Assembly (NCBI GenBank): GCA_965240325.2
Contig: OZ251228.1
Coordinates: 1,860,001 to 1,924,000 of the forward strand
Reading direction: 5' to 3'
Length of the DNA: 64,000 nt
From: Rebecca billardiae RCC1528
Lineage: Eukaryota; Protista; Haptophyta
The position numbers and the translations under genes were made by a program. Position 1 is the first letter of the stretch; each line of letters opens with the position of its first letter. The notes beneath the pieces were generated by a model. It did no database searches and was not told the DNA's origin. It saw only the letters and a list, made by a program, of their open reading frames with translations. Of the stretch, positions 1-64,000 are shown in pieces.

Positions 1-578
1 GATTCGCGATTGCTGCCCTCGTCGTCTCGCGTGCAGGTCGAACGGGGGCCAAAGTCGACGCGTTTGGAGGTACGCTCGGGGCGTCGACACGATCGTGCGA
101 TCTGGGGCGGTCCTCGCCCGACTTGCACGTCGAGCGCTCGCACCGGCCATAGTATCAAACGCTGCGCACGACAACCACCTCGCGCGATCCACCGCCGCGC
201 GTCGGGCTCGGTGTGGAAAGGCCCTCATCACGAGGTGTCTCGCGGGCGGGAAGCGCCATCGCACGCAACGCAAGATTTGGCGCGGCCTTCTGAACTTGAT
301 CTCCGGAATCCGCGCACCGGACTCAGTCGTCGCTCGCGGTCCCTCAGCCGATGCCCACGTCCGGCCTGCATGGCGTCGACGGTGACCAATGCGACGGAAG
401 CGCAGCGCCAACGGCGTACGACGCGCAGCGGACGCACCTCCCGGGTCTGTCGCCGTGGCAGCAACCGCGTCTTCGCGAGTTGGCGACCCTCGCTGCAGCG
501 TGACACAGACAAGCCCGTGATGCCATCCGCAGAGAGACGAAACGTCGAGCATGCAACATCGCCGCGCCATCCTCGTCC

Positions 579-1150
579 ATGGCGCAGGCGCTGCGGGACG
601 AGGCGGACGTCGTCACGCCGGTGACGGATGCGCTGCGAATCGTGTGTTTGCTCGAGCAGTTCGTGCCCACTCTCGATCGCGAGGCACACGCTGTCGCTGT
701 GCGCGCGCGCGCACAACCAACAGCTCCTCGTGCCGCCGAACACGCAGGCGCCAGACCTGTCGCACGAGGCGAAGAGCGACGACCGCGCGAACGTCAACGC
801 GCTCGTGCTCAGCGTGGTAGCCGTGCACGACGTCAACGCGACCTGCGCCGAGCCCATCATGCCCGGAGCAGACATCGGCAAGCATCCTCGCGACGACCGC
901 TCTCGGCTGGCGGCAGGAGGACATGCACACGATCTACTCTGGCGGCTTCGTCGGCGGCGACTGAGGCGCTCGATTACGCCATCGCGGTCGAGATGCGGCA
1001 CACACAGCGCGTACCCGCGCTCGCGCGGAGCAACGGGCAACCCGCCTCGCGCCGCGTGCTGCACATTCCCTCGTGGATGTGGGCCTCGCTGATGCGCACG
1101 GACGTGACACGTGTACTACGCCAGTGGGAGAACTTCAGGTGTCACTGGGC
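579..1150 (+). CDS. Possible multi-exon hypothetical gene (boundaries uncertain)
   Basis: Protein-like segments in different frames (MAQALRDEADVV..., LLVPPNTQAP...NALVLSVVAV, EALDYAIAVEM...) could be joined by a GT...AACAG intron at about 663-723; no recognised domain. Confidence 0.25.
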
Positions 1151-1227
1151 CACTGGTCCGACTGTCCGTCACTACCCACGGCCACGAGCGCATGTGAAAA
1201 GACGCACGCAAACCCGCAGAGGAAACA

Positions 1228-2295
1228 TTGCGACAGCACTGGCACGGCCCGCCGACACCCCCGCCCGCCAGGGCACAGTTTATTATTACTTTAATGAGTC
1301 GGTCGCAGTTTCAAGCCTTTCAAGGAGCGGCAAGACAGCTTGGCTGTTATTGCTGCCTCCGATTGACCAGGCGAAACGACAAAAGAAACGACACCGCTCG
1401 GGGGAACACATCGTCAACAGAAAGCCCGCCGCCGGCCGCCGCCCGCGCGCATCATCACGCACAGCGGGACGAAATGCAAGACGAGCGAGAAGACGAGCCC
1501 GTCTCGCCGGAGAGCCGTCCCCTGAAGCGCCTCCGCCGAGGCGCCGACGTCGGCCCGCCTGAGGACGTGCACACGGTTGAAGCCGCGCATAGCCGCCAGG
1601 AGCGCGTCTTTGCACGACGGCGCGATTCGGAGTCAGCGCGCGCGCTTGCTCTGCTTCGGGCTCAGCGTGAGGCTGGAGGCTCACAGCTGGCGGCCGCCCC
1701 TGCGCACGGGTCTGGTGACGATGAGCCAAGCGACGAGGAGCTGCCAGACGAGGATACTCTTCTGTCGTGTGCAGGCGGCACACCTACACGTCCGCGGCCC
1801 CTGAGTGGCGCTGGTGCTGCATTCACAACTCCAGACGACGGCGCGCGCGCGGCATCTCGCCGCCCGCCGCGCGCAGATGCCGCCCTGGACGAGGACGAGG
1901 TCGGCACGTTTGAGGAAGATGAAGTGTTCGTCCCTGACGCTCGCGAGCGCGAGGATGCGCTGCGCCGCTGGGCTCGCCACCCGTTTGCACACAACGCAGT
2001 GGTCGAGCCCGTTGGCCCTGTCTCCGCCCTCCCGCCACTGGGCTGGGTGCCTAACGACGATGACTGGGCGTCGGCGCATGGGCACGACGGCCCGTGCTTT
2101 GCGTGCGGCCGCATCGGGCACTGGGCTGCCGAGTGCCCACGCAACGACCCGAGCGCGCGCACCTACCTGCTCTGCCCCTACGGAGAGAAGGACGATGCCA
2201 AGAGGCTGGGCGCGCGCTGGGACGCATCAAAGAAGCAATGGTTCGTGCCAGGCGGCATGGACACACGGCCCTTTCGGCGCTGGTTGAGGCGCTGA
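1228..2295 (+). CDS. CCHC zinc knuckle + DUF5710-like C-terminal domain protein (true start probably ATG 1294 or 1474)
   Basis: CFACGRIGHWAAEC knuckle followed by TYLLCPYGEKDDAKRLGARWD...WFVP, which resembles DUF5710; acidic low-complexity N-terminus. Confidence 0.7.
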   Translation: MRQHWHGPPTPPPARAQFIITLMSRSQFQAFQGAARQLGCYCCLRLTRRNDKRNDTARGNTSSTESPPPAAARAHHHAQRDEMQDEREDEPVSPESRPLKRLRRGADVGPPEDVHTVEAAHSRQERVFARRRDSESARALALLRAQREAGGSQLAAAPAHGSGDDEPSDEELPDEDTLLSCAGGTPTRPRPLSGAGAAFTTPDDGARAASRRPPRADAALDEDEVGTFEEDEVFVPDAREREDALRRWARHPFAHNAVVEPVGPVSALPPLGWVPNDDDWASAHGHDGPCFACGRIGHWAAECPRNDPSARTYLLCPYGEKDDAKRLGARWDASKKQWFVPGGMDTRPFRRWLRR

Positions 2296-2663
2296 GTGGG
2301 CGTCGAGAGTGATATGCAGGCGTCTGCAAGAATGATGGCAATTGCAGACGAACAGCAGTACAGGGCGCGGCACGCCCCGTTGACCAGTATGAAATATTAT
2401 TATTCTCCGAGACTAGCTACGCGCGCGCATCATCAGTGACGGTGGCCACGGCGTAATAACCGCGACTTTGAGTACTGCTGTTACTGATTCCGCGGGCGGC
2501 TGCCTTATATCGGCTGCCGTATCAGTATATATATATTACTATAATAAATAATATATCGGCGCATATGGGATTATTACACGACGGCCTGACGGCGTGACCG
2601 TGTGGCAATAGTATTTAGTTGCGTGCGGCCGGCTGAATCGACGTCACATCAGGGCCGACTGTC

Positions 2664-2862
2664 GGCTGCCGAGTGCCCACGCAACTACCACTAGCCAGCA
2701 GTAACTTACGACCCGGTCACTAAGCGCACGCACCTACCTGCTGGCTGCCCCTACGGAGAGAAGGACGATGCCAAGAGGCTGGGCGCGCGCTGGGACACAT
2801 CAATCAAAGAAGGCAATGGTTCGTGCCAGGTGGCATGGGCACACTGCCCTTGCCGCCTGGCG
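2664..2862 (+). pseudogene. Degenerate partial duplicate of the 3' end of the knuckle/DUF5710 gene
   Basis: Near-copy of about 2124-2283 with insertions (e.g. ccctacggagagaaggacgatgccaagaggctgggcgcgcgctgggac). Confidence 0.75.
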
Positions 2863-3174
2863 CGACCATTACTCATGGCCGATGACATCAGTGAGTGTTG
2901 GTCTGGCCGCGGCGCGCGGCCTGCAGCCAGACGGTCTGACAGGCAACCAGAGCAGGGCGGAGCCGCGTGCACGGCGTGCGGACGCGGCCCGCGCCGCCAG
3001 GACTGACTTTCGTCGCGAGAACACTCATAGTGTTGCTGACATCATGCAGGTGATCGATACCTACTATGATACCTCTGAGCGATATTGGCCAATCAGTCGA
3101 GTCGTTTCTCGTCTGCTCATCTGATCGGATGAAGCGTTCTCGAATTTAACGAGCATCAACAGCGCGCAGTACTA

Positions 3175-3327
3175 TGGCCCGCGGTGCAGGACGGAGCGCG
3201 TAGCGTCGAGCCCCGCCGGGGGCCTTCATTACGTTCCATGTCAAAAAGATCTTGTGATCAAAGAAAAGTGGGCGAGCCGGACGATTTTGAGGGCTGTTGA
3301 AAGGCGGCGAGTTTCGATTTTTCGAGG
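3175..3327 (+). mobile_element. Truncated 5' end of the TGGCCCGCGGTGCA (Helitron2/Helentron-like) family
   Basis: Starts tggcccgcggtgcagg and continues with the family motif tcaaaaagatctt..gatcaa.gaaaa seen at 24898, 26334 and 38795(-). Confidence 0.7.
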
Positions 3328-3855
3328 TGTATATATATATACATTGCTGGCCATATATTGACTTGATTAAAGGCGCGTCCGGCCGCCGTGGGTCCATGAT
3401 AAGTAAGCCTGGCCGGCTGGCGGCTGCCTGTCATTTTGTCCGGCCGAGTATATCTGGGTGAACGTGAAGTTTCTGATCTGATGCGATTCTTTCAATTGTA
3501 TAAGTCGCCTGCTTATTCACACGCGGTATTATATTATTGATGATGATGATGCCAACTATATAGTGATATTATAATACTACATGGACGGCGGTGGGGTAGG
3601 TGGACAAAAGGGCCGTCGTCCTGAAAATCAGTGCGCATATGTAGATAGTAGATAGTACGCCTACATGGCGACACTCAACGCCCGAACGGGCGCCCTCGTG
3701 GCTGACGTCGGTCGCTCGCGCAGAAATCCGTACATCTGTCATCGATCAACCGCCTGGTGGCCGAATAAGTATACTCAGTCCATAGCCCAGATCCGAGACC
3801 AACGACACTCGTCTCGGTCCGACTCGTCTTGACTCGCTAAGCTGCTAGCGCTTGG

Positions 3856-5922
3856 TCATGCCTGTCGACCCTCGACCACTAGCCATCGTCCTCGGCGGAC
3901 CTTGCCTAACCACCTAACCCCGGTGTCCGCCGCTGCCTCGGCTCCTGCTCCTGAGCACACCTCCACTACAGCCGACGACGCTGCTCTCGCCTCGCCTCTC
4001 GTTCCCACCGTCGCTCCGCACCACCCCGCGCCCGTCACCACGAGTGCTGCCGGCACAGGGCAGACCGTGTCGGGCATCCCAATGGTGACACCCAGTGCTT
4101 GCTGCCGTCGTGCTCCCGCCACCATCGATGGTGATGGTAGTGCTGGCGCAGCGGTGGTGTTGATGCCTCCTGGTAGTCCCTGGTCGTAGATGCCAGCCCA
4201 GCCAGGGGCAGCCCGGGTTGCGTCCCCTGCATTGCCACACCGATGCCGCTCGTCCAGGCTCCTGGCACCACCATTGACCGCCCCGTCGCGAACCGGATGG
4301 ATCGTGCCAACTGGCGAGCGCGAGAGGACGATGCTGGCTGCGACCAGCGGCATGCTGCGTGCTCCCGACGCCATCGATGGTGATGGTAGTGCTGGCGCAG
4401 CGGTGGTGTTGATGCCTCCTGGTAGTCCCTGGTCGTAGATGCCAGCCCAGCCAGGGACAGCCCGGGTTGCGTCCCCTGCACTGCCACACCGATGCCGCTC
4501 GTCCAGGGCCCTGGCACCACCATTGGCCGCCCCGTCGCCAACCGGATGGATCGTGCCAACTGGCGAGCGCCAGGGGACGATGCTGGCTGCGACCAGTGGC
4601 ATGCTGACTGCGTCCATTGGTGGCGGTGGGGGCAGCTGCGGGGTGGCGTACGAAGAAGCGGCAACGCAGCTGGTGTGATTGTGCAGTCGCTTCGCTGCGC
4701 GAGTGCCCTGGTCGCCGGTGCCATGCTCCAGACTGCGCTTGCGCACGGCGAGCCGACTATCAACCATGCCTGCCAGCTTGTGCGTAGCGCACCGGCTGGC
4801 GCGCGCGTCGGCCGGCATGCCGAACGAAGGCCGCTTGGTGCAGCCAGCGTGATCACACGTGGGGAGACTGAGGGGGGCGACCATGCCGGCCAGCTTGTGC
4901 ATAGCGCACCGGCTGGCGCGCGCGTCGCCCGGCATGCGGTACGAAGGCGCCTTGGTGCAGCCCGCGTGATCACACTTGGCCAGAGTCACCACAACCATCA
5001 TGCCATCCAGCTTGTGCGCAGCGCACCGGCTGGCGCGCGAGTCGCCTGGCATGCCGAAGGAAGGCCACTTTTTGCAGCCGGCCACATTACACTTGCGGCT
5101 CACCACGGGGACCATGCCGGCCAGCTTGTGCTCTGCGCACCGGCTGGCGCGCGCGGCGCCCGGCATGCCGAGTGAAGGCGCCTTGGTGCAGCCCGCGTGA
5201 TCACACTTTGCCAGAGTCACCACATTCATCATGCCATCCAGCTTGTGCGTAGCGCACCGGCTGGCGCGCGCGTCGCCGGGCATGCCGTACGAAGCCCGCT
5301 CGGTGCAGCCCGCATGACCACACGTGGGGCTTCTCACGCTGACCATGCCGGCCAGCTTGTGCTCTGCGCACCGGCTGGCGCGCGAGGTGCCCGGCATGCA
5401 GTACCAAGGCCAGGTGGTGCAGCCCGCGTGATCGCATGTGCGCTTCAGCTTGTCGACCATGCCGGCGAGCACGTGCGCTGCGCACCGGCTGGCGCGCGTC
5501 TCGCCCGGCATGCCGAACCTCACCCGCTGGGTGCAGCCAACGTGATCACACGTGCGGCCCACCAAGTTGACCATGCCGGCCAGCTTGTGCGTGGCGCACC
5601 GGCTGGCGCGCGCGCGCGCGTCGCCTGGCATGCCGAATGAAGGCTCTGTGGTGCAGCCCGCGTGATCACACTTGGGGTTCCTCACGTTGACCATGCCGGC
5701 CAGCTTGTGCGTGGCGCACCGGCTGGCGCGCGTCTCGCCCAGCATGCCGAACGAAGGCCGTGTGGTGCAGCCCGCGTGATCACACTTGGGCTTCCTCACG
5801 TCGACCATGCCGGCCAGCTTGTGCGTACCGCACCGGCTGGCGCGCGCGTCGCCCGGCATGCCAAAGTAAGGCACCGTGGTGCAGCCAACGTGATCACATT
5901 TGGGGCTCCTCACGTCGACCAT
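3856..5922 (-). CDS. EsV-1-7-type cysteine-rich repeat protein, copy 1 (10 repeats)
   Basis: Ten ~38-aa units C-x4-C-x5-(F/Y)GMPG-x6-C-x2-HKLAGM; basic patch after the array; low-complexity tail. Confidence 0.85.
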   Translation of the reverse strand: MVDVRSPKCDHVGCTTVPYFGMPGDARASRCGTHKLAGMVDVRKPKCDHAGCTTRPSFGMLGETRASRCATHKLAGMVNVRNPKCDHAGCTTEPSFGMPGDARARASRCATHKLAGMVNLVGRTCDHVGCTQRVRFGMPGETRASRCAAHVLAGMVDKLKRTCDHAGCTTWPWYCMPGTSRASRCAEHKLAGMVSVRSPTCGHAGCTERASYGMPGDARASRCATHKLDGMMNVVTLAKCDHAGCTKAPSLGMPGAARASRCAEHKLAGMVPVVSRKCNVAGCKKWPSFGMPGDSRASRCAAHKLDGMMVVVTLAKCDHAGCTKAPSYRMPGDARASRCAMHKLAGMVAPLSLPTCDHAGCTKRPSFGMPADARASRCATHKLAGMVDSRLAVRKRSLEHGTGDQGTRAAKRLHNHTSCVAASSYATPQLPPPPPMDAVSMPLVAASIVPWRSPVGTIHPVGDGAANGGARALDERHRCGSAGDATRAVPGWAGIYDQGLPGGINTTAAPALPSPSMASGARSMPLVAASIVLSRSPVGTIHPVRDGAVNGGARSLDERHRCGNAGDATRAAPGWAGIYDQGLPGGINTTAAPALPSPSMVAGARRQQALGVTIGMPDTVCPVPAALVVTGAGWCGATVGTRGEARAASSAVVEVCSGAGAEAAADTGVRWLGKVRRGRWLVVEGRQA
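4109..4604. repeat. 249-bp in-frame tandem duplication in the tail of copy 1
   Basis: PLVAASIV...GTIHPV.DGA...WAGIYDQGLPGGINTTAAPALPSPSM occurs twice. Confidence 0.85.
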
Positions 5923-6050
5923 GCCGGCCAGCTTGTGCGTACCGCACCGGCTGGCGCGCGCGGCGCCCGGCGGCGTAGCCCCGAGCGGGAGCGCGCGGCA
6001 AAGGGCGCGTGGTTTCCTGTGCTCAATTGGCCGGCGCCGCCCGGCAGCGC

Positions 6051-6101
6051 TAAATCAGCCCGGGCTGAGATAAGCTTAATAAATCAGCCCGGGCTGATTT
6101 A
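6051..6101. repeat. Duplicated palindrome TAAATCAGCCCGGGCTGATTTA
   Basis: Perfect 22-bp palindrome at 6080-6101 with a partial copy at 6051-6068. Confidence 0.8.
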
Positions 6102-6303
6102 CAGTTTACTATGTTTTAACGTGCACACTTGGTTAAGGCGTGATTGACGCCATCCAACACGTACTGCACAAAGACACCGCCACAAAACAGACCGGCGCAG
6201 GCAGGTGAGGGGCGCGTTGCCGCACCTCATCGAGGCGGCCATTGCAGCAAGCGGCCGCCCCGCGCTCGGAGGCACGCGCTCGGGAGCGCGCTCTGACACC
6301 ACA
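6100..6303 (+). repeat. ~205-bp dispersed repeat, copy 1
   Basis: tacagtttactatgttttaacgtgcacacttgg...gctctgacaccacac also present at 8597-8806. Confidence 0.85.
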
Positions 6304-6403
6304 CGGGGAGGGTGCTGCACCTGGATGTTAGCGCTCCCGGGCGCCGCCCCACGGCCGGCGGCGGCGTTCATCGTGGTCAGCTCGCATCGGCGTCGCCACA
6401 GTG

Positions 6404-8011
6404 ATGTTCGGCTGGATGTTCCGCTTCCGTCGCGGGCGCGATGGCACGGCCTGCGCGGACGGGTGCCGCAGCTCGCTCGCTCAGCTCCCGCCCGACCTCG
6501 CCGCGCGCATCCTCGCGCAGCTCCCGGACCCGGAGGACGTGGCGGCGGTGGGCGCGACGTGCCGCGCTCTGCGCGAGCTTCTCGAGCGCGTGCTGCGCGC
6601 GCGGCTCGAGGCGCGCGGCCACGCGGCCGACCTTCCGCGCACGCTCCCCGAGCGCGTAGGCAGCTGGACGCAAGAGCTGCTCGCGCGGGAGCGCGTGCTC
6701 GTCGGCGCGAGCGCGCACTCGCTGGTCGCGACCGGAGCCATGGGCGACTTGCACTATGCACATTTCGCCTTTGTCGACGCGGAGGGCGGGCTGCACACGT
6801 GCGGTGCGCAGAATGATGACGGCGAGAGCTTCATGTCGCACCCTGCGCTCGGCCACGGCGGCACTTCGTCGGACCCCGGCCCACCTGTCGAGCACCCGCG
6901 CCGTGTGCTCGCGCTCGCGAGCGTGCGCATCGCGGCCGTTGCTACGGCCGAGTGCCATTTGCTCGCGCTGAGCGAGGCGGGCCGCGTGTACGCGTGCGGG
7001 TACAACGAATGCGGCGTGCTCGGCCTCGGCCAGGCTGTGGACGACGCGTTCGTGCCCGTGCTCGTGAGCGCGCTCGCGCACGAGCGTGTTGTGGGCATCG
7101 CGGCCGCCGATCCGGCGAGCAGCTTTGCACTCACGGCTGCGGGTGCCGTGTACAGCTGGGGCGCCGACGTCGACGGGCAGCTCGGGCACGGTGCGCCGCC
7201 GCCTGCCCGCGCGCCCAGCAACGAGGGCGCGGATGATTCTGAGCACGTGCACGGCGTCTTCGAGCCGCGGCTGGTGCGCGCCCTCTCGGACGTGCGCATT
7301 GTCGGGATCTCAGCTGGCATCGGCCAAGTGACCCTCGCGCTCAGCGACGCTGGCAGCGTGTTCGGCTGGGGAGACATCGAGGCGGGCCCGAAGGTGCCCG
7401 GCAGATGCCGCCGCCGCAAGAAGCCGCCGCTGCCCCGGCGGATCGGCGGCGGCACGCTCGACGGCGTGCGCGCGGTGCAGGTGAGTGCGGGCATCTGCTC
7501 CCTCGTGCTCGACTCCAACGGGCGCGTGCACACGTTCGGCGACTTCAGTGACCACCATTCGAACGTGCCCGCGCTCATGCCCGGGCTGGGCGCGGACGTG
7601 CGCATCACGGCGGTGAGCGCTCAGCAGTGCCTGATGGTGGACTCTGAAGGCGCGGTGTACTCGTACGGCGAGGGATTCGAAGGCGAGCTCGGCCACGGCG
7701 ACACGCGCAGCCGCTCCCGCGCCACGCGCATCTCGGCGCTCCGCGGCAAGCGCGCCGCGCGCGTGCACGGGCAGTACTGCCACAGCCTGGTCGTCACGGC
7801 GGACGGGAGCGCGTACTCGTTCGGCGACGGCCCCTTTGGCGACAAGGAGGCCTTCGGCATCCTGCGCAGCACCGAGATGTTTGGCTGGGACTACCGGCAC
7901 AGGGTGTACAGGCCGAGGCGCATTCAGGGGCTGCCGCCGCTGCGCGTGCGGCCGTGGCATCATCAGAGTCCCATCAATGCTGCGGACACTGCGCCACTCA
8001 GCGTGGACTGA
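6404..8011 (+). CDS. F-box + RCC1/BLIP-II repeat protein
   Basis: F-box-like LAQLPPDLAARILAQL...VGATCRALR; RCC1 repeats (GRVYACGYNECGVLGLG, GAVYSWGADVDGQLGHG, GAVYSYGEGFEGELGHG). Confidence 0.85.
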   Translation: MFGWMFRFRRGRDGTACADGCRSSLAQLPPDLAARILAQLPDPEDVAAVGATCRALRELLERVLRARLEARGHAADLPRTLPERVGSWTQELLARERVLVGASAHSLVATGAMGDLHYAHFAFVDAEGGLHTCGAQNDDGESFMSHPALGHGGTSSDPGPPVEHPRRVLALASVRIAAVATAECHLLALSEAGRVYACGYNECGVLGLGQAVDDAFVPVLVSALAHERVVGIAAADPASSFALTAAGAVYSWGADVDGQLGHGAPPPARAPSNEGADDSEHVHGVFEPRLVRALSDVRIVGISAGIGQVTLALSDAGSVFGWGDIEAGPKVPGRCRRRKKPPLPRRIGGGTLDGVRAVQVSAGICSLVLDSNGRVHTFGDFSDHHSNVPALMPGLGADVRITAVSAQQCLMVDSEGAVYSYGEGFEGELGHGDTRSRSRATRISALRGKRAARVHGQYCHSLVVTADGSAYSFGDGPFGDKEAFGILRSTEMFGWDYRHRVYRPRRIQGLPPLRVRPWHHQSPINAADTAPLSVD

Positions 8012-8596
8012 GAGGCCAGGCCCAGCGACTGCTCCGAGGGGCGGGATGTAGTCGCTTAAGTCGTACTACGAGTACGACTAGCTGCTACGCTATATATATT
8101 TATTATATATATAGTGATATATCATATGATCGCGCGCGTAGTGCGGGGCAGCTGCGGAGTGACAGCAATGTAAATGTTCAGCAATCAGCCGGAGCGGATC
8201 GGCGCCGCACAGGACCGGCAGTCTGTGGCGCGTCTAGGCACGGAGTCATCAGGATTATATCGCTATACGGTCAGCCGCGCGGGTAACGCCTAACCGCTAA
8301 CGGTGACTCACGTATGGCCAGTAGTGTCAGCTGATTATGATACAGCGCGCGCCAGCCAGCCAGAGTGCATATCTGACAGAATAATCTGACCAGCAGCTAG
8401 CAGACGCAGCAGTCGGCACGGTATGAGTATAGCATCAGTCATCATAGATAGACGCGATGATATACGCGACATGCAGCTCGATCACAGACCAGTCCGCAGT
8501 CGGTTAACGGTTTACGACGACTGCTGATCTATCTACGCGAGCCACTCCCGACTCCGGGCTTTGGCTTAGTCGTTACTGCTGTCAGTCAGAGTCCAG

Positions 8597-8806
8597 TACA
8601 GTTTACTATGTTTTAACGTGCACACTTGGTTAAGGCGTGATTGACGCCATCCAACACTGCACAAAGACACCGCCACAAAACAGACCGGCGCAGGCAGGTG
8701 AGGCGGGGCGCGTTGCCGCACCTCATCGAGGCGGCCATTGGCATTGCAGCAAGCGGCCGCCCCGCGCTCGGAGGCACGCGCTCGGGAGCGCGCTCTGACA
8801 CCACAC
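8597..8806 (+). repeat. ~205-bp dispersed repeat, copy 2
   Basis: Direct near-identical copy of 6100-6303. Confidence 0.85.
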
Positions 8807-8980
8807 ACAGTAGTACGCTACCCCGGCGGCTAAGTTTCATTCGACAACTAGACCTAGTAATTAATTCAAGTAATTCAACCACCCGGAGGCTGAGACGGAG
8901 TCTCGCCGAGATCGATTATTATCGCGCAGTGACCTGCTCGCATACGATACACTCGCCGAGTACCGCCCGCTGGTGACTAG

Positions 8981-11509
8981 CTATGGCTCGCCGCTCTCGG
9001 CGAGCCGCTTGTCGAGGTGCAGCACCGCCTCGTTGAACGCCTCGAGCGGCGCGCGCGACATGCCCGCACCGATCTGCCCGACGCCCGCCTCCCTGTGCGC
9101 GATCCCCGTGTTGATCGCCGGCCGCTGCGCGAGCGCGACCACGCGCGCCGCGTCGAGCAGCATCGGCACGCCCGCAAAGTCGAGCGCGGGGATGAGCATC
9201 TCGGGCCACGTGCCGCGCGAGCAGTACACGCGGCCGGCCTCGGCGGTGTACCGGTCGGCGTCGGCCGCGGTGCCGCCGACGAACGCGAGCAGCGCCGGCG
9301 CCGCCGCCATCGCGGGCGCGCCAAAGCCGAGCGTCTCAGTGATGGACGAGTCGCCCATGTCGCGGTTCGCGTCCTGCGCCGAGTAGCCCTTGAACCAGAC
9401 GGCGGAGGGGACGAGCGGCGAGGGCGCGGTGAACCACACCGAGGCGGGGGCCGCCTTGGCGCGCTTCGGCCGCGAGCCCTCCGCCGCGGCCGTCGCGCCC
9501 GCCACGCGCACGCCGAAGCGCACGCCGTTGCGGCTGAGCGCGGTCGTGAGCGTGCAGTGCTCGATCCCGACGACAGCGTCGAGCGCCACCTTGGACGCGG
9601 CCATCACGACGTTGAGCCCGAAGTGCGCGTTGCCCGAGATGAAGCGGATGCAGCGGCTCGCGGTCTCCGCGCTCAGCGCGGGCGGCGCGCCGTCGCGCGC
9701 CGCGGTGAGCAGCGTGAGCGGCGGCGCGAACGCCTGCACGAGCAGCGAGGTCACGGCCTTGCACCGGTTGTGTCCCTCGTCGCCCATCGCGAGCGCGTGC
9801 CCGAGCGGCGGGCGGATGGCGAGTCCGAGGCGCTCGGCGGCGTGCGCGCCGTCGTGCGCGCTCGCGCACGCCTCCGCGCGCATGTGCAGCAGCGCCGCGT
9901 CGAGCGCCGGGCCCAGCCCGTCGCGCATCCAGCGCAGCCGCTCGAGCACCGCCTCGGCGTGCGCGCCAAAGCGCAGGCACTTGCCCAGCCCCTCGTTCAG
10001 GTTGCAGAAGGCGACGGAGCCGGGGGGCGCGCTGGCGGGCGCGTCGGCGGCGGCCGCGGCGTGCGCCGCGTCGGCGTGCCGCGCGTCCACCACGACGAGC
10101 ACGGGCATGCTCGGCGAGATGACCCCCGCCATCGGCCCGACCGCGCGGTGCTCGTGGCACGGGGCGAGCGCGACGCCGCCCGAGCGCGCGAGCGCCTCCG
10201 CCGCGGCCGCGTCCGCCGCCCAGCCCTCGAGCAGGATGGCGCCGACGATCGCGCCGCGCATCGGGCCGCACATGCCGACGAAGCCGCCCGGCACGGGCGG
10301 CCCCGCGTGCAGGATGAGCCGCGGGCGCTCCGCCGCGGACGCCGCGCCGTGGATTGCCTCCCAGGCCGGCCGCACGCGCGCGAGCACGGGCCAGACGCGC
10401 GCGAGCTTGGCGGCGGCGGCGCGGTTCGCAGCGAGCACGGTCGGCGAGCGGAGGAGGCGGCAGGCGGCGTCGAAGACGCGCGCGGGGACCTTGGACGTGT
10501 GCGGCGGGTGCGAGGGGACCTCGGCGGCGGGCACGCGCCGCGCGTCCTCTGAGCCGAGCTCCGCGCCCGCGCGCCGCGCAATCATCTGCTCGCCCTGCGC
10601 GTCCAGCAGCATCTCTCCGCCGCCCTCGCCGTCGACGCCGTCGTCGTCCGCGCAGCCGAGGGCGCCGCGCACGAGCGCGCCGAGCTGGGGGCCGTACGCG
10701 TCGCGCTCGCCGCCGAAGCCCGCCGCGATCGCGAGCGACGCCAGCTCGGCATCGTCCCAGCGCCCGCCGATGCGCGGGGCGCTGGCCGCGCCGCCGCCGC
10801 CGCCGCCGTCACCCGCGCTGAGCACGGCGCGCGCGGCGGCGGCGGCGCGCGCGTCCAGTCGCGCCTCGGCGGCGCGTAGGCCGGCGTCCACCGCTGATGC
10901 GTCACGCACCCGTTCGAGCGGCACGCCCGCCAGCTGCGCCAGGCCCTCGGGGAATGAGGTCAGATTCGGCGTGCCACCGGCGCCTGCGGCGCCCGCAGCG
11001 CCGGCGCGCGGCGCCATCTCGACAAAGGTGGGCGCGTGGAAGCACGCGACGACGGTGGGGATGCACGCCTCGCGCAGCGGCGTCGGAGTGCCCGCCTCGT
11101 CGGCGCCCTCCGCCGCCGCCGCGCGCACGAGCGCCACGACCGCGGGGGAGGTCTCGGGCGCCGTCAGGTCGATCCTCACGGCATCCGGCGCAATAGCGAG
11201 ATGGCGCGGCTCGCCCAGGAGGCACGCGGCGAGGACGCGCTCGTCGATGAGGTACACGGCGTACAGATTGGCGTCCTCGCGCCGCCCAGTCACCACGTTG
11301 GCCGGGTTCACCCGCCCCGCTGCGGGCGGCGCCGCGTACTCGCGTGCGCCTGGCTCCTTGATGTCAAGGTGCGCGCGCACGCCGCGCACGACAGCGTCGC
11401 CGACGAGGATCGCAGGGGTCTCGGGGTGGTCGAGGTTGCGCCGCAGCTCGAAGCCGTCCTGGAGCGTGCCGGAGACGGCGAGCAGCACGCGGCGGCGCGC
11501 GGTGGGCAT
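8981..11509 (-). CDS. Fusion: N-terminal GGCT-like (allophanate hydrolase C-terminal-related) domain + DUF1116 (YlbE/YahG, AllG-like) domain
   Basis: DUF1116 motifs LILHAGPP, MCGPMRGA, PCHEHRAVGPMAG, NLNEGLGK.LRFGA, MGDEGHNR, DMGDSSITE, INTGIAH...GQIGAG; N-terminal LLAVSGTLQDGFELRRNL; ATG at 11509. Confidence 0.8.
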   Translation of the reverse strand: MPTARRRVLLAVSGTLQDGFELRRNLDHPETPAILVGDAVVRGVRAHLDIKEPGAREYAAPPAAGRVNPANVVTGRREDANLYAVYLIDERVLAACLLGEPRHLAIAPDAVRIDLTAPETSPAVVALVRAAAAEGADEAGTPTPLREACIPTVVACFHAPTFVEMAPRAGAAGAAGAGGTPNLTSFPEGLAQLAGVPLERVRDASAVDAGLRAAEARLDARAAAAARAVLSAGDGGGGGGAASAPRIGGRWDDAELASLAIAAGFGGERDAYGPQLGALVRGALGCADDDGVDGEGGGEMLLDAQGEQMIARRAGAELGSEDARRVPAAEVPSHPPHTSKVPARVFDAACRLLRSPTVLAANRAAAAKLARVWPVLARVRPAWEAIHGAASAAERPRLILHAGPPVPGGFVGMCGPMRGAIVGAILLEGWAADAAAAEALARSGGVALAPCHEHRAVGPMAGVISPSMPVLVVVDARHADAAHAAAAADAPASAPPGSVAFCNLNEGLGKCLRFGAHAEAVLERLRWMRDGLGPALDAALLHMRAEACASAHDGAHAAERLGLAIRPPLGHALAMGDEGHNRCKAVTSLLVQAFAPPLTLLTAARDGAPPALSAETASRCIRFISGNAHFGLNVVMAASKVALDAVVGIEHCTLTTALSRNGVRFGVRVAGATAAAEGSRPKRAKAAPASVWFTAPSPLVPSAVWFKGYSAQDANRDMGDSSITETLGFGAPAMAAAPALLAFVGGTAADADRYTAEAGRVYCSRGTWPEMLIPALDFAGVPMLLDAARVVALAQRPAINTGIAHREAGVGQIGAGMSRAPLEAFNEAVLHLDKRLAESGEP

Positions 11510-11694
11510 CGTCGGTCGGTCGGCCGCTGAGGTCGCAAGGGCGATCGAAAGCCGAAAATGCCGAGGAGGCGACGACGACGACGTGCGGCCCGAGAAGGGG
11601 TCCACCCGGCTGCCCCGGCAAGGGTGGACCACCCTTGGCCCCGGAGCCCTCCAGCGCAGTCCAGCGTACAAAAGTTCGTGACGCTGGCTCCACG

Positions 11695-12708
11695 ATGGCG
11701 GCCGACGGCCTCATCACCCCGCTCCTCCTGGAGCATGTGAACATCAACGTGCCCGACGCATCGCTCGCGAAAGTGTTCTACGTGGAGGCGCTCGGTGGGC
11801 GGCTGAACGAGGCGGCCACCAGCGCGCGCCAGGTGCATGTGAACGTCGGAGTCTCACAATTTCACCTCCTGCTGCACGAGACGTACCGCGGGTGTGAGGC
11901 GGTGAGCCGCGCGCAGGAGTGGCCGGGGCACCTCGAGCTGCTGACGACCGAGGAGCTCGGCGTCGTCCTCAGCCGATTGCGGGCCTGCGGCTTCGACGGA
12001 AAGCTCGTCTCCGAGGCTGCCCCCGAGCAGCTGTGGACGTGCGACCCATGGGGCAACGCGCTGCGGCTCGGGCGCGCCCCTCCTGCAGTCGCCGAGGCGG
12101 TGGCGGCGATGCCCGGGCACCCGAGCGGGACGGGCGGGCTCGTCGCGCTCACGCGCGCCGTGCACCACTGCCTGCCAGGGCACGCGCACACCATCGCGCG
12201 CTTCTACCGTGACGTGCTCGGTTTGCGCACGCGCGAGTCCGCAGTCGCGACAGCAGGCGGGGATGCCGATGCCGATGCTAGTCCTCCGACAAACATCGCC
12301 GTGATTCAGTTCGACGCGGGGCACGGCCTCCCCCCGCAGGCGCTGGTCTTCGAGGAGCGCGCGGACGCGCCACCCGCCGACGCGTACGACCGCGACCCCG
12401 CGCGCCACGGCGTGCACGTTGCCCTCTACCTGCCGCACGCCGACGCGTTTGGCGCGGCCTTTGGCGCGTGCGAGCGGCGCGGCCTCGTCTTTGTGAACGA
12501 GCGCTTCGAGGGCGGACCTCCGGAGTTCGCCTCCGCGCGCACGCTGGAGGATGCGCTCGCGTGCGGCCAGTTCCGCGTGAAGGACTGCGTGGCGGTCGAC
12601 CCCAGCGACGACGCGCGCACGTCAGGCGAGGCCGCTCCAGGAGTCGTGCTCGAGCATGAGGTGCGAAGCCCAGCACACAGGGCGTTCCCGCTGCGCCGGC
12701 AGGGGTGA
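11695..12708 (+). CDS. Glyoxalase/VOC-fold protein
   Basis: LEHVNINVPD...FYVEALG, DPWGN, second half ARFYRDVLG, HVALY, LEHEVRS. Confidence 0.7.
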   Translation: MAADGLITPLLLEHVNINVPDASLAKVFYVEALGGRLNEAATSARQVHVNVGVSQFHLLLHETYRGCEAVSRAQEWPGHLELLTTEELGVVLSRLRACGFDGKLVSEAAPEQLWTCDPWGNALRLGRAPPAVAEAVAAMPGHPSGTGGLVALTRAVHHCLPGHAHTIARFYRDVLGLRTRESAVATAGGDADADASPPTNIAVIQFDAGHGLPPQALVFEERADAPPADAYDRDPARHGVHVALYLPHADAFGAAFGACERRGLVFVNERFEGGPPEFASARTLEDALACGQFRVKDCVAVDPSDDARTSGEAAPGVVLEHEVRSPAHRAFPLRRQG

Positions 12709-12983
12709 TGAACACCTGCTGCCTCGCGCCGCCCACGCCCGCCACCCGGCGCACCAGCACCTCGGCGTTGCCGCGCGAAGTCATCGAACCTGCTGTGAGT
12801 GTGAGTACCGTAGCCCTAGGTAGACGATACTGTACGTTAGAGAAGTACAGCGGTACAGTACCCGTATTGTACTCGTACAATACGACGCGTACAGTATGAT
12901 AATTACGGTGCGGATGCACAGGGGACACTGGGACAGGGCACAGTCCTCGAGCGCACGGATCCACTCGACATCAACGAGGAAGA

Positions 12984-13445
12984 ATGGCAGCCGTCGCCGT
13001 CGCCGTGGCCTCCTTGCTTGCAATCCATCACCCCGTCCTGCCCCGTCGTGAGATGCTAGCGCGCGTGGCGGCAGGGCTGAGTGCGACAGCGGTGTCCATC
13101 CCGAACGCTCTCGCATCCAAGGACTGCTTCACGGACTGTCAGTCCAACTGCGTTCGCAATGCACCGGGCTCCACGGCGTACTGCAAGCAGACATGCGACG
13201 AATACTGCGCCCAGCCGGATCGGCGCGATGGCTTGAGCGGCTCTGTCTCCTCTGATGCGGGTGAGGTCGGATTCGCCTCCGCCTTTGACTACACGAATAG
13301 GGTGACGAGGAAGCTCAACTCCAATGTCGAGTACGGCACCGACCGGCTGCCCGCAGTGCCCGGCCTCGAGGGCAGTGCCGCCGCGCAGAAGCTCGCAGAG
13401 GCAGTCGGCGTGCGCAAGCGCGGTCGCGCGGACAGTGCGCAGTGA
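12984..13445 (+). CDS. Small Cys-rich protein with signal peptide and twin-Arg-like motif (possibly plastid/thylakoid lumen)
   Basis: Hydrophobic N-terminus, RREMLARVAAGL...ALA, then C-x3-C-x3-C-x10-C-x3-C-x3-C. Confidence 0.6.
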   Translation: MAAVAVAVASLLAIHHPVLPRREMLARVAAGLSATAVSIPNALASKDCFTDCQSNCVRNAPGSTAYCKQTCDEYCAQPDRRDGLSGSVSSDAGEVGFASAFDYTNRVTRKLNSNVEYGTDRLPAVPGLEGSAAAQKLAEAVGVRKRGRADSAQ

Positions 13446-13819
13446 TTTCTGTCGAGATGACGCTATACGAGCATCGAGACAGCGCCGTCGGGACCGTCTC
13501 CCGAGCCTGCATGGTCATCCCACTTGGCAATCGCGGCTCACAGAACTCCGTACTGAGTGAGCAGGCGCAGCTGTCACTCGAAGAGACTCGGAGTCTCAGA
13601 CAGCAGCAGAAGAATGTGACGAGTCACTTATTGTCAGCCTCATTAAGTCAGCAGACGCCCGTATGTTATTATATATATATATTAAAAAAACTATATCGTT
13701 TGCTCATGTGACAAGACGTTCACACACTCCGGAAGATGATAGTCAATCCGCCGTGCGGGCTACACAGCGCTCACTAGTAACTCGCGGTGCGTGTGTCCTC
13801 GTCCGATGCTGCCTCGCCA

Positions 13820-16800
13820 TCAGTGCATGACGTGGGGCGATACGAGCCGGCCGACGAGCTGCTCGAATGCGAGTGGTAGCGGCACGACGCTGGATTGATG
13901 GTGCTGCACGAGCACCGGTCGGCGCATCCCGTTGCACCGCAGATGCGCGAAGCGCACGAGGCACTCGCGGAAATCGAAGAAGGACATGTTGATGGTGGGC
14001 ACGAGGCTCTCGTCTGCGGGCGGCAGATCGTTCATCTCGCACTGCGTCATCAGCACCACGCGGCGCGCGCTCGCCATCGTGAGCTTCACGTCGAGCAGCT
14101 GCGAGCGGCGCAGCATCGACATGAGCTCCTTCACCGACATCGACTCGTAGTGGGTGCCGTCCCGGTCATCGTGTGCCTGCGGCGGCAGCAGCGGGCGGAG
14201 CATGGCGCGGGCAGCGGGGAGAGGAGGGCATCGCCTGAGCGCGCGCCGCGCGTGCCGCTCAGCGGCGCGCGGCGCTCTCCGCGCGCGAAAACGCGCGCGC
14301 ACCGCCCAGCTGACAAACATCTCCCGCAGCCGCGCGTCCAGCCTCGCAAACGCGGCGCGCATCTCGACCGAGTCGTGCATCAGCTTGCGGAAGGGCTCCT
14401 CCTCCGCGAGCACCTTGCCGCTCTCGTCGGGCAGCGCGTCCGAGAGCTGCCTCACCAGCGCGTCGCAGCTCGCGTTCAGTGAGAGGTGCGGGTAGCGCAC
14501 CGCGGCGATGCGCACAATCACCTCGACCAGGTGGTGGATTTGGATCGGCGGAGTGCCAAGGACGGCGCCGGCGACCGCCTTCTTCGCGTCCTGCAGGCGG
14601 ACGACCTGCACGACGACCGCGTCGATGGCGCCCTGCGAGAGCGTGCGCGACGGCAGCTGCGCCAGCTTGCACAGCCGCCACCACTCGAACCCGCCGATGC
14701 CCTCCACCGTCCTATCGAGCTCGTTCATCTGCGCACGCACGCCACGCGCCGCGCGCGCCACGCCGCGCGTCGCGCCGCGCCACGGCGGAGGATCAGCAGC
14801 AGCGCGCAGAGCGCGGAGTGGAGGGGCGGGCGGCACGCGAGGCACAGCCCAGCGGCGCGGGCGCGCGGGCGCGCGCGCGCGCGCGCGCACCACGGGCAGC
14901 GCGTGCGACTTGAAGATCTTGAGCAGCGTCTCAAAGTGCGGCTGGATCGCCTTGCGGGCCTCGTGCCGCAGCGAGCGCTGCTTCTCCGACGCCGCGTCCG
15001 CGAGCGCGCCCGCGAGGTTCGCCTCCTTGCCCTTCTTGCTCGCCTTGGGCGCGGCGGCGTGCGCGCGGCCCGTCGCGAAGCGCCACGCGCCGCCGGTGCC
15101 GCCGCTCGCCTTGGCGTGCGTGAAGGTGACCCGATCCCACGCGTTCTCAAACTCGGCAAGCCAGGGGTTGGCGCGCAGCGCGGCCGCGGCGACGCGCGCG
15201 CGCGTCGCCTGCCGCTGGCGCGAGAGCTCGTCCAGGCTGAGCCCGACCTCGAGCCGCTGGCGCAGGACCTCCGAGCTGCCGATCCGGACGACGATCTCGA
15301 CGGAGCCGTGGAGGAACGGCGCGGCCGAGACCACGCGCCGCTTCCGCCGCGTCCGCCGGCCGCCGGGGCCGCCGCCGGCGCCGCGCCCCTTGAACGACGA
15401 CGCGTCGCCCGAGGTCGCGTCCTCCTCCTCTGACGAGCTGGACGAGGGAACGACCGTTGCAGCCTGCCCGGACATCAGCGCCGCCAGGTCGCTCTGCTGC
15501 TCCTGCCGCGCGACCATCGCCTTGCCGTCGAGCGGGTAGTGCTCCAGGCTCGACGGCGGCGGCGAGGGCACGTCGCCGCCGTCGAACGCGAGTGCGTACA
15601 GGCCTGCGTTGAGAGAGTGTGGCGCACGGGTCGCGGCGCGGGGTGCGGCGGTGAGGGCGACGCGCGCGCGCCGCGAGAGCGCGCGGGCGGATGGCGCGGC
15701 TTGCCGGCGCGCGGGCACGCTCGGTGCCCGCACTGGCCATCGCCTTGCGGGCCTGGCATGCGGCCGCGCGCGACTCCGCGGGCCTCGCGTGCGCCGACCG
15801 TGCGCAGCCGCGGCCCGCAAACTGATCTTTCCCGCGCGCGCTCGCTCCCGCGCGCGCGCCCGCACCTGGCTCATCGCCCTCGACGCGTCTCAGCTGCGCG
15901 ACCGGCGGCTCGCGCTCGCCCGCCGCCTGGTGGAAGCGGAACGAGCCCCACCACGCGCCGCCGCCGCCGCGCTCGTCGGCGGCCTTCACGATCTCCACGT
16001 GCATCGACGACGCCTCCGCCTCGCCGAACTCTGAGCCGTGCGGCCGGGTGTTACCGTACATGTCCGTGACGCGCAAAAAAAGCATATGCTGCGGAGCCGG
16101 GGGCACGCTGAGCGGCTCGCCCGGCGCCACGCCCGGCGGCGCGGCGACGTCGACCAGGCCCGTCCTGCTGAGGAGGTGCGGCTCGCGCGCCGCCGCCGCC
16201 GCCCGCGCCGCGGCCGCCATCGCGTCCTCCGCTCTCAAAAACACGCGCGCCACCGAGCCGCCCTCGAGCGGCTGAGCCGACACCCGCAGCCGCACCGGCG
16301 CGTTCGCCGTCGCCCCGAGCCGCCACGCGGGCGAGTGCGCCGGCGGCACGTCGGCGGGCGTGGCGCCGGCGGCCGCGGCCGCGTTGGCGCGCGGGCTGGC
16401 GCACCGCCCGTCGGCGGCGTCCGAGGCCGCGCCGCCTCCCTCGCCGCCCCCGCCGCCAGCCGAGCCCTGCGCCATGCACACTCGTATCTCATACTCCCCC
16501 GCCACGGTGAGCTGCAGCGTGGCGCACTGCACAGAGCGTGGCACCGCCGCGACCGCCGCGACCGCGGGCACGCTCTGCGCCGCGCTCCTCGCCGCGACCG
16601 TGACCATGTGCTCTTGCGCGTCCTGCGTGCGCCCGCCGCCGCCGCCGCCGCCGCCCGCACCGACGCCCGCGTGCCGCGAGACGGACGCACACGCCGCGGC
16701 CGCCGCGGCCGCCGCCTGCTCCAAGGCCTGGCGCGCGGGCGGCACGAGCTGCGAGCTGGGCGCTACGACCCCCGACGCCTGAGCGCGCGCCGCGCTGAAC

Positions 16801-19800
16801 ATGCGCAGGTGGCCCTCCATCACCATGGCGGAGCGGCGTGTGCGGCGCGGCGAGAAGCCGCCCTCGATCGCCGCGCGCGCCTCCTGCACCGCGCGGCTCA
16901 CCTCCTCGTCCATCGCGCTGCCCACCGCCTCCGCCGCGGCGGGCACGCTCGCGCACGGCCAAGCGACCCCGGCCCACGCAAACGGAACCAAGTTTTTGGC
17001 CTCGTCGGCGTCGGCGGGCGCGGGCTCCGGCGCGGCGCGCGAGCCGTGGCGGCTGCGACGGCGCACGGGCGCGGCGGCGCGGCCCACGGGCCCCACGCTG
17101 TGATGCCGCGCCACCGCCGCCGCCCCTCCGCCGGAGCGCCGCCGGCTGCTGGGAGGACCGTCGAGCAGAACTGGAGCGCCGGCGCCGTCGCCGTCCGCGT
17201 CGTCATCGTTCACCTTGACCGCCGCGCACACCACCACGTCGCCCTCGTCGAGCGCGCGGCAGTTGCCCAGCGCGTCGCGCGAGACGACGACCACGCGCAC
17301 GTCCAGGCCGGCCGTCGCCTCGATCATCCCAAAGTCGGGTGGCGGCGCGCCGCCGCCGCCGCCGCCCGCCGCGGACGGCGGCGCCGGCGTGGGCGGGCCT
17401 GGCCCGCCACCGCCCGCGCCGCCGCCGCCGAGTCCGCCTCCGCTTGACGTCGATCGCCGCCGTCTGCGCCGCCCCTTGAGCGCGGGCTGCTCGGCGATGA
17501 CGAAGGTGGGCGAGTTGGCGGGCGTGGTCGCGTTGGGCTCGATCCGGATGCGCAGCTGGCCGGACCAGCGCAGCAGCGACACAGCCTGTGCGCCGTCAAA
17601 CAGCGAGCTGCGCCGGAGCGCAAGGCCGACGCCTCGCGCGGACTCGCCGCCGCCGATCACGGCGAGCTGCTGCTCGTCCGCGGCGGACGTGAGCAGGTCG
17701 GGCTGCGGCGGCGCGCCGGCGGCGGCGGCTCGGCTCCCGCGCCCGCCGCCCTTCGCCACGAGCACCGAGCCCACCGCCTCCTCGTTCAGCGTGAGCTCCG
17801 CGTTGAACTCGCCCGCGGTCGCGCCGACGACGGCGATCGCGTAACTGCCATCTTCGTTGTCGATCACTGTGACGCTCGGCATGCCGGCGGGCGGCGGGAG
17901 CGGCGGCGGCGGCGGCGGCGCGGAGGGCGGCAGGTGCGCGAACGGCAGCGCGCTCCGCCGCCCCGAGCCCACAAAGTCGGAGAGCTGGAACGTCGGCGGC
18001 GAGGGCGAGCGCTCAGCGCGGCCGCCCGGCGCAGCGCGCCGCGCGCCGCCGGCGCGCGCCGCGCCGCCGCCCGCCGCCTCGCCGCGCGCCGCGCCGCCGC
18101 CACCGCCGCCGCCGTCGGAGCCGGCGTCGGACTCGTCGCTCGACGACTCGTCATCGTGCGCGCTCCAGCAGCCGTCGGCCGGCACGACAGCCAGCGCGAC
18201 CCGGTCGCCGCCCGTGACGCGCGCGCGCCGCGACGCGTCCATCGCGCGCAGCAGCAGCGAAGCACGCACACCCGCCGCGGTGCTCAGCTCGGTGGCTGAG
18301 GCGACGGAGTGGTGCGCGGCGGAGACGGCGGAGAGGAAGAGCTCGGTCTCGTCGTTCGTGAACTCCCGCGCCTCCGCGCCCGTCCCGTCCGACACCGACA
18401 CGTCCACGTACAGCGCGCCCTCGCCGAGCGTGCTCGAGAGGTCCGGGAGAACCACAGCCATCAGCGTGTCTGACAGGATGGCAGCCGGCACCGTCACCAC
18501 GCCGGGCGCGCGCGAGCGCACGGGGCGCAGCGCGCGCGCGACGCTGGCCGAGACGTCGGCGAGGAAGGGCTCGGGCGCGCGCGGCTGCGCGTCGTGCGGC
18601 GCCGTCGTCAGCCGCACGAGCGGCGAGTCGCACGCGCCGGGCTCGCCAAAGCCGACGCCATGCACAATCAGCTCGATACCGCCGCGCACGTCTGCACACG
18701 GCGGCTCGACTGCCCACACCGCCGTGCGGCGCAGCCCGAGAATGCGCACGGCGCAGCGCGGGCCGGCGCGCGCGGACGCGTACGCCTGCGCCGCTGACGC
18801 GGGCGCGAGCGCGCTGCTCATCCCGTCGATCAGCGGCGGCACGCCCACGGCCAGCACGCGCGCGCCGTCGAGACAGACAAGACCGGCGTCTGCGGGCGCG
18901 CGCGCGCTCTCCGCCACGGCGGCTGCAAGCACCGCTCGGCCGCCCTGCCCGTCCAAGGCGGCGGCGGCGGCGGCCGCGAGCCTGCTCGCGTCCGCCGCCC
19001 CGCCGCCCGCGCCCGTGCCCGCGGAGGACAGGAGCTTGGCCGTCTGCGCGCGCGCGAGCAGGCCTGGGCCCACCGAGCGCGCGCGCGCCCCAAGCGTCGG
19101 CGGCTGAACCGTGCGGGCGACGGCCTTGTCTGTGGCAGACGGCGGCTGCGCGCGCACGTCCGCAGCCCACGTCGCGCGCTGCACGGGCGGCAGCGCCGCG
19201 GCCGACTTGGCGCGGCCGAGCGCGCACGCCGCGGGCGCGGCCACCGCGCCCGCGCCCTTGTGCGCTGCCGCCGAGCGCTGCTCGCCGCCCGCCGCGCCCG
19301 CCGCGCTCGGTGTTGCGTCAAGCGGTGCTCGCGCGTTCAGCAGCAAGGTAGCATCGGACGTGCTCGCGCCGGCCGTGAGCGGGCGCGCCGCGGCGGCGGC
19401 GGCCGCGCGCAGCGGCACCGGCACCACCGAGCCGCCGCCGCCGTCGCCCGCCGCGTGCCCGTACCGCCAGCGCAGCTCGACGGGAGGCGGCGGCGCGGGG
19501 TGCGCCAGCTCAACACCCGCCGCGCGCGCGGCGAGCGTGGCCGCTTGGGAGACCGCGCGCGCTCGCTGCCCAATGTAGGTCACGGCGAGGAGCGCGATGG
19601 GCGCGGCCATCCCGAGCAGCCCCTGCTGCCCTCCGCCCAGCAGCAGCTCGCCGCCCGACGGCAGCGCCGGCGCGCGCGCGAGCGATGCAGCCGCGGCCTC
19701 CGCCGAGGCGGCCTCGACCGCTCGCGCCGCGCTCGCGGCGCGCGCCGCGGTGGAGGCGGAGGCGGGTGTGCCACGCGAGCCGCCGCTCGCGCTGCTCGCT

Positions 19801-19977
19801 CGCGACGAGCCGAAACCGCCGCCGCGCGCGCGCGGCACGGCGAGCATGAGCGCACCGTGGCTGCTCATGCCGTCCGCCTCGCTGCCCGCGCCCGCAGCGC
19901 CGCCGCCCCCCGGCGAGCGGAGGCCGGAGCCGCGCGCGCGCGCGCCCTCGGCCACACCCGCACCCGCCAACCGCGGC

Positions 19978-20020
<43 letters not shown>

Positions 20021-21435
20021 TGCCGCGCTCCGTGTACGAGGGGAAGGGGAGCTCGTCGGTGGCGTCGTCGGCGTGCTCGTCCGTGCTCTCGCGCGAGGAG
20101 CGGCCGCCGCCGCCGGAGGCGCCAAGCACCTCAGGCCTGGCCCGCAGCGCCCAGCCCCCGAGGACAAGAAGCTTGTGGCCGTTGCGCGGCGCGGGCACGC
20201 CGGGCGGGGGCGCTCGGCCCGGTCCGCCGCCTGTGTGAATCTCCGCCCACGATGAAATGTCGTCGTCGAAGCAGTACAGGTCCGCGAGCGTGTACGACGT
20301 GCCGGCCGACGCGTCGATGGCCTCCGCACCCACGCCGCCCGCCGAGCCCGCCTCGTCGAGCGGCGCCGACAGCCCCTCGCCAGCTCCTGACGCGGCGGCG
20401 GCGCCGCCTCCCGAGCCGCCGGCCGCCGCCGACAGCCTGCGGCTTGAGTGCTGCTCCGCAACTCGCTGCCGCCGCTTGTCCGCTGCCTGGTGCGCGCGCA
20501 GCGCCTGCAGGCCGTCGGTCTGCCCGCGCCAGAGCAGGTCGGTCGAGGAGCACTTGATCGGAGCGCGCACGCCCCGACCGCCGTGCAGCAGCACGAGCCC
20601 CCGGCCGCCAGGCGCCATCGCGGCCGCGCAGCGCGCCGTCGGCGGCTTCCCCGCCACCTGCACAACCTCCCAGGTGACTCGCATCGCTCCGTGCGCCGAG
20701 ACGCCGTCGCCGTAGACCTCGGCCGCCTCGTCGCCCTCCGCCTCGGCGCCGTCCGCGCCGCCGTCCGCGCCGCCGCCGCCGCCGCCCTCCGCCGCGCGCG
20801 CCTCCGCGCCCCCCTCCGCGCCGCCGCCCGGCTCGGCGCCGCGCCTGCGCCGCGCGGCGCGCGCGCGCCGCGCCTCTCCGTGCGCGCGGCCGAGCAGCAC
20901 CACTCGCAGAGTCTCGGCACAGAGCTCGATCGGGCCCGAGCCCGCGGCGCTGAGCGGCTGCGCGGCGGGCTGCGGCGCAGCTGCGTCCTGACGCGCGGCG
21001 CACCCAGGCACGCCGCCGCCGCCGTCGGCATAAGCGTCGCCAGCGCGCTCCTCCGCGCCCGCGCCGCCACCCGCTGCGGCGGCCGCCGCCGCGGCGCCCG
21101 CGCCTCCGCTCGTAGCCGCCGTGGCCTTCGCCGCGGCGGCCGCGCGCGCCGCGCGCACGCGCTCGAAGAGCGTGCGCCCCGTCTCGCCCGCCTGCGCGCT
21201 GCGCGGGCGCACGGGCACCTCCCCGCCGAAGGCGAGCGCCGCGCCGACCACGACCCAGCCCTTGGGCGGCGCCGGCGGCGCGCGCACGCGCTCAGCGCCA
21301 GGCGCGCCGTGCGCCGCGCCGGCCGAGCGCGCGGCGCGCGAGTCCAGGATGGGTGCGGCGGCGAGGAGGCGGCGCGGGCGCGGCAGCGGCGTGTCGCCCT
21401 CGTGCGCGCCCTCGCCGCGCGCGCCCTCGCGCCCT

Positions 21436-21470
<35 letters not shown>

Positions 21471-23303
21471 GGCCGAAAACGCTTCGCACGGCCGCCACAC
21501 GAGCTGCGCGGAGATGGAAGCCTCGCCCGACGCCAGCCGCTCCTGGGCGCGGAGCTCGTCGAGGCGCAGGCGCGCGGCGTCGAGCGCGGCCTCGGCGTGG
21601 GCGTGCGCGTGCCGCGCCTCCGCCTCGGCGTGCACGGCGCGCGCGCGCTCCTCCTCGTCCTCCACGCCGCCCGCGCCGCTGCCGCCGTGGCGCGTCGCCG
21701 CGCGGCCGCGGCGAGTTACGCCGCGCGCGCGGCGCGAGGCGCGCTCGGCCGCCGACGCGGTCCGTTGCTCGAGCTCGGCGGCGGCGGCGAGCTGCTCGGT
21801 CGCGAGCGCCGTCGCGTGCTGCAGCCGCAGCGCGCGTAGCGCCGCGTCGTACGAGCGCAGCTGCGACAGCTCGAGCACGCACGCGTCGAGCGACAGAAGC
21901 CCGCCGCCGGCGGCGGCGAGCGGCGGCGGCAGCGCGCCCGCGCTCGCCCACGCGGGTGTGGCGCGCGGCGTGGCGGGCGGGTCGACGCCGAAGAGCTCGC
22001 CGCCGAGCACGAGCATGTGCCGGCACGCCGAGCCGAGCACGACCGCCGCCGCCGCCTTGCGCCGCCCGGGCCCGGCCCAGCTCGCGCCCTGTGCGGCCGC
22101 AGCCGGGCCCAAGGCCGCGCCGCTTGCGCGTGCGGTGGCGCCCTCGGCGTCAGGCCGTGGCGCGTCGCCAAGTGCCGCCTCGGCGCCGGCCATCGCGTCG
22201 ACGAGCTCCCACACGCCGCCCGGCGCGGTGCGAGCGTCGCGCGCGGCGCGCGGCGCGTGCGCCGCCGGCGGCGACAGCCCGCTCGCCCTGCCCGCACCGC
22301 CCGCGCCGCCGCCGCCGCCGTGGCCACCGCCCGCGCCGCTGCCGGCCGGCGGCGGCGACGGGTGACGATTCAGCGGCGGCGAGATGGAGCGTGCGCCGCC
22401 TCGGCCGCTCGGGTCGTCGGCGGGCGCGCTGGGCGCGGCGTCGGCCGCGGCTTCCAGCGTGGTCACCGAGCACACGTGCACGTGCTTGCAGTCCACGGGC
22501 TCGGGCGCGGACGTGGCGGCGGCGGTCGCACCGCCGCCGCCGCCGCCCCCGCCACTGCCGCCGCCGCCGCCGCCGCCGCTGTCTGCGCCCGCGGCACGCG
22601 CGCGCCCGGGGCTGGGCGCGCGCTTGGGAAGCCCTTGCGCACCCTTCAGCGTGCCGCCGTTCCAATGCCTGCGCCGCGCCGGCGCCGGCGCGGTGCCGCC
22701 GAACGCGACGATGATGCGCGCGCTGCCGACGCCGAGCATAGCCACGAAAGGGGCGGCGGTGGGCGGTGGCGAGCCCGCGGCGTCGAGGCGGGCCCAGCCG
22801 TAGGGCGGGCCCGGGAGGAAGGCAGGCTGCGGCTCGGTCAGCCGCTTCACGCGCTCCGCCGCCGACGCCGCTGACGACGAGACCGGCGGCGGCGGCGGCG
22901 CCGAGTCCTTCCGCTCGGCGGCCGCGAGAGGCCGGAGCAGCGACGCGCTCACCGTTTGCGTAGGCACGCGGAGCGGGCCGGGGATCGGCGCGGTGCTCGG
23001 CCGCGCGGCGAGGCGGCCCACGTCGGGGTCCGCGAGCGCCGCGTTCACGTGCCGCTCGAAGTTGCGCGTGCGCATCGCGCGCGAGACGTGCTCGGCCAGC
23101 GCGATTGGCCCCTCGGGGGGCGGCCGCGGCAGCACCGTGCCGGAGGGCAGGACGAGCGGCTCGGCGGCGATGTCGAAGTGCGGGATGGGCGTGTGCTCGG
23201 GCGAGCGGCGGCGCGGGGGTGACGCCTTGGCGCGCGCGCGCGCGCTGCCGCCGCCGCCGCCCGGCGAGCCGGCCGCAGGCCCGCTCGGCTGCCCGGGCTC
23301 CAT
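13820..23303 (-). CDS. Very large multi-exon protein with Kelch-like, IPT/filamin-like segments and a helical C-terminus; introns 15604-15865, 14729-14890, 14177-14302
   Basis: Two long ORFs join in frame through a GT-AG intron (GAG CCA G|...|GC CTG TAC); Kelch-like LVLLHGG, LADLYCFD...WAEI, PAPRNGH; IPT-like VEPPCADVRGGIELIVHGVGF; filamin-like VIDNEDGSYAI. Confidence 0.7.
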
Positions 23304-23343
23304 CCCCCCCAATGATGGCACTTGCAGCAGCAGCAGACGTTAC

Positions 23344-24327
23344 TCAAATTGTGCGCAGGGCGCCAGGACCCACGGCCGGAGGTGAAAACAAACGGCCGCC
23401 AACGCTCTTCACGTCGGTCCGACGCGTCATGCACAGCCGTGTTCCGACGATGCACTCCCGACGACTCGCGACGCACAAACTGCGGGGGCCTGGCGGCCTT
23501 GTCCCGGTGGGGCTGGTCGAACACAGCGCGTCTAGGACGCGACGGAGAAGCTTGCCAGGGCCGGCAGACCCGACGACGATGGGACGAGTTGGCCGTTCAG
23601 CGCTGACCGTAAGTAACGGTATCATCCGGGCTGCCGCGTCTTCTGAGCGCGTCGCGCGTGCGATTAAGCCAGGCGCGGCAGCGCGGCACTCTTCTGCAAG
23701 GCCCACCGAGGCGCACGGCGAAGCGCGCGTCGATGCAGTCGTCGCTGCGCACGGCCGCTCGGGCACGACGGCACGGCAACGCAACCGACTAGTAGCACGG
23801 CGTAGACTCCTGCAGCCGTCGCTGAGCACGGCCCGTCGGGCACGACGTGGTACGAGCGGCTCGCGTCGGTGTGCATGTTGTGTCGTGCAGCTCGCGCCGG
23901 CGGGCACGCACCTCCGCGATGGCGCCGCGAGCCGCGGGCGGCGCGGGTGACGGCTCGAAGGCCGCGCCCGTTGATGACGAGCCAGGGAGAGTAATAGTCG
24001 GGCAAGTCGGCGAGCGGGTGGCTTATGGTAGGCTTGTGGTACAAGCTTCTCCATGAGGCCGTTCGTGCACGTCATCTGATGCAGCTGCGGCTGCTTGATC
24101 GCCGCCACGTGCCGCTGGATCTCCGCCAGATCGGCGCAGTTCCTCGCGACGCCGACGATGGCATCTGGCGCTGGGTTCGGCGGAGGCCCGCGGAGCTGAT
24201 CCTCGTCGCGCACGTGTGTGCGAGCGCGAGTGCCGGCAGCGTCGTCGAGCCACGCCGGCGGAGCGCCAATCTGCGTGTCGCGCGCGGCCTTCGCCGCCTG
24301 CAGCAGCGCGCTGAGCTCGTTCGTCAT
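23344..24327 (-). CDS. Hypothetical protein or pseudogene
   Basis: Protein-like start MTNELSALLQAAKAARD...; plausible coding signal shifts frame near 24030; no domain recognised. Confidence 0.25.
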   Translation of the reverse strand: MTNELSALLQAAKAARDTQIGAPPAWLDDAAGTRARTHVRDEDQLRGPPPNPAPDAIVGVARNCADLAEIQRHVAAIKQPQLHQMTCTNGLMEKLVPQAYHKPPARRLARLLLSLARHQRARPSSRHPRRPRLAAPSRRCVPAGASCTTQHAHRREPLVPRRARRAVLSDGCRSLRRATSRLRCRAVVPERPCAATTASTRASPCASVGLAEECRAAAPGLIARATRSEDAAARMIPLLTVSAERPTRPIVVGSAGPGKLLRRVLDALCSTSPTGTRPPGPRSLCVASRRECIVGTRLCMTRRTDVKSVGGRLFSPPAVGPGALRTI

Positions 24328-24763
24328 ACTCAATCGTGTGTGCCGAGCGCACGCGGCGCGGCGGCGAAGCACTCTCAATGTGGAAGGGATGGTCGCGTAG
24401 AAAAGCGTCAACAAATAGGTGAGAATCGCAACGACGTCCCTATGAGGCGCGCTCAAAAAGGTAACGACATGCGTTCTCGATTCCCAAGGCGTGCCTAATC
24501 AAAAAACGTTTGAGGCCCAGTTGTTCGTATTCCTACTCCGGTATTACTTTCCTCAGCAGTATTGGACACACAATTAAAGGGGGTCGGAGCTGGGTCTCCC
24601 AGAGCTTTGAATAGAATTAAAATTCCTTAAAGCTGTGTTCACCAGAATTATGTATATATATGTGTCATGTCGTGTGATGGTGTGGGTGCGTGTCAGTCGG
24701 TACGTGCACGTTACTCATGTGACAGGTCTACATGACAGACATGTGTGCCGTGTGTGCTGTGTT

Positions 24764-24775
24764 TGTGTGTGTGTG

Positions 24776-24822
<47 letters not shown>
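24764..24822. repeat. (TG)n microsatellite
   Basis: Direct reading. Confidence 0.95.
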
Positions 24823-24824
<2 letters not shown>

Positions 24825-24897
24825 ATATTGCGCTGATCGCTAGCAGATGATATGAAAGTATATACGTATCGTCGTCTTATATCTCAGAGTAATATAA

Positions 24898-26141
24898 TGG
24901 CCCGCGGTGCAGGGCGGAGCGCGCAGCGTGGAGCCCGCACCAGCGGGCCCGAACCACGTTTCAAAAAGATCTTTGATCAAGAAAAAAGGGACGGGGGCGG
25001 ATTTTTAGGGCTGGCGGAGACCGAGTTTCGAGTTTTTGAGATCGCATAGAGAGTTCTATTAGGCCGAAAAACACCGCGTCCACGATATTCCCTAAGTAAA
25101 GTGCGATCTGGACGTCAGCCGGACGTGACTTTAACGTAACGGTTCGTTACGAGCGAATCGTATTCGTCGTCCCGGATCCGGCGTGACGTCCGGACTGGGC
25201 CACATCCGGATCGTCGGAGGTGACGTGCCCCGGCACGATGGCGGATGCGGGACGGCGCCTGCACGTGCCTCCGGACCCGCCTCCCGCTTGCTGCTCACGC
25301 AGTCAGCTGCGACCGTGGCGCATGATCGCAGAAGCAGTGCCGGCAGTACGGCCTGCATCAGCTAGTGCCGCGCCGTCGTGGTCGCGCGCGCGGTAGTTGC
25401 GCGTTTGCAGCGCTCGCCGCTCGGCGACGGCACGCGCGTGCGGCTCAGGTGTGTCAAATGCGGTCTCGTCGGCGCGCTTTCGCCTGCCACCTCGTGCACC
25501 CGTGCCGCCAGTTTCATCGTCTTCATGAGGACTGCTGTTGCTGTCGCCATCCGCTCTCCATCACCCCGAGTTGCGCGGCGCGCGCGGTAGGCAGGGCGTA
25601 CGGTCACTCACCCGTGCAACGGGTCAAGTGGCCAGAGTACGTCTGGTCGTTGGCTGGCACGGGCCGCAGCGCTAAAGCACCCTGCTGTCACACCCGACTC
25701 CTTCAGTGGCTCCGAGCTCCGCGGCACGACTCACTCGGCACGATCACGGACGGGTCGGAGTCCGAGCTGATCAGCCAGAGTTGGACAGTTTGGCAGCTAC
25801 TAGTAGTAATTCCGATGCCGATGGCACGATCGCGGACGGGTCGGATCCGAGCTGATCAGCCAGTTGGACATTTGGCAGCTAGTTGTCAGACGGACGTCCG
25901 ATTTGACGGCCGGTGCCGGGTGCGGTCTCTGAGGTCCGCTGCTGTGATTGTGTGAAGTGTGCCAATGACTTGAGTCTCGCGGTCGCGCAGGCAGGGCGAC
26001 GGTCGGACTAATAGCTTCAGTCATCTCAGAACCGACTTCAACTGGCGAACTGCCACTACGGCGGAGAGCCGCGATTGCACGGCCACCGCGGGCCCCCAAC
26101 TGCGTTGATTCTATGCAGAAAAGGACCGCGGAACGCGGTCA
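24898..26141 (+). mobile_element. Non-autonomous Helitron2/Helentron-like element A (1.24 kb)
   Basis: 5' TGGCCCGCGGTGCA; subterminal inverted copy CACCGCGGGCC at 26084-26094; terminal hairpin GACCGCG-GAA-CGCGGTC at 26124-26140; flanked by A and T. Confidence 0.7.
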
Positions 26142-26193
26142 TATGATACGTACGTATCATATCGGCGGCTTATATCGCGCGCTATTATTAGCG

Positions 26194-26261
<68 letters not shown>
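26194..26261. repeat. (TA)n microsatellite
   Basis: Direct reading. Confidence 0.95.
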
Positions 26262-26265
<4 letters not shown>

Positions 26266-26333
26266 TTACTGATAGCGTAGTGACGATGATACTACGACGC
26301 TTCTGAGTATTACTATCTAGCCGTACTTAATAA

Positions 26334-28165
26334 TGGCCCGCGGTGCAGGGCGGAGCGCGCAGCGTGGAGCCCGCTCCGTGGGCCCTAACCACGTCTCAAA
26401 AAGATCTTTGATCAAGAAAAAAGGGACGGGGGACGATTTTCAGGGCTGGAGGAGACCGAGTTTCGAATTTTGAGACCCTCTCTAGACACGCATTACGGAG
26501 AAAAGGACGCGAACACGACAAGTTCATAGTAAAGCGTGGAGTGACGCCCGTCCTGCGTCCAAAAAACTTCACGCCCTTTAGGATCCCTAACGTAACGAAC
26601 CGTTACAAGCGATTTTTTCGGCCAATGAGATTCAAGGAGCGACGACGTTTGATGATCAAATGTTGATCGCGCAACCACAACGCAATGATCTTCATACTAT
26701 CTCCCTTGATGAATACTGGATTCGGCCCTCTGAGCTCTGGAGTCGCCTCGCCGCCTCGGCCACCGGCAGCCGACGTTGAAGCGAACGGAGGCTGAGCGGC
26801 GGCCCGCTGCGGCAGCGCACGATCGTTCAATCCGACGGACTCAGCGCAGGTGCGCGCGGCTGCGGCGGGTATCCCGACGGTCGTCGGCGTCGCTTTCGTG
26901 CCCGCTCACCCCGCGCGCCCCGCCCTGCCGATCCCTCTTCGGCCCAGTCAGTGCGGTTTCCAACCGAGCACGACCGCGCGGACACGAATCGATGTCGACG
27001 CTCGCGCGCGGAGAGCAGTCGGCGACGGTACGAGGAGGAGACCGCGGGGCATCCTAACGCGTGAATCCAGGCCTACTCCGCAGGCGACAGCAGCATCGGG
27101 TGTCCCTCGAGTTCATCATGTTATTGACTGCGCAGCCGTGAGCTGACTCACCGGTGAAGAAGCCGTCGAGTAGCTTACTCATCGGACGATGCTCCTCGTG
27201 TGTGATATTCTGGGTGCGAATGCGCGTGGCGCGTGGGGGCGAGGCGAGTTTCTCGCTGTGTTTCCAGCTGACCATGCGCGCGCCCGCGCGCGCCACGCCG
27301 CACGCCGCGCAGCTGAACTCTCGGCATGTTCAAGCGCGGGCGGTCGCGAGGACGTCGGCGGTTCCGCCAGCCGCGTCTGTCTTGCCAAGCCTGATCTGCA
27401 GCCGCGGCCAGCCTTCTGCCTGATCCAGTCGGCGTGGTGCGAGCGGGTAGTCTTGGACGTTTTGTCGGGATGTGGAGCAGCCACCACAGCCATCTCGCTC
27501 GCCCAAGCCCTCGCTCGCGCCGTCCATGGCCGAGCTGTGATTGATGGCTCATCCACGTGCGGCAGCGTGCTGACTGACTGACTGACTGAAGCCTGCCTGG
27601 AGCCTCTGGCTGCACATGATGCAGCGGCGCGGCAAGCAGCGCGCGCACGAGATCTGCGGGCGACGAGACTGGGCGAGTCCGAGTCGCAGCACGAGCTGGA
27701 CCACGCGCACATCTATTTTGCTCTCGTCCGCCGCATCCGAGCTGTCTCGAGTCTGTCGACGGCTTGACTGGCGCATGGGCGGGCGCGTTTGGCACGCGAG
27801 CTCGGACTGCTCGGAGCTCGGACTGCGCGCTGACCGTGAGCGGCGGCTCTCACTCACTCAGTGACTGAGAGCCAGCTCTGGCGCTGATGGGCACGACGGA
27901 TGCCTGACTGCCTGACACGAGAGCCACAGGCTGATCTGCGAGCAGGCGAGTCCGCGCGACGATGGCGAGGTAGTTAGTGGCATAGCTTGATGCGACTGGC
28001 CGACTGGGCACTGGCCGGGGCGACGCTGTGTCCGTGGTGGTCGGACGGAGCGGGTGGCACACCGCACAGACTGTCAGACGGCCGGCACAGACAGATACTC
28101 TGCATCGCGGGCCCCCAACTACGTTGGTTCTGACGGAAGAGGTGACCGGGCGGCCAACGCGGTCA
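26334..28165 (+). mobile_element. Helitron2/Helentron-like element B (1.83 kb, different internal sequence)
   Basis: Same 5' end; TGCATCGCGGGCC at 28101-28113; degenerate hairpin ending AACGCGGTCA|T. Confidence 0.65.
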
Positions 28166-28263
28166 TATACTTTAATAGGCTGCTTCGTCATCATCTACAA
28201 TATGGCCGCCCGCGAATGCATGCGCGGGCCGACGCTGCATGACAGCGTCGAGCATGACGTCGA

Positions 28264-29634
28264 CTACCGGACCCTCCTGGCCATCACCACAGGTATGACA
28301 GTCTGTGGTTGCTGGCGTCGTGCTCCCGCCACCATCGTCGATGATAATGAAGGTAGAGCTGGCGCAGCAGTGGTGTTGATGCTTGCTGGTAGTCCCTCCG
28401 GGTCGTTCTCGTAGATGCCATGGGCAGCCCGGACTGCATCATTTGCATTGCCACGCTGATGCCGCTCGTGCAGGCCCAGGGCACCATCATTGACAACCCC
28501 GTCGTCAACCGAATGGATTGTGCCATCTTGCGAGCGCCAGCGGACGATGCTGACAGCAACCAGCGGCGGCGGTGGGGAAAGCTGCGGCGCGGCGTCCGAA
28601 ACAGCGGCAACGCAGCTGGTCGGTTTGTGCCGTCGCTTTGCGGTGCGCGTGCCCTGGTCGCCGGTGCCATGCTCCAGCCTGCGCTTGGGGACGGCGAGCC
28701 GACTATCAACCATGCCGGCCAGCTTGTGCGTGGCGCACCGGCTGGCGCGCGCGTCACCCGGCATGCCAAACGAAGGCCCCTTGGTGCAGCCGGTGTGATC
28801 ACACGTGGGGCTCACCACGTTGACCATGCCGGCCAGCTTGTGCGTGGCGCACCAGCTGGCGCGCGCGTCGCCCGGCATGCCACACGAAGGCCACTTGCTG
28901 CAGCCGGTGTGATCACACTTGGGGTGCTTCACGTCGACCATGCCGGCCAGCTTGTGCGTGGCGCACCGGCTGGCGCGCGCGTCGCCCGGCATGCCGAACG
29001 AAGGCCGTGTAGTGCAGCCCGCATGCCCACACTTGGGGTGCTTCAGGTCGACCATGCCGGCCAGCTTGTGCGTAGCGCACCGGCTGGCGCGCGCGTCGCC
29101 CGGCATGCCGAACGAAGGCCCCTTGGTGCAGCCGGTGTGATCACACGTGGGGCTCCTCACGTCCACCATGCCGGCCAGCTTGTGCGTAGTGCACCGGCTG
29201 GCGCGCGCGTCGCCCGGCATGCCGAACGAAGGCTGCTTGGTGCAGCCCGCGTGATCACACTTGGGGTTCTTGATGTCGACCATGCCGGCCAGCTTGTGCG
29301 TAGCGCACCGGCTGGCGCGCGCGTCGCCCGGCATGCCGAAGTGAGGCCGCGTGGTGCAGCCCGCGTGATCACACTTGGGGTTCTTGATGTCGACCATGCC
29401 GGCCAGCTTGTGCGTAGCGCACCGGCTGGCGCGCGCGTCACCCGGCATGCCAAACGAAGGCCCCTTGGTGCAGCCGGTGTGATCACACGTGGGGCTCACC
29501 ACGTTGACCATGCCGGCCAGCTTGTGCGTGGCGCACCAGCTGGCGCGCGCGTCGCCCGGCATGCCACACGAAGGCCACTTGCTGCAGCCGGTGTGATCAC
29601 ACTTGGGGTGCTTCACGTCGACCATGCCGGCCAC
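28264..29634 (-). CDS. EsV-1-7-type repeat protein, copy 2 (8 repeats)
   Basis: Eight 38-aa Cys3His units; tail homologous to copy 1 (PKRRLEHGTGDQGTRTAKRR). Confidence 0.85.
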   Translation of the reverse strand: MAGMVDVKHPKCDHTGCSKWPSCGMPGDARASWCATHKLAGMVNVVSPTCDHTGCTKGPSFGMPGDARASRCATHKLAGMVDIKNPKCDHAGCTTRPHFGMPGDARASRCATHKLAGMVDIKNPKCDHAGCTKQPSFGMPGDARASRCTTHKLAGMVDVRSPTCDHTGCTKGPSFGMPGDARASRCATHKLAGMVDLKHPKCGHAGCTTRPSFGMPGDARASRCATHKLAGMVDVKHPKCDHTGCSKWPSCGMPGDARASWCATHKLAGMVNVVSPTCDHTGCTKGPSFGMPGDARASRCATHKLAGMVDSRLAVPKRRLEHGTGDQGTRTAKRRHKPTSCVAAVSDAAPQLSPPPPLVAVSIVRWRSQDGTIHSVDDGVVNDGALGLHERHQRGNANDAVRAAHGIYENDPEGLPASINTTAAPALPSLSSTMVAGARRQQPQTVIPVVMARRVR

Positions 29635-29755
29635 AAGGGAGGTCCTTGCCGGCCAGCTTGTGCGCAGCGCACCGGCTGGCGCACGCGTCGCCTAGGTAAT
29701 GACGATCGACGATTCTCGATACAGTATGATGGCGGCCGTTTGCCCCGCATGACTG

Positions 29756-31357
29756 ATGTCGCGGCATCAGGGAGCACTGCTGCTCTCGCGTCCGTACCGC
29801 GTGCATGGCTGCGTGCGTCGTGTATGCCGGCGAGACTTCTGCACGCGAGACACCCCGCCGCCGCCGCCCGCTCCACCTGGCCTGACGTACCGCCCGTTCC
29901 AGCTCAGGGGCATTGACTTCATGGCGCGCGCAAGGCACTCGATCCTGGCCGACGAGATGGGCCTGGGCAAGACGGTGCAGGTGATTGGGCTCGTCAACCG
30001 GCTGGCTGACTCGGCGCCGCGCCCTCTCACCGTGCTCATCGTCTGCCCGAAGAGCCTCGTGCGCATGTGGGCCGATGAGCTCGAGCGCTGGCTCGTGAAG
30101 CCAATCCCGATCTCGCTCGGCGCGCCAAAGGAGGTGGTGCTCCCGAGCAGAGGCGAAGGCGGCGGTGTGCTGGTGTTGAACTACGACATCGTGTGGAAGC
30201 ACCGTGCCACGCTCGGCTCGGACACGCTCGACGTGCTCGTGTGCGACGAGGCGCACTTCCTCAAGAACCCGCGCGCGAAGCGCACCAAGGCGGTGCTGGG
30301 CGAGACCGACCCGTTCGGCGAGGGCGCGGAGCACTTGTGGGGCGTGCAATCCCGGGGCGTGCAATCCCGGCACTCCGTCTTCCTCACCGGCTCGCCCATC
30401 CTCAACCGGCCGATCGAGCTCTACCCTCTCGTGCGCTCGACCGACCCGGAGGGCGTGCACGTGCCTCACGCGCGCTCGCACAAGGAGTTTGGCATGTTCT
30501 ACTGTGCTGGCCAGCAGACGCGCTGGGGGATGATGTACAAAGGGGTGACGAACGCGCACATCCTGCGCAAGGGGCTGAGTGGGATCATGCTGCGTCGGCG
30601 TAAGGAGGACGTGCTCACGGAGCTACCCGCGAAGCAGTACCAGGTGCTCACGGTGACCGACGCTGCGGCGAAGCGCGCCGAGCGCTCGTGCCTCGCCACC
30701 GAGAGCACGCGCCCGCGCCTGCCGCCAGTGCCAAGCGCATCGAGCGCGCTGAGCGCCGAGGTGCTGCGCGAGTACTTGGGCGGCGTGTCGCGAGCGTACG
30801 GCGTCGAGGCGATCTTCCGGATGCGCAAGGCCGTGGCGTTGCACAAAGCGAAGCACGCCGTCGATCTGCTGCGCGAGGCCGAGCACAAGGTGGTCGCGTT
30901 CGCCCACCACCACGAGCTGATCGACGAGCTCATGCGCGCGCTGGAGAGTCATGGGATCCGCGCAGTCCGGCTGGACGGCCGCATGGGGCACGAGGAGAGG
31001 GCGGCGTCTGTGCGTCGCTTCCAGCAGGATCCCGAGGTCGGCGTCTTCATCGGCTCGATCAGGGCGGCCGGGCAGGGCATCACGCTCACGGCCGCGTCGC
31101 ACGTGCTCTTTGTCGAGTTTGACTGGTCGCCCGAGGTGATGCGGCAGGCGGAGGACCGGTGCCATCGGATCGGCCAGACCGAGTCGGTGCTCGTCCAGTA
31201 CCTCAGCATCGCGAGTACGGTCGACTCTGTATTCGCTCGTATGCTGGTCAAGAAGGAAGAACTCATCGAGCAAGTGCTGGGACCGAGGACGGTGGCGGGT
31301 GGGCGTGACAGACCTCTCGAGTCTCCTCCGTCGTCGGATTCATCGGAACATCGGTGA
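29756..31357 (+). CDS. SNF2-family helicase/translocase, SMARCAL1/ZRANB3-like
   Basis: ILADEMGLGKT, LIVCPKSL, DEAH, LTGSPILN, MLRRRKEDV, RLDG, GITLTAAS, QAEDRCHRIGQ. Confidence 0.92.
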   Translation: MSRHQGALLLSRPYRVHGCVRRVCRRDFCTRDTPPPPPAPPGLTYRPFQLRGIDFMARARHSILADEMGLGKTVQVIGLVNRLADSAPRPLTVLIVCPKSLVRMWADELERWLVKPIPISLGAPKEVVLPSRGEGGGVLVLNYDIVWKHRATLGSDTLDVLVCDEAHFLKNPRAKRTKAVLGETDPFGEGAEHLWGVQSRGVQSRHSVFLTGSPILNRPIELYPLVRSTDPEGVHVPHARSHKEFGMFYCAGQQTRWGMMYKGVTNAHILRKGLSGIMLRRRKEDVLTELPAKQYQVLTVTDAAAKRAERSCLATESTRPRLPPVPSASSALSAEVLREYLGGVSRAYGVEAIFRMRKAVALHKAKHAVDLLREAEHKVVAFAHHHELIDELMRALESHGIRAVRLDGRMGHEERAASVRRFQQDPEVGVFIGSIRAAGQGITLTAASHVLFVEFDWSPEVMRQAEDRCHRIGQTESVLVQYLSIASTVDSVFARMLVKKEELIEQVLGPRTVAGGRDRPLESPPSSDSSEHR

Positions 31358-31666
31358 TCGGATGATCGGTCCGACGATGATACCGTCGAATGAATATTCA
31401 CCGATCACCGGGGCCGATGAGTGAGTGATATGATACCATTAACACGTGTTAGCGTCTCTGACGTCGTCTGAAAGTCTGACAACAGACGCGGAGGCTCAGC
31501 AGAGATGATTATTCCAAGGCTGCCAGGGAGGACGGAGGAACAGCAATCGGCGCGCATCATCAGTGGAAATGCCGAAAATTAATGCGTGCGCCGCGGCGGC
31601 GGAGTTTCATTTCTGACATGCATTTCTCCACGGCCGGCATTTCTTTTGCGGCGTCGCCATCGCCTC

Positions 31667-33988
31667 GACTTCAGCCGGTTACCACATTAAGCCGAATCCC
31701 GCCACCACATTAAAGCCTTATTAATGTGGCAGCCGGTTGACCACTGCCACATTAAGGATCCCGCCACCACATCGCGGCGACGGCCGCCGTGCGTGGAGGA
31801 AAACGCGGCGGTGGGGCGGCGATCGAGGGGCGACACGCTATGCAGCGCGTGTTCGAAGCGTTAGCGAGCGTGCGTACCAGCCTGACCACACAGGGCAGCT
31901 CGCAGGACTCACAGGCCGCGCTGCACAACTCTGGGCGGCGCGGCGGCGCGGCGGCGCAGCGCACGCTGATCGCCCGCTGCCACAGCGGCCGCGCGCGGGG
32001 GCGTCGGTGCTGCGGCGAAGGCCGAGGATGTCGAGGAAGAGGTGGTGGTGGGAGGGAAGAGGTGGCGGTGGGGCGACGATCGACGGGTGACACGCGACGC
32101 AGCGCGGGAGCGCGGGTTCCAAGGTTCCGCGAGCGTGCGCGCCAGCCTGACCACCCCAGGTGATCCCAGGACTCACAACCCTGGGCGGCGCGGCTGCGGT
32201 GGTGGCGGGAGGCCTGGCGGCTACTCCCGAGGGACTGGTTGCACCCAGCTTTGGGGACTTGTCCGACTCCTGTGACGGCAGACGCTCAGACGGTAGAACG
32301 GTAGAGGTCACGCTGCATGAGGACGAGAGCGCTTGAGCGCATGCTCGGCCACTGCTTTGACATCCCAAAATCTCGACCGGGGTGGCTCCAGGCTGAGTCA
32401 TCCCGTGTGCGAGCATGCGGGGCAGTCGCACGGGTCGTCAATTGCGGGCCACTGATTGGCACCCGGTCCGATGAGCAGCGGAGCAACAGAGGCCAGCACA
32501 TGTCCAGCGAGGGCTACCTGACCGAAGGCCGCGAGCGCGCCGCAGTGCGCCGTGCGCCGTCCAAGGTCGACAATACAATGGCAAGGCCCCGGCGGACGGT
32601 GCTCGCGGATCGTGCGCGCCGCCGACGGACACGCAAGTGCGCAACCATCCGCGCCTGTCATACGCACGCGCAATGATGTCAAGGTGCCGAAGGCCGCGGA
32701 GCGCGCAAGTGCTCGTCGACGCCCGCACGTTTCTCTGCAGAGGAACAGTGACTTAGGAACAGCTCAGCCGATGGTATGCCGCTGCCGGCCGCCCATGTGG
32801 TGCTACGCGTGACGCAACCCATGTGGTGTAGCATCACCGTATTGTAGCAAGCCTCGCGCGCTACCGAAGACGACTTTGATATGCTGGTTACTACTGGGGA
32901 AGTCGGCGGCGAGCCCGCCGGAGCGGCCGTCGGTGCTCCCGCTGCAGACGCATGCGCTCGTGCGCTCGAGGTGGCGTTCGTCGTACAGCGAGGTGAACTG
33001 CGAATGCGTCGTCGGGCTCGCGCCCCCGGCGCGCGTGTAGCTCTCCATAGCGCCCAGCCAGGCGATAAGCGCGGTGGATGGCGCGGAGGTGTCGCTCCTG
33101 CGCTCCACTGTGCACACGAGCTGACGCAGCAGTCCCTGGAGCGCGTGAGCGAGCGCGTGCGCGCGGAGGTGGTCGAGGCGAGCGTCGAGCGCGTGGCGGT
33201 GCAGGTGCAGCCGCTGAACAAGCAACTACTCGCGGCGCACGCGGACGCGTGGCGCAAGGAGGAACCGCTCGAGCTGCTGAAGGGCACTCTGAGCGCGCTC
33301 AAGGCTGAGCTCGAGCGCAAGTTGCAGCTGAGCGCAGGCGTGCGCGTGCAGACGCGCGTGCGGGGCCATGCTGCGCAGACGCAGCGCTGCAGCCAACATG
33401 AAGCCTGCCTGGAACTGACCTCCATCACGCACTCTTGCGCGCGCCCTTCAACGCATCGACAAGGGCCTTGGCCACGGGTCTGACGGAGCACTCTCGCACG
33501 GTGGCCTGCTCAATGCCATGTATGCCAGCAGCGCGCTTCGCACGCTGGCCGTCAGCGGCGAGCCAGGCGAGATCATCTGCCGAGTGCTCGAGGTGTCCCT
33601 GCTTGAACTGCTTTCCCTTCGCGAGCAGCACGTACTTCACCGCGAGCACGGCGCGCACGCGCCGCCGCGCTACTTCTTGTCGGGCGCGGGCTCGCCAGCC
33701 TCACCGAGGAACTCGAAGTGCTTCCCGACGCCCGGCGCCACTGCCTCCACCGGCCAGTGCACTACTGCGTCGAGCAAAGGGCGACTGAACAGGCCAGCGC
33801 GGTTCAGGACGTTTGCGACCGAGCCGAAGACCATCGGCGCACGCTCCGTGCGTGGCGTGGTCGGCGGCCGTGCGCGCGTTGGCGCGGATCCTTAATGTGG
33901 CAGCCGGTCGCCTTAATGTGGCAGCCGGTCGCGGGGCCCTTAATGTGGCAGGTGGTCAAGGCTTTTAATGTGGCAACCGGATGAAGCC
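31667..33988. mobile_element. Pack-MULE-like non-autonomous element (2.3 kb)
   Basis: TIR GACTTCAGCCGGTTACCACATTAA / TTAATGTGGCAACCGGATGAAGCC; 9-bp TSD CATCGCCTC at 31658-31666 and 33989-33997; subterminal CCACATTAA repeats. Confidence 0.8.
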
Positions 33989-34103
33989 CATCGCCTCGCC
34001 CGCTCGCCGTCGTCGCTGCTAGCTCAGCAATAAGCCAAGCAGGCCGCCCCGCTGTGGTGGCACGCGGTCCGTAGTCATCAAAGCTCCGGCGACGAGCGCG
34101 CCA

Positions 34104-35468
34104 ATGACGACGCGCCCGCCAGCGGCCGCGCGGCTTGCGCTGGTCGCGGCGGTGTTCGCCGCGGCGCTGGTCGAGGCGAGTGGCGCACACTCGCCGCGCG
34201 TACTCGCAGGCTCCCCTCTGGCCTCGCGCCCGCCGCCGCTCTCGCGCGCGCGCGTCGCGGCGCGCCGGCGGAGTGCTGTCGCGCCCGCGCCGCGCGCAGT
34301 CCTCTCGGCGCCGGTGATCGCCGCGGGCGTGGGCGGCTCGCTCGCGGGCGGGCTGCACGCGCTCACGGGTCCCGACCACGTCGCGTGCGTCCTGCCCATC
34401 TGCGTCGGCCGCCGCTGGTGGTCCGCCGTGTATACCGGTGCGTACTGGGGCCTCGGCCACGGCATCGGCGCGACCGCGGTCGGCGCTCTCGGATACTTTG
34501 TCAAGGGCTACCTGAACCTCGACGCGCTCGCCACGTGGGGCGAGGTGGCGGTGGGCGTGAGCATCCTCGTCATCGGCGTGCTCGGGCTGCGCGAGGCCGC
34601 CGAGTGGAGAGAGCACGCGACCGCCGAGGTGGAGGAGGCGCTGGAGGAGGCCGGAGTGACGACGCCCGTGCCCGCGGCGGAGGGCGGCGCGGACGGCGGC
34701 GAGGTGCGCGCGCCGTCGGCGGCGGCGATCGCCGCCGCGGGCGGGGCCGCGTTCGCTAGCCCCTCGCTCACCTCCTCCCTCCTCACCGGCATCCTGCACG
34801 GCTGCTCTGGCTCGGGCCACCTCCTCGGCGTGCTGCCTGCGCTGGCCATGCCCTCCGGCTCGTGCGCCGCCGCCTACCTCGGCATGTTTGGCGTCGGTGC
34901 GAGCGCGCGCGCGGGGGCGCGCGGCGGGTGTGAGCGCGGGGCGCGGGGCGAGGCGCGGCGCGAGGCGCGCGCCCCTCACGCGCCCTCGCGCACCGCGCCC
35001 TCCCGCTCTCGCCCGCCCGGCCGCAGGCACGATGCTCGCCATGTCGCTCTTCACCGCTGCGGTCGGCGAGATCTCAGTGCGGATGGGCGAGTCCCTGGAC
35101 CGGCCGGACATCCCCGCCAAGTGCGCGCGCGTCCGGGGGCGTGGGGCGCGGGAGGAGGAGGGGGCGAGGAGAGCGTGTTGGGCGGCGCGAGCCGGCCGGA
35201 GAGGCGCGCCGCGGCCCGTGCGCAGCCGTCCGGCCGTGTGCGCTGTGCACGTGCGTGCGTGCTCACTATGCCAACTGCGCGCGCCCCGGTGCGCCGCGGC
35301 GCCGTGCACAGGCTGACGGTGATCTCGTCAGCTTTCGCGTGCGCGCTCGGGCTGGTGTGGACGATCCGTGCGCTCAGCGTCGGCCCGTGCCGCCGCGCGA
35401 TCGGCGCGGGAGCTGTCGCCCTCGGCCAATCTCTGCGCCGAGCGCTGGGCATGCGCGCGCTGGCGTGA
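34104..35468 (+). CDS. UreH/NiCoT-like nickel/cobalt transporter with N-terminal targeting peptide; introns 34897-35026 and 35121-35311
   Basis: GGLHALTGPDHVA, WGLGHG, GILHGCSGSGHLLGVLPALAMP; splicing restores FGV-GTMLAMSLFT and IPAK-LTVISS. Confidence 0.85.
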   Translation: MTTRPPAAARLALVAAVFAAALVEASGAHSPRVLAGSPLASRPPPLSRARVAARRRSAVAPAPRAVLSAPVIAAGVGGSLAGGLHALTGPDHVACVLPICVGRRWWSAVYTGAYWGLGHGIGATAVGALGYFVKGYLNLDALATWGEVAVGVSILVIGVLGLREAAEWREHATAEVEEALEEAGVTTPVPAAEGGADGGEVRAPSAAAIAAAGGAAFASPSLTSSLLTGILHGCSGSGHLLGVLPALAMPSGSCAAAYLGMFGVGASARAGARGGCERGARGEARREARAPHAPSRTAPSRSRPPGRRHDARHVALHRCGRRDLSADGRVPGPAGHPRQVRARPGAWGAGGGGGEESVLGGASRPERRAAARAQPSGRVRCARACVLTMPTARAPVRRGAVHRLTVISSAFACALGLVWTIRALSVGPCRRAIGAGAVALGQSLRRALGMRALA

Positions 35469-36428
35469 GACGGCGGCCGTGCGCAGACGCAGGCGGCAGC
35501 GCGCGGCATGTCGGCGGACAGCGCGAGAGACCAGGCGTGTATGACCCCTCCGCGCTGCAGGCACGACGGTAGGCAAGCGTTTTGCATGCGGCCCATGGCC
35601 GTGGCCCGCCATCGGCAAGCTGCGGATGGCATCGGAGTTAGGACGAGATGCTGCGGCACGGTCATTCTATTCGTCGTCGCCTGTCACGCCTCACGGTGCA
35701 TCATGACGAGATTCATGAGTGTCGGAGTGACAGTGCATGACATTATCGGCAGCAGATCTCGGCAGCAGATCTATATATCTATCTATATATCTATATATCT
35801 ATATATAGATATATATAGATGATATATGGGGGGGTATTGGCAGCGCGCACGACAATAACTGCTGATTGTCTAAGAGGACGGTGGGAGCGCAATGCGCCGT
35901 ACCAACACCTGCCTGCCATTCAGCCTGAGCCAGGCGGCCGAGCTCAAGTCCGGCTGCCCGATCTTGGCCACCCTCTTCTCGTGCCACGAGGGCTTTCGAG
36001 CCTGCTCTGTGCGCACGCACGACGGCCTAGAACGACTTACTCGCTGCGCTGCTCCTGGAGTCCTGGGCCTTAGGCTAATAGGCGAGGTTGGCATGGCGAT
36101 TGGCGGTCAGGACGGCCAATCGGTGAACTGGGTTTTTCATCAGGCGCCGAGCCAACCGACGCTGCTGCGTGCCTCTCGCTCACTCGCAGCGAACGCCCTT
36201 CGGAAGCGCCCACTGTCCTGATGGCTGCAGCTGTTTCCGGCGGCCCGCAGCTCCGAGGCGCCCTGTGCACGATGTCGATGGTCATGGTCCTTCGTGCCTC
36301 GCTCTCGTGCGGCTTGGCGGCTCTCGGGCTGCGTCTTCCAAGCTGCTCGCCGCGTGGCTCCGCCCTGTCCGGCGTGTGCCTCGCCTCCTCGCTGCATCTG
36401 GATGGCGCAGGCGCTTCGAGGACGGCTA

Positions 36429-36429
<1 letters not shown>

Positions 36430-36466
<37 letters not shown>

Positions 36467-36498
36467 TACATATACATATATATATATATATATATATA
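36430..36498. repeat. (CA)n/(TA)n compound microsatellite
   Basis: Direct reading. Confidence 0.95.
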
Positions 36499-38795
36499 TG
36501 ACCGCGTTCCGCGGTCTTTTTCCGTAGAACGAACGTAGTTCGGGGCCCGCGGTGCACCCTCCGTCGGCTGCTGTCTCAGTCTGACATGTGTAACAGTTCG
36601 CCTGAGCTGCCACCGCCAACTCAGTCACTGCCGCCCACCGGGCCGGCGGGCCGAGGACTGTCGCCGCGGGCCGCCGCGGGGACTAGCGGCCGGCGCGCGC
36701 GCGCAGGCAGGGCGAGAGGCGCTGGCGCGGCGCGAGCCGGCGCGTGCGCGCGAGCGGGCGCACCTGCTTGAGGTACTCGCCCTGCGCCATGCGCTCGACG
36801 ACGGGCCGCTGGTCGCTCGTGCCGGCAGAGCGAGAGCGCGCGCCACTGCTGGCCCCGGCCTGCCGGCTGCGCAGCCTCGCACCGAGACCGACCGAGCGGA
36901 GCTCGGGGCTGTGGAACGAGGCGAGCGGCGCGTCGCGCCTGCCGCCGCGCGTGCGCGCCTGCTCCACCGCGCCGCCGTGCTCGCCCGCCGCCTCCTCCGC
37001 CGCGTCGGCCTCGAAGACGGCGGCTGCCAGCGGCAGGCTGAGCTGCGCGCGGCTCACTCACACTGTCTGTGAGTCCTCACGCTGCTGCCGGACCTCCGCG
37101 CCGCCGTCGACCGAGTTGAGGAGGAGCTCGCGCTCGGCGTCGAGGCGCGAGCTCGCGTGCTCGAGCTCGCCCTTCAGCCGCGCGAGCTCCGGGCGCATCC
37201 GGCTCATCAGCTCTGCCGCGCCGCTCGCTCGGCGGCGGCGGGCGGCGCGCTCTGCTCCGGTCGGCGAGCGACGAGCTCGCGTGCTCCGGACTCGGCTCGC
37301 CCTTGCGCGCTGCTCCTCGAGTGACGAACGCGCCCGCGGGCAGGTTGTTGCCCGTCGCCCCCGCCGCGATCTCGCCGCCCCCGCCGCGATCTCGTCGCCC
37401 GCCGCCTCCTCCGCCGCGTCGGCCTCGAAGACGGCGGCTGCCAGCGGCAGGCTGAGCTGCGCGCGGCTCACTCACTCACACTGTCTGTGAGTCCTCACGC
37501 TGCTGCCGGACCTCCGCGCCGCCGTCGACCGAGTTGAGGAGGAGCTCGGGCTCGGCGTCGAGGCGCGAGCTCGCGTGCTCGAGCTCGCCCTTCAGCCGCG
37601 CGAGCTCCGGGCGCATCCGGCTCATCAGCTCTGCCGCGCCGCTCGCTCGGCGGCGGCGGGCGGCGCGCTCTGCTCCGGTCGGCGAGCGACGAGCTCGCGT
37701 GCTCCGGACTCGGCTCGCCCTTGCGCGCTGCTCCTCGAGTGACGAACGCGCCCGCGGGCAGGTTGTTGCCCGTCGCCCCCGCCGCGATCTCGCCGCCCCC
37801 GCCGCGATCTCGTCGCCCGCCGCCTCCTCCGCCGCGTCGGCCTCGAAGACGGCGGCTGCCAGCGGCAGGCTGAGCTGCGCGCGGCTCACTCACACTGTCT
37901 GTGAGTCCTCACGCTGCTGCCGGACCTCCGCGCCGCCGTCGACCGAGTTGAGGAGGAGCTCGCGCTCGGCGTCGAGGCGCGAGCTCGCGTGCTCGAGCTC
38001 GCCCTTCAGCCGCGCGATAAGCTCCGGGCGCATCCGGCTCATCAGCTCTGCCGCGCCGCTCGCTCGGCGGCGGCGGGCGGCGCGCTCTGCTCCGGTCGGC
38101 GAGCGACGAGCTCGCGTGCTCCGGACTCGGCTCGCCCTTGCGCGCTGCTCCTCGAGTGACGAACGCGCCCGCGGGCAGGTTGTTGCCCGTCGCCCCCGCC
38201 GCGATCTCGCCGCCCCCGCCGCGATCTCGTCGCGCATGTGTCCGTGGCGCGCGCCTGCGAGGTGACAGGCGGGCCGCGAGCTCAGCCTCGGGGAGAGCGG
38301 AGCGAGAAGGCGAGACGCGCGGCCTGCGAGGCGACAGGCGCGCTCGGGGCAAAGGAATCTCGGGGAGAGCATTTTACTATTCACAGTTGGAGGTGATCAA
38401 GTTTCCCGATCGAGGCGACAGGCGCGCTCGGGGAGAGCATTTTACTATTCACAGTTGGAGGTGATCAAGTTTCCCGATCCCTTGCCTTGCCGTTTTTATC
38501 GGTTGGCGGTTGGCGGCAATCTCATACTTAAAATCGCGCTCGTAACGAACCGTTACACTAATGTCACGTCCAGCTGACGTCCAGATCGCACTTTACTTAA
38601 GGGAATCAGCTGGGCGCGCTTTTTTTCGGCCTAATAGACCTCTCTATGCGATCTCAAAAACTCGAAACTCGGTCTCCGCCAGCCCTAAAAATCGCCCCCC
38701 GTCCCTTTTTTCTTGATCAAAGATCTTTTTGAAACGTGGTTCGGGCCCGCTGGTGCGGGCTCCACGCTGCGCGCTCCGCCCTGCACCGCGGGCCA
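36499..38795 (-). mobile_element. Helitron2/Helentron-like element C (2.3 kb) carrying a tandem repeat
   Basis: About 260 bp at 38536-38795 is the reverse complement of the element A 5' end; perfect 13-bp subterminal inverted repeat at 36544-36556; hairpin at 36500-36516. Confidence 0.75.
36980..38232. repeat. ~415-bp tandem repeat, three units
   Basis: Near-identical units starting at about 36980, 37394 and 37812; minus strand encodes ELMSRMRPELARLKGELEHASSRLDAERELL. Confidence 0.9.
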
Positions 38796-38850
38796 TGATC
38801 GGCTACGCCGATCTTCGGGTAGTGAACAACGAAGTTGAGGGCGCACGGCC

Positions 38851-39777
38851 CTAGTGGCTAGTCACCATCACGCAGCTAGTGAGCTTGTGAATGTGAGACT
38901 GAGTAGCAGCCGCGGCTTGTGACGACACGGTCGGACGGTCGGACGGTGCCGGTGCGGCGGGGGCATCGGCGGCGCGACGGCGTCGGCGGTGGCGCGCTCG
39001 TACAGCGTCTGCAGCACGTGCGCAGCGTGACTGCGTGTGCAGCAGCGCGCCGCTCAGCTCCCGCCGCTCCACGCCGCCGCAGCGGCGCGCGCGGCGCGCG
39101 CCCGCCTCGGCCGCGGCCGCGCCTGCCACCATCCGTCGCGCCGCCGCCAGCTGCTGCGCCGTCGGTGACGGCGGCGGGTCGAGTGCAGAGAGGAGGTGGA
39201 TGAGCCAGTGCAGCCCGGACTGCGTGACGTCCACGTCCACCACCGCGTCCTCCTTCGCCACCGCCATCTCCTCCGCCCGCCCCGCCCCCCAGCGGCGGTC
39301 CCACCACTTCCCACCACACTAACTAAGACCGCGGCCCGGCGCACGCCGCGGGTGCCCGGCGAGCGCTCGGATGACGAACCGGCTGGGCGGCAGCGTGGGC
39401 GGCGAGGTGACGCGCTCTCCGCCGCTGACGGAGGAGTTGACGGAGGTCGTGCGCGCGAGGTCGGCGGCGGTGTGCGCGGCGGCGCTGGGCGAATCGTGCG
39501 CCAGCCTCTCGGGCAGCACAGTATGCTCCGCCGCGCGCCCGCCGCCGCCCAGGCTCCCGCGCTCGGCCGCGCGCCGCGCCGCCGCGCTGTCCGGATGGCG
39601 CACCTCTCTCGACTGCGCCACCACCATCGCCCTCGCTCCCTGCAGTCGCCGCCCCCGCCGCCTGCCGTGACGCGCCCGCCGCGAGCCGTTGGCGGCACTC
39701 GCGGGCGGCGGCGTCGGCTGAGAGCCGGCGGCGGTGACGCGCGGGCGGCCGCCGCTGGCGAGGGTGAGGACGGACAT
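38851..39777 (-). pseudogene. Possible degenerate gene fragment
   Basis: Short protein-like segment (AVAKEDAVVDVDVTQSGLHWLIHLLSAL) among interrupted frames. Confidence 0.2.
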
Positions 39778-40852
39778 GCCGTTCGGCGCGCCTCCCTCGT
39801 CCGTGCCGCCACCACCGCCCTCGCTCCCTTCAGCCGCCCCCCCGACGCCTCCGCCTGGCCGCTACACACGCCGCCGCGCGCCCCACGCGATCGCACCGGG
39901 AAAGCCGCCGACGTGCCAGTTGGATCGTGACTGTCTGTTCGCGAGTCCAGACGATAGAGCATCACAACGCGTCGATCACACCCGCATTGGCTTTGATCGA
40001 ATCAGTTTGCAAAAGGGCTGAGCGGAATCTTGAATCAGAACTGCAATTATTGACCTTTACGCTCAGGCTGTCTAGGACACACTCAGCACACTTCTTTCAT
40101 CAATCAGAGAGCTTTAATCCTCGCAGATAGAGATGTCGAATCCCACCCGCATTGGGCCAAGAAGTCGCCACTAGGCCATTTGTGCTATTCAGCGAGGGAA
40201 TTGTCCTATTAGTATCTATGCCTGCACAAAGAGATTATTAATACGAGCAGGGGAATCGGATAGTACGAACGCAATCAAGCGTCATCAAGGGGGTTGAATG
40301 CCATTCACTAGCAACTCTCCCCCTGCTACAAGTACAAAATCCCCACCAGCATCACGCGCGCCATTATCTTTTTTGATTTTGCGGAGCACGTGCACCGCCC
40401 CCCCCGGCTTTCGCTCACGCTCAGACCTTTCGGGGGGGGCGTGCGCCATCATTATATTCGATCGATCTTTGATGTCGTCGTCAGTGACGTAACGACGACA
40501 TCAGCGCCGACAGCGCCGGGGTCCCCCCCCAGCAGTCATGCTCGTCCCGGATGGCACTAAGCCACTATAGCTTATTACAGGCAGTTAATAGTTTACTGCT
40601 AACAGTACGTCGTATAAACCGAAACGCGAGACGAGCGCGCGCGCTAGTCATCAGCGCAATTAATCGCCGATCGCCTGAGCGAGGGCCCGCTCTGAGGCGG
40701 TCCGCCCGCGAGGCCGTGCAAGTCCGTGCTCGTCTTTGGAGTCATGATCAGTCGTCTATAGATCGGATAATGACGGGCCCCGCGTAGATGACTGCTTCGC
40801 GGCTCATGCCGCCACCGGCGCTCTTTCCCCTGCTCGTACCACCCCCGGGGGC

Positions 40853-41872
40853 CTACCCCGCCTTCTTCGCCGCAGCCTCAAAGTTGGAGCGCACCCGGCC
40901 GAGCAGGTACTCGCCCGCCGTGATGGGCTCGTGCCCGTCAGACTCGATCACAGCGTCTCGGTCCGCCTGCATGAAGAAGGCGATGGAGTAGCGCGGCCTG
41001 GGCGGGGTCGCCTCCTCCTTGGTGGGCATGCGTACGCGGTGCAAGTTCGACAGCAGCCGCCCGTTCGACCAGCGGCCGAGCATGTCGCCGATGTTGACAG
41101 CGATGCCGCCCTCGACTGGGTCCACGCGGAGCCAGCCACCGCCCGCGCCGCCAGTCGCGCGCGGGTTGGCCGCGCACTCGAGGCCCTCGTTGCCCGGGCG
41201 CTGGAAGAGGAGGGTGACGCAGCACCAGTCCGTGTGCGGCCCCGCGCGCCAGTACCCCGCCGGCATCTCCTCCGGCTTCTCCACCGGCGGGTAGTGCAGC
41301 AGGCGCAGCGTGCACTGGCCCTGAGGGCCCCACAGCGTGTGCGAGCGCGCAAGCGTGCCGGCCGCGTTGGACGGGCAGGCGGAGGGCTCGAGGAGGGAGA
41401 GAACGCGGCAGCCGAGTGCGTGCGCCTGGTCCATCAGCGTGCGCACCGCCGGCTCGAGCTCCCCGGGGTGCGACGGCCAGCGCCCATCCATCGCGCCCTC
41501 ACGCGCCGTGATCTGCAGCGACTCCTTCTGATCTGCCGTGTTGGTCGACGGGCGCACCTGCGCCATGTACTCGTAGCCCACGTTGTGGTCTTTCATGAAC
41601 GGCGACTGAGTGGCCTTGATCTCGCGCGGCTGCGCGAAGAACCCCGCCGACGCCTCGAACGCCGCGTCGATCGTCTCCTTGGCGATGCCGTGGTGGACGA
41701 GCGAAAAGAAGCCGACCGAGCTGGCGGCATCGAACATCTCGCGGGAGCACGCCTCGTCGTCCTGTCGCATGTCGATGGTGGGGACGGCGCCCTCCGCCGC
41801 CTCCTTGGCCCCGAGGCCCGACGCCAGTAGCTCGCGCTCGATCGCCACCTCGGCGGGCTCGTCGTCGGGCAT
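40853..41872 (-). CDS. 2OG-Fe(II) oxygenase (isopenicillin N synthase/DIOX family), copy 1
   Basis: GFFSLVHHGI, LRLLHYP, HTD...H facial triad (GPHTDW, SNLHRV), RYS motif. Confidence 0.92.
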   Translation of the reverse strand: MPDDEPAEVAIERELLASGLGAKEAAEGAVPTIDMRQDDEACSREMFDAASSVGFFSLVHHGIAKETIDAAFEASAGFFAQPREIKATQSPFMKDHNVGYEYMAQVRPSTNTADQKESLQITAREGAMDGRWPSHPGELEPAVRTLMDQAHALGCRVLSLLEPSACPSNAAGTLARSHTLWGPQGQCTLRLLHYPPVEKPEEMPAGYWRAGPHTDWCCVTLLFQRPGNEGLECAANPRATGGAGGGWLRVDPVEGGIAVNIGDMLGRWSNGRLLSNLHRVRMPTKEEATPPRPRYSIAFFMQADRDAVIESDGHEPITAGEYLLGRVRSNFEAAAKKAG

Positions 41873-42099
41873 CCCGCCACGTCCGCAGCGCCCCTTCGCG
41901 CGAGGTACCAGACTTGGTCCAGGAAAATGTGACGATTCACCGAGTTCCCGCCTTCCCGGACGCAACTCCAGAGAGCGTCTGCGCACAAGGCTCGCGCTAG
42001 CCGGCCAGGTCGATTACACCGGCTGCACCAAGGGGCCTTCATTCGGCAAAGCCGGGCGACGCGCGCGCCAGCCGGTGCGCTACGCACAAGCTGGTCGGC

Positions 42100-43311
42100 A
42101 TGGTCGACGTAATGAGCCCCAAGTGTGATCACACCGGCTGCACCAAGTGGCCTTCGTTCGGCATGCCGGGCGACGCGCGCGCCAGCCGGTGCGCCACGCA
42201 CAAGCTGGCCGGCATGGTCAACGTGGTGAGCCCCACGTGTGATCACACCGGCTGCACCAAGGGGCCTTCGTTCGGCATGCCGGGCGACGCGCGCGCCAGC
42301 CGGTGCGCTACGCACAAGCTGGCCGGCATGGTCGACATCAAGAACCCCAAGTGTGATCACGCGGGCTGCACCAAGCAGCCTTCGTTCGGCATGGCGGGCG
42401 ACGCGCGCGCCAGCCGGTGCGCTACGCACAAGCTGGCCGGCATGGTCGACGTGATGCACGTCAAGTGTGATCACGCGGGCTGCACCACACAGCCTAAATT
42501 CGGCATGCCGGGCGACACGCGCGCCAGCCGGTGCGCTACGCACAAGCTGGCCGGCATGGTCGACGTGAAGAACCCCAAGTGTGATCACGCGGGCTGCACC
42601 ACGCGGCCGTACTTCGGCATGCCGGGCGATACGCGCCCCAGCCGGTGCGCTACGCACAAGCTGGCCGGCATGGTGGACGTGGTGCACCCCAAGTGCGGTG
42701 AGGCCGGCTGTACCACACGGCCTTCGTTCGGCATGCCGGGCGACGCGCGCGCCAGCCGGTGCGCTACGCACAAGCTGGCCGGCATGGTCGACGTGAAGAG
42801 CCCCACGTGTGATCACGCGGGCTGCACCACACGGCCTTTGTTCGGCATGCTGGGCGACGCGCGCGCCAGCCGGTGCGGTACGCACAAGCTGGCAGGCATG
42901 CTTCCGCTGTCACGTGGCAACAGCAGCGTTCACGTGGCCAAGAGCTCGGCCTCCATGCACTCCCAGATCGGTCCCAGCAAACGTCCCCGGGCACAGCACT
43001 GCGTTGCCGATGGGCCTGCACGTGCTCTGCGCGCAAGGCCCAGCATTGCCCTGCTGCCTGCCAATGCAACAGGCTGGCCACAAGGCGAGGCGACTGTGTC
43101 TCCAATGCTGCTACCCATTGTCGTGGGCGAAGAATTCATCCCCTCTGGCTCGATGCAGCCGCAGGTCGTGGGTCACCTTCAGACTCAGGATCATCCAATG
43201 GCATCCGTGTCGGCGGTGCTCCCGCCAGAGGCGCCAGAGCTCCCTGTGGTTACTGTGGGTCAGATCGACTATACCACGCGCGCTGGTCAGCAGATTGACG
43301 AACTGATATGA
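42100..43311 (+). CDS. EsV-1-7-type repeat protein, copy 3 (7 repeats)
   Basis: Seven 38-aa units; different tail with PSKRPR; frameshifted extra unit at about 42010-42099. Confidence 0.85.
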   Translation: MVDVMSPKCDHTGCTKWPSFGMPGDARASRCATHKLAGMVNVVSPTCDHTGCTKGPSFGMPGDARASRCATHKLAGMVDIKNPKCDHAGCTKQPSFGMAGDARASRCATHKLAGMVDVMHVKCDHAGCTTQPKFGMPGDTRASRCATHKLAGMVDVKNPKCDHAGCTTRPYFGMPGDTRPSRCATHKLAGMVDVVHPKCGEAGCTTRPSFGMPGDARASRCATHKLAGMVDVKSPTCDHAGCTTRPLFGMLGDARASRCGTHKLAGMLPLSRGNSSVHVAKSSASMHSQIGPSKRPRAQHCVADGPARALRARPSIALLPANATGWPQGEATVSPMLLPIVVGEEFIPSGSMQPQVVGHLQTQDHPMASVSAVLPPEAPELPVVTVGQIDYTTRAGQQIDELI

Positions 43312-43342
43312 TGACGATTGCTGATTTTGCTGACGACATCTA

Positions 43343-44181
43343 TGAGGCCCGCGTTCCGCGGTCCTTTTCTGCATAGAATGAACGCAGTTGGGGGGCCCGC
43401 GGTGGCCGTGCAATCGCGGCTCTCCGCCGTAGTGGCAGTTCGCCAGTTGAAGTCGGTTATTCTGAGATGACGGAAGCTATTAGTCCGACCGTCGCCCTGC
43501 TTGCGCGACCGCGAGACTCATTCACACTTCACACAATCACAGCAGCGGACCTGAGACCGCACCCGGCACCGGTCGTCAAATCGGACGTAGTCCGTCTGAC
43601 AACTAGCTGCCAAATGTCCAACTGGCTGATCAACTCGGATCCGACCCGTCCGCGATCGTGCCATCGGCGGCATCGGACGTCCGTCTGACAACTATTACTA
43701 CGTCTACTAGTAGAGCTGCCAAACTGTCCAACTCTGGCTGATCAGCTCGGATCCGACCCGTCCGCGATCGTGCCGAGTGAGTCGTGCCGCGGAGCTCGGA
43801 GCCACTGAAGGAGTCGGGTGTGACAGCAGGGTGCTTTAGCGCTGCGGCCCGTGCCAGCCAACGACCAGACGTACTCTGGCCACTTGACCCGTTGCACGGG
43901 TGAGTGACCGTACGCCCTGCCTACCGCGCGCGCCGCGCGACTCGGGGTGATGGAGAGCGGATGGCGACAGCAGCAGCAGTCCTCATGAAGACGATGAAAC
44001 TGGCGGCACGGGTGCACGAGGTGGCAGGCGAAAGCGCGCCGACGAGACCGCATTTGACACACCTGAGCCGCACGCGCGTGCCGTCGCCGAGCGGCGAGCG
44101 CTGCCAAACGCGCAACTACCGCGCGCGCCACGACGGCGCGGCACTAGCTGATGCAGGCCGTACTGCCGGCACTGCTTCTGC
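43343..44181 (-). mobile_element. 5'-truncated inverted copy of element A (element D)
   Basis: Reverse complement of about 25330-26141 including the subterminal repeat and hairpin. Confidence 0.8.
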
Positions 44182-44185
44182 CGCC

Positions 44186-44312
44186 TGCAGGGCGGAGCGC
44201 GTAGCGTGGAGCCCCGCCGGGGGCCCTCACTACGTTGTCAAAAAGATCTTTTGATCAAAGAAAAGGGGACGGGGGACGATTTTCAGGGCTGTTGGAGGGT
44301 GAGTTTTCGATT
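44186..44312 (+). mobile_element. 5'-end fragment of the same family
   Basis: tgcagggcggagcgcgtagcgtggagccc...tcaaaaagatcttttgatcaaagaaaaggggacggggg. Confidence 0.7.
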
Positions 44313-44762
44313 AACGGCCCGATGTCGTGCGTCCCCAAGCGCATCAACGCGTTCCGCATGCCGAGCCGGTTCGCGTGCGCGTCCAGGAATCAGGATTTCT
44401 GATCCGACGATGTCTTGCGCGACCAGAGTGCGCGCGCGCCCGCGCCCCCGCGTTTGACAATTGACTGCGGTCGAGGGTGACCCACTGGTCATCGCGGGGA
44501 ACGATCGCCGGACCGCCCAGTGGTTCCGGAGTGGATCACTGTTGTCTGGTGCTGGGCGGAGTCCGGCCCCGGGCATTATACAATAATAACCAAATATGGC
44601 GCAGATATTCGTTTACTGACAACGAGTGACGGCCTTCGAGCTTTCTTATTACTCACGTCCGGGCGCGCCTATTTCGGCAATCGCGTCTTGTCGGAATAGA
44701 CAGCAATGTACGGAATGTACCCCTCAACCCTCATATATATATATATATATGTGCGGCCGTCA

Positions 44763-46028
44763 TCACGCCGCGGCGCGCAATGCCAGCAGCTGCGGCCGCA
44801 GGCAGCGCAGCAGCCGGCGGTGGCCCTCCCCATTTGGGTGCAGCGCGTCAGGCATCAGCTCGCGGGCGACGATCGGGTCTTGCCACTCACGCGCGTCCTC
44901 GCCTGAGCCGCGCGCTTCGGCGCTCCCGCTGAACCGCCGGCGCTGCCGCTTGGCGACGAAGCTCCACGACGGGAAGAGCATCCGCTCGCCGTTGGGCGCG
45001 GCGCGTCGGAAGATGTGACCGCAGCTGGCGAGCGCAATGCGCCCGCCGTGCTGCGGCGGTGCGCTGACGGCGTCGGCAGCGGCGTCGGCGCGCATGGCCA
45101 CGCTGAGCTCGGCGACCACGCGCGCCAGCCCGCGGTTCGTCTCCTCCAGCACCGCCTCGAACGAGCGCATCGGCCGGCCGCCCTCGTCGCAGCGCGGAGG
45201 GCAGATGCGCTTCAGCACCGGTCTGTCATTGCGCGGCAGCAGGCTGTTCACCAGGACGGAGGCGCGGCTGTTGTGCAGCAGCCAGCTCGCGACGGCGCGC
45301 ACGCCGGCAATCGTCTCGTTCGCCGTGTGCCCCTGCCCGATGTTGTTCGTGCCGATGTGCAGGTTCACCACCGCGCGCGCGCGCCGCAGGCCGGGTGGCA
45401 GCTCTCCGTTCTGCAGCCGCCACAGCAGGTGCTGTGTCTGGTCGCCCGAGATGGCGAGGACGAGGGAGTGCGCGAACTCGGACGGGTCGAAGGCCGCCTG
45501 CAGCGCCTCGGGGGCGCCCTCGCACCGCGCGGCGGGCTGCCCCAGCTTCGTGCCCACGTAGCTCTCCGTGATCGAGTCCCCAATCATGAGCAGCGCACAC
45601 GGCGGCTCGGCAGCCGGACCGACAGCGCTCTTCTCGTGGAGCCGGTGCTCGGCGGCGGTCAGCTCGGCTTCGGCCTGACGCGCTAAGCGGATGTTGCGCC
45701 GGTGGGTCTGCCACCACGACAGGCAGAGGCCGCGCGTGTTCACCGTCACGTGCGTGCGCGGCGTTGGCGCCGTGGCGCGCTCGTGGCACTCGCCCTGCGA
45801 GGTGCACATGCGCACGTGCTTGTCGAATGGGCCGAGCGCGGCGCACGCGCGGTCCAGGTCCTCGTCATGCTGGGACGAAGCAACGGCGAGGGAGGCATTC
45901 GTCGGCGCCGCCGCGCCGAGCGCCAACGCGCCGACGACCGCCAGGCCGAGCAGGTGGGTGCACCTGCGCCGCGCGCCACGTGCAGCGTCCGCCATCATGC
46001 GCGAATGATGAGCAATCTTATTCAGCAC
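44763..46028 (-). CDS. SGNH/GDSL hydrolase (PAF-acetylhydrolase-like) with N-terminal hydrophobic segment
   Basis: MIGDSITE, AISGDQTQHLLWRL.NGEL, HIGTNN, MPDALHPN. Confidence 0.88.
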   Translation of the reverse strand: MLNKIAHHSRMMADAARGARRRCTHLLGLAVVGALALGAAAPTNASLAVASSQHDEDLDRACAALGPFDKHVRMCTSQGECHERATAPTPRTHVTVNTRGLCLSWWQTHRRNIRLARQAEAELTAAEHRLHEKSAVGPAAEPPCALLMIGDSITESYVGTKLGQPAARCEGAPEALQAAFDPSEFAHSLVLAISGDQTQHLLWRLQNGELPPGLRRARAVVNLHIGTNNIGQGHTANETIAGVRAVASWLLHNSRASVLVNSLLPRNDRPVLKRICPPRCDEGGRPMRSFEAVLEETNRGLARVVAELSVAMRADAAADAVSAPPQHGGRIALASCGHIFRRAAPNGERMLFPSWSFVAKRQRRRFSGSAEARGSGEDAREWQDPIVARELMPDALHPNGEGHRRLLRCLRPQLLALRAAA

Positions 46029-46161
46029 ATAGATGAGCTAGGCCGTTCATTCAGGGCCTGAGAACTAGAAAGTAGATAGATGACAGCAAGTATCCGTCTT
46101 TTTCAGGCCGCGCAGGCACCGCCAACCGGCGCGAGCGCGCTCCTCAGCAGTGCTTCTTCCC

Positions 46162-47705
46162 AATTTCATGCTCGGAAGTCCCACAGCGGGACTTCTCCGG
46201 GCCTGCGGTACTCGCCAGTGAAAACCTCCCGCGCCCCTCGAGATCATACGGAGTTGGCGGCGAGATCGCGCTCTTGCGGCGGGCGGCGGGCGGGAGCGCG
46301 CGCCGGCGCTCGCTCGCGCGCTCGCTGCCCGCAGCGCGCGCGTCAGGTCGTCGCGAGCGCTTGCGCACCGGCGCTAGGGCGCGTGCCACCTGCGCACGCC
46401 GCTGGTTCGCGCCTGCGCGCTCTGCTCCGCCGCTGCGGCGCTTGCGAGCGCTCGCCGTGTCCTGCGCTGGTTCCGGGCCGCGTCGAAAGCCTGGTTGTGC
46501 GGCCAGCCAAGTGTGGCGTTTGCGGCTTGGCGCGCGAGCGCGCGACGCAGCGGATGGCGCGTGTGAGCCGCCCGGCCAGCTACACTCGCCTCGTGCGCCG
46601 CGTGCCGACCGCGAGACCCAGATTCGACGCCGAGCGCTGCTCGGTCACGGTGAGACGGGTCGGCGCTCCGCATCGCAGAGCCGCGCGTGGTCGCGCAGAA
46701 GAGGCCGCGCGTGGCCGGCGCGGCCGCTGTGTGCCGTGGTCTAGACGTCAATTGCGTCCGCAGTAGGTGAGAACGCTTGCCTCGCCCAAGCGGTCACTCA
46801 TCTTCTGCCCGTACACAGCGCGTGACACGTGAGGTGGATTCCGGAAGGTGTCTCGAGGTCACGCCGTCACCGATCGTAGCCACATAAGCCCTTGCGTGGA
46901 AGAGCTGCGCTCACGGAGATCGTGCACGTGTCATCAGCGCGCTACCAGACCATAACCATCGAGTTCTTGAAGCCGTCTACCAATGGAGTAGGATGGATTT
47001 GTTCGAGCCCACTGCTGGCGGCACGAGATACGGCCCGGCACGCAGAGTCAGGTCAAGTCGCCCACTCGTGAGTGCGGCGTGACCGCTTGGGCAAGGCAAG
47101 CAACTGAGGACGCGATTGAAGTCTAGACCACGGCACACAGCGGCCGCGCCGGCCACGCGCGGCCTCTTCTGCGCGACCACGCGCGGCTCTGCGATGCGGA
47201 GCGCCGACCCGTCTCACCGTGACCGAGCAGCGCTCGGCGTCGAATCTGGGTCTCGCGGTCGGCACGCGGCGCACGAGGCGAGTGTAGCTGGCCGGGCGGC
47301 TCACACGCGCCATCCGCTGCGTCGCGCGCTCGCGCGCCAAGCCGCAAACGCCACACTTGGCTGGCCGCACAACCAGGCTTTCGACGCGGCCCGGAACCAG
47401 CGCAGGACACGGCGAGCGCTCGCAAGCGCCGCAGCGGCGGAGCAGAGCGCGCAGGCGCGAACCAGCGGCGTGCGCAGGTGGCACGCGCCCTAGCGCCGGT
47501 GCGCAAGCGCTCGCGACGACCTGACGCGCGCGCTGCGGGCAGCGAGCGCGCGAGCGAGCGCCGGCGCGCGCTCCCGCCCGCCGCCCGCCGCAAGAGCGCG
47601 ATCTCGCCGCCAACTCCGTATGATCTCGAGGGGCGCGGGAGGTTTTCACTGGCGAGTACCGCAGGCCCGGAGAAGTCCCGCTGTGGGACTTCCGAGCATG
47701 AAATT
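46162..47705. mobile_element. Foldback element with ~630-bp inverted arms (about 46162-46799 and 47078-47705)
   Basis: Near-perfect inverted repeat from aatttcatgctcgg to ccgagcatgaaatt; TTCTTCC occurs at both outer edges. Confidence 0.75.
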
Positions 47706-47813
47706 CTTCCACTGGGCGTGAGTCCCGGTGAACGGCAAACTCGATCGTCGAAGCAGCGGAAGTCTCGATCGCGCCTTTCTCCAGTCACTCCGCCGTCACG
47801 AGCGACGGCTGCG

Positions 47814-49262
47814 ATGGCGTCCGTGCCGAACGCGCACCCGTACGCATGGCCTTACGACGGCGCAATCAAGCGCGAGACCACCGCGCTCATCATCATCGAC
47901 ATGCAGGTCGACTTCTGCGGCGTCGGCGGTTACGTCGAGCAGATGGGATACGACATCTCGCTCACGCGCGCGCCGATCGCGCCGCTCAGCAAGCTGCTCG
48001 CGGCGGCGCGCGCCGTGGGGGTGCGCGTGATCCACACGCGTGAGGGACACCGCCCCACGCTGAGCGACCTGCCGGAGAACAAGCGCGTGCGCTCGAAGGG
48101 CATCGGCGCGGAGATTGGCGCGCCCGGGCCGTGTGGCCGCGTGCTCACGCGCGGCGAGCCGGGCTGGGAGATCATCCCGGAGCTGGCGCCACTGCCGAGC
48201 GAGGATGTCATCGACAAGCCTGGCAAGGGCTGCTTCATGGCCACCGATCTCGACCACCTCCTCCGCACCGCCGGCGTGCGCCACCTGCTGATCGGCGGCA
48301 TCACGACGGACGTGTGCGTGCACACGACGATGCGCGATGCCAACGACATGGGCTACGAGTGCCTGCTGCTGTCGGACGGCACGGCGGCGACGGACCCGAG
48401 CAACCACACGGCGGCCCTCGCCATGGTGGGCATGCAGGGCGGCGTCTTCGGCGCCGTCGCCGACTGCGACGCCGCCGCGCGCATGCTGCAGGCGCTCGGC
48501 CCGGCCAAGCCGCCGCCGCCGCCGCCGGCCGCGGCGCGCAAGGCGCCTCTCGGCGAGCTCAAGCTGCCCAAGGCGAGCCCGCGCGAGTTCAAGGCGCCGG
48601 GCTCGGGGCTCGCGCTCATCATGATCGACTTCCAGCGCGACTTCTTCGAGCCCGGCGGCTTCGCCGCGCAGCTCGGCAACGACATCTCGCAGCTGGCGCC
48701 GTGCGTCGAGCCCGCGAAGCGACTGCTCGCCGCGGCGCGCGCGGCGAGCGTGACCGTCGTGCACACGCTCGAGTGCCACGCGGCGGACGGCTCGGACCTG
48801 CCGCCGGCGAAGAAGGCGCGGTGCCCGTCGATCGGCGAGGTCCTCGACCCCGCGCGCGGCCGCATCCTCATCGAGGGCGAGCCCGGCAACGCGATCATCG
48901 ACTCGCTCGCGCCGGTGGGCGGCGAGCTGATCGTGAACAAGCCGGGCAAGGGCGCGTTCTGGCTGACGGGCCTCCACGAGCGGCTGCAAGCGGTGGGCGT
49001 GACGCACCTGCTCTTCGCCGGCGTGACGACGGAGGTGTGCGTCCAGACCACGATGCGCGAGGCCAACGACCGCGGGTACGACTGCTGCCTCGTCACCGAC
49101 GCCACCGGCTCGTATTTCCCCGAGTTCAAGAAGTCGACGATTGAGATGGTCACCGCGCAGGGCGGCATCGTCGGCTGGGCGGCGTCGGGCGACGAGGTGT
49201 GCGCCGCGCTCGGCGAGCTGGCGGGCAAGGGCTTCAGCACCGTGCCGTGCCGCCAGCAGTGA
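47814..49262 (+). CDS. Two-domain cysteine hydrolase: biuret hydrolase (BiuH)-like fused to triuret hydrolase (TrtA)-like
   Basis: Domain 1 PYAWPYDG, IIDMQVDFCG.GGYV, KPGKG, GITTDVCVHTT, MQGG; domain 2 IDFQRDF.EPGGF...LGND, KPGKG, GVTTEVCVQTT, SYFP, QGGIVGW; both Asp-Lys-Cys triads intact. Confidence 0.85.
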   Translation: MASVPNAHPYAWPYDGAIKRETTALIIIDMQVDFCGVGGYVEQMGYDISLTRAPIAPLSKLLAAARAVGVRVIHTREGHRPTLSDLPENKRVRSKGIGAEIGAPGPCGRVLTRGEPGWEIIPELAPLPSEDVIDKPGKGCFMATDLDHLLRTAGVRHLLIGGITTDVCVHTTMRDANDMGYECLLLSDGTAATDPSNHTAALAMVGMQGGVFGAVADCDAAARMLQALGPAKPPPPPPAAARKAPLGELKLPKASPREFKAPGSGLALIMIDFQRDFFEPGGFAAQLGNDISQLAPCVEPAKRLLAAARAASVTVVHTLECHAADGSDLPPAKKARCPSIGEVLDPARGRILIEGEPGNAIIDSLAPVGGELIVNKPGKGAFWLTGLHERLQAVGVTHLLFAGVTTEVCVQTTMREANDRGYDCCLVTDATGSYFPEFKKSTIEMVTAQGGIVGWAASGDEVCAALGELAGKGFSTVPCRQQ

Positions 49263-50260
49263 GTCGGCGAGCACGCGCGCAAGGCCGAACTTCAAGGCGT
49301 TCGCATCGGCTGGGCTCGCGGGCGGGCACCCAGGGCACCCAGGGTCCGCAACAGCCCACCGACACTCGCTTCGCGGCGATTTTCACCTTCGCCCACCGCC
49401 AGTGTCGTGAAACTTCGCGCTCGCGGGTTTGGTGTACGGGCCCGCATAATGAACTGAAAAATGTTAACTTTCCGGGGGGATTATAATCATAATTATATTG
49501 AACGTCTGCTAATAATATATATATATATTATTTGACAACACCACTACTGTCACTTAGTCAAGCGCCGATGTTTTTCAACAGCTACTGCCTACTGCTTACG
49601 CCACTGTTCTGTCGTATATACCACAATATCTCTGAGTAATGGTCGGCCGTGCTGAGTAGTTACTGTCGAGAGAACCGCGCGACGACCACAGACATTGCGG
49701 ACGAAGTGAAGCTTCAGCGTCGTGGATCGAGCTGTCGGCTAATTCTGCGAAGTAATTTCACATCGACACATCGTCTTCGCGGGTCAAAGATTCCCGGACG
49801 GTGACTCGTTCGTCTGATTCTGTCTCAGAAGCATCGAGATGAGGTCGTCAGTAGGATGTGCGTTGCCTTCCATGCTGTTTTGCTGTCGATTCATGATCAG
49901 GTCAGTGTTGATTTTGGATGATTTTGTGCGAGCGCCGCCGCAGCGGTCGCGCCGCCACTGTGTGACTGCGAGTAAAATGTTGGTTGGAAATAAAATGTTG
50001 GTTGGAAATTGGAAATCACTGTAGATTGGCGATTCCTTTGACAGTTACTATAGCTAGGACTAGCTATACAGTTCGTCAGTGCCAGTGGCACGGCAGACGA
50101 CTACACGTAACACGCGCCGTTTACCGTTATTAATTAATCGTCATCTGACTATACACTACGCTGCTAGTTATAGTAGTTAAGCGTCGTCACGACGCTGCCT
50201 ATGCAGCCTATGGCCCCTATGGGGCTATGGCTCGGTATGTCCCGAGTATGTAAGCAGCTA

Positions 50261-50360
50261 NNNNNNNNNNNNNNNNNNNNNNNNNNNNNNNNNNNNNNNN
50301 NNNNNNNNNNNNNNNNNNNNNNNNNNNNNNNNNNNNNNNNNNNNNNNNNNNNNNNNNNNN
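50261..50360. other. Assembly gap (100 N)
   Basis: Run of N. Confidence 1.
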
Positions 50361-50981
50361 GCACCGCGCACGCACGTGCACTGCGCCCACCTGATGACCG
50401 TGCAGGACCCAAAATCGTTGGTGTCGGGTAGGCCTATGGTTACTGCGACCAGGCACGCGCGTGCGCCCGCAACCTGAGGACGTACACTGCCCACGCACGG
50501 GCATGACAGAGTGCGTCGACACGCGCAATTCAAACACAGTCGTGTAGCAGAGCCAACAACTCACTCTAGAGACGCCTCGAGACAGACCACTGAGCGCGGG
50601 GAAGACGCATAACATCCATGTACACGCTGCCCACCGGGCGCACCAGGGGCTAGAGCGCAGCTCGGCCTCTGGGTGCAGCTTCTCATCCGGCGTGTGCAAG
50701 CTGAGTCACGTCGCCGGCGTCGCACGGCGCCCGCGCTGAGCAACGCGGGTGAGATGAGGTGACGAGCGGCGGCAGAGGGCGGCAGTACACGTGCTCTTGC
50801 TCGGCGCACCACGCGCCGCGCGCGCGGGGACGTCCTCGCGGCCTACGTCGCGTTCTCGCGCGGCGGCGCGACGTGGGAAGGGCGACCCGGACTCAAACCT
50901 CGCAGCGCCCGCGGCAGCGGCGGCCGCGCCCGGACTCGAAGAGTGCCTCAGGAGGGGGGCAGTGTTGCTAATCTGCCCTGA

Positions 50982-52609
50982 GGCTTATCCCACAAACCCA
51001 CGGGCGGCGCCCCCAGCCGGGCAGCGACACGATGGCGGCCACGCGCGGCGCGCTCGTTCGCTCACATACGGCCGCTGCGGGTGCGCGCGCGCTGCGGGCG
51101 CGGGTCAGGACACCTACCGGCCTCATTCGCGCGCGCTCCCGCCCTCCCTCGCCGCCCTCGCCGCGCGCAGGCACCATCTGCTTTGCGTGCAACGCATCAC
51201 GCCCGCCCGCCCGCCGCGCCGCAACGCGCGCGCGCGCGCGCAGGAGGGCTTTTAAGGGCGAGTTCTCGCGTCTGCCTGGTGCGCATGTGTTCGGCGTGGA
51301 TGCGCAACGCCCGCTTGCCGGCGTGCGCGGACGTGCTCGGCGGCAAACACGGGTTCGGCACCTGCAACAGGCTCGTTCTCCCACCGGTGTCAAGGTATGG
51401 ATGTTTCGAGCAAAACCGGCCAAAATGGCGGATTTCGCAAGCTGCGGGCTGGTCAGAGATTGACGATGTCTGATTGCTGATTGACGATCGTCTGTGTGCT
51501 GACTGCTGGGCGCATATGTCACAGTGTTACTATGCTGCTGCTGTCAGACCTTCGCCGCCGGGGCATACGACTACATACACCGTGTTTGTATACACGCATC
51601 GTCAGCAACCTCTCGCGCTCATACCCGTCAGTGTCACTCAGCGTCATGTCAGCTGTCAGGCGCATCAGCGGCTCGTCGTCGCTCGCCACCGACCGCCGGC
51701 GCCAATTCGGTCATCAGGTCGTCAAGATCCACCGCCGCGTCGTCGTCGCGTGCGCGTGCAGCCTGGCCGAGACGGCCGTCGTGCCGACAGCTTTCCTGAG
51801 CCGGCACCATCGAGCGCCAGCGCGTCTCCGTCTTGACCGCTGAGCACTTCATCGCCGACGCGAGCGCAGACTCGGTCTTCGGCGCGTCGGTGGGTGCCGC
51901 CTCGCCCGTCGCCGCGGCTGCTGGTCGGGGGGCGCTATGATGACTGATCGAGCAGTCATCATAGCACTGCGTAGCGGGCGGGAGAGTTGACTCACGTGCT
52001 GACTTGTTTATCTCCATGCCGCGCGGCGCTGACCATAGACGCATCAGGCAGCGCGCGCGTGTGAACGACAGATCCGCCTTCGCTGATCATCAGACCAGCT
52101 GAGTGCCAAGGAACAAGTTGGGCTGCCCGTGTCAGGTGAGCCGCGTCGACGCGTTGCATAGCGCAGCAGACGGCAACAGTATCAACAAGGACAGGCACAC
52201 GCGCAGCATCAGTGCCGCTTCCTCCGTGCACGATGCCGATGTGCGCTTGCGGCAATCGGCCCGGCCAAGCTGACATTCGGCTCGCACAGCGCCGCTCTGA
52301 CCGATGACGCGAAGCGAGCGCCCAAGGAGCAGGCTTGACGGACGAAGAGATGACGCATGCGGTAGTGATCTGTCACTAGCGCGTGCGTGACTAGCGCGCG
52401 AGGCGCCAAGATGCGCGTTCAGCGCGCGCAACCGCGGCGAACGTCGCTTCCCTGCGGGCTCACCGCCGGTCCGCCGGCAGAGCGCCGGCACACCCCGCGC
52501 ACGCGCGAACCGTATGAAAGAGCGCCCGGACCGCAGCGATCTCATGAGATCGCTGCGGTCCGGGCGCTCTTTCAGCCGACCGCCCTCCCGTGGGTTTGTG
52601 GGATAAGCC
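50982..52609. mobile_element. PIF/Harbinger-like non-autonomous element M1, copy 1 (1.63 kb)
   Basis: TIR GGCTTATCCCACAAACCCACGGG; 3-bp TSD TGA; empty site at 55868-55870. Confidence 0.85.
52515..52574. repeat. Perfect 60-bp palindrome inside M1 (also 61167-61226)
   Basis: tgaaagagcgcccggaccgcagcgatctca|tgagatcgctgcggtccgggcgctctttca. Confidence 0.95.
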
Positions 52610-52612
52610 TGA

Positions 52613-53363
52613 GGCTTGCAAACCAAGCCCCCCAAAACGGGATGGCGAGCACTGGGCGACGCGAGGGCCCGCCTGCGCAGCGCTCCCAAGGCCGCATGCG
52701 GGCGTGACAGCCGTGCGCGGGCAATTTGTGGGGGCTAGAAGACCCGTAGGCAGCAATCGTGCCGCCTCGCCGACGCCCTCGCCGCCCTCTCCGCGCGCAG
52801 AGACCTGCCGGATGGCAAGCGCAGTTCTGGAGAAGGCCTGTCCGACGAGCGTGATGGGCACGCGTGCGCCCCTGGGACATTCAAAGGTCGGCTTTTTCGC
52901 TTCTGCGAGATGGGCATGGGTGTACTCAATATCACTGCTTCGCCGGCAGCCATGCCGACATCGATCAGACCGCACACACACGCTCGACAGCTGGCAGACC
53001 AGCAACCGGTTGAAATGGCGGCGCGCGTGATCACAAGGCTGTCGGCGAGGAGACCGCAGTGCGAGCCAAAGGAGGGCGCGCAAGACATGCATCTCGGTCG
53101 TGAGGCGTGCATGAGCCGCGAGCACGGGCACGACGTGCACGGCAAAGCCCGTCATGCGCCTCGACGCGCACGCGCCGCGGCGGACGACCGAGCAGGGCGC
53201 GCGCGCCGCGCAGGCTGGCGGCGGCTGGCCTTCTTGGCGGCGGCTGTCCGGGAGTGCCCGCGCACGCGCAACGCGTATTCAAAGAGCTCCCGGAAGGCAT
53301 CGACTCCTAAGGGACGGTGCCTTTCGCCGCGCGAGGGGTTTTGGGGGGCTTGGTTTGCAAGCC
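52613..53363. mobile_element. PIF/Harbinger-like MITE M2 (751 bp)
   Basis: TIR GGCTTGCAAACCAAGCCCCCCAAAA; TGA on both sides. Confidence 0.85.
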
Positions 53364-56300
53364 TGAGGGCACCGTGCCCTCTGGAGGGCACCGTGCCCTC
53401 GTGGGGCTCTGAGGGCACGGTGCCCTCGCGGGACGCAGCCTCGCACTGCGCGGCGCGCCGCGATGAGTTCGAGTGGTGGACGGGGGTGCATCGGGTGCTA
53501 GTGACGGTACGATGGGCCGCGACGAGCCCACCATCACCCAGTGATCTCGCGCGGTGCCAGCTCGCCCTCCTCCTCGTCGTCACTCGCACTGGCACCACGT
53601 CGCGCGCGCGCGCGCATGGCTTGCCTTGCGCGCGCTGTGTTCACGCGCAGTCTGCTTGGCAGCAGGGCGACCGTGGCTGGTGGTTGCGGTCGCGGATGAT
53701 TGGAGTGTGTGCAGCTACGCTACATCCGCACGCGACCCGCCCGTCCTCGTCGAGCGCTGGAGAGACACGCGTGTCGCGCATGCACTCGAGTGGAAGCAGG
53801 AGAGCGGCACGCGAGCTTGGCTGCGCGCGCACGACAAGGTGCGCCAACACACAGCTCCTCCCGCCATGAGCACCAGCTACGCACACACCCCTTCCGCGCT
53901 GCCTGACCTGCGAGGCCGCCGCGGTGCGGACACTGCGTGAGACACCCACGGTCAGCGGCCACGGCTGACACGGTCGCGTGCTGCACAGCAATCTGGCTCA
54001 TAGCATACTCTCGCGAGCAATGGCCACATCGACCGGCTAGCCATGTCAGTCCGATCAGCGATGGCGCGACATCGCTGCTGTCTGCCGGTGCCCCTACCCT
54101 CCCGCAATGCCGCCCTTGTTCCTCTTGGAACGGCGGGCTTGATCGCTCCGCGCGCCGCTGACGCTGCTTGAACCGTTCACGGCCGCGCTCGAGCTCGCGC
54201 TCGCTGCATCGGCGGCACCGCCGCCCGTGGTCGTGCTCTCTGTCACCACCGCCGTGGCGGTGCGGATGCTTTACTCGTGCTCTGACTTGTCGCGCGCCGG
54301 CAGCCGCCAAGCGAGCGCCTACGAATCCGGCCGGCAGGGCGGCCGACTTCACTGCCTGCGAGTGCGCGCTGGGAGGAGCTGCAGCCGCGTGCATACCCGG
54401 CGCCCTGGTTCCGGCAGCTGCATCCGCACCCGCCCGACACGCCGCTTGGTGAGCGCCTGACGCCGCATGCGCCGCGAGCGCCGACGGTGCTACTGCTGCA
54501 GCCGGGTGGACCCGGTGCCGAGCCGCTGACGCCTTGCACGTTGCGAACCCCACCGCCATTGCCGCGCCCGTCCGCATGCGCGTGGGACCGCGCTGCTGCG
54601 GCGATGCCGTCAGGCGAGCGGCGCGCGGCCTTGGCACCACCGCCAAAGTGCGAGTACGCGGAAGCGGCTGCTACAGCGCTGGGCTGCGTGCGGGGTGGGG
54701 CACGCCTACCACGCCTCTGCGGATAAGAGCTCCCTAGGCTCCATGCGCCGACGTCCCGTGTGAGCCCTGCAGCACAGCCGCCACGTCAAGTGTGTGCACA
54801 CATCAAGTCTCCAAGTCTCTGTCACAGCGGGATTTTCATTTATTATTCAAATCCATCGAGCGAAAAAAACGGCGGAAATCCCATTTATTGCCACATCGCG
54901 TTCTAAGTAAGTCACAACTGATGATGCTGATGGTACAGCTGCGGTGAAGCTGCCATCGCGAGCAATAGCAGTTGCTGTCTCAGCCGCAGCAGCTACAGCA
55001 GACGCTTGGAGTGGCATGCAGCGACAGGGCGCCCCAAGGTCATGGAGCTGCCCGCGCAGCTGCTCGGACGACAACCTAGTCCGTATTGCCGCCACTCAGC
55101 CGAGCGACGTGCCGCAGCTGCTGGACGTGCAAGGGCTGCTGGTGCCGTGGGCGCTATGGCGCCGAGGGTGGTTACGCCAGCGACAGCGATGGGGTTGACT
55201 GCCACCAGCGCTGCTGCTGTTGCAATCGAAGCTGCAGCAACGGCTGCATGAGCTGTTGACCAGTGTCAGCCGTGGCCGCTGACCGTGGGTGTCTCACGCA
55301 GTGTCCGCACCGCGGCGGCCTCGCAGGTCAGGCAGCGCGGAAGGGGTGTGTGCGTAGCTGGTGCTTATGGCGGGAGGAGCTGTGTGTTGGCGCACCTTGT
55401 CGTGCGCGCGCAGCCAAGCTCGCGTGCCGCTCTCCTGCTTCCACTCGAGTGCATGCGCGACACGCGTGTCTCTCCAGCGCTCGACGAGGACGGGCGGGTC
55501 GCGTGCGGATGTAGCGCAGCTGCACACACTCCAATCATCCGCGACCGCAACCACCAGCCACGGTCGCCCTGCTGCCAAGCAGACTGCGCGTGAACACAGC
55601 GCGCGCAAGGCAAGCCATGCGCGCGCGCGCGCGACGTGGTGCCAGTGCGAGTGACGACGAGGAGGAGGGCGAGCTGGCACCGCGCGAGATCACTGGGTGA
55701 TGGTGGGCTCGTCGCGGCCCATCGTACCGTCACTAGCACCCGATGCACCCCCGTCCACCACTCGAACTCATCGCGGCGCGCCGCGCAGTGCGAGGCTGCG
55801 TCCCGCGAGGGCACCGTGCCCTCAGAGCCCCACGAGGGCACGGTGCCCTCCAGAGGGCACGGTGCCCTCAGGGCAGATTAGCAACACTGCCCCCCTCCTG
55901 AGGCACTCTTCGAGTCCGGGCGCGGCCGCCGCTGCCGCGGGCGCTGCGAGGTTTGAGTCCGGGTCGCCCTTCCCACGTCGCGCCGCCGCGCGAGAACGCG
56001 ACGTAGGCCGCGAGGACGTCCCCGCGCGCGCGGCGCGTGGTGCGCCGAGCAAGAGCACGTGTACTGCCGCCCTCTGCCGCCGCTCGTCACCTCATCTCAC
56101 CCGCGTTGCTCAGCGCGGGCGCCGTGCGACGCCGGCGACGTGACTCAGCTTGCACACGCCGGATGAGAAGCTGCACCCAGAGGCCGAGCTGCGCTCTAGC
56201 CCCTGGTGCGCCCGGTGGGCAGCGTGTACATGGATGTTATGCGTCTTCCCCGCGCTCAGTGGTCTGTCTCGAGGCGTCTCTAGAGTGAGTTGTTGGCTCT

Positions 56301-56980
56301 GCTACACGACTGCGTTTGAATTGCGCGTGTCGACGCACTCTGTCATGCCCGTGCGTGGGCAGTGTACGTCCTCATGTTGCGGGCGCACGCGCGCGCCTGG
56401 TCGCAGTAACCATAGGCCTACCCGACACCAACGATTTTGGGTCCTGCACGGTCATCAGGTGGGCGCAGTGCACGTGCGTGCGCGGTGCGAGTTGCATCCG
56501 AGCCGCGACGCCTTTGCGCGCGCTGATGCTCGCGTTGGCGGAGAGAGGCGAGGAGCGACCGCCGACGCGTACCTGGGGACTACGTATGACCTTGGTCGAC
56601 TACCAGGCTCGTCGCGTCCGCGCGCACGGGCCGTATTCGTCCGCACCGACGCTCGCGAGGTCCGCTCGCAGCGGCACCGGGGGCACGGTGCCGCCTTTCA
56701 CGGGTTTGAGTCACAAGCCTACGGCCCGCCATAAACGCGAGACCGGAGCGCGCGCGCTAGTCATCGGCGCAATTAACCGCCGATCGCCTGAGCGAGGGCC
56801 CGCTCTGAGGCGGTCCGCCCGCGAGGCCGTGCAAGTCCGTGCTCGTCTAATTTGGAGTCATGATCAGTCGTCTATTCTAGTAGTTAAAGATCGGATAATG
56901 ACGGGCCCCGCGCAGATGACTGCTTCGCGGCTCATGCCGCCACCGGCGCTCTTTCCCCTGCTCGTACCACCCCCGGGGGC

Positions 56981-58003
56981 CTACCCCGCCTTCTTCGCCG
57001 CAGCCTCAAAGTTGGAGCGCACCCGGCCGAGCAGGTACTCGCCCGCCGTGATGGGCTCGTGCCCGTCAGACTCGATCACAGCGTCTCGGTCCGCCTGCAT
57101 GAAGAAGGCGATGGAGTAGCGCGGCCTGGGCGGGGTCGCCTCCTCCTTGGTGGGCATGCGTACGCGGTGCAAGTTCGACAGCAGCCGCCCGTTCGACCAG
57201 CGGCCGAGCATGTCGCCGATGTTGACAGCGATGCCGCCCTCGACTGGGTCCACGCGCAGCCAGCCACCGCCCGCGCCGCCAGTCGCGCGCGGGTTGGCCG
57301 CGCACTCGAGGCCCTCGTTGCCCGGGCGCTGGAAGAGGAGGGTGACGCAGCACCAGTCCGTGTGCGGCCCCGCGCGCCAGTACCCCGCCGGCATCTCCTC
57401 CGGCTTCTCCACCGGCGGGTAGTGCAGCAGGCGCAGCGTGCACTGGCCCTGAGGGCCCCACAGCGTGTGCGAGCGCGCAAGCGTGCCGGCCGCGTTGGAC
57501 GGGCAGGCGGAGGGCTCGAGGAGGGAGAGAACGCGGCAGCCGAGTGCGTGCGCCTGGTCCATCAGCGTGCGCACCGCCGGCTCGAGCTCCCCAGGATGCG
57601 ACGGCCAGCGCCCATCCATCGCGCCCTCACGCGCCGTGATCTGCAGCGACTCCTTCTGATCTGCCGTGTTGGTCGACGGGCGCACCTGCGCCATGTACTC
57701 GTAGCCCACGTTATGGTCTTTCACGAACGGCGACTGAGCGGCCTTGATCTCGCGCGGCTGCGCGAAGAACCCCGCCGACGCCTCGAACGCCGCGTCGATC
57801 GTCTCCTTGGCGATGCCGTGGTGGACGAGCGAAAAGAAGCCGACCGAGCTGGCGGCATCGAACATCTCGCGGGAGCACGCCTCGTCGTCCTGTCGCATGT
57901 CGATGGTGGGGACGGCGCCCTCCGCCGCCTCCTTGGCCCCGAGGCCCGACGCCAGTAGCTCGCGCTCGATCGCCACCTCGGCGGGCTCGTCGTCGTTGGG
58001 CAT
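56981..58003 (-). CDS. 2OG-Fe(II) oxygenase, copy 2
   Basis: Almost identical to 40853-41872 (one N-terminal codon indel, T>A and M>V changes). Confidence 0.92.
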   Translation of the reverse strand: MPNDDEPAEVAIERELLASGLGAKEAAEGAVPTIDMRQDDEACSREMFDAASSVGFFSLVHHGIAKETIDAAFEASAGFFAQPREIKAAQSPFVKDHNVGYEYMAQVRPSTNTADQKESLQITAREGAMDGRWPSHPGELEPAVRTLMDQAHALGCRVLSLLEPSACPSNAAGTLARSHTLWGPQGQCTLRLLHYPPVEKPEEMPAGYWRAGPHTDWCCVTLLFQRPGNEGLECAANPRATGGAGGGWLRVDPVEGGIAVNIGDMLGRWSNGRLLSNLHRVRMPTKEEATPPRPRYSIAFFMQADRDAVIESDGHEPITAGEYLLGRVRSNFEAAAKKAG

Positions 58004-58091
58004 CCCGCCACGTCCGCAGCGCCCCTTCGTCGCGCGAGGTACCAGACTTGGTTCACGCCTTCACCGATGATGAGTTCCCGGACGCGCAACT

Positions 58092-61000
58092 TCAGGCGAG
58101 TGAGGTGCCCCGGGCACCTCAAGCGCGCGTTCGCGCAAAAGTCCGCACCGCCGATTTTTCACAGTGCGCGGCAATTTCTGGCGCGCTATTTTCTGATTTT
58201 CCGCCGTGCGTGGCGCCGCCGCGTCGCGCGCGCTCTCGACGCGCGCGAGCTGCGCGCGCGTGGCGGCGGGTTTGGCCGCGCGGCACTGGGACGGCTGGGT
58301 CCGCACGGCCGAGGAGGCCACTCTTGCCGCGGTGGTCGCGGCGCGGGGACGTCTCCGCCGCTCGCAAACCTCCCGCGAGCGCCTCGCGCCGCCTCGCGCC
58401 GCCTTCACGCCGTCTCCGCGCGCCAACTGCACGCTCTGGACGCCTCGGCGGCAGAGACGCGCGCGGCGCGGTTGTGTGCCGCGTAGGCTGGGCCCATGCG
58501 CGTCCGCTGCCGGTGCGCCCCGACCACGCGCGCGCGCATCCCAGACCTCTCGCCTCACGCGTCGCCGCCGAGCACGGCCGTGCACCGCAGTCCGCCGTGG
58601 TGCCGCCCGCGCGGCCGAGCGAGCAGGCGGCGCGTTGTGGAGCGTGTGACGCGCGAGGCGGGAAGGCTTCCGAGCGCCCGAGCCACCGCCGACCGGCGGC
58701 GCGCACGCGATTGGCTCGAGCCATGGGCGCCGACGGCGCGCGCGCGCGCTGAGCCAGCTGAAGACTTGTGCGCCATGGCACGGCAGCCGCCAATCGCGGC
58801 GCGCGGGCGTGCTGTGCGGCAGGCGCGCTCGGTGCGGGCGCTTCGGGGCGTGGCCTCGCGAGAACGGAGCCCCTGGAAGCGCGACGCCTGTGAGCTCGCC
58901 CCGACCCGAGTGAGTGTGCGCGCATCTGTCAGCAGCACGGGGTGGCCGTCGTCATGAGCCATGGCCTGGTCACTGCCGCGCTGGGTGTCGACCAGGCACA
59001 AAGAACAAGCGAGCATGCGCACTTTTGAAGTTCTCGCATGCGTGGTGCGGCGCTGTGCGTGCACGATCATGCTGGTGCATGCGAGACCATTCAGCAGGGC
59101 TGTGCGCGTTATTGATCTCCGTACCGGCAGAAGGCTGGCATCCCGGTGTCCAACGCTGCACCTACGCTGACACCTTGAGACGCTCTTGTCAGCCAGAACG
59201 CGCGCTTCGAGCGCCGCGTGCCCAGGTAGCACGACCCACTACTTCCTGGCTTACGTCAGCCCATGTCGGATGACCTGAGCAGCAGTTGGCGTCATCGTGC
59301 GCGGGGGCGCGCGCAAGCCGACTCTCACTCTGCCCGACGTGCGAGGGCGTCGGGCGGGGGCGTGTGCGCACGAATCGAGTGTCAGCAGCAGCGCTCGCTC
59401 GCGCTCACCGGCGAGAGACGTCTGCTCGCAAGTCGTCTGGGTCAGCAGGCTACCAGCCGTGATAGACGTTGCAGCAGATGGGTTGGAAGGCTCGACCGCA
59501 CGCCGGGCACCAGGAGGGCGTGAGCGACCGGAACCGCAGCCGCGCCTGCGTCCGCGAGAGGGCTGAGCACCTGGACCTTGCGCGTCGCCCTGTCTGGGCG
59601 TTGGACCAGATGTCTGTACCCCGCCCTCAGCGTCGCGCGCGGGCTCTGAGCCTGCTGGCGTCTCAACGGCCTACTCGTCCGCGCTGTTGTCGCCATCATC
59701 GAGGGAATCACGACCGTCGGCCAGATCGTCGAGCTCGAGCGTGGCAGCCCATCGGGCCACCGTCTTCCTCGTCACCCATACCGACCATACCGGCCTCCCG
59801 CTCGCCACCCTGAGCTATGCGCCTTCGACAGAGCTCTCGCGCGCGCACGCCATCACAAAGGCTGGCACCCCACCACCCTTCAGGGCTGCCGGGAACTTGT
59901 TGGTGAGCAGTGGGTCTGCGCAGACGCGGCTGCTCCCCGACCGTGCGCCGTGAGTGAGAGAGCTGCCGTGGCGCGCCCGCCTCGGAGTGAGCAGGCCAGC
60001 AACACTGCAGCCATAGCTCTGTGCGCTTCTCACACTGGAGGGCTACGACTTCTGACCAGTAGAGTCGCTCTCTCTGTCAATGGAAGCACGTGGCTGGCAT
60101 CGGACAGACGCTCAGATGAAACGCGTCAGGCAGCATGCGAATGCTCGCATCCGTGCGCGCAAGCGCACGCGGGCCCAGGTAGCGCCAGAAGCCATATAAC
60201 TACTCTTCACGCGGCGCTGTTGCCGTGTGTCGTGGCGCGCTCAGCGCGGCAGTGACCAGGCCATGGCTCATGACGACGGCCACCCCGTGCTGCTGCGTGT
60301 GCCGATCCCTGACAGATGCGCGCACACTCACTCGGGCCGGGGCGAGCTCACAGGCGTCGCGCTTCCAGGGGCTCCGTTCTCGCGAGGCCACGCCCCGAAG
60401 CGCCCGCACCGAGCGCGCCTGCCGCACAGCACGCCCGCGCGCCGCGATTGGCGGCTGCCGTGCCATGGCGCACAAGTCTTCAGCTGGCTCAGCGCGCGCG
60501 CGCGCCGTCGGCGCCCATGGCTCGAGCCAATCGCGTGCGCGCCGCCGGTCGGCGGTGGCTCGGGCGCTCGGAAGCCTTCCCGCCTCGCGCGTCACACGCT
60601 CCACAACGCGCCGCCTGCTTGCTCGGCCGCGCGGGCGGCACCACGGCGGACTGCGGTGCACGGCCGTGCTCGGCGGCGACGCGTGAGGCGAGAGGTCTGG
60701 GATGCGCGCGCGCGTGGTCGGGGCGCACCGGCAGCGGACGCGCATGGGCCCAGCCTACGCGGCACACAACCGCGCCGCGCGCGTCTCTGCCGCCGAGGCG
60801 TCCAGAGCGTGCAGTTGGCGCGCGGAGACGGCGTGAAGGCGGCGCGAGGCGGCGCGAGGCGCTCGCGGGAGGTTTGCGAGCGGCGGAGACGTCCCCGCGC
60901 CGCGACCACCGCGGCAAGAGTGGCCTCCTCGGCCGTGCGGACCCAGCCGTCCCAGTGCCGCGCGGCCAAACCCGCCGCCACGCGCGCGCAGCTCGCGCGC

Positions 61001-62774
61001 GTCGAGAGCGCGCGCGACGCGGCGGCGCCACGCACGGCGGAAAATCAGAAAATAGCGCGCCAGAAATTGCCGCCCACTGTGAAAAATCGGCGGTGCGGAC
61101 TTTTGCGCGAACGCGCGCTTGAGGTGCCCGGGGCTTATCCCACAAACCCACGGGAGGGCGGTCGGCTGAAAGAGCGCCCGGACCGCAGCGATCTCATGAG
61201 ATCGCTGCGGTCCGGGCGCTCTTTCATACGGTTCGCGCGTGCGCGGGGTGTGCCGGCGCTCTGCCGGCGGACCGGCGGTGAGCCCGCAGGGAAGCGACGT
61301 TCGCCGCGGTTGCGCGCGCTGAACGCGCATCTTGGCGCCTCGCGCGCTAGTCACGCACGCGCTAGTGACAGATCACTACCGCATGCGTCATCTCTTCGTC
61401 CGCCAAGCCTGCTCCTTGGGCGCTCGCTTCGCGTCATCGGTCAGAGCGGCGCTGTGCGAGCCGAATGTCAGCTTGGCCGGGCCGATTGCCGCAAGCGCAC
61501 ATCGGCATCGTGCACGGAGGAAGCGGCACTGATGCTGCGCGTGTGCCTGTCCTTGTTGATACTGTTGCCGTCTGCTGCGCTGTGCAACGCGTCGACGCGG
61601 CTCACCTGACACGGGCAGCCCAACTTGTTCCTTGGCACTCAGCTGGTCTGATGATCAGCGAAGGCGGATCTGTCGTTCACACGCGCGCGCTGCCTGATGC
61701 GTCTATGGTCAGCGCCGCGCGGCATGGAGATAAACAAGTCAGCACGTGAGTCAACTCTCCCGCCCGCTACGCAGTGCTATGATGACTGCTCGATCAGTCA
61801 TCATAGCGCCCCCCGACCAGCAGCCGCGGCGACGGGCGAGGCGGCACCCACCGACGCGCCGAAGACCGAGTCTGCGCTCGCGTCGGCGATGAAGTGCTCA
61901 GCGGTCAAGACGGAGACGCGCTGGCGCTCGATGGTGCCGGCTCAGGAAAGCTGTCGGCACGACGGCCGTCTCGGCCAGGCTGCACGCGCACGCGACGACG
62001 ACGCGGCGGTGGATCTTGACGACCTGATGACCGAATTGGCGCCGGCGGTCGGTGGCGAGCGACGACGAGCCGCTGATGCGCCTGACAGCTGACATGACGC
62101 TGAGTGACACTGACGGGTATGAGCGCGAGAGGTTGCTGACGATGCGTGTATACAAACACGGTGTATGTAGTCGTATGCCCCGGCGGCGAAGGTCTGACAG
62201 CAGCAGCATAGTAACACTACATATGCGCCCAGCAGTCAGCACACAGATCGTCAATCAGCAATCAGACATCGTCAATCTCTTACCAGCCCGCAGCCTGCGA
62301 AATCCGCCATTTTGGCCGGTTTTGCTCGAAACATCCACACCTTGACACCGGTGGGAGAACGAGCCTGTTGCAGGTGCCGAACCCGTGTTTGCCGCCGAGC
62401 ACGTCCGCGCACGCCGGCAAGCGAGCGTTGCGCATCCACGCCAAACACATGCGCACCAGGCAGACGCGAGAACTCGCCCTTAAAAGCCCTCCTGCGCGCG
62501 CGCGCGCGCGTTGCGGCGCGGCGGGCGGGCGGGCGTGATGCGTTGCACGCAAAGCAGATGGTGCCTGCGCGCGGCGAGGGCGGCGAGGGAGGGCGGGAGC
62601 GCGCGCGAATGAGGCCGGTAGGTGTCCTGACCCGCGCCCGCAGCGCGCGCGCACCCGCAGCGGCCGTATGTGAGCGAACGAGCGCGCCGCGCGTGGCCGC
62701 CATCGTGTCGCTGTGCGGTTGGGGGCGCCGCCCGTGGGTTTGTGGGATAAGCCCGGGGCACCTCACTCGCCTGA
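58092..62774. mobile_element. Long-TIR DNA element (~840-bp arms) with nested M1
   Basis: Termini TCAGGCGAGTGAGG / CCTCACTCGCCTGA; AACT on both sides; empty site gacgcAACTccag at about 41960; 58092-58930 is inverted versus 60311-61131 plus 62757-62774. Confidence 0.85.
61132..62753. mobile_element. Element M1, copy 2 (inverted relative to copy 1)
   Basis: Same TIRs; TSD CGG; empty site in the opposite arm at about 58102-58120. Confidence 0.88.
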
Positions 62775-62910
62775 AACTCCAGGGAGCGTCTGCGCACAAG
62801 GCTCGCGCTAGCCGGCCAGGTCGATCACACCGGCTGCACCAAGGGGCCTTCATTCGGCAAAGCCGGGCGACGCGCGCGCCAGCCGGTGCGCTACGCACAA
62901 GCTGGTCGGC

Positions 62911-64000
62911 ATGGTCGACGTAACGAGCCCCAAGTGTGATCACACCGGCTGCACCAAGCGGCCTTCGTTCGGCATGCCGGGCGACGCGCGCGCCAGCCGG
63001 TGCGCTACGCACAAGCTGGCCGGCATGGCCGACGTGAAGAACCCCAAGTGTGATCACGCGGGCTGCACCAAGGGGCCTTCTTTCGGCATGCCGGGCGACG
63101 CGCGCGCCAGCCGGTGCGCCACGCACCAGCTGGCCGGCATGGTCAACGTGGTGAGCCCCATGTGTGATCACACCGGCTGCACCAAGTGGCCTTCGTTCGG
63201 CATGCCGGGCGACGCGCGCGCCAGCCGGTGCGCCACGCACAAGCTGGCCGGCATGGTCAACGTGGTGAGCCCCACGTGTGATCACACCGGCTGCACCAAG
63301 GGGCCTTCGTTCGGCATGCCAGGCGACGCGCGCGCCAGCCGGTGCGCTACGCACAAGCTGGCCGGCATGGTCGACATCAAGAACCCCAAGTGTGATCACG
63401 CGGGCTGCACCAAGCAGCCTTCGTTCGGCATGCCGGGCGACGCGCGCGCCAGCCGGTGCACTACGCACAAGCTGGCCGGCATGGTGGACGTGAGGAGCCC
63501 CACGTGTGATCACACCGGCTGCACCAAGGGGCCTTCGTTCGGCATGCCGGGCGACGCGCGCGCCAGCCGGTGCGCTACGCACAAGCTGGCCGGCATGGTC
63601 GACGTGAAGAACCCCAAGTGTGATCACGCGGGCTGCACCACGCGGCCGTACTTCGGCATGCCGGGCGATACGCGCCCCAGCCGGTGCGCTACGCACAAGC
63701 TGGCCGGCATGGTGGACGTGGTGCACCCCAAGTGCGGTGAGGCCGGCTGTACCACACGGCCTTCGTTCGCCATGCCGGGCGTAGCGCGCGCCAGCCGATG
63801 CGCTACGCACAAGCTGGCCGGCATGGTCGACGTGAAGAGCCCCACGTGTGATCACGCGGGCTGCACCACACGGCCTTCGTTCGGCATGCTGGGCGACGCG
63901 CGCGCCAGCCGGTGCGGTACGCACAAGCTGGCAGGCATGCTTCCGCTGTCACGTGGCAACAGCAGCGTTCACGTGGCCAAGAGCTCGGCCTCCATGCACT
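62911..64000 (+). CDS. EsV-1-7-type repeat protein, copy 4 (9 repeats; runs off the window end)
   Basis: ATG at 62911, nine 114-bp units, then the MLPLSRGNSS tail shared with copy 3; absent from the ORF track because it has no stop in the window. Confidence 0.85.
   Translation, partial: MVDVTSPKCDHTGCTKRPSFGMPGDARASRCATHKLAGMADVKNPKCDHAGCTKGPSFGMPGDARASRCATHQLAGMVNVVSPMCDHTGCTKWPSFGMPGDARASRCATHKLAGMVNVVSPTCDHTGCTKGPSFGMPGDARASRCATHKLAGMVDIKNPKCDHAGCTKQPSFGMPGDARASRCTTHKLAGMVDVRSPTCDHTGCTKGPSFGMPGDARASRCATHKLAGMVDVKNPKCDHAGCTTRPYFGMPGDTRPSRCATHKLAGMVDVVHPKCGEAGCTTRPSFAMPGVARASRCATHKLAGMVDVKSPTCDHAGCTTRPSFGMLGDARASRCGTHKLAGMLPLSRGNSSVHVAKSSASMH

Follow-up and report, generated by a model that had tools for sequence, protein, structure and literature searches.

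Two genes of the haptophyte Rebecca billardiae RCC1528, one encoding a BiuH-TrtA fusion and the other an AH_C-like/AllG fusion, very probably contribute, as judged from sequence comparisons, to the same triuret/biuret-type ureide nitrogen-salvage route. The overall picture that we find fairly probable is that these two genes are loosely linked members of such a route, with a neighbouring 2OG-Fe(II) oxygenase gene as a bystander, and do not form part of a recently transferred island. Both lie in the window, a 64,000-nucleotide stretch of contig OZ251228.1 (positions 1,860,001 to 1,924,000, forward strand). The four genes named in the original prediction are all present within 8981-49262, where it had placed them, and the window and its continuation contain the following features:

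8981..11509 (ORF from 8984), minus strand: AH_C-like/AllG fusion gene, 842 aa, intronless (Pfam AllG)
10910..11509, minus strand: AH_C-like N-terminal domain, residues 1-200 of the fusion (profile, predicted fold)
8984..10459, minus strand: AllG-like core, residues ~351-842 (similarity to DUF1116 proteins)
13823..23339, minus strand: giant GC-rich gene, two ORFs, about 3,100 aa (tblastn collinearity with Diacronema)
34104..35313, plus strand: UreH-like (NiCoT-related) membrane protein gene (motif, Diacronema orthologue)
40622..49580, no strand: 9-kb duplicated block (collinear blastn segments)
40856..42013, minus strand: 2OG-Fe(II) oxygenase, copy 1 (Pfam DIOX_N and 2OG-FeII_Oxy)
47814..49262, plus strand: BiuH-TrtA fusion gene, copy 1, 482 aa, intronless (NCBIfam BiuH)
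47814..48530, plus strand: BiuH-like domain (PDB matches)
48570..49259, plus strand: TrtA-like domain (PDB match, conserved residues)
56984..58060, minus strand: 2OG-Fe(II) oxygenase, copy 2, in the duplicated block (Pfam)

The BiuH-TrtA gene runs from its true start at 47814 to a stop at 49262 (+); a longer ORF opens at 47478, with its 5' 77 codons representing a dispersed repeat. The NCBIfam BiuH profile yields 590 bits, spread over two stretches of this double isochorismatase ORF. The best PDB matches of domain 1 are the biuret hydrolases 6xjm (339 bits) and 6azo (324 bits), with just 196 bits for TrtA 6xix, and about 68% of the positions aligned with BiuH 6xjm are shared, as counted from the alignment. 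Domain 2, in contrast, scores 236 bits with TrtA 6xix and 195 bits with BiuH, and it retains all of the TrtA residues that were checked (D24, K129, C162, V157-T158, Q202, F29, F35, N41), with the list of residues for catalysis and substrate contact, as well as the identity of 6XIX as TrtA, taken from PMC7948467. The scores and the conserved residues thus bear out the initial naming of this gene as a fusion of BiuH-like and TrtA-like domains. The protein and Diacronema P0001 share 71% of their residues, with 55-65% for many homologues from algae, and the fusion is common to green, streptophyte, haptophyte, pelagophyte and dinoflagellate algae.

The second gene had been described as a GGCT-like/DUF1116 fusion, and Pfam, hhalign and Foldseek together agree with this description. 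Its 842-aa ORF (8984-11509, minus strand) matches Pfam AllG/DUF1116 with 190 bits and consists of an AH_C-like module of GGCT fold, a linker, and an AllG/DUF1116-like core; it is single-copy, being the sole AllG locus in the genome, and its Diacronema orthologue P0121 is 59% identical across 99% of its length. The core is 45-47% identical to prokaryotic DUF1116 proteins of ~468 aa and retains their invariant motifs. The N-terminal domain had no match in a Pfam search; its family profile aligned to the AH_C profile with an hhalign probability of 89.9% (E 1.7e-6), and its AF2 model (pLDDT 90) gave c4763 (5c5z, E 7.8e-6) and K. lactis allophanate hydrolase (E 3.3e-5) as the best Foldseek matches. 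By profile and model, it is a distant AH_C-like domain of predicted GGCT fold, with a remote relation to AH_C. The AH_C-like module belongs to a protist-specific family with about 200 representatives, and the eukaryotic AllG fusion occurs in one narrow clade. The two fusion genes and the oxygenase gene are intronless, as had been proposed: their ORFs run without interruption and can be aligned over their full length with the Diacronema orthologues.

The shared-route reading is based on repeated eukaryotic fusions and conserved prokaryotic clusters, and is independent of gene position in the window. In related eukaryotes, a TrtA-like domain is attached to the AH_C-like/AllG protein itself, C-terminally in P0122 and N-terminally in P0123, and the attached domains share 61% identity with domain 2 of BiuH-TrtA and 42% with domain 1. 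In other protists, the AH_C-like module is joined directly to BiuH/TrtA-type hydrolases (P0266, P0279/P0396, P0391), and canonical AH_C is joined to BiuH-TrtA in Chlorokybus P0067 and also in P0029. Among the prokaryotic AllG loci flanked on each side by 5 kb or more, a BiuH/TrtA-family hydrolase is found in 30/45 and an AH_C gene in 28/45, mostly within 2-5 kb (for example, in clusters L007 and L006 and in the E. coli operon L117). The AH_C protein of L117 is the same 5c5z that best matches the algal N-terminal domain in structure. Co-location of trtA/biuH/atzF with allFGHK is known from nitrifiers (PMC12625717).

In the route that we propose, the TrtA-like half would convert triuret to carboxybiuret, and the BiuH-like half would convert biuret to allophanate. 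We infer that the AH_C-like/AllG protein, a eukaryotic condensate of two genes from a widespread prokaryotic operon, acts on the N-carboxylated products, carboxybiuret and/or allophanate. Nitrogen would then be freed as ammonia, either directly or via urea and urease, the genes for which are located on contig C16, and the UreH-like putative nickel permease may serve this urease. Searches of the genome with an allophanate hydrolase query yielded amidase-domain matches only, at 34-41% identity, and a search for AH_C found none.

Exon 1 of the UreH-like gene spans 34104-~34905 (+) and carries the motif HALTGPDH in its ORF translation, and the last exon, around 35032-35313, is in a different frame, indicating at least one intron. 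The gene is single-copy, and its product had no significant Pfam match; the Diacronema orthologue P0413, 60% identical, is named UreH-like, and other homologues are named either UreH-like or Ni/Co efflux, with several carrying PF13386. In Diacronema lutheri, the annotation places the UreH-like gene directly beside the AllG fusion. No UreH-like homologue occurs in the 80 prokaryotic AllG loci, and such neighbours are lacking around UreH-like genes in Prymnesium and on a metagenomic contig. Since the linkage conserved in Diacronema also takes in the unrelated giant gene, which lacks any Pfam domain and is collinear by tblastn with a 3,049-aa Diacronema gene beside KFE25_013513, it may be plain inherited microsynteny. 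A homologue of the bacterial-cluster permease was found at C11:1980157-1981998, ~110 kb from the AllG fusion, and a second copy is on C13. On the marine eukaryotic contig L091, a member of this family is found 1 kb away from the triple fusion, and in Diacronema there is no permease within 10 kb of either BiuH-TrtA or the AllG fusion.

The oxygenase belongs to a family of at least eight dispersed paralogues, and its best PDB relative is thymine dioxygenase, with 84 bits only. A tandem duplication that the original prediction does not mention was detected by blastn: the block 40622-49580, which contains the oxygenase gene, an EsV-1-7 gene, a GDSL lipase gene and BiuH-TrtA, is repeated at 56733-72906 with 96-98% nucleotide identity. 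As a consequence, the window contains two oxygenase copies, 99% identical at the protein level, and BiuH-TrtA recurs as a second copy 7 kb past its end. Oxygenase homologues were present in 0/80 prokaryotic AllG loci and showed no association in Diacronema either. We rejected this gene as a pathway member, as it lacks comparative support and is simply co-duplicated with BiuH-TrtA beside unrelated genes. The proposed pathway of four genes is retained for BiuH-TrtA and the AllG fusion, on the evidence of fusions and clusters, and is largely refuted for the oxygenase.

How much meaning should be attached to the proximity of these genes? BiuH-TrtA and the AllG fusion are 36 kb apart in a 72-Mb genome, and, as had been noted at the outset, unrelated genes are interspersed, at least eight in number (F-box/RCC1, the giant ~3,100-aa gene, SNF2 helicase, EsV-1-7 repeat genes and GDSL lipase among them), with many housekeeping genes in between. 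It is possible, although we give it clearly less weight than the preferred picture, that the genes are functionally related, but that their co-location over 40-110 kb with the UreH-like and permease genes results from chance and inherited microsynteny, with no regulatory or evolutionary meaning. In Diacronema, BiuH-TrtA and the AllG fusion do not share a contig, and the interspersed genes, the giant gene within the conserved linkage and the second permease copy on C13 point in the same direction. Against chance, the nominal probability is 1.1e-3 for the AllG fusion and BiuH-TrtA within 40 kb (1e-3 for the pair in round terms) and below 1e-5 for three loci, both being post hoc statistics; 0/~14 other Diacronema flanking genes are kept in 285 kb here, yet the giant/UreH/AllG trio is kept, and the triple fusion adjoins the permease on L091. 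The region is a loose and partly real neighbourhood rather than a compact transferred cluster, and to give this linkage a selective meaning would be an added supposition. The predicted clustering finds its counterpart in the related alga for UreH-like/AllG, but not for BiuH-TrtA.

The full model originally put forward, a single horizontally acquired four-gene pathway scavenging nitrogen from purine oxidation products, could draw on the presence of all four genes within 40 kb, on intronless enzyme genes with bacterial relatives, and on co-duplication of the oxygenase with BiuH-TrtA. We regard it as very improbable, given the absence of oxygenase and UreH-like homologues from the prokaryotic loci, the EsV-1-7 and GDSL genes in the same duplicated block, and the dispersed oxygenase paralogues. 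Moreover, the old BiuH-TrtA fusion occurs widely among algae and the AllG fusion in only a narrow range of eukaryotes, which makes one joint recent acquisition unlikely; GC3 of these genes (0.88-0.94) is also that of their neighbours. An unlikely, though less improbable, reading places the AH_C-like/AllG protein in another pathway, such as oxalurate or pyrimidine-derived ureide breakdown (E. coli allFGHK), unrelated to BiuH-TrtA here. In its favour, the Pfam match of the core is to the oxamate carbamoyltransferase subunit family, E. coli-type clusters include a cytosine permease, and the hydrolase of the clusters is as far from BiuH as from TrtA; however, the hydrolase domains of P0122 and P0123 have the algal TrtA-like domain as their closest relative, and genome searches for AllF and AllH, both required by AllG of E. 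coli in OXTCase (PMC11326118), and for carbamate kinase found none of them. For the same reason, the E. coli AllG analogy drawn earlier does not transfer directly.

Comparison of the preferred two-gene route with known systems shows that both BiuH-TrtA domains are close homologues of solved enzymes of the bacterial triuret/biuret pathway TrtA, (TrtB), BiuH, AtzF of Herbaspirillum sp. BH-1 (PMC7948467), except that here BiuH and TrtA are joined in one eukaryotic polypeptide and no canonical allophanate hydrolase (amidase plus AH_C) is detectable in the alga. The algal N-terminal domain shares the predicted GGCT-like fold (Foldseek E 3e-5) and a similar profile with the allophanate hydrolase C-terminal domain (PF21986; K. 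lactis 4ISS) and, like AH_C, its type occurs joined to enzymes making allophanate-type products, but it is longer, about 200-300 aa, with sequence similarity below Pfam detection. Relative to E. coli oxamate carbamoyltransferase AllFGH and carbamate kinase AllK (PMC11326118), the last 490 residues of the fusion fall in the AllG/DUF1116 family with its invariant motifs, but carry the fused AH_C-like domain, and their nearest prokaryotic relatives are in a paralogous cluster with an added BiuH/TrtA-family hydrolase and AH_C protein. The UreH-like protein has the HX4DH-type motif and multiple transmembrane segments of UreH/NiCoT-related putative nickel permeases (PF13386-bearing eukaryotic "Ni/Co efflux"), although its gene is unlinked to the urease genes. 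Finally, the prokaryotic operon, present in at least 1,557/5,426 complete E. coli genomes, comprises a cysteine hydrolase of the BiuH/TrtA family, DUF2877 (AllH), FdrA (AllF), DUF1116 (AllG), carbamate kinase, the AH_C protein c4763 and often a permease. The eukaryotic versions are without AllF, AllH and carbamate kinase, and the algal genes are scattered over tens of kilobases with no operon arrangement, but the eukaryotic proteins merge two of the operon products, as here and in Diacronema, or three, as in P0122 and P0123.

All four genes that the original prediction had grouped as a horizontally acquired ureide salvage set are present in the window: the fused biuret/triuret hydrolase gene BiuH-TrtA, the GGCT-like/DUF1116 gene (AllG fusion), a 2OG-Fe(II) oxygenase gene (2OG) and a gene for a UreH-like putative Ni transporter. 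Each was located as an ORF, and they are listed here together with the second 2OG copy and a giant neighbor:

8984-11509, minus strand: AllG fusion (DUF1116 gene), an uninterrupted ORF of 842 codons
13823-23339, minus strand: giant gene of ~3,000-3,100 aa, ~80% G+C, without a Pfam domain; its Diacronema counterpart is at L096:481-9905
from 34104, plus strand: UreH-like gene, with the last exon in another frame near 35032-35313
40856-42013, minus strand: 2OG-Fe(II) oxygenase, copy 1
47814-49262, plus strand: BiuH-TrtA, copy 1, an ORF
56984-58060: 2OG gene, copy 2, part of a duplicated block

The AllG fusion scores 190 bits against PF06545 (AllG; cut-off 27), and its C-terminal ~490 residues are 45-47% identical to prokaryotic DUF1116 proteins of ~468 aa, with the invariant motifs kept. 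Its N-terminal 200 residues yielded no Pfam match at E-values up to 5, including PF21986 and PF06094, and no family was returned by Pfam and NCBIfam for the N-terminal 430 aa. A profile of this module, built from four eukaryotic sequences and searched against 1.84 billion proteins, recovered 207 representatives, all short and protist-like (MMETSP transcripts, a Picozoa protein and marine metagenomes), with no canonical allophanate hydrolase among them. When a 34-sequence module profile was compared with a 26-sequence alignment of AH_C, the allophanate hydrolase C-terminal domain, hhalign gave a probability of 89.9% and an E-value of 1.7e-6 over 97 columns; a control comparison with AllH showed no relationship (E 0.33). 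The AlphaFold model on the 34-sequence alignment (pLDDT 90.1), which replaced an earlier AF2 model from 4 sequences (pLDDT 55, Foldseek E > 0.1), had 5c5z as its top Foldseek match (E 7.8e-6), followed by Kluyveromyces lactis allophanate hydrolase (4iss at E 3.3e-5) and urea amidolyase, which together span E-values of 3e-5 to 8e-4, and at greater distance by GGACT, GGCT and ChaC proteins. This profile and fold similarity upholds the label “GGCT-like”, and the module is more exactly described as a divergent AH_C-like domain. It defines here a protist domain family with ~200 representatives and no Pfam model. The module also occurs in other contexts, joined to DUF1330 or following a POT/PTR2 transporter fragment (P0258/P0397 from Picozoa, and P0293), and therefore has further partners.

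Besides the protein of the haptophyte Diacronema, the sole full-length relatives of the AllG fusion are P0122 and P0123, the latter representing 53 marine-metagenome sequences. Both carry an extra isochorismatase domain, C-terminal in P0122 but N-terminal in P0123, indicating two different fusion events; the identity of these domains to the window’s TrtA-like domain 2 is 61%, and to domain 1 it is 42%. The AH_C-like module alone is joined to BiuH/TrtA-family hydrolases in P0266, P0279/P0396 and P0391, while the BiuH-TrtA homologs P0067 (Chlorokybus) and P0029 have an extra N-terminal PF21986 domain. The searchable literature holds no description of the eukaryotic fusions or of the AH_C-like module; what is new is the assignment of the GGCT-like domain, the series of fusions, the range of prokaryotes that have the cluster, and the test of synteny.

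To examine the prokaryotic clusters, we took the top 80 DUF1116 loci from a set with one genome per GTDB species and used tblastn to look for partner genes around them. Of these loci, 77 have AllF, 57 carbamate kinase, 43 a BiuH/TrtA-family hydrolase, 36-38 an AH_C gene and 27 a permease-like protein that has 11 TM segments and no Pfam family. Where at least 5 kb was available on both sides (n = 45), the hydrolase was present at 30 loci and the AH_C gene at 28, mostly within 2-5 kb, while relatives of the window’s 2OG, UreH-like protein or GDSL lipase were detected by tblastn at none of the 80. As a representative annotated example, an E. coli operon (L117, NZ_CP160112.1:4760886-4776580) comprises a cysteine hydrolase, DUF2877, FdrA, DUF1116, carbamate kinase, an “allophanate hydrolase-related protein”, a cytosine permease and LysR, and is a paralog of allFGHK. 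Its 129-aa AH_C protein is the crystallized c4763 (PDB 5c5z), that is, the same protein as the best structural match of the eukaryotic N-terminal domain. A 3.7-kb query taken from the homologous Buttiauxella cluster, reaching from the 3′ part of FdrA through DUF1116 and carbamate kinase to the AH_C gene, attained a coverage of 80% or more in 1,557 of the 5,426 complete genomes of E. coli, and in comammox and archaeal nitrifiers trtA, biuH and atzF are co-located with allFGHK (PMC12625717). The AllG fusion thus resembles a merger of two genes of this operon, and P0122 and P0123 a merger of three.

A homolog of the permease from the bacterial cluster lies on the same contig of the R. billardiae genome (G000) as the window, at C11:1980157-1981998(-), ~110 kb from the AllG fusion, and there is a second copy at C13:28373-30193(+). 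Another homolog is found 1 kb downstream of a triple fusion on a marine eukaryotic contig (L091, 14338-16320). This polytopic permease-like family, with the motif TVYIGH..K.VGG and a further member at L007:4823-6406, occurs in algae and has no Pfam, NCBIfam or PDB match; we consider it a candidate ureide permease.

The whole BiuH-TrtA protein scores 590 bits against NF050097 of NCBIfam (BiuH, isochorismatase-like cysteine hydrolase; cut-off 370). Domain 1 (47814-48530) yields 339 bits with BiuH 6xjm, 324 with BiuH 6azo and 196 with TrtA; with the whole protein above the curated equivalog cut-off and domain 1 nearest to characterized BiuH, this domain is assigned to the BiuH type and predicted to convert biuret to allophanate. 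Domain 2 (48570-49259) is closer to TrtA 6xix (236 bits) than to BiuH (195 bits). After the numbering was shifted by the three-residue offset of the crystallized chain, the alignment showed that the TrtA triad D24, K129 and C162, the V157-T158 cis-peptide, Q202, F29, F35 and N41 are all kept, and this TrtA-type domain is predicted to act on triuret. In Herbaspirillum TrtA, represented by structures 6XIX, 6XJE and 6XJ4, ultraspecificity for triuret hangs on the subtle positioning of Q202, and trtA has been mentioned in “some fungi and phytoplankton” (PMC7948467). Full-length BiuH-TrtA homologs (42-71% identity) were found in Diacronema, many green algae (including Chlamydomonas, CHLRE_10g448500), Klebsormidium, Chlorokybus, pelagophytes and dinoflagellates, and Paenibacillus also has the fused form, beside genes for a PucR regulator and an ABC transporter of the Bmp type. 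In algae, BiuH-TrtA is an ancient fusion with a wide distribution.

The window (58-81% G+C) belongs to a 72-Mb assembly of 41 contigs; the GC3 of its real genes is 0.87-0.94, the genes it carries are eukaryotic in character (F-box/RCC1, SNF2 and EsV-1-7 repeat genes), and Diacronema lutheri is the nearest named relative for every gene tested, with 59-72% protein identity. A 9-kb block at 40622-49580, containing 2OG, an EsV-1-7 gene, a GDSL lipase and BiuH-TrtA, recurs collinearly at 56733-72906 with 96-98% identity, insertions having stretched the second copy, and its duplication accounts for both the second 2OG gene and a second BiuH-TrtA copy just past the window end. A scaffold gap of 100 N (50261-50360) lies between the block copies and is flanked by inverted, 99% identical copies (50361-50983 with 55866-56488, and 50974-52609 with 61132-62760); given this gap, the tandem duplication may in part be an assembly or haplotype effect. 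An ORF longer than copy 1 of BiuH-TrtA starts at 47478, with its first 77 codons derived from a dispersed repeat that recurs dozens of times across the genome rather than from BiuH-TrtA. An inverted repeat of 603 bp, its arms (46162-46764 and 47103-47705) sharing 99.5% identity, ends ~110 bp upstream of the copy-1 start codon, and homology to copy 2 begins immediately past it, at 47715. Genes with EsV-1-7 cysteine-rich repeats (38-aa units, PF19114, up to 10 repeats), at 3856-5922(-), 28264-29634(-), 42100-43311(+) and 62272-64000, are 80-96% alike in DNA and spread across the window, one within the duplicated block. A tandem array of ~418-bp units, 98-99% identical, occupies 36981-38233 and overlaps short GC-rich ORFs without a family match. 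In a search of sequencing runs, one run contained 7% of the sequence words and no RNA run matched the locus.

The 2OG protein belongs to the DIOX_N/2OG-FeII_Oxy family, with thymine dioxygenase as its best solved relative at only 84 bits, and has at least eight distant paralogs across the genome. No comparative association of 2OG with the other named genes was found, and its co-duplication with BiuH-TrtA reflects a segmental duplication that copied unrelated genes too. Its proposed membership in the pathway is accordingly dropped, and we treat it as a bystander. A 2OG-FeII_Oxy_5 gene located 7 kb from the triple fusion (L089/L090) was rejected as its counterpart, being from a different 2OG family and having no tblastn match to the window’s 2OG.

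The UreH-like gene was found by reading ORFs, as a PF13386 search of the genome returned no match to it. Its first exon encodes a HALTGPDH motif and several hydrophobic segments; with this exon as a query, the best Pfam hit was HupE_UreJ_2 (E 0.03). The Atlas score is 0.91, and the gene is single-copy in the genome. Its homologs have UreH-like names, and several of them carry PF13386.

Does the proximity of these genes carry biological meaning, or is it coincidental? The AllG fusion lies 36 kb from copy 1 of BiuH-TrtA, and the nominal chance of finding two single loci within 40 kb in 72 Mb is 1.1e-3, a post hoc figure. A eukaryotic metabolic gene cluster comprises at least three contiguous non-homologous pathway genes; here, the gaps measure 22-36 kb with unrelated genes inside, and the genes between and around the loci are ordinary (patatin, ArfGAP, cofilin, polyubiquitin, Tpt1, SMC, RCC1 and others), so that no such contiguous cluster is formed. 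In Diacronema, the AllG fusion KFE25_013512 has the UreH-like ortholog KFE25_013513 as an adjacent annotated gene, at a distance of 9.8 kb, and the giant gene is divergently transcribed from the UreH-like gene in both genomes, with the AllG fusion on opposite sides. None of the ~14 other Diacronema flanking genes was found in 285 kb around the window, indicating that general synteny is poor and that the trio of giant, UreH-like and AllG-fusion genes stands out. Linkage in a related alga is thus retained for the AllG fusion and the UreH-like gene, but not for BiuH-TrtA, which in Diacronema is on a different contig with unrelated neighbors. In Prymnesium and in a metagenomic eukaryote, neither the AllG fusion nor the giant gene neighbors the UreH-like gene. 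An isochorismatase gene at L088:14342-15300 (193 aa), which lies 1.6 kb away from the Diacronema AllG fusion, was rejected as a pathway hydrolase, with only 31 bits to BiuH. We judge a biologically meaningful linkage to fall somewhat short of an even chance. As shown by 2OG, which had been proposed as a member and is treated here as a bystander, apparent eukaryotic “clusters” call for caution and for testing by comparison.

On the question of horizontal acquisition, prokaryotic relatives exist for the AllG fusion as well as for BiuH-TrtA, and the fused architecture is consistent with descent from an operon. In a quick-method tree, a single long-branched clade (SH-aLRT 100) unites the four eukaryotic DUF1116 cores and groups weakly (SH-aLRT 89) with an actinomycete locus holding the hydrolase and AH_C; with such weak support, no donor can be named. 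The codon composition of the enzyme genes is host-like and the BiuH-TrtA fusion is old and widespread, and a single, recent, joint transfer of the set, as originally envisaged, is not supported.

The E. coli oxamate carbamoyltransferase requires AllF, AllG and AllH (PMC11326118). The R. billardiae genome has one AllG locus, and six-frame searches, which can miss eukaryotic genes, gave no match to AllH (PF11392, with a positive E. coli control) or to AllF (a single bacterial query). A single bacterial carbamate kinase query also had no match, Pfam detected no AH_C domain in the genome, and a bacterial allophanate hydrolase query matched amidase domains only (34-41% identity). Urease alpha yielded two matches on contig C16, at 1808817-1809289(+) and 1851597-1852067(-); they are 43 kb apart and inverted, and may represent another recent segmental duplication. 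BiuH-TrtA would produce carboxybiuret and allophanate, and the combination of such enzymes with urease, and with no recognizable allophanate hydrolase, leads us to infer that the AH_C-like/AllG protein would handle the carboxylated intermediates. A possible, if on balance doubtful, reading is that this fusion is a new kind of enzyme acting without AllF, AllH or carbamate kinase, disposing of carboxybiuret and/or allophanate and replacing allophanate hydrolase in urease-type algae, and that the C11 neighborhood (AllG fusion, UreH-like gene, two BiuH-TrtA copies and permease) is the decayed remnant of a fusion-condensed bacterial ureide operon. If so, the same logic would give a function to the uncharacterized c4763 operon of extraintestinal E. 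coli.

Urate oxidation and urea fertilizer are both sources of triuret and biuret, and if phytoplankton can mineralize these compounds, they would join urea and purines as usable organic nitrogen. The fusion and operon series linking BiuH/TrtA hydrolases, the AH_C-like domain and the DUF1116 core names a candidate for the post-BiuH step in algae without allophanate hydrolase, and provides a substrate-class lead for an uncharacterized operon that is widespread in prokaryotes, the “uropathogen-specific” c4763 locus of E. coli being one instance. With the AllFGH oxamate carbamoyltransferase, the AllG fusion has the AllG-family core in common but is not a member of that system, AllF and AllH not having been found in the genome; the hydrolase chemistry predicted here from sequence would be of the same type as that of the Herbaspirillum TrtA/BiuH pathway.
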